The translations under genes were made by a program, and so were the position numbers. Under the pieces are notes generated by a model. The model made no database searches. It was not told the origin of the DNA and worked only from the letters and a program-made list of their open reading frames with translations. 64,000 nucleotides of DNA from Tubulanus polymorphus (Eukaryota > Animalia > Nemertea), in assembly GCF_964204645.1 (NCBI RefSeq), contig NC_134030.1, positions 2,153,355-2,217,354 of the forward strand. Reading direction: 5' to 3'. Positions within the stretch are counted from its first letter, which is position 1. Each line of letters starts with the position of its first letter. Shown one piece after another: positions 1 through 64,000 of this stretch.

Positions 1-127
1 AATATATTTACAAATTTACAATATTTACAAGAGAGAAAGAAAAGAGAGAGAGAAAGAAAAGAGAGAGAGAGAGAGGGGGAAACGGAGGGAAATAAAAACT
101 ACTATTTACAAATTTACAATATTTACA

Positions 128-162
<35 letters not shown>

Positions 163-2085
163 GAGAAGGAAGAGAGATGAGGGAGAGAGGGAGAGGAGAG
201 AGGAGGGAGAGAGAGAGAGGAGGGAGAGGAGAGAGAGAGGGGAGAGAGGAGGGAGAGAGAGGAGGGAGGAGAAAGGAGAGGGGTGAGAGGAAGAGAAGAG
301 AGAGAGGAGAGAGTTAGTGGGTTAGAGAGAGAGGAAGAGAGAGTTAGTGGGTTAGAAAAAGAGAGAGAGTTAGTGGGTTAGAGAAAGAGGAAGAGAGAGT
401 TAGTGGGTTAGAGAAAGAGGGAAAGGATAGAGAGAGGGAAAGGATAGAGGGGGAAAGAATAGAGACAGAGAGGGAAAGGATAGAGAGACAGAGAAAAAGA
501 ATAGAGACAGAGAGAGAAAGGACAGAGACAGGGAGGGAAAGCATAGAGACAGAGAGGGAAAGGATAGAGACAGAGAGGGAAAGGATAGAGACAGGTAGAA
601 AGAAGGGGTGATAAAAACGATAAAACATATGGGTAAAAACAATAAAACAAATGATAAAACATATGGGTAAAATGATAAAAAATGATAAAAACTGTTAAAA
701 AGAGGCAGTTTAACGTCGTACCACAGGACAAACAGATAAAAATCACTAATAAAATGTGTGGATAAAACGTATTGTTAAAAAGAGGCAGTTTAACGTCGTA
801 CCACAGGACAAACAGATAAAAATCACTGATAAAATGTATGGATAAAACGTATTGTTGAAAAGAGGCAGTTTAATGTCATACCACAGGACAACTTGTAAAC
901 AGAGGTACACTAGCAATACTACTCATGTTTGTAGGTAAAGTATTTTAGACAATTATATAACTTTTTCAACCTCTGCAATATCAATTCTACAAGTTATCTT
1001 TAAAATTGTTTATATGAAATAAACCAACTAAACAGAATGTAGCATTGAATTTATATTAATGTTACCAGGAGCTGAAAATCCTAATCCACTGTTTCAGTAC
1101 ATGTATCAATGTTTCAGTACATGTATCAAACTTTCAATGTTTAATAAAGTTTCACTACTATCAATTAATTCAGCAGTCTACAAAAGATTTGCGTCTTACT
1201 TATTTCGTGATGAGAGAGAGGAGAGAGAGTGGAGTCATGTAGGAAATGTAGCGATACACCTTTCAAAGTGTTTTTACAAATGCAAATCAGTCTATTCTAG
1301 ATTATGGAAGTTTATTGCTGGAGGAGACAAACCGTATTCCAATTGAATCCATTTTTAGCTTTAAGACGTTTATAATACCAGCATTCATTATCATCAACCC
1401 GAAGCTGAATTACTTCAAACCAATTAGAAGAGATATACTGCAACCAACGACCTGTGAGGGGAAATTATGCTCAATCCTTATTTCTTGACGTAAAATTAAA
1501 TGCTCTTTTGTCTTTGATAAATTGTATTTGAAATAAAACACTACAATTTTCTTAACTAGAATCTTCTTTCAAATGTTAAATAAAAAGGAGGAAGGACTAA
1601 ATGTAATGGTATCAATGCTACAAATGTATGTAAAAAGTGAAAAGTAATAGTTTGAAGCCAAGCGTGAATGCATTCATTCTGTTGTATTGAATAAAGTGAG
1701 ATTTGATGACAATTACGAACATATATTAAAATTGGCTCTAAAATAGTTTCAATTAAAAAATAAATATCTATTAGTTTGAAAATTTAAAACGTTTTCAAGA
1801 AAAGAAACTCTTAAAAATGTACAAATAATTGTTTAAAAAGTTTTTAAGAAAATATTCTGGGATGTAATATATAATAAAAATTAAAATCATAAAAATATAT
1901 ATACACTAATAAAAAGATAAAAACGATAAAAAGATAAAAAGAGAATAACTATTTACAAATCTACAATATTTACAAGAGAGAAATAAAAACTACTATTAAC
2001 ATATTTACAATATTTACAAGAGAGGAATAAAAACTACTATTTACAAATTTACAATATTTACAAGAGAGAAAGAAAAGAGAGAAAG

Positions 2086-2181
<96 letters not shown>

Positions 2182-2233
2182 AAACGGAGGGAAATAAAAA
2201 CTACTATTTACAAATTTACAATATTTACAAGAA

Positions 2234-2267
<34 letters not shown>

Positions 2268-2948
2268 AGATGAGGGAGAGAGAGAGGAGAGAGGAGGGAG
2301 AGAGAGGAGGGAGAGGAGAGAGGAGGGAGAGAGGAGGGAGAGAGAGGAGGGAGGAGAAAGGAAAGGGGTGAGAGGAAGAGAAGAGAGAGAGGAGAGAGTT
2401 AGTGGGTTAGAGAGAGAGGAAGAGAGAGTTAGTGGGTTAGAAAAAGAGAGAGAGTTAGTGGGTTAGAGAAAGAGGAAGAGAGAGTTAGTGGGTTAGAGAA
2501 AGAGGGAAAGGATAGAGAGAGGGAAAGGATAGAGGGGGAAAGGATAGAGACAGAGAGGGAAAGGATAGAGAGACAGAGAAAAAGAATAGAGACAGAGAGA
2601 GAAAGGACAGAGACAGGGAGGGAAAGCATAGAGACAGAGAGGGAAAGGATAGAGACAGAGAGGGAAAGGATAGAGACAGGTAGAAAGAAGGGGTGATAAA
2701 AACGATAAAACATATGGGTAAAAACAATAAAACAAATGATAAAACATATGGGTAAAATGATAAAAAATGATAAAAACTGTTAAAAAGAGGCAGTTTAACG
2801 TCGTACCACAGGACAAACAGATAAAAATCACTAATAAAATGTATGGATAAAACGTATTGTTAAAAAGAGGCAGTTTAACGTCATACCACAGGACAACTTG
2901 TAAACAGAGGTACACTAGCAATACTACTCATGTTTGTAGGTAAAGTAT
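1..2948. repeat. ~2085-bp-offset segmental duplication with (GA)n tracts and 80-bp subrepeats
   Basis: 1-~945 matches ~2030-2948 (near-identical spurious ORFs at 344 and 2429). The 80-bp unit (agaggcagtt at 701, 781, 861) has one fewer copy in the second block. Confidence 0.9.
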
Positions 2949-3270
2949 TGTCAATCATTATCGGAACCAAAGTGATTTCAGAATGGAATAACTGGGTCAG
3001 GCCAATCACTCACTCGCTGATCATCAATTACTGGTACTACACAACCAAAGAAAGAGTGTTTACCACGTGGTATTTTAGGCCAGGTCTTACCTCCCAATGA
3101 TAGTGCCACCTATATTCTATTTAGCTTTTTGTGCGTTGATTTGTACATTGATACATCCTCAATCCGCTAACACAAACCCAGGTCGTAAACCCTTCATTGG
3201 TCTCTTAACTACCAATATCAAGAAAACCGGGCGTAATTAAAACTGCTGTTAGCGCTTAAATATTTTCAAT

Positions 3271-4678
3271 GAACTGAGAGTAATTTCATGAATGATGAAT
3301 TTACCCTCAGTGCATTCATTGTTTTAATGATGATCCTGCAAGTAATTTCAACAATGATGAATTTACCCCCCTGAGTTCATTCATTGTTTTTATGATGATC
3401 CTGAGAGTAATTTCAACAATGATGAATTTATTCTCAGTTCATTCATTGTTTTAATGATGATCCTGAGAGTAATTTCAACAATGATGAATTTACCCTCAGT
3501 TCATTCATTGTTTTAATGATGATCCTGAGAGTAATTTCAACACTGATGAATTCATTCTCAGTTCATTCATTGTTTTAATGATGATCCTGAGAGTAATTTC
3601 AACAATGATGAATTTACCCTCAGTTCATTCATTGTTTTAATGATGATCCTGAGAGTAATTTCAACAATGATGAATTCATTCTCAGTTCATTCATCGTTTT
3701 AATGATGATCCTGAGAGTAATTTCAACAATGATGAATTTACCCTCAGTTCATTCATTGTTTTAATGATGATCCTGAGAGTAATTTCAACAATGATGAATT
3801 CATTCTCAGTTCATTCATTGTTTTAATGATGATCCTGAGAGTAATTTCAACAATGATGAATTTATTCTCAGTTCATTCATTGTTTTAATGATGATCCTGA
3901 GAGTAATTTCAACAATGATGAATTTACCCTCAGTTCATTCATTGTTTTAATGATGATCCTGAGAGTAATTTCAACAATGATGAATTCATTCTCAGTTCAT
4001 TCATTGTTTTAATGATGATCCTGAGAGTAATTTCAACAATGATGAATTTACCCTCAGTTCATTCATTGTTTTAATGATGATCCTGAGAGTAATTTCAACA
4101 ATGATGAATTCATTCTCAGTTCATTCATTGTTTTAATGATGATCCTGAGAGTAATTTCAACAATGACGAATTTATTCTCAGTTCATTCATTGTTTTAATG
4201 ATGATCCTGAGAGTAATTTCAACAATGATGAATTTACCCTCAGTTCATTCATTGTTTTAATGATGATCCTGAGAGTAATTTCAACAATGATGAATTTATT
4301 CTCAGTTCATTCATTGTTTTAATGATGATCCTGAGAGCAATTTCAACAATGATGAATTTATTCTCAGTTCATTCATTGTTTTAATGATGATCCTGAGAGT
4401 AATTTCAACAATGATGAATTCATTCTCAGTTCATTCATTGTTTTAATGATGATCCTGAGAGTAATTTCAACAATGATGAATTCATTCTCAGTTCATTCAT
4501 TGTTTTAATGATGATCCTGAGAGTAATTTCAACAATGATGAATTCATTCTCGGTTCATTCATTGTTTTAATGATGATCCTGAGAGTAATTTCAACAATGA
4601 TGAATTCATTCTCAGTTCATTCATTGTTTTAATGATGATCCTGAGAGTAATTTCAACAATGATGAATTCACCCTCAGT
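3271..4678. repeat. 62-bp palindromic minisatellite, ~22 copies
   Basis: CTGAGAGTAATTTCAACAATGATGAATT(TACC/TATT/CATT)CTCAGTTCATTCATTGTTTTAATGATGATC. Confidence 0.95.
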
Positions 4679-5269
4679 CCATCACATTCTAAAATGTTAC
4701 TATTTTATTCAGTGAAAATCTCTGAACTGCATAAATAGAAGATCTTAAACGGGATTATTGATTAATGTACCCGAGTGTAACTTATAACATAAATTGACCC
4801 TCAGTTTTTCAGAGGTTTATACTTTACTTAAGTTAACAGCATTAGTTTCAACTCAATCAACTTGACCTAAACGAACTTAAATCAAACTCAACTCGACTTT
4901 AATCAACTGGAACGAATTAGATTTGAAACATAGAAACGTGAAAAAAAACTTATAAGTAAAAAGGTAGAAAATAAAATATAAGAAAAAGTTCTCAATCACA
5001 TTTCATATTTACTAAGCCTATATCGACTTGAGTTAATGCTCTTTATGCGTGCATTATATACATCATGGGCCTTTTATATAACCTCTATTTATATCCGTTT
5101 TGTGGACCACGTAATTGAGTCAAAGAGTATTCAGATCAAACCTGGGCCTTCAGTTATTCCATCCATGAATCACTTGGGTTCGCATATACTGATAGCCAAA
5201 TATAAGATATTTCATCTAATCAATGTTTTAGTTAGTATTAAAATACAGATAAAAATTGTTCTAAAAGAA

Positions 5270-5790
5270 TATATACAAATAAAATAGTTTTAAAAATATA
5301 TATATATAAATAAAATATTTTTAAAATATATATAAATAAAATAGTTTTTAAAATATATATAAATAAAATAGTTTTTAAAATATATACAAATAAAATAGTT
5401 TTTAAAATATATACAAATACAACAGTTTAAAAGATAATTAAAGATAAAATATATACAAATGAAATAGTTTTAAAATTCAGATATTAAGATAGTTTCTAGA
5501 TATAATAGTTATTTTAAAATTAAGACAAAATACTTTCTTTAATAGTTTTAAATTCAGATAAATTAGTTTTTAGATATTATAGTTACAAATCCACAAAAAG
5601 GCTTATATAATAATCAATCCTTGAATAGATTAAAGGATAATTTAAGATAAAATACATACAAATGAAATAGTTTTAAAATTCAGATAAGATAGTTTTTAGA
5701 TATAATAGTTATTTTTAAATTAACATAAAATACTTTCTTTAATAGTTTAAAATTCAGATAAATTAGTTTTTAGATATTATAGTTACTTTA
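5270..5790. repeat. AT-rich ~30-bp tandem repeat and a ~200-bp duplication
   Basis: aaataaaatagtttttaaaatatata repeats; ~5440-5585 matches ~5643-5786. Confidence 0.8.
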
Positions 5791-5879
5791 AAATGGAGAT
5801 AATTTAATATAGTCTAGAACATTCTTAAAAAAGTTTTCAGAATTACTAGTTTAGAAGTAATAATGAAATAGTTTTGGAA

Positions 5880-8143
5880 TTTCAGCACTGAAGGACTCAA
5901 AAATGGCCAAATTAACTAACTGTTCAACATGTGCAGTATGACTGGATCTCAGTCAGTGGAAATCTATCAATGATGCTGGTTTGAGTTTGGATTTTGTGAC
6001 CTCTTTACAACAATAATTGCAAAGTAGCTGAGAAACTACAAGTAGCTACATTTCATGTAATAATTAGTAGATGATATCACATATCTTAATACAACTGATG
6101 TCCTTTTTGGGGACCAAGGCTTCTCCTGAGGAATTAATCCTACCATATGAATGATCGAGATATTGAAAACAACTTCTTTGTCAATTTCTTCTCAATTGGT
6201 ATGAACTTAAAACAATTTTCCTTTTTTACACAATCTCCTCTATAATATATCTCCATTAACTCCTGTCTCATATCTCCATAAACTCCTCTATCATATCTAC
6301 ATAAACTCCTCTCTCATATCTACATAAACTCCTCTATCATATCTACATAAACTCCTCTATCATATCTACATAAACTCCTCTCTCATATCTCCATAAACTC
6401 CTCTCTCATATCTCCATAAACTCCTCTCTCATATCTACATAAACTCCTCTCTCATATCTCCATAAACTCCTCTATCATATCTACATAAACTCCTCTATCA
6501 TATCTACATAAACTCCTCTCTCATATCTACATAAACTCCTCTCTCATATCTCCATAAACTCCTCTCTCATATCTCCATAAACTCCTCTCTCATATCTCTC
6601 ATGCCTTATTGATTTCAACAAGAGATGCAGAACTAATTTAACAAGAATTTTGAACCCAAACCTTGATTCTGGTGATCGTTAGAATCAGTAGAGATTAATA
6701 TAAATCAATAAAACTTCACTCAACTGTGATAACAACTAATTTTCCAATCCGATATCTTTATTTGATACTTTCTTTATCAGAGATTCTTAATCATTGCAAT
6801 TTTGCAGATTTTTTGCATTATTCTATTCTATCCTATGTTCAATTATGAACTGATAAATTCATGCATTGAAGACTGATCGAGTGAACTTTCACACCTTAGA
6901 AATTTAATGAAATTGATTACCGTAGTCTTTGCTGTGGTTTCCTATCATGCGCAATTATTTATCTGGACGATATATGTATTTCTATTCCTTATGAGTAAAT
7001 ATTTTAAATTCCTCCGATCACATTTGAAGGACTTCTTTCCGTTGTTGAGCATTAGATATTGACATTCCAATCATTTCAAGTTTTCCTGGGATATCAATTA
7101 TTTAATCTTTAACTCTATGAAATCAAGTAAATAACAATTCCATGGTTTTACACTTGAAGTAAGAACATCATAGCATTTGGGGGGGGGAGAGGGCAACATG
7201 GAACATCGAACAATCCATTTCAATGTAGTTTCCTAAAGAATCGCTGTTCCATCTCCATGTTCCAAGTTTGATAAGGAATCACATTTTGTGAATCATAGCC
7301 GTTCTTTTCGATTTGAAAAAAAATCCACTTTTTTTCAAAAATCCACTTTTTATTGTAGAGATTGATTTCCTGCATATCCCAAAAGACATTTGCAAAGGCT
7401 GACCATGGCATTAGAATAGATGACTGTCACAATTAGATGGTATGGATGGTTACTGCTGCAAACAAGTAGTAATGCAAGGATGGTAAATGCTTCAGCATCA
7501 TGAGAAGCACAATGAACCTTAGTTAATAAGGTATTGTAAAAGAAGTAATGCAAGGGTGTTATATGCTTCATTGTGAGAAGCAAAATGAACCTTAGTGAAT
7601 AAGGTGTTGTGAAAGATGTATCGCAAGACTCGAATTTCAAAACGCAAAAAGGCAAAAGAAGTAATGCGAGGATTGTAAATGCTTTAGCATCGTGAGAAGC
7701 AAAATGAACCTCAGCTTCCATCAGCCTTTTTTCTTCACATAAACATTTTGATAGAGAAGGAACCTTCCAAAACCATACGCCTGGATTTTCTGTCTCTTGG
7801 AAGACATTCTTCGGATCGTTAATTTAAGCATTATTTGCCTCAAATTCAACGCACAATATGAACCGTATCACCATTGACAACAGATGAGGCCGTATTAAAT
7901 TGCGCGCCGAATACCGAACTAAATGATCGATTGTTGAAAGTTGTCAATGCTCCGCATGCACAGGAGAAGCACATTTCACCAACTGACGGAGGAGCAAACT
8001 CAAAAGGAGTTTCAATAATGTAAGGAAGAGTTTGTAACAGACCTTTCATATAGATTGTCCAATACCGGAAGGGCTCTGCTGCGAGTCAAGTGGCTTCAGA
8101 CTGATCTCTTAGTCTTTTGTGATGTTTTCTAATAATTGTAAAT
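5880..8143 (-). pseudogene. Heavily degraded coding-like sequence, possibly a transposase relic
   Basis: Broken frames with Cys/aromatic-rich segments (CFSCACG, WFWKVPSLSKCLCEEK, PWSAFANVF, IIDRF-[frameshift]-H). The resemblance to KDZ/CxC transposases is only tentative. Confidence 0.25.
6248..6597. repeat. 23-bp minisatellite
   Basis: (CATATCTMCATAAACTCCTCTMT)n, ~15 copies. Confidence 0.95.
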
Positions 8144-8899
8144 CTGAAATGAAAAAAAAATCATTAAGTATCATGTATATTAAACATTAATGACATGACA
8201 CGTCCACGTATAACTTACTTTCTATTGATTAGACACAGCTTTGAATATGAATAATATGATGAATATTTCACAATTTGGAACATTTTGACCGGATTTTGAA
8301 ACCCGGAAATGAATTTACTTCCTCAAATTATTTCTCATCCACCAGAGCCTCTTACTCACTATCCAATTCAATTCAATCCAAACTTTATTCACCATTTGAT
8401 TTGTTTGCAAATTCAATAAATTCTTGAGTGCTGACAAAAATTGCAACATTCATCAAAATGAAAAATTTATACTCGAACAATTGAGAAATCTAATTCTAAT
8501 GATATTAGATGTTTGAGGTGAATAACTGATTATATTCAAAATAATTGAGATTGAGACAATTTTGAGTTTTTGGAAATCCAATCATGTGGAGATTTGAGAT
8601 AGAATAATTTGAGATGTTTGTCAAAAATAATTGAGAATTTGAGATATCTAATATGAAATTATTGAGATTGATAAAGTAGAGTTTGATACTTACTCAAATC
8701 AACAAAATGCGCCGAAGGAAGCAGGTTCCAATTTCAGGACCTTGGCTTGCACCAGCACCATCAAACCAGTAAGAAGACTTTTTTCTGACGCTGTGGTTGA
8801 TGAATTAGTTGTAGATGTCGTATCTGTGGTTAATTGTTACAGTTGTTGTTGACTGCTGTTGACTTGTCTGCTTTTGACAACTGCTGCTGCTGCTGCTGC

Positions 8900-8930
<31 letters not shown>

Positions 8931-11900
8931 ACTGGAATGTAGAAAGAGATTTCATTAAAAATCAAGAGAATTGAAATAATTATGTCATTTAAATACATTT
9001 AATTATCAATTAATCATTATCTTATTCAAAAGAAGCCACCAGAATTAAATGGGTCACAATTTCAAAATCAATTGGTGGCGCTTCGAATGAAAGATTTCTA
9101 TGGGTTCGAGTGATGGTTGAATAGACTGAGCTGTCTATGTATTACACCTAGGCATGTCAGCTTGCCGCTTTAGCGCGAATATTTCTACACCAGAAAACTT
9201 AAGCAATAATTCAAAATTGCATATACTCTCTTAATTACCACTATCTACATTGAAAATCAATATAGGCCTATATGTTATGGAAATTACGAAGCAGGGTTCA
9301 CCACCTGATGGAGGAGCAAACTCAAAAGGAGTCTCAATTATGTAAGGAAGAGTTTGTAACAGACCTTTCATATAGATTGTCCAATACCGGAAGGGCTCTG
9401 CTGCGAGTCAAGTGGCTTCAGACTGATCTCTTAGTCTTTTGTGATGTTTTCTAATAATTGTAAATCTGGAATGAAAAAAAAACATTAAGTATCATATATA
9501 TTAAACATTAATGACATGACACGTCCACGTATAACTAACTTTCTATTGATTAGACACAGCGCCTTTGAATATGAATAACAATGTATATTTCAATGAATAT
9601 TTCACAATTGGGAACGATTTTGACCGGATTTTGAAACCCGGAAATGACTTTACTTCCTCAAATTATTTCTCATCCACCAGAGCCTCTTACTTGCTATCCA
9701 ATTCAATTCAATCCAAACTTTTTTCACCATTTGATTTGTTTGCAAATTCGATGAATTCTAGAGTGCTGACAAAATTTGCAGCATTCATCAAAATGAAAAA
9801 ATTTTTACTCGAACAATTGAGAAATCTTATTCTAGTTATATTAGAGGTTTGAGGTGAATAACTGATGATATTCAAAATAATTGAGATTGAGACAATTTTG
9901 AGTTTTTTGGAAATCCAATAATGTGGAGATATGAGATTTGAGATGTTTGTCAAAAATAATTAAGAATTTGAGATATCTAATATGAAATGATTGAGATTGA
10001 TAAAGAAGAGTTTGATACTTACTCAAATCAACAAAATGCGCCGAAGGAAGCAGGCTCCAATTTCAGGACCTTGGCTTGCACCAGCAACATCAAACCAGTA
10101 AGAAGACTTTTTTTCTGACGCTGTGGTTGATGTATTAGTTGTAGATGTCGTATCTGTGGTTAATTGTTACAGTTGTTGTTGACTGCTGTTGACTTGTCTG
10201 CTTTTGACAACTGCTGCTGCTGCTGCTGCTACTACTGAAATGTAGAAAGAGATTTCATAAAAAATCTCGAGAATTGAAATGATAAATCATAAGAAATAAT
10301 GTCGTCGAAATTTATGTAACCCAGTGAAAAATACATTTAATTATCAATTAATCATCACTATCTAAATATTAGATATTCGAAAGAAGCCACCAGAATTAAA
10401 TGGGTCGCAATTTCAAAATCAATTGGCGGCGCTTCGAATGAAAGATTTCTATGGGTTCGAGTCATGGTTGAATAGACTGAGCTGTCTATGTATTACACCT
10501 AGGCATGTCAGCTTGCCGCTTTAGCGCGAATATTGCTACACCAGAAAACTTAAGCAATAACTAAAAATTGCATATACTTTCTTAATTACCACTATCTACA
10601 TTGAAAATCAATATAGGCCTATGTGTTATGGAAATTACGAAGCAGGGTTCACCACCTGACAGAGGAGCAAACTCAAGAGGAGTTTCAATAATGTAAGGAA
10701 GAGTTTGTAACAGACCTTTCATATAGATTGTCCAATAACGGAAGGGCTCTGCTGCGAGTCAAGTGGCTTCAGAATCGAATGATCACTTTTGTGATGTTTT
10801 CTAATAATTGTAAATCTGGAATGAAAAAAAAACATTAAGTATCATGTATATTAAACATTAATGACATGACACGTCCACGTATAACTTACTTTCTATTGAT
10901 TAGACACAGCGCCTTTGAATATGAATAATATGATGAATATTTCACAATTTGGAACGATTTTGACCGGATTTTGAAACTCGGAAATGACTTTACTTCCTCA
11001 AGTTATTTCTCATCCACCAGAGCCTCTTACTTGCTATCCAGTTCAATTCAATACAAACTTTATTCACCATTTGATTTGTTTGCAAATTCAATGAATTCTA
11101 GAGTGCTGACAAAATTTGCAGCATTCATCAAAATGAAAAATTTTTACTCGAACAATTGAGAAATCTTATTCTAATGATATTAGAGGTTTGAGGTGAATAA
11201 CTGATGATATTCAAAATAATTGGGATTGAGACAATTTTGAGTTTTTGAAAATCCAATAATGTGGAGATATGGGATAGAATAATTTGAGATGTTTGTCAAA
11301 AATAATTGAGAATTTGAGATATCTAATATGAAATGATTGAGATTGATAAAGTAGAGTTTGATACTTACTCAAATCAACAAAATGCGCTGAAGGAAGCAGG
11401 CTCCAATTTCAGGACCTTGGCTTGCACCAGCACCAGCACCATCAAACCAGTAAGAAGACTTTTTTCTGACGCTGTGGTTGATGAATTAGTTGTAGATGTC
11501 GTATCTGTGGTTGGTGCTGTTGTTGTTGACTGCTGTTGACTTGTCGGATTTTGACAACTGCTGCTGCAACTACTGAAATGTAGAAAGAGATTTCATAAAA
11601 AATCTCAAGAATTGAAATGATAAATCATCAGAAATAATGTCGTCGAAATTTATGTAACCCAGTGAAAAATACATTTAATTATCAATTAATCATCACTATC
11701 TAAATATTAGATATTCGAAAGAAGCCACCAGAATTAAATGGGTCGCAATTTCAAAATCAATTGTCGGCGCTTCGAATGAAAGATTTCTATGGGTTCGAGT
11801 CATGGTTGAATAGACTGAGCTGTCTATGTATTACACCTAGGCATGTCAGCTAGCCGCTTTAGCGCGAATATTGCTACACCAGAAAACTTAAGCAATAACT

Positions 11901-11965
11901 AAAAATTGCATATACTTTCTTAATTACCACTATCTACATTGAAAATCAATAGATATGTTATGGAA
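7985..11965 (-). repeat. Triplicated ~1.33-kb segment with minus-strand exon-like units and variable (CAG)n
   Basis: Offsets 1322 and 1351 (8041/9363/10714). Exon-like X (AG...GTAAGT) at 8694-8931, 10023-10234, 11369-11572; a second acceptor just above 8143. Confidence 0.85.
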
Positions 11966-12128
11966 ATAACGATTTCTTCAAAAAATCAAAAAGTAACACG
12001 GAAAGTGCTTATAATTAGTAAGATAACCAAATTTACACACATTTCACACCTATTTATGATTTGTACTTGCGGACGTTTGAAATTAAAACTTGCGCAAACA
12101 GTAAAACGAATATTTTAGGTGAAATTTT

Positions 12129-12252
12129 CTTACCTGTAAAATGGCCGGACTTCGAAACGGGGTCAGGCGTGAGCTTTCATACTGACATCGTGACGTCACT
12201 GATCCTGACCAATGAAATTTACTAATATTCCCGCCGACCATTTTCTGATTGG
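12129..12252 (-). promoter_or_regulatory. Promoter/first-exon signature, minus strand
   Basis: Donor CAG|GTAAG at 12134/12133, TGACGTCA at 12191-12198, CCAAT at 12209, ATTGG at 12248. Confidence 0.45.
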
Positions 12253-12463
12253 ATTCGAACCCGATCAACGCCACCAAAAATATCATTTCGATCGAATACA
12301 CGCAAATTCAATCGATGTTCGCCATGACATTTCCTCGGATTACACACAGTTGTCTGTCTGTCTGTTCACGCATTTAAAAACTGTTTAAGAAATATATTCT
12401 GAAAATCGCAAACGCATGCCAAATCACATACGAGACAAACTGACAATCCGATCTGTTTAACCA

Positions 12464-12540
12464 CAGATCTATGGTCAAGTGGTTAACGTGCTCGTCTGGT
12501 CAGCGACTGGTCGTAAGTTCGAGTCCCGTTGACACGAGCT
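12464..12540 (+). pseudogene. tRNA-like sequence (tRNA pseudogene or SINE head)
   Basis: A box TGGTCAAGTGG (12472) and B box GTTCGAGTCC (12517) at tRNA spacing; acceptor stem not intact; T-run shortly downstream. Confidence 0.5.
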
Positions 12541-13849
12541 TACACAGGTTGACCCGCATTCTTTTTTCGTCGGACTGCAGTCAGGCCCTGGGTCTGTTTT
12601 TTAATGTTTTAGATTGTAACGCTGGTTGGCTTCAGGAACGACAAGCAAGTGTAATTCAGAGCTGTCTGATTTGCACTTTAACGGAACTGTATTCATTATT
12701 AATTCCAACAGTGACACTTAATTTCAGATTATCCAACATTTCATTTTGGTAATGAACACCAGTCCAGAACACTGACGTCAAACACCGGCATTCTGGACAC
12801 TGACCTTCAACACTTATACCGATGGCTTCTGTCGTTCTTACAAATGAAGGAATTGCGGATTTATTTTTCCCAGCAACGAAAATCAGGGAATTTGAGCATT
12901 TCTTGATAAGTCCACGGTATTGTGTCATTCTTACCAGTGACAAGTATCTCGAGGAACCCTTTGATAGGAGACAGCCCCCCACTGAGGGTATGTTTTAATT
13001 CAATCTGGAAATCAATGGTCAAGGGTTAGGGTAAACCATGGAATTCAAGATTCCCTGATCTGTGAGAACTCTGCACCCAGTTCCACAGTCTCAGGTTAGG
13101 CTTAACCCTTGAATAAAAGTTTCTCTGGAACTGTGTTCTAATTGTTGCTTAAGTCTTGTATCACTGTCAATAAGAGTGTAATAATTATTTTATTGTTCAG
13201 TTATTTTTTAGTTACAGTGTGTGAAACTGGGACCAAAGATTCTTATCATGTTATAGCGTTTTATTGGTAGTATTTACTCGTATATTCCAAAGATCTCTTG
13301 TTTTCTTACCAAATTAATTCTACATTTCGTTGATTTTATGAAGAAAAGGTTGGTGCCGGTTTTGTTTGTGATCCAGTCGTCGAAGTAATTAAAGATTTTT
13401 AGTATTATCTTAAAGTTAGAAAAGAGAGATCCTCCATTTCAGCATCAGGACGAATCAGCGTCAGTAATTATCGGGTTCGAACTTGGCGCGATCTAACAGC
13501 TAGACTGGTTACCGGTCATTCCAAATGAACATCTGACAGCAGATATTCTAGGGGTTGCTCCAGGAAAAATACAGGGCTGAGGTTAAGTACACACTTGGAT
13601 AGAAGCAGGAGCGGCTGGAGAGCTCCGCTGACACGCAACCAACCCTGGTAATAGACTGGTTACCGGTCTCTGGGACAGGCACCAGTCTATCCTGTCAAGC
13701 GATAATATATACTTAAGGCCATATGCACGATTCGTTTTGAATTTGATTATGTTATTCAAACAAGCAATGAAATCCGATTGAATAGAAAAATAAATTTGAA
13801 TTTGGAATAATATTTAATCCTAATCGGCCAACAGCTGCACATGTGAGTT

Positions 13850-13894
13850 ACTTCCGGTGTGGAGCGATGACCCGCCATATTGAAATTGGTAAGT
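13850..13894 (+). promoter_or_regulatory. Promoter/first-exon signature, plus strand
   Basis: ACTTCCGG (ETS) at 13850, CGCCAT (YY1-like) at 13873, donor TTG|GTAAGT at 13888/13889. Confidence 0.4.
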
Positions 13895-14158
13895 CGTGGA
13901 ATTTGTTTAGAGCTTTTTACCTTTAATTCTTTTCTAACAGCTCAATACGTACCCGGAGATGACAGTAGGATAAACGCTGTATCTAAAACCTACCCAAAAC
14001 CCGGCGTAAAGCAATTATCAAACTCGAATTTTCGACGTATCGTGTCACGTCACATGTGCGTCGTCACGGTCTGGTGAGCCGCACCACTCCACTTCATCAT
14101 GATCCACCCAGTCCGTCCAACCCACTCCACCATCAAACAACTGACCTATTATGGGCTA

Positions 14159-14658
14159 CTGTCTGTCACACCTACTCTCCGTGCGACGTTTTGGTCCGTA
14201 ATTTCGTTAATAATCGGTTTATCTACCTTTATTATGCATCAATTTGTTCAGTGAGGAATTTGCATTCAGAAATAAACAACAATTTTCACTTAAGTTGTTT
14301 TTGTTTTCATTTATGAGCGATAGTTTACTCAGCATACGCTCGCGTAATGCTGAAAAATCCGCTCCGCGGACGCTCGGAAACGTTACAGTGACGTCATCAC
14401 CTGCTCATTAGCATATCAAAATACAGTAGGTGGCGCCACGTGACGGGCCATAAAAGCCGTTTTTCAGCATTACGCGAGCGTACGCTAGGTAAACTATCGC
14501 TGATAGAAGAAAACAAAAACAAATTTATGCCAGTTCATGATTTATTTCTGAATGCAAATTCCTTACTGAACAAATTGATGCATAATGTTTACAGATCAAC
14601 CGATTATTAACGAAATTACGAACCAAAACGTCGCACGAAGAGCATGTATGACAGACAG
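14159..14658. mobile_element. ~500-bp foldback MITE with TA flanks (Tc1/mariner-like)
   Basis: ~200-bp inverted arms, TA|CTGTCTGTCA...TGACAGACAG|TA, ~100-bp spacer. Confidence 0.85.
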
Positions 14659-14736
14659 TAGTACATATGTGGTAGAAAAACGTCAAAGTTATCTTACAAT
14701 ATTTATTCCAACTAGTAAAATCAATCTGGGTAAAAG

Positions 14737-15881
14737 CACAGGGGCTCGTTACGATAGCTGGGGGTCCAAAATCAAAGATTTGACCCAGTATCCTAGGTAC
14801 CACCTATAAAAAAAGAAAAGGGAGCTAACATTTTGACATACAAGAATTGACCTTCTCATTTCAACCCCTCATAACTTCGTAACCGATCGACCGATTTACA
14901 CGAAATTAGATTCGTTTCATTCCCAAGAGGTGACTTTTTCGTTTGAGACCTTCCCCGATGAAATCGGACCGGAGATGCACGAGAAATCACGACTCAAATC
15001 CGAAAAAACGGGTCAAAATATCCAAAGCCGGAATTACTAGGACGGCTTGAAGTGCTCAATTTCGATGATTTGACGCCGTTCCCGGACGTTAATCTTCACA
15101 TATCATACATCGCTGGAAAGCTTATGAACTGACCTTATTGACAGACGCGTTTATTTGATAATCCGTTCCGATACCCGCGACTGGCGAGCTGATAATCCAG
15201 ATTGATGCGATAAATACGATTTCCAAGTGTATTCCGGCCGCCATTAACTGCGTGACGTCATGAGAAATCCTAGCATGCAACGCTAGATAATTGACATATT
15301 CAGTCGACCAATCACGTATCGCGAATTTATCAGTCCTCAGAGCCCGTGACGTCACACCCTCAATGGCGGTTCAGTGACGCTTAAAGTGCGTATTTATCGG
15401 TTCGGTGCGTATTATCACCTCGCTTGTCGCCGGTTTCGGAACGGATTATCAAATAAACGCATTTTTCAATAAGGTCAGTTCATAAGCTTTCCAGCGATGT
15501 ATGATATGTGAAGATTAACGTCCGGGAACCGCGTCAACTCATCGTTTTTCGTCGGGAATCGACTACTCCGAGACGTCCTAGTAATTCCGGCTTTGGCTAT
15601 TTTGACTCGTTTTTTCGGATTTGAGTCGTGATTTCTCGGGTGTCTCTTATCCGATTTTGTCGCGGAAGGTCTCAAACGAAAAAGTAACCTCTTAGGAATG
15701 AAACGAAACCAATTTCGAGCGAATCGGTCGATGGGTTACGAAGTTATGAGCGATTGAAATGAGAAGGTCAATTCTAGTATGTCAAAATGTTAGCTCCCTT
15801 TTCTTTTTTTATTGGTGGTACCTAGGATACTGGGTCAAATCTTTGACTTTGGACCCCCAGCTATCGTAACGAGCCCCTGTG
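14737..15881. mobile_element. 1145-bp foldback non-autonomous DNA transposon with 8-bp TSD (hAT/P-like)
   Basis: Arms of ~460 bp (14737-~15196 and ~15411-15881), termini CACAGGGGCTCG...CGAGCCCCTGTG, TSD GGTAAAAG at 14729-14736 and 15882-15889. Confidence 0.9.
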
Positions 15882-16098
15882 GGTAAAAGTGCAGATCTGC
15901 ACCCCTCCGCGTAAACGGTTCAATCCATTACATTAAATATCAATGTTTCAGACTCAAAATTCAGCAATTCAGTACATTGCCATTGGTTAATTTTAAGATA
16001 TTTTCACTAAAAAGATTTTAGCCTGGATTCTGTCTTCAGCAGATTGCGTCAATCACGAGAGGTGCGGATCTGCACCATGGTAAAAGTGCACTTTTACC
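15882..16098. mobile_element. Small TIR element whose left end was the target of the 1145-bp element
   Basis: GGTAAAAGTGCAGATCTGCACC versus GGTGCGGATCTGCAC...GCACTTTTACC. Confidence 0.5.
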
Positions 16099-16834
16099 TC
16101 CATCTGTACTGCTGCAGCGAAATGATGACCAGATGAATCTCGAAAATAAACCAACGACTAAACTACCTGGCTTCGACATCATCAGCGCCACCTGCTGTTC
16201 AGTTGATAACATGTTGGATGAAAAAATCTGAACATCTAATGCAATAAATCTGCTCGGGCGACATTGAAGAGAATGCAAACACATCCACTGAAGTAACATG
16301 CAGAGATATATTGTATTAATGAATTTTACTGTAGAATTATGATCCTGATCATGATCCCTTAATACTCTTTTAATTTCAGGAACCCCACTTTACTTACAGA
16401 AGCCATCATAATCATCCTGAAATGGTCCCTCAACGTCAACTAATTGGAATTTTAGTCATAAATCCCGGTAAAGAAAGAACATTGGCCCTTCCTTCATTCT
16501 CGTAATCTGATACCTGTTCATTCGAAATTAATCATCTTTTTGAAAAGGTTCGTCTCATGGATTCGATTATGTAACTGTTGTCTGTAATGTGTGAAGACCG
16601 TATGATGGCGCATTGAAATCAAATATTCTCTATTTCAGGCATAATTCCTATTTCTGTGGCATGAAGAGGCATACCCTAGGAGCAGCTCAGGAGCAGCATG
16701 TTGCGAGCAATTCAGGAGTACCTGCAGCTCCCATGTGGTTAAGAACAGTACTACAGGACTAATATAAGAGCCATGAGGGAATCATCAAAGTTAGGATTAA
16801 TGTAGTATCAAGTCAGGAGGATGTGGAGCATCAG

Positions 16835-17055
16835 GAGTAGTGCAGGAGCAAAATCATAGGAGCAGAAAGAGCAGCATCTTAGGAGTAGTTCAGGAGCAGC
16901 ATCATAGGAGCAGCAAGAGCAGCATCGTAGGAGTAGTTCAGGAGCAGCATCATAGGAGCAGCAAGAGCAGCATCGTAGGAGTAGTTCAGGAGCAGCATCA
17001 TAGGAGCAGCAAGAGCAGCATCATAGTAGTTCAGGAGCATCACAGGAGCAGCAGA
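16835..17055 (+). repeat. 48-bp tandem repeat
   Basis: AGGAGTAGTTCAGGAGCAGCATCATAGGAGCAGCAAGAGCAGCATCGT, ~4.5 copies. Confidence 0.9.
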
Positions 17056-17335
17056 ATAAATCACAGAAAAGATAAGTAATATTAGAATATTATAGAAATA
17101 GGAATTTGTCTATAGCTGATAGACACAGTGGGATACTGAGTTATAACCTGTTCAGTTCTAGTGTCTTTCAATTTGGTTTGACAAGTTGTCGTCTGGTCTA
17201 TTGCTCTGTCAGTTTTGTTAGTACATATTGGATATAGGTCTTGAAATAACTTATTATATATGTACCACCAAAACTGACCGAGCTAAGCCACTCAACATCG
17301 TCTCAAGCAAAGTTGAAACGGAAGACGGTTGAATT

Positions 17336-18152
17336 AAGGAAAAGGTTGTTGAAATGAATTGAATTCGGCTCCATGCGTCTCCATCATATATGAAGCTAGC
17401 TCAAGAGTTATGGACCGTTTAGGTTCAGCTCACTTCACATCAGCTCTAGATCAGTTCCGGACACTAACCAGTGAATCAACCTTATTATAGAAACTGAAAT
17501 AATGATAACAGATTCTATATGTATAGATAATGAACCACATCTGAAACCATATTATCGGAAAAATAGAAAGTTGAAAAATGTTTTTTAATTCAGTCTGATT
17601 TGCGTCAGATTATAACTGTAGAAGTTTCACTCATTGTTTCAGTCTAATAGAGTTATAACTGATGTACATGTAACACTGACTGTGTAACACTGCAGTCATT
17701 CGTTCATTTATTCCTCCTCAGTTGGAAGAATGTTTGTTCTCTCATCATCATTAGCGATAAGAATCAATCCCATCCGTCTAACGACAACATCGTAACATTT
17801 CTACTCATCTGATCATAGAGGGAATGAGTAGTATGAGGTTTTGGTATGGAATGGGGCAGGGTATGGTGTAGTTGACAGTTAGGGTAGGATAGGGTAATGT
17901 GATACGGTAAGGTCGGTTTGATGATGCAGGGTTATTTGATGCAGTTGGATTCGATGATCAGTTTAATATAGAACTGGTTGGGGGTAAGTGATGTTTATGG
18001 TAGTGTACGGTGTGTATGTTCGGAGGGTGTATGATAACGGATTGAAAGGTTACTGGTAGAGGGCGGTGCAGTATCATCCTCACTTACCAGGGCTTGAGTT
18101 GTTTCCTACTGATGTTCTTGTCGATACAAATGCTGACCGCAACTTCCTTCAT
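17336..18152 (-). repeat. Inverted paralog of 19481-19556 plus 25283-26012 (first exon, intron, proto-monomer)
   Basis: The reverse complement aligns by eye over ~750 bp (e.g. ggaactgatctagagctgatgtgaagtgagctgaacc). It includes a minus-strand donor CTG|GTAAGT at 18088/18087 and an array-type acceptor GAATCTGTTATCATTATTTCAG at ~17494-17515. Confidence 0.85.
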
Positions 18153-18283
18153 CGGACTATTGGCATTCGAGGAATCATCCAGCCAATGAAAACAGAGGAA
18201 TCATCCAGCCAATGAAAACAAAGGAATCATCCAGCCAATAAAGTTGTGTTTCACAAAGTCAATAGCGTCTTTGTTATGCAAAT
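18140..18283. promoter_or_regulatory. Promoter-like cluster: ETS core, three 26-bp CCAAT repeats, octamer
   Basis: ACTTCC at ~18142, (GGAATCATCCAGCCAATGAAAACAGA)x3 at 18170-18241, ATGCAAAT at 18276-18283, directly upstream of the minus-strand first exon. Confidence 0.5.
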
Positions 18284-18529
18284 ACGACATGAAGCTGTAT
18301 AGCCAAGTGGATAAGTTCAATAAGTCTCGTTGCTAGCTTTCAATCATTGTACAGGACCTGGAAAGCAAAAAACCCTTGGACTGCCAATCGCACCAGTTGA
18401 GCCAATCTCATAAAACTCTGCAAAAACAGTTGAGATCAGAAAAATAAGATCAAAGAAAAGTCCAAGTTAGGGTCAAGGTTTACTCTATATTTGATTCATC
18501 TGAAAATGTTTCTAGTTATGGAACTGGCC

Positions 18530-19470
18530 TAGCGACCTGTGTCCCTGCCCAATCTGGTGGTGACCTGTCGGCCCATATGGGTGACCTTGCGGTGACCTGC
18601 CTCCCTGAGCCTGATATGGTGGTGACCTGTCTGCCCATGTGGGTGACCTGCCTCCCCGCCCGACGGAGTGGCAACCTGTCGGCCCGTGTGGGTGGCCTTT
18701 TGGTGACCTGTCTGCATGTGCGGGCGACCTGGTGTTGACCTATCTGCTTAACCAGGCGATCATCTGTCTAGCCGCCTTGGTTACATTGTCTACCCACGTG
18801 GGTTATCCGGCGATGACGTCACTGTCCATAGAGGCTACCCGGCAGTGATCTGTCTGCCCACCCAGGCAGTCAGATCACTGGTGTTGATCACTGCTGTTGA
18901 CCTGGCGTCGACCTTTCTGCCTATGGACTTGACCTGGTGGTAATCTGTCTGCCCATGGGGCTAACCCAACAGTGACCTGTCTGCCTGTGGGCTTGACCTG
19001 GTGGTAATCTGTCTGCCCATGGGGCTGACCCAACAGTGACCTGTCTGCCTATGGGCTTGCACTGGTGCTGATGTTTGCCCATGGGCTAACCCAACAGTGA
19101 CCTGTCTGCCTGTGGGCTTGACCTGGTAGTGACCTGTCTGCCCACGGGGCTGACCAGCGGTGATGTGTTGACCTATGTGGACGACCCAATGGTGACCTGT
19201 CTGCATGGAGTTGACCCGGCACTGATCTGTCAGTGACCTCCTGTCTGCCCATGTGGGTGACCTGCCCGTGATGTATCTACCTGCCCGACCATCTCGGCGG
19301 TGACCTGGGTGTGTGGGCTACCCAGAGGTGATCTGTCTGCCCGCTGAGGTGACCGTCAGTGATCTCTCCTCCGCTGTGGATGTCCTCGGCAGTGACCTGT
19401 CTGCCTACCTGAGCTCCCTGCGGTGACCTGTCCATCGGACCTGGTGGTGACCTCTGCCCGACCCTGTCGG
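18530..19470. repeat. GC-rich degenerate minisatellite (GGTGACCTGTCTGCCC-based)
   Basis: About 23 TGACCT hexamers. The repetitive GRQVT/QTGH ORFs in the track are by-products of the repeat. Confidence 0.9.
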
Positions 19471-19480
19471 TCATAGACGT

Positions 19481-19549
19481 ATGAAGGACGTTGGAGCAGC
19501 GTTTGTGTTCACTTGAACGTCAGTAGAAGGCAACCAGACCCTGGTAAGT
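19481..19549 (+). other. Candidate first exon and GTAAGT donor of the array lncRNA
   Basis: CCCTG|GTAAGT at 19543/19544; homologous in inverted orientation to 18082-18152. Confidence 0.45.
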
Positions 19550-19879
19550 GTGGATGTATATGTGTTGATGGTATAGTTTGTGTAAGGTAGGGGGCGGTGA
19601 TGAGGTTAAGGATAGGGTCAGTATGGTTGGAATATGAAGGGGTAAGTTTAGGTGATGTCGGGAATAGATGTTTAGTGTTGTAGGGGTTGACATGAATTCG
19701 TTAGAATTTATCCATGTTTTCACTAAGTGGCAGATTTGATAAAAAATATTTTTTGGTTTTGCCTAAAGATTTTTTTGAAATCTGTGATGTAGTATCATAT
19801 GGTTATTTTTAAGTTAAGACATCTATGTCAAACTTCTGGTTCGAACTAAATCCAGGCCCAGCTGCACTGTCATGACATA

Positions 19880-20308
19880 CGTCTTAAGTTCCTAGATCGG
19901 CTATAGAACCAAAATGAGTTTAGATTGGTCTTAACTTGTTAAATAGGCTATAGAACTAAAATGAGTTTAGACTGGTCTTAAGTTGTTAGGTTAGTTATAG
20001 AACCAAAATGAGCTCAGACTAGTCTTAAGTTGTTAGGTTAGTTATAGAACCAAAATGAGCTCAGACTGGTCTTAAGTTATTAGGTTAGTTATAGAATCAA
20101 AATGAGTTTAGATTGGTCTTAACTTGTTAAATAGGCTATAGAACTAAAATGAGCTTAGACTGGTCTTAAGTTGTTAGGTTAGTTATAGAACCAAAATGAG
20201 CTCAGACTAGTCTTAAGTTGTTAGATAGGCTTTAGAACCAAATGAGCTTAGACAGGTCTTAAGGCATTAGATTAGTTATAGAACCAAAATGAACTTAGAC
20301 TGGTGTTA
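19880..20308. repeat. 47-bp minisatellite
   Basis: TATAGAACCAAAATGAGCTCAGACTGGTCTTAAGTTGTTAGGTTAGT, ~9 copies. Confidence 0.9.
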
Positions 20309-23300
20309 AAAAATGCAATTTAGTGAAAACATGGATGGTTGGGTTGTGAGATGGTAAATCATGTGTCAGTCAGTCAGAGGAAAATGTCACTTCATGTATT
20401 CACAATATCCGTTTCTAAGTCAGACACTCACTTGCCAGTGTGTAGTGTAGTGTTGGAGTATTTTCATGCTCCTAATAATGAGAAATGTATTAAAATCACT
20501 ACATATGCAATTCGTTCAGTCAAAGACTTCAGGTAGAGGAGACAGAGAGTCATGTTGACCATGGAATTCTGTGAGCTATGATTAGTTTAAGGTGTGGGTA
20601 AGTTGACCCTGGTACAGGATGTGGGTCTCTCGGAGAAGCAGAGACAGGTTGACATGAGTAGGCCTTCTCTTGCAACATCAGTTGTAGCCAATGAGTTGCA
20701 CATGATCCACTTCCTTCGCTAGCTATCGTCTCTCAGTTGCAAGTGAGTTAAGCTGCTCTTGTGACTGTTGGAAGACTATAGTAAGGTGCTGACAATGCAG
20801 TCAATCCAACCAGTTGCAACCGATCGCATAGCTTGGCAATTGTGATGTAAGCTCTCACAAGTCGACTGCCTTTAAAGTCATAGTTGATATAAGCGTATTC
20901 AATTTTTGTCATTAGGCTCGAATGTTTGACTGACACACGGTTTACTATTGGAAGTTTACTGTTGGAAGGGTTTTGTGTAGTGTAGTTTGGTAGCTACACG
21001 TTGTGATGTCAGTCACATGTCCACACATAAACACACAAACAGATTCTGGAAGATTTCTTGTTGTAGAGATGGAAAAATGTGTAGCGTTTTTGTTTTAAAT
21101 ATTTCTGGAATAATTGTAGTTCGGCTTTAGTCATCAGTCAACAGTTCAAAATCAAATGTGTGCCTTTTTGATAATTATTTGGACGCGGCCATTTTGAACC
21201 CGGCTGTAATGAAGTATCGTATGGAGAAAAGCATTTTTCTCGAAATTTCCGCTAAATATATTTTTCAAAGCAGCGAGCGCCGCAGGCTTAGAATACTTAC
21301 CCTTATAATACCTGTAACTCTGATGCTACTTCATTTCACATGATTTTCAACTATCTACTTTTTGAACTGAAAGAATATCGCTGAAATGCAGTCGATGGTT
21401 AGAGGGGTGTGGAGATACAGTGAATGTTTTGAACAATGATGAGGGATGCTCTCGGCGTTTCACTAATCAGAAGACTTTATGTGCTTTATTTTGAAAAAGT
21501 ACAGCTCACGCGACAGAGATTGTTTCTAATGATACTGATGCATCACCCCCTCCCCAACAACTTGAAGAGAAATCTCTAGAAAGAAATCTTCCTTTTTACT
21601 TATTTGTCTGTGTATTTGTGTGTGAATATGTCTGCGTGTGATGACACGGATGGTGATAGGATAGAACAGGAGTGATGTTGGGGTAGGGTAATGTGGTAAT
21701 GTTCGGGCTGGTGAAACGATCTTCATCCTGGAAGGAGAACTGAATTTTGAAACCTCACGATTTCGCAATGAAATGTATTTATCTTTCAATTTCACGGCTT
21801 CTGGAAAGAGAATCTAAACGAAATATAAAATTGAGTTATATTTCTGACGAACTGCTTCATTCGATTTCATAATCACGATTATTCTGGTTTGTGTTAAAAC
21901 GCCTCCAGGTGGCGCACTGATCAAACGATTGATCGGTTCACTTGCAGATCGACCCGATTATTTCTCACATCCAGATTCAAATCTTTGTCGTCGGGACTTT
22001 TTGAAAATCGATCTGAATGCAAGACTCGATTAGTGACGTAACAAGTGTGAACAATTCCGCACCGGTCCGGTCTGGTACGGTCCTGTGGGTTCATACACAG
22101 GGTCTATAGGATGCTGTAGGTCACTACAATTAGTGATGCGTGTCGGTTATTTGGTTATCGTCACGTGTAACAATTTCAACTGTTGTTACCCTTTGATAAA
22201 CTATGAGATATTTGGATATCTAAGGATTTCACAATTTGGCAAACTTGTGAAATCCTCCGGAGCCCGAAACTTTTGGCTTTTCAATAGATTCTGACTTTTG
22301 AATGGATAATATCTGAACTATTGCGGAAAAGATGAGAAAATTGAGACAAATTACGGACACATTTCTGATATAAATAGCTGTAAAGATTCACCTATATAAA
22401 GTTCACGAGTAGTTGGAGTTGGAGTGGGAATTGGAGCTGGAATGACACAAGTATTTTATTCAGTACAAGCGCGTGTAGAATAGCCCATCATATTGAGTGA
22501 TGGGTATTTTTGAAATTGGTTTCACTCAAAATACATGTATACTGAAAATACTCACTTGTATTTGTATGAAATACCGACAGAAAATACTCAAATCTGTATT
22601 TTCTTACCTCTAGTTCAATTTAGTGTTTTGTTCTGCATTCATTATGAACAAATTACTGACGTAATTATCTTTGAATGTTTATGGTGCATCGGGGTCCGAT
22701 CTAAGGAATGAAAGCCACCTGCCTGAGGGGCAGGCATATCTGAAATTTTGCTTGCCCCCTCCAAAAGCTACTTGCCCTACGCAGGCAGTCCGATTGGTGG
22801 CACTATCATCCGTTGTATGGAGTGGGAAAGAAGTTTTCTGACATTAAATTTCAATAGCCCGGCCGACAAGTGATAATGATAACATACTCGCCCTCATACT
22901 CGCCCTGATGAGAATATACTTGTCCCGGGCAATCGGACTAGTGCTTAGATCCTATGCATTCAATACAAGCCTGTATGAGGTCCGTCCTTTCGAAGACACA
23001 CGGGTCATTTTCGAAAAAATACTCAAAATTCTATTGCGTCTTTATTTTCTGAGTCGTTGACACAAGTTATAAGGCAAATGATGTTATCTTAAAAGACGTG
23101 CTTTCAGCATGTCCTAGAAGGATAGAACTCGAACAGCGTGACTTCAACTTGGATGTAAATACTTGGGTTTATATCCTTGTTTCAGACCCAGCCTTACCTT
23201 CCCGACCTCCTTCCCGCGCTAGCTATTCTAAAATCTCTATATGAGATACATCGAGAACGATGCTATTGAAGATTGAATTCATCGATTCATTTTGGAATTG

Positions 23301-26300
23301 AAACTTGTTTCATGGAACAAATGGTGCTGCAAACAAACAATATCATCGAACAATGATTTATTCTGATTTACTACAGTGGACTTCGCTCAAGTGTTTTTGG
23401 GACCGTAAAAATGTGTCCGACTTGAGAGTGATATCTGAGTTGGATGTTATTATGTATTTCACCTCACAAAAAAATATCACAAAAATATCTGAGTTGATCG
23501 GATCAGAGTTGATCGAATCTGACTACAGAGTCTACTATAAAGTGAATCGCCCTGCCCTACTACTGGTTTTAAAAGCAATTATTGAGATAGATTCAAACCC
23601 AGTTCAATTACTATATTTCCTATATATACACTTACTGCCGGGTGGTACTGGTACATAGGCATTTGAGAGAGAGGAGAGAGAGAGGGAGAGAGAGAGAGAG
23701 CCATAAAGAACCTGAAGAGTGGGGGGTTTAGTCCAGTGGTCTATTCCTACCTCGACTCAAAAAAAAAGAAAAAAGATATAAAGAGCGGGGTCCGAGAGCA
23801 ATTCGAAGGTTCAGTCCCCTGTCCGCCTAGCGGGTAGGCAGTGGTCTATTCCTACCTCGACTCAAAAAAAAGGTGAGCTTAAAGCCACCAAGCACGAAAG
23901 TGGGGTCCGAAGGGTAGTCCTCTGCTGGCTTAGAGGGCAGGCATTGGTCTATTCTTACCTCACGTGCTTAAAAATGTTCACAAAAAATGGCTATTAAGAG
24001 AGAGAAAGAGATAGTGTGAGAGAGAGTGAGAGAGAGGAGGTGCTAAGTCTCATGTACCGCTGGGCTTTACTTGATACATATATAAGAAGTAATTTACGGT
24101 TTAAACCTTGAATTTACTAACAATTTTTGTGGGTTCAGAGTCTATTTCTCAACAGTTTGCTGTTAACAAGCTGGTAGTAGGGTAAAAACTACCGGTATTC
24201 AGAGATTTGTGAATCAGAAGTTTTGCCGTCATTTGCTTCATGAATCATTCACTTGTTAAAATGAATCATGTGACACACATGTAAAATACTGTTACTGATT
24301 TATCATTGTTTTGATGGTGTCTTAATGTTCAATATCTTGCAGGTATCATCTCCTTGCATTTCGCATAGAATTGAGGAGTAGTTTGAGCGAATGGGAGGCA
24401 TGGAGAGATTTGGCTCAAGATATCTCACTCGTTCGTTTAGGTTTAGTTTGAGATCATCTAATCAGCTTAAGTGTATACATCCTCGACTACTTTTCAACTA
24501 GTAGTTCATCGTAGGTTTTAGACGTCACATCCATAGCTCCTTCCACTACTCGTGAATTTACAATTCATTCCTATCCGATGATGCTATTTATGATGGAATG
24601 TGTTAAAGTAGATGTCTATGTGTTTTCATCTTTTGGTAAATCGTGAAAAAATCTGGCTAATTTGAATCGAAAGCCATTGATTATTATCTTGCGCGGTAAT
24701 GATGGAAAAATTCAAAATACAGTGATCTGGGGGCCCTCCCCTAGAAACATTTTGAAAATTCAATCGCCGGAGATGCGTTTTGGGACCATTTCACGGTCTC
24801 ATTCACAGAAGCATGAGAAGTCGTGAGTCAACCACCTAGTACAGAGAACGACGAGCTGCTACGCGGTTCAGCGTGCTTTTGAAAAGAAATTTTGTTAAGC
24901 AAAAAAGTGGGGCAGCTTCACCCCTTTTCCGACGGCCCTGGTTTTGAAGGGATAGAAGGCATTGAGATGTCTAAAGGGATTGCCTGGAGGTGGCTGAGAG
25001 ATGGATGCCATTTCCACCATACCTATCACTCATCACATCCTGTAGTGTCCTAGCCTCACCCCCTACATCACATCGTGTACCTCCCGAACTACACTACCAA
25101 CCTTCTTCAGACGCCACCCATCCCGACCATTTCTACCGAATTCACCCTAGCCTCAACAACACCAAACATCCTTCCCCCACATCACCCAAACTTACACTTT
25201 CATATTTCTCTGACCATGCCTTACCCTATCCTTAACACTGTACACCAGCCCTTACCCTACACAAACCATACAATCATCACACCTGCACCGCCCTCTACCA
25301 GCAACCTTTCTCTGTTATCATACACCTCCCTAACTATACATTGTACACTACCACATACACCCACCCGAAACAGTTCTATATTAAACTGATCTTCTAATCC
25401 AGCCATATCAAACAACCCTCCATCATCTTACCTGACCTTACCTTACCACAATGTCCTATCCTCCCCTAACGTGTCAACTCCCATACCCTGTCTCATTCCA
25501 TACCCAAGCGCCATAACACTCATTCCCTCTATGATTAGATGAGTAGAAATGTTACGATGTTGTTGTTAGACGGATGGGATTGATTCTTATCGCTAATGAA
25601 CATGAGAGAACAAACATTCTTCAAACTGAGGAGGAATAAATGAACGAATGACTGCAGTTTTACACAGTCAATGTTACATGTACATTAGTTATATCTCAAT
25701 TAGACTGAAACAATGAGTGAAACTTCTACAGTTATAATCTGACACAAATCAGACTGAATTAGAAAATGTTTCACAACTTTCTATTTTTCAGACACTTTGG
25801 TTTCAGATGTGCTTCATTATCTATTCAAATAGAATCTGATATCATTTCATTTCATTTGCTCTGATTAGGTTGATTCACTTGGTTACTGTACGGAACTGAT
25901 CTAGAGCTGATGTGAAGTGAGCTGAACCCAAACGGTCCATAACTCTGAGCTAGCTTCATATACGATGGAGACGCATGGAGCCGAATTCAATTCATTTCAA
26001 CAACCTTTTCTTTCATATTGATTGAAAGTCCACTGCTCGAGCAAGATACAAACATAGGTGTGCACATTTTGTATGAAGTGAATTTATAAATTTGAAAGTC
26101 TTATTTCTTAGTTTGAGAGAAGGATGTCCCCTTGAACATATTTCAACTCCACACGACAAGTGGTATGTATGAAGGTATAATTTCTTGCTTTAGAATCTGA
26201 TAAAAACAATATCATTGAATCTGTTGTTTTCATTTCAGTGTCAAATGTATGAACTAGTAGCTGATTTGAATGGAACTCTACTGTCTGACACTCGTGGTTT

Positions 26301-28059
26301 GTATTGAGACTTTTCAGATATTCATATAAAAATAAACAACTTATTTCATCATTAACAATTTTATAATTTTTTTCCTACAGTTTAAAGAATCTGTGAAAGG
26401 CGATGATCTGCTAATTACACTCATGGTTGTGTTGGCTACTGATGAGTGGTATGTATCGTATCTGGAACCAATTTTACTTTGATTTCAACAACTAATTTCT
26501 TATGATTTTCTCCATTTCATTTTCCATTAGAAGGAACTGTGTTATTATGATTTGTCTGAGTGTCCGTTAATGTTAGTTGAACTGTAACTCAGAGAACTGA
26601 ACCATGGATGTGACAACTCCACACAGATGTCATGTATGTATCTGGACAATTTTCATTATCAATGTCTTTCTGTTTTAGTTTTCCTGCAGAAGAATCTGAT
26701 AAATATAATGTTATGGACTTTGTGTTTTTCTTTTTAGTGTCCATCATCATTAGTTTAACTGTAGCCGATAACTTAAAACCTAAACCGAGGATGTAATATT
26801 GCCACAGATATCATGTATGTATCACGACAACTTATGTTATCAACGTCTTTCTGTTTTATTCTTTTTCTGTTCTGCAGAAGAATCATGAATATCATTGAAT
26901 CTGTTATTTTCATTTCAGTGTTCGTCATAATAAGCTGAACACATAAATAATAAACGTACAAACTCCACTGGTAGAGTCACCTACAGACACATGGTATGTG
27001 TATAGAGACAAATTCAATGAATCTGAAATACTTTGTTTCTTAGTTATAAATGTTTTTCCATATTGTTTTAATCTGTTAGGAGATGAACTGAACAAATCAA
27101 CAGTTCAAATCCTCCATCAATAAGTGGTATGTATGAAGACAGAATTTCAACAACTTATTTCATAATTTCCTGCAATAGAATCTGATAAATCTGAATCTGT
27201 TGTTTTCATTTCAGTGTCAATCATTGTTCGTTGAACTGTAAAGAATGAATGAACCAACATCTTATTTGAACTGAACTTTAGAGTCCATGGTTGAGTCAGC
27301 TATAGACATACAGTATGTGGTATGTGGGTATGGAGGCAATTTCAATTTAATTGAAACACTTGTTTCATTATAATTATTTATGATTATTATGATTATCCAT
27401 TTTGTTTTAATCTGTTTAGGAGAAACCTGAACCAAGGATGTTATATTGCCACAGATATCATGTATGTATCACAACAACTTTTGTTATCAACGTCTTTCTG
27501 TTTTATTCTGTTTCTGTTCTGCAGAAGAATCTGAGATGAATATAATGTTATGGACTGAATGTGTTTTTCATTTCAGTTTCCATCAATGTTAGTTGAACTG
27601 TAACTCAGAGAAGTGAACCGTGGATGTTATAACTCCACAGATGTCATGTATGCATCTGGACAATTTTCATTATCAATGAATATCTGTATTTTTCGAAATC
27701 TATGAAATAGATGTCATTGAATCTGTTATCTTCATTTCAGTGTCCTAAGTTGAACAGTAAAGGATAGAACCAATAGCTGAATTGAACTGAACTCCTCCGG
27801 CAATGTTTGAGTCAGCTTCAGATATGAGTGGTATGTGTGTATGGAGACGAATTCAATTTGTGAGAATCTGTGAGATATAAATGTTACAATGTAGAATTTG
27901 TTATTTTCATTTCAGTGTCCATCAATATTAAGCTGAACTGATTCAGAATGAACTTATAGATAATGAACTGAATTGCTGGAGTCAGCTACTACTGGTCTGT
28001 GGTATGTGGTTGGAGTCAGAAACTCATCAATTACTTCATGATTTCTAGTAATATAATCT

Positions 28060-28286
28060 CAGAGCTGCCAACAGTTACTGATTTCCTGTATTTGTTGTTT
28101 CTACCAGTATTTGATAACAAGAAATACTGATTTGATTTGTTTGATGTGCACATAAATGTGAAAGATGTGACTGATGATCTACCATTGATTGCTGATGAAT
28201 TGAACGTTTTCTTTCACATTTCATTGAAATGTTACTGAAAAAAGCTCAATTTGTTACTGAAAGCACCTCAGAGGTTGGCAGCCCTG
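28060..28286. mobile_element. hAT-like MITE inserted in an array intron
   Basis: TIRs CAGAGCTGCCAAC / GTTGGCAGCCCTG flanked by the direct repeat TAATCT. Confidence 0.75.
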
Positions 28287-31200
28287 TAATCTGATAAATA
28301 AATGTAATAAACAGATTGTTCTCATTTCAGTGTCCGATCAATGTTAGTTACACTATAAGGAATAGACCCAGTAGCTGAATTGAACTGAACTGATCCACAG
28401 TGAATGTTTGAGTCACCTTCAGATATTAGTGGTATGTCTGTATGCAGACAAAATTCTATTTTAACAACTGATTTTGTGTTTTAAATCTTTGAAATAAGTA
28501 GGCCTATAATATCATTGAATCTGTTATTTTCATTTCAGTGTTTGTCATTATAAGCTGAACTGGTAAATGATAAATGTACAAACTCCACTGGTTGAGTCAC
28601 CTACAGACACATGGTATGTGTATAGAGACAAATTCAAAGAATCTGAAATACTTTGTTTCTTAGTTATAAATGATTTTCCATTTTGTTTTAATCTGTTTAG
28701 GAGAAACCTGAACCAAGGATGTTATATTGCCACAGATATCATGTATGTATCACGACAACTTTTTTTATCAACGTCTTTCTGTTTTATTCTATTTCTGTTC
28801 TGCAGAAGAATCTGAGATGAATATAATGTTATGGACTGAATGTGTTTTTCATTTCAGTTTCCATCAATGTTAGTTGAACTGTAACTCAGAGAAGTGAACC
28901 GTGGATGTTATAACTCCACAGATGTCATGTATGCATCAGGACATTTTTCATTATCAATGAATATATGTTTTGTTTTTTCGAAATCTATGAAATAAATGTG
29001 ATTGAATCTGTTATTTTCATTTCAGTGTCCTAAGTTGAACTGTAAAGGATAGAACCAATGGCTGAATTGAACTGAACTCCTCAGTCAATGTTTGAGTCGG
29101 CTTCAGATATGAGTGGTATGTGTGTATGGAGACGAATTCAATTTGTGAGAATCTGTGAGATATAAATGTTACAATGTAGAATTTGTTATTCTCATTTCAG
29201 TGTCCATCAATATTAAGCTGAACTGATTCAGAATGAACTTATAGATAATGAACTGAATTGCTGGAGTCAGCTACTGGTGTGTGGTATGTGTATATGCAGA
29301 CAAAATTCTATTTTAACAACTGATTTTGTGTTATAAATCTTTAAAATAAGTAGGCCTATAATATCATTGAATCTGTTATTTTCATTTCAGTGTTTGTCAT
29401 TATAAGCTGAACTGGTAAATAATAAACGTACAAACTCCACTGGTTGAGTCACCTACAGACACATGGTATGTGTATAGAGACAAATTCAATGAATCTGAAA
29501 TACTTTGTTTCTTAGTTATAAATGATTTTCCATTTTGTTTTAATCTGTTAGGAGATGAACTGAACAAATCACCAGTTCAAATCCTGTATCAATAAGTGGT
29601 ATGTATGAAGACAGATTTTTAACAACTTACATCATAATTTCCTGCAATAGAATCTGATAAATCTGAATCTGTTGTTTTCATTTCAGTGTCAATCATTGTT
29701 CGTTGAACTGTAAAGAATGAATGAACCAACATCTTATTTGAACTGAACTCTACAGTCCATGGTTGAATCAGCTATAGACATACAGTACGTGGTATGTGGG
29801 TATGGAGGCAATTTCAAGTGATTTCAAACACTTGTTTCATTATAATTATTGTAAATGATTATAAATTTTATTATCCATTTTGTTTTAATCTGTTTAGGAG
29901 AAACCTGAACCAAGGATGTAATATTGCCACAGATATCATGTATGTATGACGACAACTTTTGTTATCAACGTCTTTCTGTTTTATTCTGTTTCTGTTCTGC
30001 AGAAGAATCTGAGATGAATATAATGTTATGGACTGAATTCGTTTTTCATTTTAGTTTCCATCAATGTTAGTTGAACTGTAACTGAGAGAAGTGAACCGTG
30101 GATGTTATAACTCCACACAGAAGTCATGTATGTATCAGGACAACTTTCATTATCAATGAATATCTGTTTAAATTTTTCGAAATCTATGAAATAAATGTCA
30201 TTGAATCTGTTATTTTCATTTCAGTGTCCTAAGTTGAACTGTAAAGGATAGAACCAATAGCTGAATTGAACTGAACTCCTCCAGCAATGTTTGAGTCAGC
30301 TACAGATATGAGTGGTATGTGTGTATGGAGACGAATTCAATTTGTGAGAATCTGTGAGATATAAATGTTACAATGTAGAACTTGTTATTCTCATTTCAGT
30401 GTCCATCAATATTAAGCTGAACTGATGCAGAATGAACTTATAGATAATGAACTGAATTGCTGGAGTCAGCTACTGGTATGTGGTATGTGTGTATGCAGAC
30501 AAAATTCTATTATTTTAACAACTGATTTTGTGTTTTAAATCTTTAAAATAAGTAGGCCTATAATATCATTGAATCTGTTATTTTCATTTCAGTGTTCGTC
30601 ATAATAAACTGAACTGGTAAATAATAAACGTACAAATTCCACTGGTTGAGTCACCTACAGACACATGGTATGTGTATAGAGACAAATTCAATGAATCTGA
30701 AATACTTTGTTTCTTAGTTATAAATGATTTTCCATTTTGTTTTAATCTGTTAGGAGATGAACTGAACAAATCAACAGTTCAAATCCTGTATCAATAAGTG
30801 GTATGTATGAAAACAGAATTTCAACAACTTATTTCATAATTTCCTGCAATGGAATCTGATAAATCTGAATCTGTTGTTTTCATTTCAGTGTCAATCATTG
30901 TTCGTTGAACTGTAAAGAATGAATGAACCAACATCTTATTTGAACCGAGTTCCACAGTCCGTGGTCGCTTCAGCTACTGACATACAGTACGTGGTGTGTG
31001 TATGGAGGCAATTTCAATTGATTTCAAACACTTGTTTCATTATAATTATTGTAAATGATCATGATTTTTATTATCCATTTTGTTTTAATCTGTTTAGGAG
31101 AAACCTGAACCAAGGATGTAATATTGCCACAGATATCATGTATGTATCACGACAACTTTTGTTATCAACGTCTTTCTGTTTTATTCTTTTTCTGTTCTGC

Positions 31201-34200
31201 AGAAGAATCTTGAGATGAATATAATGTTATGGACTGAATGTGTTTTTCATTTTAGTTTCCATCGATGTTAGTTGAACTGTAACTGAGAGAAGTGAACCGT
31301 GGATGTTATAACTCCACAGATGTCATGTATGTATCAGGACAACTTATATTATCAATGAATATCTGTTAAAATTTTCTAAATCTATGGAATAGATGTCATT
31401 GAATCTGTTATTTTCATTCCAGTGTCCAAAGTTGAACTGTAAAGGATAGAACCAATAGCTGAATTGAACTGAACTCCTCCAGCAATGTTTGAGTCAGCTA
31501 CAGATATGAGTGGTATGTGTGTATGGAGACGAATTCAATTTGTGAGAATCTGTGAGATATGAATGTTACAATGTAGAACTTGTTATTCTCATTTCAGTGT
31601 CCATCAATATTAAGCTGAACTGATTCAGAATGAACTTATAGATAATGAATTGAATTGCTGGAGTCAGCTACTGGTGTGTGGTATGTGTGTATGCAGACGA
31701 AATTCTATTATTTTAACAACTGATTTTGTGTTTTAAATCTTTAAAATAAGTAGGCCTATAATATCATTGAATCTGTTATTTTCATTTCAGTGTTCGTCAT
31801 AATAAACTGAACTGGTAAATAATAAACGTACAAATTCCACTGGTTGAGTCACCTACAGACACATGGTATGTGTATAGAGACAAATTCAATGAATCTGAAA
31901 TACTTTGTTTCTTAGTTATAAATGATTTTCCAAATTGTATATTAATCTGTTAGGAGATGAACTGAACAAATCAACAGTTCAAATCCTGTAGCAATAAGTG
32001 GTATGTATGAAGACAGAATTTCAACAACTTATTTCATAGTTTCCTGCAATAGAATCTGATAAATCTGAATCTGTTATTTTCATTTCAGTGTTTGCCATAA
32101 TAAACTGAACTGGTAAATAATTAACGTACAAACTCCACTGGTTGAGTCACCTACAGACACATGGTATGTGTATAGAGATTAATTCAATGAATCTGAAATA
32201 CTTTGTTTCTTAGTTATAAATGATTTTCCATTTTTTTTAAATCTGCTAGGAGAGGAACTGAACAAATCAACAGTTCGAATTCTGTATCAATAAGTGGTAT
32301 GTATGAAAATAGAATTTCAACAACTTATTTCATAATTTCCTGCAATAGAATCTGATAAATAACTGCCATTGAATCCGTTGTTTTCATTTCAGTGTCAATC
32401 ATTGTTCGTTGAACTGTAAAGAATGAATGAACCAACATCTTATTTGAACTGAACTCTACAGTCCATGGTTGAATCAGCTATAGACATACAGTACGTGGTA
32501 TGTGTGTATGGAGGCAATTTCAATTTATTTGAAACACTTGTTTCATTATAATTATTGTTAATGATTATTATGATTATCCATTTTGTTTTAATCTGTTTAG
32601 GAGAAACCTGAACCAAGGATGTTATATTGCCACAGATATCATGTATGTATCTCGACAACTTTTGTTATCAACGTCTTTCTGTTTTATTCTGTTTCTGTTC
32701 TGCAGAAGAATCTGAGATGAATATAATGTTATGGACTGAATTCGTTTTTCATTTTAGTTTCCATCAATGTTAGTTGAACTGTAACTCAGAGAAGTGAACC
32801 ATGGATGTTATAACTCCACACAGAAGTCATGTATGTATCAGGACAACTTTCATTATCAATGAATATGTTTTATTTTTCGAAATCTATGAAATAGATGTCA
32901 TTGAATCTGTTATCTTCATTTCAGTGTCCTAAGTTGAACAGTAAAGGATAGAACCGATAGCTGAATTGAACTCAACTCCTCCGGCAATGTTTGAGTCAGC
33001 TACAGATATAAGTGGTATGTGTGTATGGAGACAAATTCAATTTGTGAGAATCTGTGAGATATAAATGTTACAATGTAGAATTTGTTATTCTCATTTCAGT
33101 GTCCTTCAATATTAAGCTGAACTGATTCAGAATGAACTTAAAGATAATGAACTGAATTGCTGGAGTCAGCTACTGGTGTGTGGTATGTGTGTATGCAGAC
33201 AAAATTCTATTTTAACTACTGATTTTGTGTTTTATAAATCTTTAAAATAAGTAGGCCTAAAATATCATTGAATCTGTCATTTTCATTTCAGTGTTTGTCA
33301 TTATAAGCTGAACTGGTAAATAATAAACGTACAAACTCCACTGGTTGAGTCACCTACAGACACATGGTATGTGTATAGAGACAAATTCAATGAATCTGAA
33401 ATACTTAGTTTCTTAGTTATAAATGATTTTCAATTTTGTTTTAATCTGTTAGGAGATGAACTGAACAAATCAACAGTTCAAATCCTGTATCAATAAGTGG
33501 TATGTATGAAGACAGAATTTCAACAACTTATTTCATAATTTCCTGCGATAGAATCAGTTAAATCTGAATCTGCTGTTTTCATTTCAGTGTCAATCATTGT
33601 TCGTTGAACTATAAAGAATGAATGAACCAGCATCTTATTTGAACTGAACTCTACAGTCCATGGTTGAGTCAGCTATAGACATACAGTACGTGGTATGTGG
33701 GTATGGAGGCAATTTCAATTGATTTCAAACACTTGTTTCATTATAATTATTGTTAATGATTATTATGATTATCCATTTTGTTTTAATCTGTTTAGGAGAA
33801 ACCTGAACCAAGGATGTTATATTGCCACAGATGTCATGTATGTATCACAACAACTTTTGTAATCAACGTCTTTCTGTTTTATTCTGTTTCTGTTCTGCAG
33901 AAGAATCTGAGATGAATATAATGTTATGGACTGAATGTGTTTTTCATTTCAGTTTCCATCAATGTTAGTTGAACTGTAACTGAGAGAAGTGAACCATGGA
34001 TGTTATAACTCCACACAGAAGTCATGTATGTATCAGGACAACTTTCATTATCAATGAATATATGTTTTGTTTTTTTGAAATCTATGGAATAGATGTGATT
34101 GAATCTGTTATTTTCATTTCAGTATCCGAAGTTGAATTGAAAAGGATAGAACCAATGGCTGAATTGAACTGAACTCCTCCGTCAATGTTTGAGTCAGCTA

Positions 34201-37200
34201 CCGATATGAGTGGTATGTGTGTATGGAGACGAATTCAATTTGTGAGAATCTGTGAGAAATGAATTTTATAATGTAGAACTTGTTTTTCTCATTTCAGTGT
34301 CCATCAATATTAAGCTGAACTGATTCAGAATGAACTTAAAGATAATGAACTGAATTGCTGGAGTCAGCTACTGGTGTGTGGTATGTGTGTATGCAGACAA
34401 AATTCTATTTTAACTACTGATTTTGTGTTTTGTAAATCTTTGAAATAAGTAGGCCTAGAATATCATTGAATCTGTTATTTTCATTTCAGTGTTTGTCATA
34501 ATAAGCTGAACTGGCAAATAATAAACGTACAAATTCCACTGGTTGAGTCACCTACAGACACATGGTATGTGTATAGAGACAAATTCAATGAATCTGAAAT
34601 ACTTTGTTTCTTAGTTATAAATGTTTTTCCATATTGTTTTAATCTGTTAGGAGATGAACTGAACAAATCAACAGTTCAAATCCTCCATCAATAAGTGGTA
34701 TGTATGAAGCCAGAATTTTAACAACTTATTTCATAATTTGCTGCAATAGAATCTGATGAATAATTGCCATTAAATCTGTTGTTTTCATTTCAGTGTCAAT
34801 CATTGTTCGTTGAACTGTAAAGAATGAATGAACCAACATCTTATTTGAACTGAACTCTACAGTCCATGGTTGACTCAGCTATAGACATACAGTACGTGGT
34901 ATGTGGGTATGGAGGCAATTTCAATTTATTTGAAGCACTTGTTTCATTATAATTATTGTTAATGATTATTATGATTATCCATTTTGTTTTAATCTGTTTA
35001 GGAGAAACCTGAACCAAGGATGTTATATTGCCACAGATATCATGTATGTATCTCGACAACTTTTGTTATCAACGTCTTTCTGTTTATTCTGTTTCTGCAG
35101 AAGAATCTGAGATGAATATAATGTTATGGACCGAATGTATTTTTCATTTTAGTTTCCATCGATGTTAGTTGAACTGTAACTCAGAGAAGTGAACCATGGA
35201 TGTTATAACTCCACAGATGTCATGTATGTGTCTGGACAACTTTCATTATCAATGAATATCTGTTTAAATTTTTCGAAATCTATGAAATAGATGTCATTGA
35301 ATCTGTTATCTTCATTTCAGTGTCCTAAGTTGAACTGTAAAGGATAGAACCGATAGCTGAATTGAACTGAACTCCTCCGACCATGTTTGAGTCAGCTACA
35401 GATATGAGTGGTATGTGCGTATGCAGACGAATTCAATTTGTGAGAATTTGTGAGATATAAATGTTACAATGTAGAATTTGTTATTCTCATTTCAGTGTCC
35501 ATCAATATTAACCTGAACTGATTCAGAATGAACTTATAGATAATGAACTGAATTGCTGGAGTCAGCTACTGGTGAGTGGTATGTGTATATGCAGACAAAA
35601 TTCTATTTTAACAACTGATTTTGTGTTTTATAAATCTTTAAAATAAGTAGGCCTATAATATCATTTAATCTGTTATTTTCATTTCAGTGTTTGTCATAAT
35701 AAACTGAACTGGTAAATAATAAACGTACAAACTCCACTGGTTGAGTCACCTACAGACACATGGTATGTGTATAGAGACAAATTCAATGAATCTGAAATAC
35801 TTTGTTTCTTAGTTATAAATGATTTTCCATTTTGTTTTACTCTGTTAGGAGATGAACTGAACAAATCAACAGTTCAAATCCTGTATCAATAAGTGGTATG
35901 TATGAAAACAGAATTTCAACAACTTATTTCATAATTTCCTGCAATAGAATCTGATAAATCTGAATCTGTTGTTTTCATTTCAGTGTCAATCATTGTTCGT
36001 TGAACTGTAAAGAATGAATGAACCAACATCTTATTTGAACTGAACTCTACAGTCCATGGTTGAGTCAGCTATAGACATACAGTACGTGGTATGTGGGTAC
36101 GGAGGCAATTTCAATTGATTTCAAACACTTGTTTCATTATAATTATTGTTAATGATTATTATGATTATCCATTTTGTTTTAATCTGTTTAGGAGAAACCT
36201 GAACCAAGGATGTTATATTGCCACAGATATCATGTATGTATCACGACAACTTTTTTTATCAACGTCTTTCTGTTTTATTCTATTTCTGTTCTGCAGAAGA
36301 ATCTGAGATGAATATAATGTTATGGACTGAATGTGTTTTTATTTCAGTTTCCATCAATGTTAGTTGAACTGTAACTGAGAGAAGTGAACCGGGGATGTTA
36401 TAACTCCACACAGAAGTCATGTATGCATCTGGACAACTTTCATTATCAATGAATATCTGTTTAAATTTTTCGAAATCTATGAAATAGGTTTCATTGAATC
36501 TGTTATTTTCATTTCAGTGTCCAAAGTTGAACTGTTTAGGATAGAACCAATAGCTGAATTGAACTGGACTCCTCCAGCAATGTTTGAGTCAGCTTCAGAT
36601 GTGAGTGGTATGTGTGTATGGAGACGAATTCAATTTCTACAAGTGATTTTGTGATTTAATTTCTGAAGAGGAATCTTACAAAGATAAATGTCATAGAGTC
36701 TGTTGTTTTCATTTCAGCGTCCATCATTATCATTAGTTCAACTATAAGGAGTAGAACCATGATGACTCCTCCAGCAATGTTTGAGTCAGCCTCAGATATG
36801 AGTGGTATGTGTGTATGGAGACAAATTCAATTTGTGAGAATCTGTGAGATATAAATGATACAATGTAGAATTTGTTATTCTCATTTCAGTGTCCATCAAT
36901 ATTAAGCTGAACTGATGCAGAATGAACTTATAGATAATGAATTGAATTGCTGGAGTCAGCTACTGGTGTGTGGTATGTGTATATGCAGACAAAATTCTAT
37001 TTTAACAACTGATTTTGTGTTTTAAATCTTTAAAATAAGTAGGCCTAAAATATCACTGAATCTGTTATTTTCATTTCAGTTTTTGTCATTATAAGCTGAA
37101 CTGGTAAATAATAAACGTACAAATTCCACTGGTTGAGTCACCTACAGACACATGGTATGTGTATAGAGACAAATTCAATGAATCTGAAAAACTTTGTTTC

Positions 37201-37883
37201 TTAGTTATAAATGATTTTCCATTTTGTTTTAATCTGTTAGGAGATGAACTGAACAAATCAACAGTTCAAATCCTGTATCAATAAGTGGTATGTATGAAAA
37301 CAGAATTTCAACAACTTATTTCATAGTTTCCTGCAATAGAATCTGATAAATCTGAATCAGTTGTTTTCATTTCAGCGTCAATCATTGTATGTTGAACTGT
37401 AAAGAATGAATAGCTGAATTGCCGAATCGAACTCCTCAGTTAGTGGTTGAGTCGCCTTCAGATATTAGTGGTATGTGTTTTAGTGGCTGAAAAAATTCAA
37501 TTTTGTATTTTAATTTCTGAAGAGGAATCATACAAAGATAAATGTTGTAGAATCTGTTGTTTTCATTTCAGTGTCCGTCAATATTAGTTGAACTATAAGG
37601 ATGATAGCTGAATTGAACTGAACTCCTTAGTCAATGTTTGAGTCACCTTCAGCAGATATGAGTGGTATGTGTTTATGGAGACGAATTCAATTACTGATTT
37701 TGTGATTTATTTTCTGTAGAGATTAATGTTATTGAATCTGTTGTTTTCATTTCAGTGTCATTGATTATTAGTTGAACTGTAAGGAGTGAAACCAAAAGCT
37801 GATTTTAAGTGAGCTCCACGGTCGATGTTTGAGTTGTACCGGTATGTATTGCGAGCAGATAAAACAGCTTACATTTATAATTA

Positions 37884-38607
37884 CAGTGAACCCCCGATAT
37901 ACCGCCCTCCCATTTACCGCCATCCCCGCGCCTGCCGCCAGGTTTTCTCAATGTACATCTCTATCTCGCATCGACTATTGCAACAGTTTGTTAATTGGAT
38001 TATCTGCAGACTTAACGCATAAACTTCAAGTTCTCCAGAATTCAGCTGCACGTTTGGTATCTAGGTCACACAAATTCGACCATATCACTCCAGTTCTTCA
38101 GGACCTACACTGGCTACCTGTTTCTGCAAGAATCCAGTATAAAGTCGCTCTGTTAACGTTCAAGGCATTGAATAACCTGGCTCCAGTATACTTATCCGGA
38201 TTATTACAAGTCTCTGTACCTGTCAGACTTCTATGTTCTGCCAATCAGGAGGACTGGTTGTTCCTATTTTCCGCTTGTCTTTATATGGTGGCAGAACATT
38301 CTCCACATATGCTCCCAGATTGTGGAATAACCTTCTTGCGGACATACCTGACCCCATGTCTTTGTCTTGTGAATCATTCAAGCGAACACTCAAAACCGTT
38401 CTTTTCCCTGCCAGTTACTTATAGTTTCTAGAGGGGCTCATTTGAACTTATATTCTTAAGGAGCCTTGCGCTATATAAATGACAATTTATTATTATTATT
38501 ATTATTATACAAATACATAGGAAAACACCCCCGATATACCGCCATACTCTGATCTATACCGCCAAAATCGTGTGCTCTGATGTGGGCGGTATATCGGGGG
38601 TTGACTA
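37884..38607. mobile_element. Tc1/mariner (pogo/Tigger-like) MITE hosting the L2 insertion
   Basis: TA|CAGTGAACCCCCGATATACCGCC ... GGCGGTATATCGGGGGTTGACT TIRs; uninterrupted relative at ~48650-48808. Confidence 0.75.
37961..38507 (+). mobile_element. 5'-truncated L2-clade (CR1 group) LINE, 3' end of ORF2
   Basis: SRIDYCNSLL...KLQVLQNSAARLV...HITPVLQDLHWLPV..RIQYKV signature, frameshifted continuation (YGGRTFSTYAPRLWNNL), (ATT)n tail. Confidence 0.9.
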
Positions 38608-38620
38608 CATGATTCTGTTA

Positions 38621-38772
38621 TAGTAACTTCACATTACTCGGACATGGCACCGAGTCAGACTTTGGACTAATTCTGACAAAAAAAAATTTTTTTTCTGACT
38701 CCCTTATGCATTTTCCTATTGTTATCCTAAACAATTTTGCTGGTTTGTCCGAGTAAGGCGAGGTCTACTGTA
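38621..38772. mobile_element. Short pogo-like MITE
   Basis: Degenerate TIRs tagtaacttcacattactcggaca / tgtccgagtaaggcgaggtctactg|ta. Confidence 0.5.
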
Positions 38773-41037
38773 TTTTACCACAAAACAATATCTTATAAAT
38801 ATCAGTGAATCTGTTATTTTCATTTCAGTGTTCGTCATAATAAGCTGAACTCGTAAATAATAAACGTACAAACTCCACTGGTTGAGTCACCTACAGACAC
38901 ATGGTATGTGTATAGAGATTAATTCAATGAATCTGAGAATACTTTGTTTCTTAGTTATAAATGATTTTCCATTTTGTTTTAATCTGTTAGGAGATGAACT
39001 GAACAAATCAACAGTTCAAATCCTGTATCAATAAGTGGTATGTATGAAGACAGAATTTCAACAACTTATTTCATAATTTCCTGCAATAGAATCTGATAAA
39101 TAATTGCCATTAAATCTGTTGTTTTCATTTCAGTGTCAATCATTGTTCGTTGAACTGTAAAGAATGAATGAACCAACATCTTATTTGAACTGAACTCTAC
39201 AGTCCAAGGTTGAGTCAGCTATAGACATACAGTACGTGGTGTGTGGGTATGGAGGCAATTTCAATAAATTTGAAACACTTATTTCATTACTATTATCAAT
39301 GATTTTCCATTTTGTTATAATCTGTTTAGGGGATGACAAATTGCCAGAGATGACCATGGATCAGTCGACATGTATGTATCAGGACAATTTTTGTTGTGTA
39401 GAGTAATCTAGAGAGGGATAAATCTTTAAGAATCTGTCATTTCTAATTTCAGTGTCCATCATCATGAGTTAATACGAATATCTGATTTGAACTGAACTAG
39501 GCAGTCATTCAACAGTCGAGATGCCTGTCACATATATAAGTTACGTATTTACTGCCAGCAGACAATTAAAACAACTTGCATCATTAATGATTAACTGTGA
39601 ATGAACTTGGGAACAGTCGTGCTCCTTAATACTATCAGTTACAGCCATATTTTGATATAATATCTGTCTAAACCTCTATCTCAATCCTTAACTTAATAAA
39701 TACTAATTCTTCCTTCTAACCTTCTACTAATTGTATGAGTCAAGAGATGGTTGTCATTGATAGAATTAGGTCCGCTATACTGACTAATTGTCATAATTTA
39801 TAATACCACTGCATACTATTGACTCTCCGTTTCAGTTTAATTGATTCAATAAGTCACCAACTTGTTATTTTCATTTCAGTGTCAATCATTATTAGTTGAT
39901 CTGCAAAGACTCAAACTGAATTCACTGCTGCTACAGATACACAATCAATCAATACAGTTCAATCAACTTTGAGACACTTATTTCTTTTAAATCGGCTAAG
40001 TGGTATGTATTAACACATAGGGGCGGATGTAACAAAATTGAAAAACTGGTTAAAATTGATATGTCATTCTACGTATTTTCAGCTACAAGTACCAGTTCCC
40101 CATTATTTCTACCAAATTCTGACCACAATCAATTCTTGAAAGACTCCTGGACAATGAAGAAGAAAGATTCATACAAACATAAGGTACTAGTAATTTTATT
40201 AATGAATGATTTTACTTATTATAAGTACAAGATTATTGACATAATTTCTTTAGTTATAGTATAAGTTAAAGTAAAGCTTATACTTTCATAGATTAATAGG
40301 TATGTTTATTGAACATTTTAATCAGTAAATTGGTGCTAATATTAGATGACAATAGTAGTTGATGAATTCATTATTGAAAGTACTTAGATCTTTTAGAATC
40401 GTATTCATTAAAGGTGCCGCCGCACACCAGATGGCACCACGTTATGGTCATTTTTACTACTAGACTGGTTGCCTGATGTGATAAATACAATACAATGAAC
40501 TTTATTCACATGTAATAACTGATACTAACCGCGATCATTTGTACCCATGTGGCACCCGTGTGAACAGTTTATCCGGGCCAAATTTGGCCCGACCAAAAAC
40601 GTCTGACCAAGCCGAGCCACGGGACAAATGATTGCGGTTGAAATGCAACTTGTTCCTGAAACTGCTCACGCTTTCAGTTTGTTGAGCGTTGTTTTAGTAG
40701 TCAAGGTTAGCGTGTGAGCCAGTCGGGCCAATTGGCTCGGGTCAGATCTGTGCTTGGTCTCTGGGCCAAACGTATACGTGTGATCGCAGCCAATATCTAT
40801 ACAAGCGCAGCCAAAACCTGCAGGCTGCATGATTCTGCGTAGTAGCTTGTCGAATTCTTCGCAACTGGCAACCAGATCTATATAGACCTATCGGAATCAT
40901 CGCTTGCCGCGTTAGCAGAGCTGTCTCGTGTAGTTAATAAGTGTTTATGTATTAATTGTAGGAATGCCTGGTGATGTAGAGCTTGAAGTTCATAGAAGCT
41001 GAAAACAGAGAAACCGGCTCTGAATCTATTGTGTATA

Positions 41038-41072
41038 AATAAATATATTTATTCTTGTGTTGTGTTGTTTAT
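41038..41072 (+). terminator. Poly(A) signal plus downstream GU-rich element (copy 1; also 44235 and 47671)
   Basis: AATAAA followed ~15 nt later by TTGTGTTGTGTTGTTT, about 76 nt after the acceptor ttaattgtag|GAATGCC. Confidence 0.6.
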
Positions 41073-41300
41073 TCAGTGGGATCTGTGGTGATTCAACCAC
41101 TTGATCCTGCAAGTGTTTTTGCCATCCAAACCCCGAATCCATGCGCGTTGTTTTGACCGACGAAAGTTTTAAAGTGATACACAAATCTTAAGGAAATCTA
41201 AAGACTAGTACCGGTAATAAGATTTATTGATCACTTTCTAAACTTCAGACAAGTCTTTAATTGATGTTAGATTGGTTAGATAAAGAAAAGACTGGACTTA

Positions 41301-41390
41301 GGCCCAGTTGCACAGTCGTTACTTGATCTGGACTTAAGACGTCAGACTGCTTGTCTTGATTCCATTCAGTCGTGACTGTGCACCTTGGCC
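41301..41390. mobile_element. ~90-bp Harbinger-like MITE family (further copies ~47932, ~48454; related start at ~19856)
   Basis: GGCCCAGTTGCACAGTCGTTACT ... AGTCRTGACTGTGCACCTTGGCC. Confidence 0.6.
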
Positions 41391-43966
41391 AAGGTCTTTT
41401 AACTCTATCAAATATCAGTTGCAGCTGCCTCTTGACGAATGATCTAACCTTTTATCTTATCTATCCTAACATGATCCTTAACTGCTTAATTCTCTATCAC
41501 CAATTTCACAAGTCAAAAGGTAGTTGTCATTGATAAAATAGATGTAGTCACTGCGAAACAATTGTAATTAATTTGAAACTTGATGCATTGATGCTCACTC
41601 TTAAGAGTGTTCACTTTCAGATCCACAGAGACTAAAAGTGATCTATAGTGTTTAAATCTAATTACCAAAGTTCAGACAAGTCTTTAAATATTGCTAATTT
41701 GTGAAATAGAGAATAGACTGGACTTAATCTGGTGTTAAGACGTCAGACTGCTAGTCTTGAATCCATTGAGTCATGACTGCACCTTGGCCAAGGTCTTTTG
41801 ACTTCATTAAATATCAGTTGCAGCTACCTCTTGACGTAATCTAACCTTTTATCTCATCTATCCTAACATAATCCTTAACTGCTTGATTATCCACCAATTT
41901 CACAAGTCAAAAGGTAGTTGTCATTGATTAAATAGATGTAGTCACTGCGAAACAATTGTAATTAATTTGAAACTTGATGCATTGATGCTCACTCTTAAGA
42001 GTGTTCACTTTCAGATCCACAGAGACTAAAAGTGATCTATAGTGTTTAAATCTAATTACCAAAGTTCAGACAAGTCTTTAAATATTGCTAATTTGTGAAA
42101 TAGAGAATAGACTGGACTTAATCTGGTGTTAAGACGTCAGACTGCTAGTCTTGAATCCATTGAGTCATGACTGCACCTTGGCCAAGGTCTTTTGACTTCA
42201 TTAAATATCAGTTGCAGCTACCTCTTGACGTAATCTAACCTTTTATCTCATCTATCCTAACATAATCCTTAACTGCTTGATTATCCACCAATTTCACAAG
42301 TCAAAAGGTAGTTGTCATTGATAAAATAGATGTAGTCACTGCGAAACAATTGTAATTAATTTGAAACTTGATGCAATGATGTTCACTCTTAGAGTGTTTA
42401 CTGTACGTGGTATGTGTGTATGGAGGCAATTTCAATTAATTTGAAACACTTTATTTCATTACTATTATCAATGATTTTCCATTTTGTTATAATCTGTTTA
42501 GGAGATGACAAATTGCCAGAGATGACCATGGATCAGTCGACATGTACCGGTATGTATCAGGACAATTTTTTGTTGTGTAGAGAAATCTAGAGGGATAAAT
42601 CTTTAAGAATCTGTCATTTCTAATTTCAGTGTCCATCATCATGAGTTAATACGAATATCTGATTTGAACTGAACTCGGCAGTCATTCAACAGTCGAGATG
42701 CCTGTCACATATATAAGTTATGTATTTACCGCCAGCAGACAATTAAAACAACTTGCATCATTAATGATTTACTGTTTGTGGATGAACTTGAGAACAGTCG
42801 CTGCTCCTTAATACTATCAGTTACAGCCATATTTTGATATAATATCTGTCTAAACCTCTATCTCAATCCTTAACTTAATAAATACTAATTCTTCCTTCTA
42901 ACCTTCTACTAATTGTATGAGTCAAGAGATGGTTGTCATTGATAGAATTAGGTCCGCTATACTGACTAATTGTCATAATTTATAATACCACTGCATACTC
43001 TTGACTCTCCATTTCAGTTTAATTGATTCAATAAGTCACCAACTTGTTATTTACATTTCAGTGTCAATCATTATTAGTTGACCTGCAAAGACTCAAACTG
43101 AATTCACTGCTGCTACAGATACACCATCAATCAATACAGTTCAATCAATTTTGAGACACTTCTTCTAAATCTTTCTTTTAAATCGGCTAAGTGGTATGTA
43201 TTAACACATAGGGGCGGATGTAACAAAATTGAGAAACTGGTTAAAATTGATATGTCATTCTACGTATTTTCAGCTACAACTACCAGGTCCCCATTATTTC
43301 TACCAAATTCTGACCACAATCAATTCTTGAAAAACTCCTGGACAATGAAGAAGAAAGATTCATACAAACATAAGGTACTAGTAATTTTATTAATGAATGA
43401 TTTTACTTATTTATTGAACATTTTAATCAGTAAATTGGTGCTAATATTAGATGACAATAGTAGTTGATAAATTCATTATTGAAAGTGCTTAGATCTTTGA
43501 ATCGTATTCATTAAAGGTGCCGCCGCACACCAGATGGCACCACTTTACGGTCATTTTACTACTAGACTGGTTGCCTGTGTAATAAATACAATACAATGAA
43601 CTTTATTCACATGTAATAACCGATTCTAACCGCAATCATTTGAACCCATGTGGCACCCGTGTGAACAGTTTATCCGGGCCAAATTTGGCCCGACCAAAAA
43701 CGTCAGACCAGGCCGAGCCACAGGACAAATATTGCGTTTGAATTGCAACTTGTTCCTGAAACTACTCATGCTTTCAGTTTGAGCGTTGTTTTAAGTATCG
43801 GTTAGCGTGTGAGCCAGTCGGGCCAATTGGCTCGGGTCAGATCTGTGCTTGGTCTCTGGGCCAAACGTGTGATCGCAGCCAATATCTATACAAGCGCAGC
43901 CAAAGCCTGAAGGCTGCATGATTCTGGCATAGCTTGTTGAATTCTTGATTCGCAACTGGCAACCGG

Positions 43967-44068
43967 AACCCAGTTCCACAGTTGTGATTTGACTCAGAGT
44001 TAACTCATTGAAAATTAACTAATTTTAACTCAAGAGTTAACTCTAACTCATGACTGTGGAACTGGACC
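43967..44068. mobile_element. PIF/Harbinger-type mini-MITE with CGG TSD, present only in the middle 3' module
   Basis: CCAGTTCCACAG ... CTGTGGAACTGG; copies 1 and 3 have the empty site ggcaaccagat. Confidence 0.8.
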
Positions 44069-44527
44069 CGGATCTATATAGACCTATCGGAATCATCGCT
44101 TGCCACAGTTAGCAGTGCTGTCTCGTGTAATTGATAAGTGTTTATGTATTAATTGCAGGAATGCCTGGTGATGTAGAGCTTGAAGTTCACAGAAGCTGAA
44201 AACAGAGAAACCGGCTCTGAATCTATTGTGTATAAATAAATATATTTATTCTTGTGTTGTGTTGTTTATTCAGTGGGATCTGTGGTGATTCAACCACTTG
44301 ATCCTGCAAGTGTTTTTGCCATCCAAACCCCGAATCCATGCGCGTCGTTTTGACCGACGAAAGTTTTAAAGTGATACACAAATCTTAAGGAAATCTAAAG
44401 ACTAGTACCGGTAATAAGATTTATTGATCACTTTCTAAACTTCAGACAAGTCTTTAATTGATGTTAGATTGGTTAGATAAAGAAAAGACTGGACTTAGGC
44501 CCAGTTGCACAGTCGTTACTTGATCTG

Positions 44528-44859
44528 AGGCCTTTTTATGAACCAGCAAAATCGAAATAGATTAGCTATTTAGATTATATAGCCGATTAGTGTCAATTAG
44601 CATAACCGGGTATGTTGGTTGATAAAAACGCCAGGTAGAAATTATTCAATTATGGCCCAGTCAGCAGCGACTTCTACCGAGAACACCATATCGGTTGGAT
44701 TAGATAATCGGCATACTTGCTCGCCGAGCGAGTATGCCGAGTATGCTAATCGATTATGATAACCAATGTTCATAAAAATGACGGATTATGACATAATCCA
44801 TGCTCATAAAAACGTTTTGCATACTCGAATATACTAATCGAGTGTTCGTAAAAAGGCCT
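44528..44859. mobile_element. PIF/Harbinger-type MITE with CTG TSD, present only in the middle 3' module
   Basis: TIRs AGGCCTTTTTATGAAC / GTTCGTAAAAAGGCCT; empty site gatctggtcttaag at paralogous positions. Confidence 0.85.
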
Positions 44860-47800
44860 CTGGTCTTAAGACGTCAGACTGCTAGTCTTGAATCCATTGA
44901 GTCATGACTGCACCTTGGCTAAGGTCTTTTAACTTCATTAAATATCAGTTGCAGCTACCTCTTGACGTAATCTAACCTTTTATCTCATCTATCCTAACAT
45001 AATCCTTAACTGCTTGATTATCTACCAATTTCACTAATTCAAAAGGTAGTTGTCATTGATAAAATAGATCATATAGTCACTGCGAAACAATTGTAATTAA
45101 TTTGAATTTTGATGCATTGATGTTCACTCTTAGTGTTTACTATCATCATCATCATCAGCAACCGTCTGGGTCGGTTGCTCTAAGGTTGCGCTTTATCCAG
45201 CGGATGAATACCTTAGAAGAACGGACTTAATTGTCTCTATGTCAGACCCACAGCGACTGGTAATAAGATTTATTGATCACTTTCTAAACTAAAGACAAGT
45301 CTTTAATTGATGTAAGATTGGTTATAGAGAATAGATCGGACTTAGGCCCATTTGCACAGTCGTTACTTGATCTGGTCTTAAGACGTCAGACTGCTTGTCT
45401 TGAATCCATTCAGTCATGACTGTGTTTAATTCTATTATTAGCTGTAGCTACCACTTGACGAATGATCTAACCTTTTATATCATCTATCCTAACATGATAA
45501 ATACTAATCATTCACTGCTTAATTTTCCACCAATTTCACTGAAGTCAAAAGGTATTTGTCATTGATAAAATAGATATAGTCACTGCGAAACAATCGTAAT
45601 TAATTTGAAACTTGATGCATTGATGTTCACTCTTAGGTAGTTTACTTTCATCTAAGATTTATTGTTATATACCGCCATACTCTGTACCTATGCGGGCTGG
45701 TTTGTCCGAGTAAGGCGAGGTCTACTGTATTTTACCACAAAACAATATCTTATAAATATCAGTGAATCTGTTATTTTCATTTCAGTGTCAATCATTGTTC
45801 GTTGAGCTGCAAAATGAATGAACCAACATCTTAATTGAACTGAGTTCCACAGTCCATGGTCGCTTCAGCTACTGACATACAGTGCGTGGTATGTGTGTAT
45901 GGAGGCAATTTCAATAAATTTGAAACACTTATTTCATTACTATTATCAATGATTTTCCATTTTGTTATAATCTGTTTAGGTGACGACAAATTGCCAGAGA
46001 TGACCATGGATCAGTCGACATGTATGTATCGGGACAATTTTTTGCTGTGTAGAGTAATCTAGAGGGATAAATCTTTAAGAATCTGTCATTTCTAATTTCA
46101 GTGTCCATCATCATGAGTTAATACGAATATCTGATTTGAACTGAACTCGGCAGTCATTCAACATGTGGAGCCTGTCACACATATAAGTTATGTATTTACT
46201 GCCAGCAGGCAATTAAAACAACTTGCATCATTAATGATTTACTGTTTGTGGATGAACTTGAGAACAGTCGCTGCTCCTTAATACTATCAGTTACAGCCAT
46301 ATTTTGATATAATATCTGTCTAAACCTCTTTCTCTCCTTAACTTAATAAATACTAATTCTTCCTTCTAACCTTCTACTAATTGTATGAGTCAAGAGATGG
46401 TTGTCATTGATAGAATTAGGTCCGCTATACTGACTAATTGTCATAATTTAAAATACCACTGCATACTCTTGACTCTCCATTTCAGTTTAATTGATTCAAT
46501 AAGTCACCAACTTGTTATTTTCATTTCAGTGTCAATCATTATTAGTTGATCTGCAAAGACTCAAACTGAATTCACTGCTGTCAGAAGGCTTCAGATACAA
46601 AATCAATCAATACAGTTCAATCAACTTTGAGACACTTATTTCTTTTAAATCGGCTAAGTGGTATGTATTAACACATAGGGGCGGATGTAACAAAATTGAA
46701 AAACTGGTTAAAATTGATATGTCATTCTACGTATTTTCAGCTACAAGTACCAGGTCCCCATTATTTCTACCAAATTCTGACCGCAATCAATTCTTGAAAG
46801 ACTCCTGGACAATGAAGAAGAAAGATTCATGCAAACATGATAAGGTACTAGTAATTTTATTAATGAATGATTTTACTTATTATAAGTACAAGATTATTGA
46901 CATAATTTCTTTAGTTATACTTTCATAGATTAATAGGTATGTTTATTGAACATTTTAATCAGTAAATTGGTGCTAATATTAGATGACAATAGTAGTTGAT
47001 AAATTCATTATTGAAAGTGCTTAGATCTTAGAATCGTATTCATTAAAGGTGCCGCCGCGCACCAGATGGCACCACTTTATGGTCATTTTTACTACTAGAC
47101 TGGTTGCCTGGTGTAATAAATACAATACAATGAACTTTATTCACAGGTAATAACTGATACTAACCGCGATCATTTGTACCCATGTGGCACCCGTGTGAAC
47201 AGTTTATCCGGGCCAAATTTGGCCCGACCAAAAACGTCAGACCAAGCCGAGCCACGGGACAAATGATTGCGTTTGAATTGCAACGTGAACTCCTGAAACT
47301 GCTCACGCTTTCAGTTAGAGCGTTGTTTTAGTATCAAGGTTAGCGTGTGAGCCAGTCGGGCCAATTAGCTCGGGTCAGATCTGTGCTTGGTCTCTGGGCC
47401 AAACGTATACGTGTGATCGCAGCCAATATCTATACAAGCGCAGCCAAAGCCTGAAGGCTGCATGATTCTGCGTAGCTTGTCGAATTCTTCATTCGCAACT
47501 GGCAACCAGATATATATAGACCTATCGGAATCATCGCTTGCCACGTTAGCAGTGCTGTCTCGTGTAATTAATAAGTGTTTATGTATTTATTGTAGGAATG
47601 CCTGGTGATGTAGAGCTTGAGTTCACAGAAGCTGAAAACAGAGAAACCGGCTCGGAATCTATTGTGTATAAATAAATATATTTATTCTTGTGTTGTGTTG
47701 TTTATTCAGTGGGATCTGTGGTGATTCAACCACTTGATCCTGCAAGTGTTTTTTGCCCATCCAAACCCCGAATCCATATGCGTCATTTTGACTGACTTAA

Positions 47801-48649
47801 GTTTCAAAGTGATACACAAATCTTAAGGAAATCTAAAGACTAGTACCGGTAATAAGATTTATTGATCACTTTTTAACTAAAGACAAATCTTTAATTGATG
47901 TTAGATTGGTTAGAGAGAATTGATCGGACTTGGGTCCAGTTGCACAGTCGTTACTTGATCTGGTCTTAAGACTAGCAGTCTTGAATCCATTCAGTCATGA
48001 CTGTGCACCTTGGCCAAGGTCTTTTAACTCTATTAAATATCAGTTGCAGCTACCTCTTGACGAAATCTAACCTTATCTTATCTATCCTAACATGATAAAT
48101 ACTAACCATACACTGCTTAATTCTCTATTACCAATTTCACAAGTCAAATGGTAGTTGTCATTGATAAAATAGATATAGTCACTGCGAAACAATTGTAATT
48201 AATTTGAAACTTGATGCATTGATGTTCACTCCTTAATAATAGTGTTTACTTGCATCATCAGCAACTTGATATTCGTCTGGTTCGGTTGCGCTTTAACCAG
48301 CGGATACAATACCGTAGTTAAAACACGCCTAATTGTCTCTATGTCAGATCCTCAGAGACTAAAAGTGATCTACAGTGTTTAAATCTTATTGCCATAGTTC
48401 AGACAAGTCTTTAAATATTGCTAATTTGTGAAATAGAGAATAGACTAGACTTAGGCCCAGTTGCACAGTCGTTACTTGATCTGGTCTTAAGACGTCAGAC
48501 TGCTCGTCTTGGATCCATTCAGTCATGACTGTGCACCTTGGCCAAGGTCTTTTAACTCTATCAAATATCAGTTGCAGCTACCTCTTGACGAATGATCTAA
48601 CCTTTTATCTTTTGTCAAAAGGTAGTTGTATGTCAATGATAAAATAGAT

Positions 48650-48808
48650 AGTCAACCCCCGATATACCACCCTCCCACCACCACCACCCCATGACTGCCG
48701 CCAGGTTTGCTCAGTGTACATCTCAATACAGATATATATATATATCAAAACACCCCCTAATACCGCCATACTCTGTACCTATGTGGGCGGTATATCGGGG
48801 GTTGACTG
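48650..48808. mobile_element. Uninterrupted copy of the same pogo-like MITE
   Basis: AGTCAACCCCCGATATACC ... GGTATATCGGGGGTTGACT, sharing internal tgtacatctc and aacacccc. Confidence 0.75.
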
Positions 48809-49544
48809 AATCATTGCGAATACAATTACATGATGTAATTTGAGACTTGACGCAATGCGATACTTTATACCACTCTTAAGAGTATGTACTTTCATCAGCA
48901 ATTTGATATCATGTGTCTGGGTCAGTTGATCAAAGGTTGCTTTAAGATAAGTATCAATGTAAAACTACCGGTATTAATTGTCACTAGTATGTCAAATCCA
49001 CTAGTTAATTCTAACTACCTTTAAGCAACTGATCCGTGGTTAAAGATAATTTTCGCACCATTTGACCCTACCTCGTGACCTGTTTGTGGTGTAGGCCTAC
49101 ATACTCGTATAGGCCACAATACCATAAGGGTTTATGCGATCTAGAGTTGGATGATGCGGGCTGCGAATCGAGATGCACTGAAACATACCTCACTGTACAT
49201 CAAAGTTAGAACTGATATTCTTTTACCAATAAATACATTTATTATCGTGTTGCCTTGTTTATTGCGGTATGGGCGGTGATGCAACCATCATCTTCCACAC
49301 AATATTTCAACAAAACCCGTCTAAACTTACGATTGTCGTGTTCAAACTCGGTAAATCGCATTTGGACGAGTTTTCTCCCTAAAACCTCTATTGCCATAAT
49401 TTGCTCCATCCCTGGCTCCAAACTGTGTTAGTTATGGCAGTAGAGGGTTTAGGTTGACAGTTTCATAGACTGGTTGCCGGTCTCCTTTATTCAAAATTTC
49501 AATGATTCACGGCGACCAGTTCTATGTTCCGTTAATTTACGTCG

Positions 49545-49815
49545 TTTCAATAAAATGTGTTGGATTGGGCAAAAGGCTGCTCTGGCAGTTGGGTTCTCAA
49601 TAAAAGTATTGGATTGCACAAACAGCGTCTCTGGCAGTCGGGTGTTCAATAACGTGTGTTGGATTGCACTAAAAGCGTCTCTGGCAGTCGGGTGTTCAAT
49701 AAAATGTGTTGTATTAGAGAAAACGCGTCTCTGGCAGTCGGTTTTCAATAAAATATGTTAGATTGGATAAAAAGCGGCTCTGGCGGTCGAGTTTTCAATA
49801 AATTATGTTGAATTG
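49545..49815 (+). repeat. ~50-bp tandem repeat, 6 copies
   Basis: TTCAATAAAATGTGTTGGATTG...CTCTGGCAGTCGGGT. Confidence 0.85.
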
Positions 49816-50139
49816 TACGTACCAGGATTGTAATGTATTACGTGTGACATGTTCCGTTTTGAATTGTCGTTGCCTGGAGGAGTTTAGTAAATAAATTTCA
49901 ATTGCTGCTTTTTTTTTGTTTTTCGGGTTGGTGCTGCTGTGAATGCTGTGATACGGTGCATTAATAGTACAGCTGTTTTGCCGATGCTGCGTTTAATAGT
50001 ATCAATCAGTGATAATCTAATTCGTTGGATAGGCCTACGTCAAAAGCTGCAGGTCGGGTGCTCGCGCTGGGAGGAGCGAGGAGGCTGGGTGATACACTGT
50101 TGTTACTGGTGGTGCGTTGTGTAAGCTGCTGCTGTAATA

Positions 50140-53100
50140 ATGGCGATGGAGAAGCAGTACGTGTTGAGGGAAACTCACACACGAACTATCACCGCCCTCG
50201 GTTACAACCCGAGCAGACGTGAAATATTAATGGGTTGTGAAGGTTTGTTACATTGTTGCATCCTCCTCAAGAAAGCTGGGACTGGTATAGAAAATCTCGG
50301 ATTCAGCGCCAGGAGATCCTAGTTTATGGCCTAATTAGTCTCTCTGTGAGAATGTTTGCACAGCTGGTCCCTGGTCTGTAATTATACAGACTTAATTAAT
50401 CCATATCAACTATGAAGTGTAACCTGGTAACCCGTATGTCAGATATCAAAATTGCCTGACTTAAAATAATGTGGCTAATTAAGACGAGGTGCTTGTTAAA
50501 AACTTTTCAAAAAAACACTGTTTATTATTGTTTTTATCACTAATAGATGGCGTGATAAAGATCTGGGAATCTGAAGGTGGAAAACTCGTACAAGCGGTTC
50601 ACGAACACCGAGGTTGGATTACTGACTTCTTATTTTGGTAAGTTCTGCCTGTATCTCACTATTAGCAGCATTCTGACTGCTAACTGGTTGAGCAGGTTCA
50701 TCCCAGATGGATTTCTTCGGTCTAAAATGATTCGGATTAACCCATTAGATGCCGTAACTTCATATATATGTTCCAGAATAACAAACGCTTAATTCGCCAA
50801 TTGAATTTGCATGTAAAGATTAAGTAGAAATGCAGTATGAAAACTACTGAAAATGATGCATTACAAACATTGATTATTTTGAAGATACAGGCTTTCTATT
50901 GCTGTATAGATTTGGTAAACCATTGGTCAAAAGTTAGTCCTTCAAACTATAGGTGACGCTGCGGTTTATTGGGTTAAACAGCTTTTATAACCTTAACGTA
51001 GTATTTAGACCTGAACAGATCTCATTCATGTTATTCAAATGGTGTAGGTTGAATATTTTGTAGGAACGAATCTAAACTCATGTTATCAGCCGCTAATGAT
51101 GGTATTATAATAGCCTGGGCTCCTGGTGGAGGCATCTATGATAAGATATACGTAAGTTTGATTAGAGATGCTTAGATTAGTCCAATCTGATCCTCCCTAC
51201 CTCAGTACCAGAGCCATTTCATTCAAGTGTTGAATGTTACAGAAGACTTGTGCGTTTGCCAGTCATCTCTTCGAGGTACCACGGGATGGGTTCGGATCTC
51301 GATGAATTGGAGTAAGAAAATGGGTAATATATTGTCAGGCGGTTAGCGATAATCTGAGGCAATTGACTCAGCGGTGAACGGTAGTCTATGGTTGCATAGC
51401 GCGATACAATATGATAATCTAAATGAACTAATTGATGTGACAGTCAGTTGTATGATTGATATCAAATCTTTGGCTGAATATCAATTAGAATATGTAACAA
51501 GTGAATTAATAACTAAATCATATCACTAACTCTGACATAAATTAGTTCATTTACACGATCATTTTGTATAGAATACGTAAAAAGTATAAGCAAATAAATT
51601 TTGATATATTGACAGGTCGGATGTCCAGTTTATTGTATGACTATAAATCCACGAAGGCATCAACTGATTTGTGGAGTTAACGGAAGCGTCAGAGTTTTCG
51701 ATCTCGATGAAAGTAAGAGAACTTTTAATCGTCGTCCCACGTCCTCCTCTTGATCAGTTTATTCATTTTTCTTATGAAATTATCGTTTTTTTGTAGATAA
51801 AGAATGCGGTCACATTATAAATCTGCAAACTCAGTATATTGCGAAAGAGCACACTGACATAGTTAAATGTGTCGTGTGTCATGAGGGAAGAGTTTACACT
51901 GGCGGGTGAGTAAATACATCACTTGAAACCGAGGGCGCTGATGAGGTTGAGATTTAGGAGCCGGGTTCTGTTTTGATTATTGTACCCATTGAAAACGTGA
52001 AGTACCCAATGTGGCGATTAAAGTTTAATTGTTCAAGTTTAAATGAACTAAAATCTTTAGTTTTATGAAAAACTAAAGATTTGAGTTCATTTAAACTTAA
52101 ACAATTAAACTTAAATTGCCACATTGGGTACTTCACGTTTTCAATGGGAACAATAATCAAAACTGAACCCGGCAGGGTTAGTTATATGAAAAAATGAACC
52201 AGTCTAACCCTTCCTGTACTTAATAATGATAATCATGATGATATTTTTCAGTTATGATCAGAAACTGATAATCTACGACTCATCATACACAGGAAACCGA
52301 ACTATTCGACCTCTTTACGTTAACGTTCAAGCTCACGACGCCGGAATCTCCTGTTTAGTTTTAGCGAAAGACAACGAAAATAACAACTGGTGAAAATATC
52401 ATCCGAAAATATTCAACTTCAAACGCGTCGTGTTTAAACTATAAAATAGTGAATGTTTGTTTGTATGATTCAGGATTGTGACGGGATCGTTCGATAAATC
52501 CGTTAAAATCTGGTCGCAGGACGGAAAATTGGTACATCGTTTAGAGGGTTTCCTAGCAACAGTTTCAGGGGTGTGTTACGTGCCTCGTAATAAAACGATC
52601 TGGGCCGTCGGAGGAACTTCATACGCTTTACTGTTCGATCCGAAATCCGGTGATAATGTAAGTATTTGGATTTGTGTAATCTGTATTTCTATTTCATACA
52701 GGTTTCCTGTTAACTGTATTACTATTTCATACAGGTTTCCTGTTAACTGTATTACTATTTCATACAGGTTTCCCGTTAACTGTATTACTATTTCATACAG
52801 GTTTCTTGTTAACTGTATTACTATTTCATACAGGTTTCCCGTTAACTGTATTACTATTTTATACAGGTTTCCCGTTAACTGTATTACTATTTCATACAGG
52901 TTTCCCGTTAACTGTATTGCTATTTCATACAGGTTTCCCGTTAACTGTATTACTATTTCATACAGGTTTCAGATTTCATCGGAACTTTTCAAACTCAAGA
53001 AGAGGAAAAATACCATTTGCAATGTCTCAAGTTTTTCCCGGAACTGAATCAAGTTGTCGGTACGTTTAACTCATGATGTTCTCAGTAGTTGAGAAAGTCG

Positions 53101-56100
53101 ATGGTTGTTTTGTGTATTTGATAATGTATTGTTTATTTTTTGAAGCGTCCACCAGTCGGCGCCACTTGATCGTGTGGAAATACCAGTCGTCCGGGTGTAT
53201 AACAGCTCTGAAATGTCGGGCTCCGATTGAGAGTTTGTGCTATAGTAAGTTTTCAGTAAAACGCCATCGTTGGATGAAATTCTACAGTTCTTGGTTAGAT
53301 TTCAGTGTTAATATTTGTTTTTGTTTATTTATAGCTCATAAAGTGCCATTATTAATATTCAGTGGAGATCACGATGGAGCTATCATTAAATGGGAACGAA
53401 TGCAATCCAATCATTTCATGTATAGGTTAGTAACCATGAATCGCACCAGGTGGAGTGATTGCAGTTTAGGTCTTGATATTCTAAAAAATCCTACGATCCA
53501 CCTTGCAAAATTCATTAAAAAATTAGGCTTAGATGTATATAGATCCCTCCAATAATTAGTATGTTGTAAATAGTGTATGTATATATTGTTAATATTGTAT
53601 ACTTTGTATAAGTCTCCCTCCATGTACCATAGAAATGGTTGGAGTGTAAATAAAATCCTAATCCTAATCCTAATCCTAATCCTAGTTTTTGTCACCAACC
53701 CTTAGTAACGTAAAAGTATGGAGGTGATCCTAAACTGCAGTCATTACCCATTGTAGTTTTAATTATCCAAATGTGCTGATGAAGTCCTTGAAAAATGAAA
53801 AAGTTGCCTTAAGGAACGACAGTAAAAATCGTCTAACTTTGACAAACTGGGACCGGCATAAGAAGCCAAGTTGGTCTGTAGTAAGCCAAGTGTAGGAAAA
53901 TTTGTAAGGAGGTCACAAAAATGATTTCGTTTTTTTCTGAGTTGGTCAAAAGGTGGCCATATCCGAGTAAAGTGAGGTTTCTTAATTTAACCGTAACTTG
54001 AACTTTTTGATTTCAGTAAAGAAACGATGGTCCTCAATGACACGAAAATGTTCAAAACTCGAAATAATCTGAACTCAGATAAACACGGCGTTGAACACCA
54101 TCAGAAATCAAACATTACCAGTCATTATGCTTTCAATAAACCGATCATCCCTCCTGTAAGTTTTCAAACTTTCATTTCTATTCAACTGAATGCGATGAGA
54201 ATATCGAAGTTCAATTTGTAATTTTCAAAATTTTTACGAGTAATTTTATTTTTTGTGTCTAGCCATCGGCTCATGGTCTGAAGGTTTGTATTTGAATCAT
54301 TCGCAGCTCACTCACTCAGCATCAGACACTGCAGTGATGTGTTCAATTTAACACAGTAAATATCACTGTACTAATATATCATATTTATTGAGTTAGTGTC
54401 AATTATAACAATCATGAACTTAAGGAATACTCACTAAACTTAAAAGACTGAATAGTGAAAACATAACATTTATCTTTAAGTAGATTTTAACAAGATATTG
54501 GGAAAAGTGTTTCAATGAATTGAGCAGTCATTCACTATAGAAGTGTTGCACGTGATGTCATAGTTTGTTTGCTAGTTAGTGCTGGAGACAGGACTCGCGT
54601 AGTCACCTGGAAAAAAGTACATATGGCTGCAAGACCTCTGTATAGTAAAGTCTTCCTGTGAACATAGCTTTAGTTATAGTCTCTCTCTCTCTCTCTGTCT
54701 CTGTCCGTATCATAGTTAAATGAGCTGTTTTTATACGTGTATAAAATAGATGTTTGAGAATCCAGTTTACCGGAAATTGAAAGAAACGATGAAAAAAGCG
54801 CGAGTAAGTTTCGACGAAAATGAATTCAGTTCCGCCGTTGTTCCCCTGCGGTCACACTACAGAATATCAGCTCACGTAGTGGAACTGAATGCTTTAGACC
54901 CGTTAGAACCCAGTCCCACATGCGTTTGTGTGCAACCATTTTTAGTTTTTCCCTTATTCGTGATAACTGTAGCTAATAAATAGCTCTTGCTTTTAATTAG
55001 CCATTTTAGGAATAAAATAGTATTAGATTTTTGTTTGCAGTGGTAGATATTTTTGATCAGTCTCAATTTGCTGCTTGTGTGCTTATTTATTTCAGTATAA
55101 TTAAACCTTGCGCTTTAGAATGAATGTTTTAGTAGAACTGGTAAATCTAATTAAGGATCATTCAAAATGATGATTGGTTTTGAGTGGGGGTCATTCATTG
55201 ATTATGTACGCATAAAATTTGAATTTTTCAACCCCCCCTCCCCCTCTGTACGCAAAATCGGCCATTTTTCATATACATTAAGCATTACAGTACGCAATTG
55301 CACTTACCACTCCCCTTCCCTAATGCGTATGTAATAAATCAATGATCCCGTGCTTGTCTTAGAACCTAGCTCATTATTGGCCTGGAGCTGGTCATCTGAC
55401 AAACCCTGGGATTCTGGGGTCAGTTGCTCAAAGTTGGTTAGAGTTATTCGGTGGACAACGCTGTAATTTCAATTGTCCCTATGGTATTCATCCACCAGGT
55501 TTGAGCAACTGGCCCCTGATTGGTCCATGGCTGGTCACCTGATACACATACAAACAACCAACACCTCCCACTTAGGGTTTGACCACGTGGCTAGCTTACA
55601 AATGTGTAAGGCTTGTTATTGGTCAATAAGTGAATTATTTCAGTGAATTATGAAGCTGTCAGTTGTTCAGGTTTATCAGTTGTAATAATACGTATATTTC
55701 TTTAAGGTTTCTACTCACAATCATCCAAACACGACCATATTGAAGATTTTATTTGTCGAAGATTTGGACTACATTTTAGCAGCGTCGGAGGACAGTAATA
55801 TATGTGAGTTGTACTTCTTATTCCCGTCACTTTTTACGCATTCATTATTCGTCTCTTTCTCTGTAACTCGCTGTCTGGTTTTAGATGTTTGGGGTTTCGA
55901 TGAATCGGCGGTGAAAGTATTAAAGAACATGCGACCTGTAGATGCTGATTATCTCATACAGAAATATTCAATACTGTTGGATCCGGATTCGGAACTTTTG
56001 CCAAACAATCACAAAGCTGTCAACGTATGTTTCAAATCCAAAAATTGTCAGAACTTATTTAATTCACTCATTGACCAGTGACCACTCTCATTGTGGTCGA

Positions 56101-59100
56101 AATACCCAAAAATGCATACAGATCATGCTACCACCGATCTGACTCCTAGCAGCTAGCAGACTTCCTTTTGGGTCTAAAATTGCCGAAAAAGTCCTTCTTA
56201 GTACTTCTTTTGGTCCTGGCCTTACCACTGGAAACCCTGTCCGCCAACTGCTTCGATACAACCATCCAATTATCTAGTGCGTTTTTCCCTGGATTCAGTT
56301 CCGAAGTTCTCATATAAGATTTGACTCTACAGTAAAAACATTTGAAATTAAACTAATTTTAATTCTTAAGTCAAATCTAATGGAAAACTGTGAAATCAGT
56401 CCCACAGTTGTTACAATATTTGACTGTTTGAATAAAGTATTTCATAATGAACTAATTCTAACTCTATACAATCAAACTTAGCTTAAATCTATAGAACTGA
56501 CGTGCCTTGTCTGTTTCTGCATCATTGACCCTAGTAATTTCTGATTACAAAATTTGCTGCCCTGAACTGAAACGTTCCCTCACAACTAGCGCAACCCAAG
56601 GTCTTGTTCGATCGCATATTTCGTGTTGTTTATTTGCAGGAAGAAGATTCAGTAACGAATCGAGTCGCCGGATTTATTTGTAAATATGTTTTATCCGAAC
56701 ACATGAGTTGTGTTACGTGTATGGAAGTGATCGGTAAAGCTTGCGGATATAACACTACATACGTGGTACGTTACTCTTATATATATATACACACATTGAA
56801 AGTAACTACAGTTTATTTCTCATGATTCTGAACTCACGAGACTGAGTTTCATCCTCAGTTGTGAACTAAGGCAGGTTTTGATTGGTCTCTACCGATTTTG
56901 GAATTCTCTTTTGGCGCGTTAATTCCTTGACCAAAATACACTCTACCTAATCCGGAATAGTATAATGTGTAAACCTGATAGAAGTGGCCGCTAGGGAGTT
57001 TGTAATCTGTAAACCTGATAGAAGCGGCCGGTAGAAAGTTTGTAATCTGTAAACCTGATAGAAGCGGCCGGTAGAGAGTTTGTAATCTGTAAACCTGATA
57101 GAAGCGGCCGGTAGGGAGTTTGTAGTTGGGAATAAGTTCAATGAAAAGTTGCGTAAGATTTGCCTAAGAGTCAAACTGAACCATAAACCGTCGAACTGGG
57201 TCTGGTTTTTAAACGTGCTGGTATTGCTTTGTTTTTCAGTTAACCGCCGGATGGGACCGAAGAATTTGTATCTGGGATTTGAAGAAGGGTAAACTGCACG
57301 ATACGTTCAGGAATTCATCTCAAACTAGTTTGGAACATGTAGAACTAGCGTGTGACGGTGTTATTATATCTATGGCTTACAGTCCTTCCAGGTATTCATT
57401 CATTCATTCATGCAATCTTTGTTTTGTGCAACAATTCTCGGTAATCATGGTTTCGTCCAAGCGATTGCCTACATGTATAAACTGAAAAATCCTCAATTAC
57501 AAGATTCTAACAAATAACAAAATTCCATTTTCGATTCTAAAAAGACAGTGACTAGTCTATGGAAACGCGATATAACACCACAATCATTATCATGAAGGGA
57601 CCCCTGGGACCCCACTAGTGGCCTTTAACATGACTGCTTTATCTGATAGATAAAATGAGTGAAATTTTTCCTTCAGCTAGTACGTAGTTTTTTCAACAAC
57701 ATTTCAACTAAATTATAATATCCTACTCATCAGGTGAACATATTCATCTGAATGATGTGACATTTCAATCTAAGCCAATCAGTTGTCAGGTGCTCGCTTG
57801 TGAAAGTTATCAATGCAATGATGGATTTTACTGAGATCAGTTGTCTTGCTGAGATCAGTTGTCAGTTTACATGCGTCATGTGATAACATGCACGCTCTGT
57901 ATTGTAGTGAGTAGCACTTGTAGTGTGTAGCTATTGTTCCTGACACACAGGTTCCATGCAAGATCAGTTGGTATTCACGCTGTTCTAGGGGTAACCCGTA
58001 GGATCAGCTGGTATTCACACTGTTCTAGGGGTAACCAGTAAGATCAGCTGGTATTCACACTGTTCTAGGGGTAACTAGTAAGATCAGCTGGTATTCACAC
58101 TGTTCTAGGGGTAACCCGTAAGATCAGCTGGTATTCACACTGTTCTAGGGGTAACCAGTAAGATCAGCTGGTATTCACACTGTTCTAGGGGTAACCAGTA
58201 AGATCAGCTGGTATTCACACTGTTCTAGGGGTAACCAGTAAGAGCTAGTATTCACACAAGATGTTTATTTTAATTCTTTCTGGTTTGGTATAAACTGGTA
58301 TACCACCAAACATTGACACGGCGATGGCAACGGAGGATCTCATCTTAAGATCTAAGATAAAGAATTGTATGAATCAAGCTTTGTAAGATCAACTGTTATT
58401 CACACTGTTCTAGGGGTAACTAGGGTTCGAACCAATAATGAATGTGGTGAATTAGACGCGTCATCATCGTTTCTGTATAAAATTTTGATCTACATTTTAG
58501 CGATGATGAATGAAACCGATCGATTCTCCGGTTTAGAACACGTTCGCGTCGTTAAAGATTTCTTCGTGCGTTACGTGTCGTTGCCGCTAGTAATCAGCGG
58601 TCTGGTCGGTAACGCCCTGACGGTCGTCGTATTCACGCGCGTCGGTAAACTGAATAAACCGGGCGTCGTGTATCTGTGTTACCTGGCGTGTATCGACTGG
58701 ACGGTCTGTTTTACTCAGTTATTTTTCTGGTTCGATCAAGGTCTGTCGTCGCTGACCGGAGGTCGGTACTCGTTCGACGTCCCCGGCGCCAGTAACTTCG
58801 CGTGTAAATCGTTCTATTACGTTATATCGTTAACGTTGTCTTTATCGGCGTTCGTTACCGTGGTGATGACCTTCGAGCGTCTGGTCGCCGTGCGATATCC
58901 ATTGTTTTCGAAGCGTCACATGATGAAGCCGCGTACGCGTTTAAAGCGTCTGCTCGCGGCGTCTGTTGTGATCGCCGTGTTAGAAACGCGAAGTGTTTTC
59001 ATGTTTGAAGTTGCGCCCGAGTTCAATCGTCCCGGTAACGAACTGGTATGCACGGAGAACCGCTCGGTTAATCCGGATATTATCTACGCGATGACGTTCG

Positions 59101-62100
59101 TCGTGTGGATCGTCGGGTATTTCCTGACCCCGGCGTTCGTGCTGCTCGTGTTAAACGCGTCTATCTGTCACGCGTTGTTACGCGCGAACGCGTTCGACCA
59201 CGGCGGTGGCGCCACCATCAGTCGTAAAGAGAGATCGATCAGCGTGACGTTGATGTTTGTTTCGACTATGTTCATCCTGTTCACGTTACCGATGATCTCG
59301 GCGTTGATATTCGGACATTACGTGGTGCGTAATCCTCACCTAGTCTCCGCTCGAGACATGGATAATCTGTTAGATCTATACTGGCTATGTACGCATATTA
59401 ACATATTCAATTACACAGTGAATTTTCCGGTATACGTCGTTCGTCTGTCGTATTTCCGCGTTCAACTGAAAGTGATGTTTTGTAAATGTTTACGCGCGCA
59501 AATTCCGAGCTGACGTAAAATTCCTGGACACTTAACAATAAAAAGGGTCTGAAATATATAAAATCACTGCACACTTAAGAATAAAAAGAGTCTGAAATGT
59601 CTCCTTGATGTTGCCTGTCGTTATAAACATTGATCAAATCGGGCAAATTCCGAGCTGATGGAAAATTCCTGCACACTTAAGAATAAAAAGAGTCTGAAAT
59701 GTCTCCTTGTTGTTGTCCTCATTATAACCATTGATGAAACATTCTTAGTTCGTTTTGTAAAGATGATATAAAATCCCTGCACACTAAGAATGATAGGAGT
59801 CTGAAATGTCTCCTTGAGCTAGTGTAGTTTATTCAATGTTTCACCTATATCCTAATTGTAGTCTTCAGGAATACTGCTGATGTTGTCCTTATTATGATCA
59901 TTCATGAAACACATTGAGTCCGTGTTTTAAAGATAATATAAAATCCCTACACACTAATTAGTTTATTCAATGTTTCGCCTAGGCCTATATCCTTAAAGGC
60001 ATCTTCAGGAATACTGATGTTGTCCTCATTACAACCATTATCGATGAAGCACATGTTGTAAAGTTAATATAAAATCCCTGCACACAAAGAATAAAAATAC
60101 TCTGAAATGTTTCCTTGAGCTAGTGTAGTTTATTCAACATTTGAACTATATCCTAATAGTCATCTTCAGGAATACTGTATTCCTTGAGCTAGTGTAGTTT
60201 ATTCAACTACGTTTTAACTTTATCCTAATAGTCATCTTCAGGAATACTGTATTCCTTGAGCTAGTGTAGTTTATTCAACTACGTTTTAACTTTATCCTAA
60301 TAGTCATCTTCAGGAATACTGTATTCCTTGAGCTAGTGTAGTTTATTCAACTACGTTTTAACTTTATCCTAATAGTCATCTTCAGGAATACTGTATTCCT
60401 TGAGCTAGTGTAGTTTATTCAACTACGTTTTAACTTTATCCTAATAGTCATCTTCAGGAATACTGTATTCCTTGAGCTAGTGTAGTTTATTCAACTACGT
60501 TTTAACTTTATCCTAATAGTCATCTTCAGGAATACTGTATTCCTTGAGCTAGTGTAGTTTATTCAACTACGTTTTAACTTTATCCTAATAGTCATCTTCA
60601 GGAATACTGTATTCCTTGAGCTAGTGTAGTTTATTCAACTACGTTTTAACTTTATCCTAATAGTCATCTTCAGGAATACTGTATTCCTTGAGCTAGTGTA
60701 GTTTATTCAACTACGTTTTAACTTTATCCTAATAGTCATCTTCAGGAATACTGTATTCCTTGAGCTAGTGTAGTTTATTCAACTACGTTTTAACTTTATC
60801 CTAATAGTCATCTTCAGGAATACTGTATTCCTTGAGCTAGTGTAGTTCATTCAACTACGTTTTAACTTTATCCTAATAGTCATCTTCAGGAATACTGTAT
60901 TCCTTGAGCTAGTGTAGTTTATTCAACTACGTTTTAACTTTATCCTAATAGTCATCTTCAGGAATACTGTATTCCTTGAGCTAGTGTAGTTTATTCAACG
61001 TTTCGACTTTATCTTAATAGTCATCTTCAGGAATACTGTATTCCTTGAGCTAGTGTAGTTTATTCAACGTTTCGACTATATCCTAATAGTCATCTTCAGG
61101 AATACTGTATTCCTTGAGCTAGTGTAGTTTATTCAACGTTTAAACTTTATCCTAATAGTCATCTTCAGGAATACTGTATTCCTTGAGCTAGTGTAGTTTA
61201 TTCAACTACGTTTTAACTTTATCCTAATAGTCATCTTCAGGAATACTGATTTTGTCCTCATCACGTACATTGAGTCCATTGAGTCCGTGTTGTAAAGATA
61301 ACTGTCTGAACCGCGCCTGCAATCCAGAACAATGAGACTAAATAATCAATCATAAGGCTAAAAAAAATTGATACCTTGTTTCTCCGCCCTGCTGAGCTTA
61401 AATGTTGACCCGGCCGGCCGCCTATCTACCCTATACATTACTTTTTTAAAAATCGTGATCAATTTTACCATAACAGACCCGGCCGCTATAGAAATGAACT
61501 GTTTATAAATTTTATCATATTTTACAAAAATGACCCGGCCGCTGCGGAGAAACAAGGTATCATTTTTGTTTAGCCTGATAAGAAAGTTGTACATGTATCT
61601 AACAGAAATAGGCAAAATCAAGTTTGGGTCAGCAATGAACCCAGTCCTTCAGGGGTGACATGTGAACACAGCACCAAAAGATAAGGCATTATTTAATTTA
61701 ATATCATTAGTGCTGCTGAATTTCGTGCATTTTCTCAGTTATATCTTGTCAGATGATAACTGTGATAGCTGTAGAAAATAATCTGTTTGTATTTCGATAT
61801 TTCTAAAACTCTTCACATTTCGACGATTTCATGTTTTAATTTTGCACGAACCGAATGAAAACGAAGGCATTAAATCGATTTCGCTGCATGTGAAGCTGCT
61901 CTTTTGCCCTGAAGCTCTCGATTGGTCGAACCGGTCCTCGCAGTTGGGGGAGTAACACGAAACTAAAAACAATAGTAGATCGTGCAAGTTTATGAAATAT
62001 CAGATTGGATGACATCAGATTCGCTTTTTTAAAACACGCAGAAAATGTGCGCGTATTGTTTTTTGAAACGTCATGCAATGCCATTTTTTCCATTGTTGAA

Positions 62101-63616
62101 TATTTTGATAAACGCATTGAATTCATGCGGTATCGAATTACAATATTTCCTAGTAATTAACAGTTTCAAGTCCACAATGAGTAACAGTTATAACCTGTAA
62201 ATTCATGCTCTTGGAATTTGTATCTTTTAGGATGAATTTCAAAAATATCTTAACACTAATGGTGGGACCGACTAGTGGCCTTTAACATTGATGCTTTATC
62301 CGAGAAATACCTTTTCCGTTCTTCTCGACCTGGTTTTATAGACTAGTATTAACTTGAACTTTAAAATCTGGGGCTAACTGAATTAATTTTTTCAATTAAG
62401 TAAATCCCCTCGGTTAAAATTGATATAAAAATCTATAAAACCGAGCCCTGGAATTTTTCTAAATCCGACCTGTCATTGAGAATGGCTCGTAGAATTGAGT
62501 AAAACATCAGCATAGTTTTTGTAATTGTGGGTTTTATCTTCAATTTTCACGTGATGTATTTCTAATACAATGTTTTTTTCAGGGGGGAATTCGCGTATTC
62601 GTCCAGCGATAAAATGGTTTATATTCGCAAGTTTTCGACAACAGGAACGAAGATGGTTTTATTGAATACACTTCAAGGACACGAAGGAGAGGTCACCTGC
62701 GTATTGTGGAATAAAGTGAAAAGTAAATGGGTTACAGGGTCAGAAGATGGAACCATACGAATTTGGGTTTGTATTTTTTTCTAATGATTTTGATGAACTC
62801 TGCCTTATTTGGTAGTGTGGAGTTTATTGAACTGGATTTATATTTTATAGGCCGGAGATGGTATGAATGAATGTGAAACTATTTTATCGACTCAAGGCGC
62901 TGTTTGTAGCATGTGCGTTGATGAAATCAATGGAAGCGTAGTGGCCGGAATACAACAATATATCAGGTACAACTTACAACTTACAACTAACAACATACAA
63001 TGTACAATGTACAATCTTATTTTCTGCACTGATTATGAAGGTTTTTGACTGTTTTATTTTTACAATCTACAACATACAACATACAACATACAACTAACAA
63101 CATACAATGTACAATCTTATTTTCTCCACTGATTATGAAGGTTTTTGACTGTTTTATTTTTACAATCTACAACATACAACATACAACTAACAACATACAA
63201 TGTACAATCTTATTTTCTGCACTGATTATGAAGGTATTATTGATTACAGCTTACAACATACAACATACAACATACAACATACAACCTCTTCTGATATAGA
63301 ATTTCTTGGCTTCGTTATTGTGGGATTTCTCTCGACAACTTACATCATACAACTAACAATATCCAATGTAAAACCTTATTTACTGCGCATGTTTCATTTA
63401 TAATAGTAATAATGTTTGGGTTGATTAATTGTAGAGTTTATGATCCTGAACATCACAGACTCGTACAGACTAATATCGGACACACAGACGCCGTACGCAG
63501 CATCATGCATATACCCGAACGTAATCAATACGTATCGGCTTCGTGGGATAAATCGATCCGCATGTGGAATGCGTGGAAATTACCGCGTAAGAAAAAACGC
63601 CTCTCACAAGATAAAG
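50140..63616 (+). CDS. Multi-exon WD40-repeat protein (3' end beyond window)
   Basis: Phase-compatible GT-AG exons: 50140-50242, 50547-50637, 51064-51151, 51616-51712, 51797-51905, 52252-52389, 52474-52657, 52966-53059, 53146-53244, 53335-53425, 54017-54155, [54263-54283], [54750-54803], 55707-55803, 55885-56024, 56640-56765, 57240-57391, 62583-62766, 62851-62966, 63435-63616 (bracketed exons less certain). The spliced product has many WD motifs (GCEDGVIKIWE, TGSFDKSVKIWS, TAGWDRRICIWD, GHEGEVTC...TGSEDGTIRIW, GHTDAVRS...SASWDKSIRMWN). Confidence 0.92.
51960..52172. mobile_element. Near-perfect palindromic MITE in a WD40 intron
   Basis: GCCGGGTTCTGTTTTGATTATTGT...ACAATAATCAAAACTGAACCCGGC, ~105-bp arms. 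Confidence 0.85.
52681..52970 (+). repeat. 33-bp minisatellite made of duplicated 3' splice sites (9 copies)
   Basis: TTAACTGTATTACTATTTCATACAG|GTTTCCCG; AG ends at 52701, 52734, 52767, 52800, 52833, 52866, 52899, 52932, 52965. Confidence 0.92.
53452..53748. mobile_element. Small inverted-repeat element with internal (CCTAAT)n
   Basis: GTGATTGCAGTTTAGG / CCTAAACTGCAGTCAT, microsatellite at ~53655-53683. Confidence 0.4.
55187..55349. mobile_element. Harbinger-like MITE
   Basis: GGGTCATTCATTGATTATGTACGCA / TGCGTATGTAATAAATCAATGATCCC. Confidence 0.6.
55417..55515. mobile_element. Harbinger-type MITE with CTG TSD
   Basis: CTG|GGGTCAGTTGCTCAAA...TTTGAGCAACTGGCCC|CTG; related copy at ~48919-49035. 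Confidence 0.7.
56961..57124. repeat. 40-bp tandem repeat, 4 copies
   Basis: TGTAATCTGTAAACCTGATAGAAGCGGCCGGTAGAGAGTT. Confidence 0.9.
57961..58257. repeat. 40-bp tandem repeat, ~7 copies
   Basis: AGATCAGCTGGTATTCACACTGTTCTAGGGGTAACCAGTA; a further partial copy at ~58386-58420. Confidence 0.92.
58503..59513 (+). CDS. Intronless class A (rhodopsin-like) 7TM GPCR, FMRFamide-receptor/peptide-chemoreceptor-like, nested in a WD40 intron
   Basis: Seven hydrophobic segments, TM1 GLVGN, TM2 LACID, TM3 C...FERLVAVRYP (DRY variant), TM6 FTLP, TM7 NYTVNFPVY, N-terminal NET sequon. ATG at 58503 follows an acceptor (tacattttag, ending 58500). AATAAA at 59537-59542. Confidence 0.9.
   Translation: MMNETDRFSGLEHVRVVKDFFVRYVSLPLVISGLVGNALTVVVFTRVGKLNKPGVVYLCYLACIDWTVCFTQLFFWFDQGLSSLTGGRYSFDVPGASNFACKSFYYVISLTLSLSAFVTVVMTFERLVAVRYPLFSKRHMMKPRTRLKRLLAASVVIAVLETRSVFMFEVAPEFNRPGNELVCTENRSVNPDIIYAMTFVVWIVGYFLTPAFVLLVLNASICHALLRANAFDHGGGATISRKERSISVTLMFVSTMFILFTLPMISALIFGHYVVRNPHLVSARDMDNLLDLYWLCTHINIFNYTVNFPVYVVRLSYFRVQLKVMFCKCLRAQIPS
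59497..60180. repeat. Degenerate direct repeats with decayed hammerhead ends (Penelope pLTR/retrozyme-like remnant)
   Basis: Repeated aaatccctgcacact..aagaataaaaagagtctgaaatgtctccttg; decayed motif copies at ~59810-59877 and ~59960-60016. Confidence 0.5.
60992..61035 (-). ncRNA. Second core-intact minimal hammerhead motif
   Basis: UAUUC-CUGAAGA-U-GACU...AGUC-GAAACGUU-GAAUA, adjacent to the copy at 61061-61104. Confidence 0.65.
61061..61104 (-). ncRNA. Minimal type I hammerhead ribozyme motif (Penelope/retrozyme type)
   Basis: Minus strand reads UAUUC-CUGAAGA-U-GACUAU(UAGGAU)AUAGUC-GAAACGUU-GAAUA: conserved core, 6-bp stem II, 5-bp stem I, palindromic 1-bp stem III. Confidence 0.75.
61356..61575. 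mobile_element. MITE with ~32-bp TIRs
   Basis: GGCTAAAAAAAATTGATACCTTGTTTCTCCGC / GCGGAGAAACAAGGTATCATTTTTGTTTAGCC. Confidence 0.75.
62968..63285. repeat. (ACAACAT)n with a ~100-bp triplication in a WD40 intron
   Basis: Three copies of caacatacaatgtacaatcttattttct.cactgattatgaagg. Confidence 0.85.
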
Positions 63617-64000
63617 GTATGGTGGCTGACTGTAACCCTCTTCCTTAGGTGGCGGTATAGACAGACAGACAGAAGTCAACTCTGGTTGTTGATATATGTA
63701 GAACTGATTTCATTGCAGAATAGTCAGACTTTTATAAGCCAAGCTGTGAATTGTACAGTCACAAATTGATATACTGAATTTGAATACATTTAATCCTGAA
63801 AACTTTGAATTACCAATGACATGAAAACTATTGTCAATTGAATAACAGGCTAGAGGATATGTTCATACTACCATGAGTTTGTGCTGTTGTACTTATACAT
63901 TATTAATATAAATCTAACATTGAAAACCACCGAACTAATATCAATTCCCGACAAAAGGTAAAAGTTCTGCGTTGTATGTTATAGAATTTGTTCTTTGTTT

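Follow-up and report, generated by a model that had tools for sequence, protein, structure and literature searches.

What kind of locus is a tandem repeat whose every unit carries the splice signals of an exon, a satellite, a gene or the remains of one? This question is raised by a 64,000-nucleotide stretch of the Tubulanus polymorphus genome (here called the window, meaning the whole stretch of DNA that was analysed), in which a 1.2-kb repeat resolves into alternating short exon-like units and introns. The original prediction described this array as a satellite built to be spliced. Our analysis suggests, with a probability of about one half, that the array arose when the exon block inside a single multi-exon transcription unit was amplified, that this unit is one of a dispersed and apparently non-coding family, and that the locus is probably a spliced non-coding RNA gene with amplified exons.

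The anatomy of the array is highly regular. On the plus strand between 26.1 and 39.4 kb lie 69 exon-like units with YAG acceptors and GTATGT-type donors, and canonical splice signals (YAG acceptor, GT donor) flank all 69 of them; the units have a median length of 75 nt (range 42-124), and the 82-117-nt introns between them have a median length of 97 nt, with 58 of 65 falling within 80-120 nt. Exons were analysed individually, one at a time. A chain rule applied to 26.0-39.5 kb, which required a YAG after a tract of at least 70% pyrimidine and then GT[AG][TC]G 40-135 nt on, returned 66 plus-strand units joined by 58 intron links (70-130 nt), against three units and no links on the minus strand and averages of 6.2 units and 0.14 links over 50 dinucleotide shuffles; three extra B units, intact though below the pyrimidine threshold, bring the total to 69. 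The alternation of short exon-like units and minimal introns that had been predicted is therefore borne out, as is the match in intron size to the minimal class of the neighbouring WD40 gene, a plus-strand gene from 50,141 that was confirmed by Pfam PF00400 and of which three short introns measure 84, 86 and 90 nt. Seven units, A to G, make up the 1.2-kb higher-order repeat (spacings 1195-1206), whose copies are homogenised head-to-tail and 92-97% alike, and the mean module period is about 171 nt. Reading of the units also upheld the distinct acceptor claimed for B and D, which is of the type TTTTAATCTGTT(T)AG|GAG. The array is composed of the following parts.

26113..26918, plus strand: lead-in of unique exon-intron modules, 83-95% shared with paralogous loci on C2, C3 and C6.
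26919..37079, plus strand: higher-order repeat zone, with the seven-module (A-G) 1.2-kb block in about eight complete and three partial copies.
28002-28538: insertion of 537 nt within the higher-order repeat zone.
36518..37841, plus strand: distal modules, more diverged, all with TTTCAG acceptors and GTATGT donors.
37860..38790, no strand assigned: nested insertion within an intron, outside the array proper, with inverted ends CCCCCGATATACCGCC / GGCGGTATATCGGGGG; its 213-codon open stretch is without a Pfam match.
38829..39370, plus strand: final partial repeat copy, with A, B, C and a D-like unit.

The original prediction had followed 85-90 units as far as 47700. The exon-like units themselves were recovered, but the array proper stops at about 39.4 kb and the total comes to about 80, because the sequence from 39.4 to 48.6 kb is another repeat with about four exon-like units per copy.

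39389..48600, plus strand: triplicated 3' segment, a 3.2-3.5-kb repeat in about 2.7 copies, distinct from the 1.2-kb repeat.
Starts at 39453, 42630 and 46102, plus strand: terminal-type exons without a donor, one per 3' copy.
39880-40002 and 40083-40186, with their copies, plus strand: two further exon-like units per 3' copy.
41038/41056, 44235/44253 and 47671/47689, plus strand: AATAAA and then TGTGTTGTGTTG (GU-rich), the three instances in which the poly(A) elements predicted for the terminal exons were located.
41321-42402: 394-nt tandem repeat in the 3' segment.

An open stretch of 114-141 codons recurs across the three 3' copies (39920, 43102 and 46503); a Pfam search of 46512-46928 gave no match, and the paralogous loci do not align across this stretch.

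The wider genome places the array in a different light, as one instance of a unit that measures about 8 kb and is dispersed in 17 or more copies; in this unit a first-exon-like element is followed by inverted-repeat arms, 3-10 modules and a poly(A) signal. In the window, the parts of this unit to the left of the array are as follows.

13845..13888, plus strand: conserved element resembling a first exon, at the left margin of the family unit, ACTTCCGGTGTGGAG...CCGCCATATTGAAATT, with a GTAAGT donor at 13889.
17336..18208, no strand assigned: left arm of the inverted repeat, a decayed reverse-orientation module in which the donor is absent.
25151..26012, no strand assigned: right arm of the inverted repeat, module-like, with the acceptor ..ctctgattag|GTTGATTC and the GTATGT donor absent.

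The two arms are 91% complementary (17501-17866 versus 25481-25846). The first-exon-like element, whose motifs resemble what we take to be ETS and YY1 sites, has 17 genome copies at two or fewer mismatches and 14 exact copies of the tested motif, GTAAGT donor included. In at least 13 of the loci with this element the same strand carries a module downstream, mostly 5.4-8.1 kb off; at 13 or more loci the element, modules and poly(A) signal share one orientation, and the dispersed copies stop about 120 nt past the AATAAA/GU element. Retroposition of the unit was ruled out because copies retain introns and carry no poly(A) tail. Other family loci hold 1-10 modules; the array copy alone is expanded, with its seven-module 1.2-kb block amplified about ten-fold and 18 of the genome's 62 acceptor 15-mers, and an own-genome search with one 1.2-kb block and the acceptor 15-mer found no other large array of the family. 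Thus, to speak of a satellite built to be spliced overstated the case; the array is a local amplification in a single copy of a dispersed family, the basic form of which contains 3-10 modules, and the amplification as such may be neutral. Classical satellite DNA is likewise contradicted by the gene-like signals and by the single large array, although the repeat is homogenised as in a satellite. In alpha satellite, sub-units about 170 nt long make up a homogenised higher-order repeat that was amplified through unequal exchange, and the array is similar in sub-unit size and higher-order layout; however, its sub-units bear strand-specific canonical splice signals, and it lies within a gene-like unit whose ends resemble a promoter and a poly(A) signal.

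We then ask whether the splice signals have been retained beyond what the similarity of the copies would give. In the alignment of the array repeats, 0 of 28 splice dinucleotide columns are variable versus 156 of 1166 others (13%, P=0.019), and in module clusters from the window and the paralogous loci, data that overlap those of the repeat-alignment test, the values are 0 of 40 versus 346 of 2041 (P=6e-4); three apparent splice-site variants were misaligned ends of partial copies. The monomer comparison that the original prediction proposed therefore came out as expected for the splice dinucleotides, which are invariant across array copies, but not for exons against introns, which show no clear difference (variable columns in the repeat alignment: exons 11.7%, polypyrimidine tracts 13.2%, introns 15.4%). 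Stronger conservation of exons than of introns was seen in the module clusters and was absent in the unbiased repeat alignment, and we treat it as an artefact of non-homologous flanks. No enrichment was found for a strict branch-point motif (11 of 66 versus a background of 10.5%). Among 23 module types retrieved by the exon-interior profile alone, which are about 74% alike per column, reading of the alignment shows the acceptor retained at the homologous place in about 20 and the donor in 22, and at least two of the exceptional types have the acceptor placed upstream instead. The D acceptor, a polypyrimidine tract with its AG, aligns with the 5' third of the E-type exon at 75% identity; because an acceptor here matches exon sequence, the 3' splice site has moved, rebuilt from exon sequence after the old acceptor was lost, and the B acceptor follows the same pattern, with a match to former exon sequence. 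In the C7 copy, a B module has lost both AG and GT together, as would be expected if a site matters only during exon use. Across five dispersed copies, 2 of 8 splice-site columns are variable versus 16.6% elsewhere, and therefore some copies are decaying.

These data bear on the idea that the family is a dispersed repeat or mobile element whose splice-like blocks would act in the DNA itself, for example in protein binding or in nucleosome-length periodicity, and would never be spliced. We regard this as quite unlikely. It would fit the matches at 25 or more loci on nine contigs, in both orientations, with 80-93% identity and similar ends, the module period, and the numerous non-splice columns that match the splice sites in conservation (49 of 186 reach 90%). 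However, the ends lack terminal inverted repeats, long terminal repeats, poly(A) tails and clear target duplications, the left boundary varies between copy pairs even though the ends are similar in five copies, and the tested open frames contain no transposase or reverse-transcriptase domain. Moreover, the conserved blocks are the exact 3' and 5' splice consensus on one strand only, and the acceptor shift created a new pyrimidine tract and AG.

A more serious competitor, possible but less probable than our preferred reading, is that the family is or was spliced and the array is a recent neutral macrosatellite, neither transcribed nor spliced any longer, in which young, homogenised copies (92-97% alike) have simply not yet lost their splice signals. 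The sequencing runs are in line with this. Runs X1-X3 contain the array stretch and behave as DNA, with contigs that run through exon and intron and a depth of 30-50 on unique sequence versus 250-390 within the array; they show no GT..AG joints over 24100-28540, a stretch chosen without a long internal repeat, so that the junctions at 29.4-30.4 kb lie outside it. In run X4, the one possible transcriptome under the species label and without a positive control, no contig covers 24100-28540, and the words sampled from 25.9-35.9 kb are all absent. Further points in favour of a silent array are the similar variability of exons and introns among repeat copies, the value of just P=0.019 for the dinucleotide test within the array, the decayed modules of the family (the C7 B module and the donor-less modules of the inverted-repeat arms) and the restriction of the expansion to the array copy. 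Against it, both dinucleotides are intact in all 69 units although 13% of other columns are variable, and module types that diverged long before the amplification have likewise retained or rebuilt their sites.

If the array is transcribed, what would its product be? Coding capacity is absent on either strand, with no long open frame common to the repeat copies. Stops in all frames, as originally predicted, occur in 52 of 68 units, the exceptions being mostly 42-nt units, and also inside the most conserved block TTAGTTGAACTGTAA; stop trinucleotides are slightly enriched in exons (410 versus 385 +/- 11). With stops in every frame, a tandem coding-exon array, whether for a repetitive protein or for mutually exclusive exons, was ruled out. 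It is very unlikely that the units are untranslated exons of a protein-coding gene, namely the WD40 gene or a small repetitive frame at 16,801-17,076. The WD40 gene does lie on the same strand, with its start codon about 2.4 kb beyond the last poly(A) signal, and the 92-codon frame of 16-residue repeats does lie between the first-exon element and the array; but homology to the paralogous loci stops at about 49.4 kb, short of the WD40 gene, three poly(A) signals intervene between the array and that gene, and no pyrimidine-rich acceptor precedes its start. The upstream frame is a minisatellite without a Pfam match, and its period differs between copies (23 versus 48 nt), which argues that the frame is not kept.

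Small RNAs within the introns are another conceivable product. In SNHG14 (SNORD116/115) and C19MC, tandem units of a non-coding exon and an intron keep their splice sites across copies, and the introns carry the product snoRNAs or microRNAs. The array likewise consists of tandem exon and intron units, and one exon and one intron per repeat unit recalls such host layouts, but its introns are minimal and cargo was not found. An Rfam search gave no matches at the gathering score and none even at E<=1; folding z-scores for seven exons and seven introns ranged from -2.3 to +1.8, most near 0, and gave no sign of RNA structure; and the intron folds (z -0.8 to +1.8) were no better than shuffles and lacked a hairpin. 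The absence of evident cargo noted in the original prediction is thus sustained, and since introns of 82-117 nt also leave scant space for a small RNA, a host gene for snoRNAs, microRNAs or mirtrons is highly improbable. The exons do share a motif, which is the sole hint that the repeat might act as a protein-binding RNA domain: UGAAC occurs 27 times across 18 exon types and not at all in 13 introns, and UGAACU motifs are carried by 14 of the 18 exon types.

Together, we propose the following model for a spliced non-coding RNA gene. Transcription, whose start is placed by motif resemblance, would begin on the plus strand at the conserved promoter-like first exon (13,845-13,888, GTAAGT donor), cross the inverted-repeat region and enter the exon-intron modules, and would end at an AATAAA and GU-rich element, the first at 41,038 with duplicates at 44,235 and 47,671. 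Multiplication of the seven-module block, most likely by unequal exchange, would have given rise to the 69 units. Given transcription of the unit, the 82-117-nt introns would be taken out by the spliceosome, and the predicted product is an RNA some 5 kb long that lacks a reading frame and is made of related 42-105-nt exons, most with UGAACU; such an RNA could be a multivalent protein-binding platform. More broadly, there is a small chance that the array belongs to a class of loci in which tandem cargo-free mini-exons are kept spliceable by selection, the product being either a repetitive RNA that binds a protein via UGAACU-type motifs or the splicing of dozens of minimal introns itself. The functions offered in the original prediction, an exon-junction-complex sink or a source of circular RNA or piRNA, are speculation.

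A close parallel is the FIRRE lncRNA, in which the local repeat RRD falls in 7 of 13 human and 11 of 23 mouse exons and the repeated exon sequence is an RNA domain for nuclear retention via hnRNPU (PMC4820808). As in FIRRE, the local repeat of the array falls in exons of a spliced non-coding RNA, here predicted ones. Unlike FIRRE, the array has about 70 repeated exons rather than about 10, a regular 1.2-kb higher-order repeat and minimal introns, and its locus belongs to a dispersed multi-copy family.

A silent array would be an ordinary gene-derived tandem repeat. If spliced RNA is made from it, the array would stand out as an unusually extreme non-coding RNA of the repeat-exon kind, with about 70 related exons, free of cargo and part of a family of at least 17 loci, and it would complete a natural series of 3, 10 and 70 modules for asking how exon number affects such an RNA. 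Should a class of such loci be true, it would point to a general way in which pieces of genes turn into macrosatellites under continued splicing constraint.

The window, G000:C6:2153355-2217354, is a piece of a eukaryotic chromosome from a genome of 268 Mb. Direct-repeat analysis placed repeat copies at a spacing of 1195-1206 nt across ~26.9-37.1 kb, and each 1.2-kb block holds seven exon-like units, denoted A to G. With a chain rule demanding a pyrimidine-rich tract followed by a YAG acceptor and, 40-135 nt downstream, a GT[AG][TC]G donor, the + strand of 26.0-39.5 kb yielded 66 units joined in 58 links by introns of 70-130 nt, compared with 3 units and no link on the minus strand of the same stretch, averages of 6.2 units and 0.14 links across 50 dinucleotide shuffles, and 1-9 units and 0-2 links in the remaining 13.5-kb parts of the window. 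Three B units fell under the pyrimidine threshold yet are intact, giving 69 units for the array proper. Its exons measure 42-124 nt (median 75); the median intron is 97 nt long, and 58 of 65 introns lie between 80 and 120 nt. As the original prediction had noted, this is the size of the short introns of the neighbouring WD40 gene (84, 86 and 90 nt in the three read), a match that places the array introns in the minimal-intron class of this genome. The different acceptor ascribed to units B (47 nt) and D (42 nt) was also borne out, both carrying TTTTAATCTGTT(T)AG. One array intron houses a nested insertion with inverted ends (~37,860-38,790), which includes a 213-codon open stretch with an LHWLP-type motif and has a shorter form at the same place in the paralogue on contig C2.

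The array proper ends near 39.4 kb, and a distinct repeat of 3.2-3.5 kb occupies 39,389 to ~48,600 in ~2.7 copies. The array had been thought to run to 47,700, which is the third AATAAA element of this repeat, and to number 85-90 units, against ~80 when units of the 3' repeat are counted; the terminal-type exons with AATAAA and a GU-rich element are present as proposed in each 3' repeat copy, together with two more exon-like units.

39453, 42630 and 46102: starts of the donor-less terminal-type exon, one per 3' repeat copy
41038, 44235 and 47671: AATAAA with TGTGTTGTGTTG 12 nt further on, one per 3' repeat copy

Evidence that splicing may have constrained these sequences comes from the splice sites. 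Among six complete and one partial repeat copies, 0 of 28 splice-dinucleotide columns were variable versus 156 of 1166 others (P = 0.019). A module profile built on exon interiors alone, in which splice sites had no role in detection, gave module clusters from the window and paralogous loci, where the figures were 0 of 40 versus 346 of 2041 (P = 6e-4). These P values are modest, come from overlapping data sets and concern copies that share descent. Conservation equal to that of the splice sites is seen in a quarter of all columns, and the modules in the inverted-repeat arms have no donors. Variability among repeat copies did not differ clearly between exons (11.7%), pyrimidine tracts (13.2%) and introns (15.4%). 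An apparent two-fold exon-intron gap in the module clusters was discarded as probably due to non-homologous flanks.

The interior profile picked out 23 module types with ~74% per-column identity to the consensus, and the alignment, as read, keeps the acceptor at the homologous place in ~20 of them and the donor in 22. An upstream acceptor substitutes in at least two exceptional types. The pyrimidine tract plus AG of D match the opening third of an E-type exon (75% identity in the alignment), and D has lost the acceptor homologous to that exon's own; B follows the same pattern. Without a role for the spliceosome, it is hard to account for former exon sequence becoming a 3' splice site. In the B module of the copy on contig C7 both AG and GT are gone, as exon definition predicts, and four other copies retain both.

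All three frames are stopped in 52 of 68 units, in agreement with the original prediction, and the most conserved exon block, TTAGTTGAACTGTAA, alone closes all three. No long open frame is common to the repeat copies on either strand. That the units are untranslated exons of a coding gene is one of the less likely readings, as is a host gene for small RNAs. The introns had been described as lacking obvious cargo, and this stood: no Rfam family matched at gathering score or at E<=1, and among the seven exons and seven introns of one block only the 47-nt B exon folded better than shuffles (z = -2.3). The 18 exon types contain UGAAC 27 times in total and the 13 introns never; the motif could be a splicing enhancer or protein-binding site.

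The closest described case is FIRRE, in which a local repeat, present in 7 of 13 exons in human and 11 of 23 in mouse, serves nuclear retention (PMC4820808). Repeat-exon genes that host snoRNAs or microRNAs resemble the array in layout, but carry intronic cargo. What sets the array apart from both is how large the repeat is and how regular its higher-order structure, along with minimal introns, membership of a dispersed family and the lack of any cargo found.

A search of the same genome found relatives of one 1.2-kb block on at least eight contigs, and the acceptor-exon 15-mer TTTCATTTCAGTGTC occurs 62 times, 18 in the window and 1-6 at each other locus. When 20-kb stretches of twelve loci were compared, homology extended far beyond the array, to a few modules, the 3' segment and the following parts of the window.

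13.85 kb: homologous block
16.5-17.05 kb: homologous block
17.4-18.2 and 25.15-25.9 kb: inverted-repeat arms
23.1-24.7 kb: homologous block

A unit of ~8 kb is common to five copies, on contigs C1, C2, C5, C6 and C7. On the left it is bounded by the element ACTTCCGGTGTGGAG...CCGCCATATTGAAATT (13,845-13,888 in the window), directly followed by GTAAGT, and on the right it ends ~120 nt past the AATAAA/GU-rich element. Seventeen copies of the left element exist in the genome, 14 of them exact to the tested motif, donor included, and at least 13 of these 14 have modules downstream on the same strand, mostly 5.4-8.1 kb away. The element presumably resembles ETS and YY1 sites, a candidate likeness. 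A mobile element with splice-like blocks is a further, less likely reading.

Several repeats accompany the dispersed unit in the window.

16801-17076 (+): minisatellite of 48-nt period giving a 92-codon open frame of GVVQEQHHRSSKSSIV-like 16-residue repeats
17830-18080: G/T-rich mirror, in the opposite inverted-repeat arm, of the tract at 25000-25520
18500-19300: GC-rich, GACCTGTCTGCCCATGGG-like minisatellite with 32/64/125-nt periods, central between the arms
25000-25520: ~500-nt tract that, by eye, is C/A-rich and G-poor on the + strand

The first frame has no Pfam match and is probably not coding, since the C5 copy has a period of 23 nt and does not keep the frame. The C/A-rich tract is conserved in dispersed copies, and 18-20 kb, which contains the GC-rich minisatellite, is the most GC-rich stretch of the window (49%). 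At least nine family copies lie ~45 kb apart on C3 (G000:C3:430000-1300000), and others ~100 kb apart on C6 (0.6-1.8 Mb); identity is 97-99% among the C6 copies across 15 kb or more and 95-98% between C6 and C3 copies, which places the copies inside large segmental duplications.

Downstream of the array lie a gene, a nested frame and a satellite.

50141-63645 (+): multi-exon WD40-repeat gene, ATG at 50141, continuing beyond the window
58365-59513 (+): open frame of 382 codons, uninterrupted by introns, that matches the rhodopsin-family 7TM receptor domain PF00001 (E=1.7e-19)
60111-61248: 72-nt satellite, 16 copies, 97% alike

PF00400 scored above cut-off in the WD40-gene exons at 62.6 and 63.4 kb. 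The 7TM frame is flanked by exons of this gene at 57.2 and 62.6 kb and is therefore probably nested in one of its introns. Nowhere in the window did any Rfam family, the hammerheads among them, score at gathering level.

Module number varies widely among copies: 3-4 in the basic form, 5-10 in those on C2 (20.79 Mb), C3 and C6 (0.6-1.8 Mb), and 69 in the window. The C2 copy is ~90% identical to the window across 17.4-26.8 kb and past 26.8 kb has modules in the order of the window array without amplification, indicating that amplification happened within the window copy. The main rival explanation sees the amplified array as young and silent, a by-product of a spliced gene of this family; it is possible, though we consider it the less probable. 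Three sequencing runs contain 21-26% of sampled words, and a doubtful RNA run under the same species label contains none. Over 24100-28540, a stretch picked to avoid a long internal repeat, contigs of the three runs pass exon and intron unbroken and show no GT..AG joints; depth rises from 28-52 on unique sequence to 250-390 in the array, in keeping with copy number, and these runs behave as DNA. The doubtful RNA run had nothing on this stretch, a weak negative from a run with no positive control.

The best-supported reading, to which we give a probability of about 0.5, is that members of this family are spliced, non-coding transcription units, and that the window copy is one whose internal exon block was multiplied about ten-fold; if transcribed, it would give a mature RNA of ~5 kb composed of related exons.
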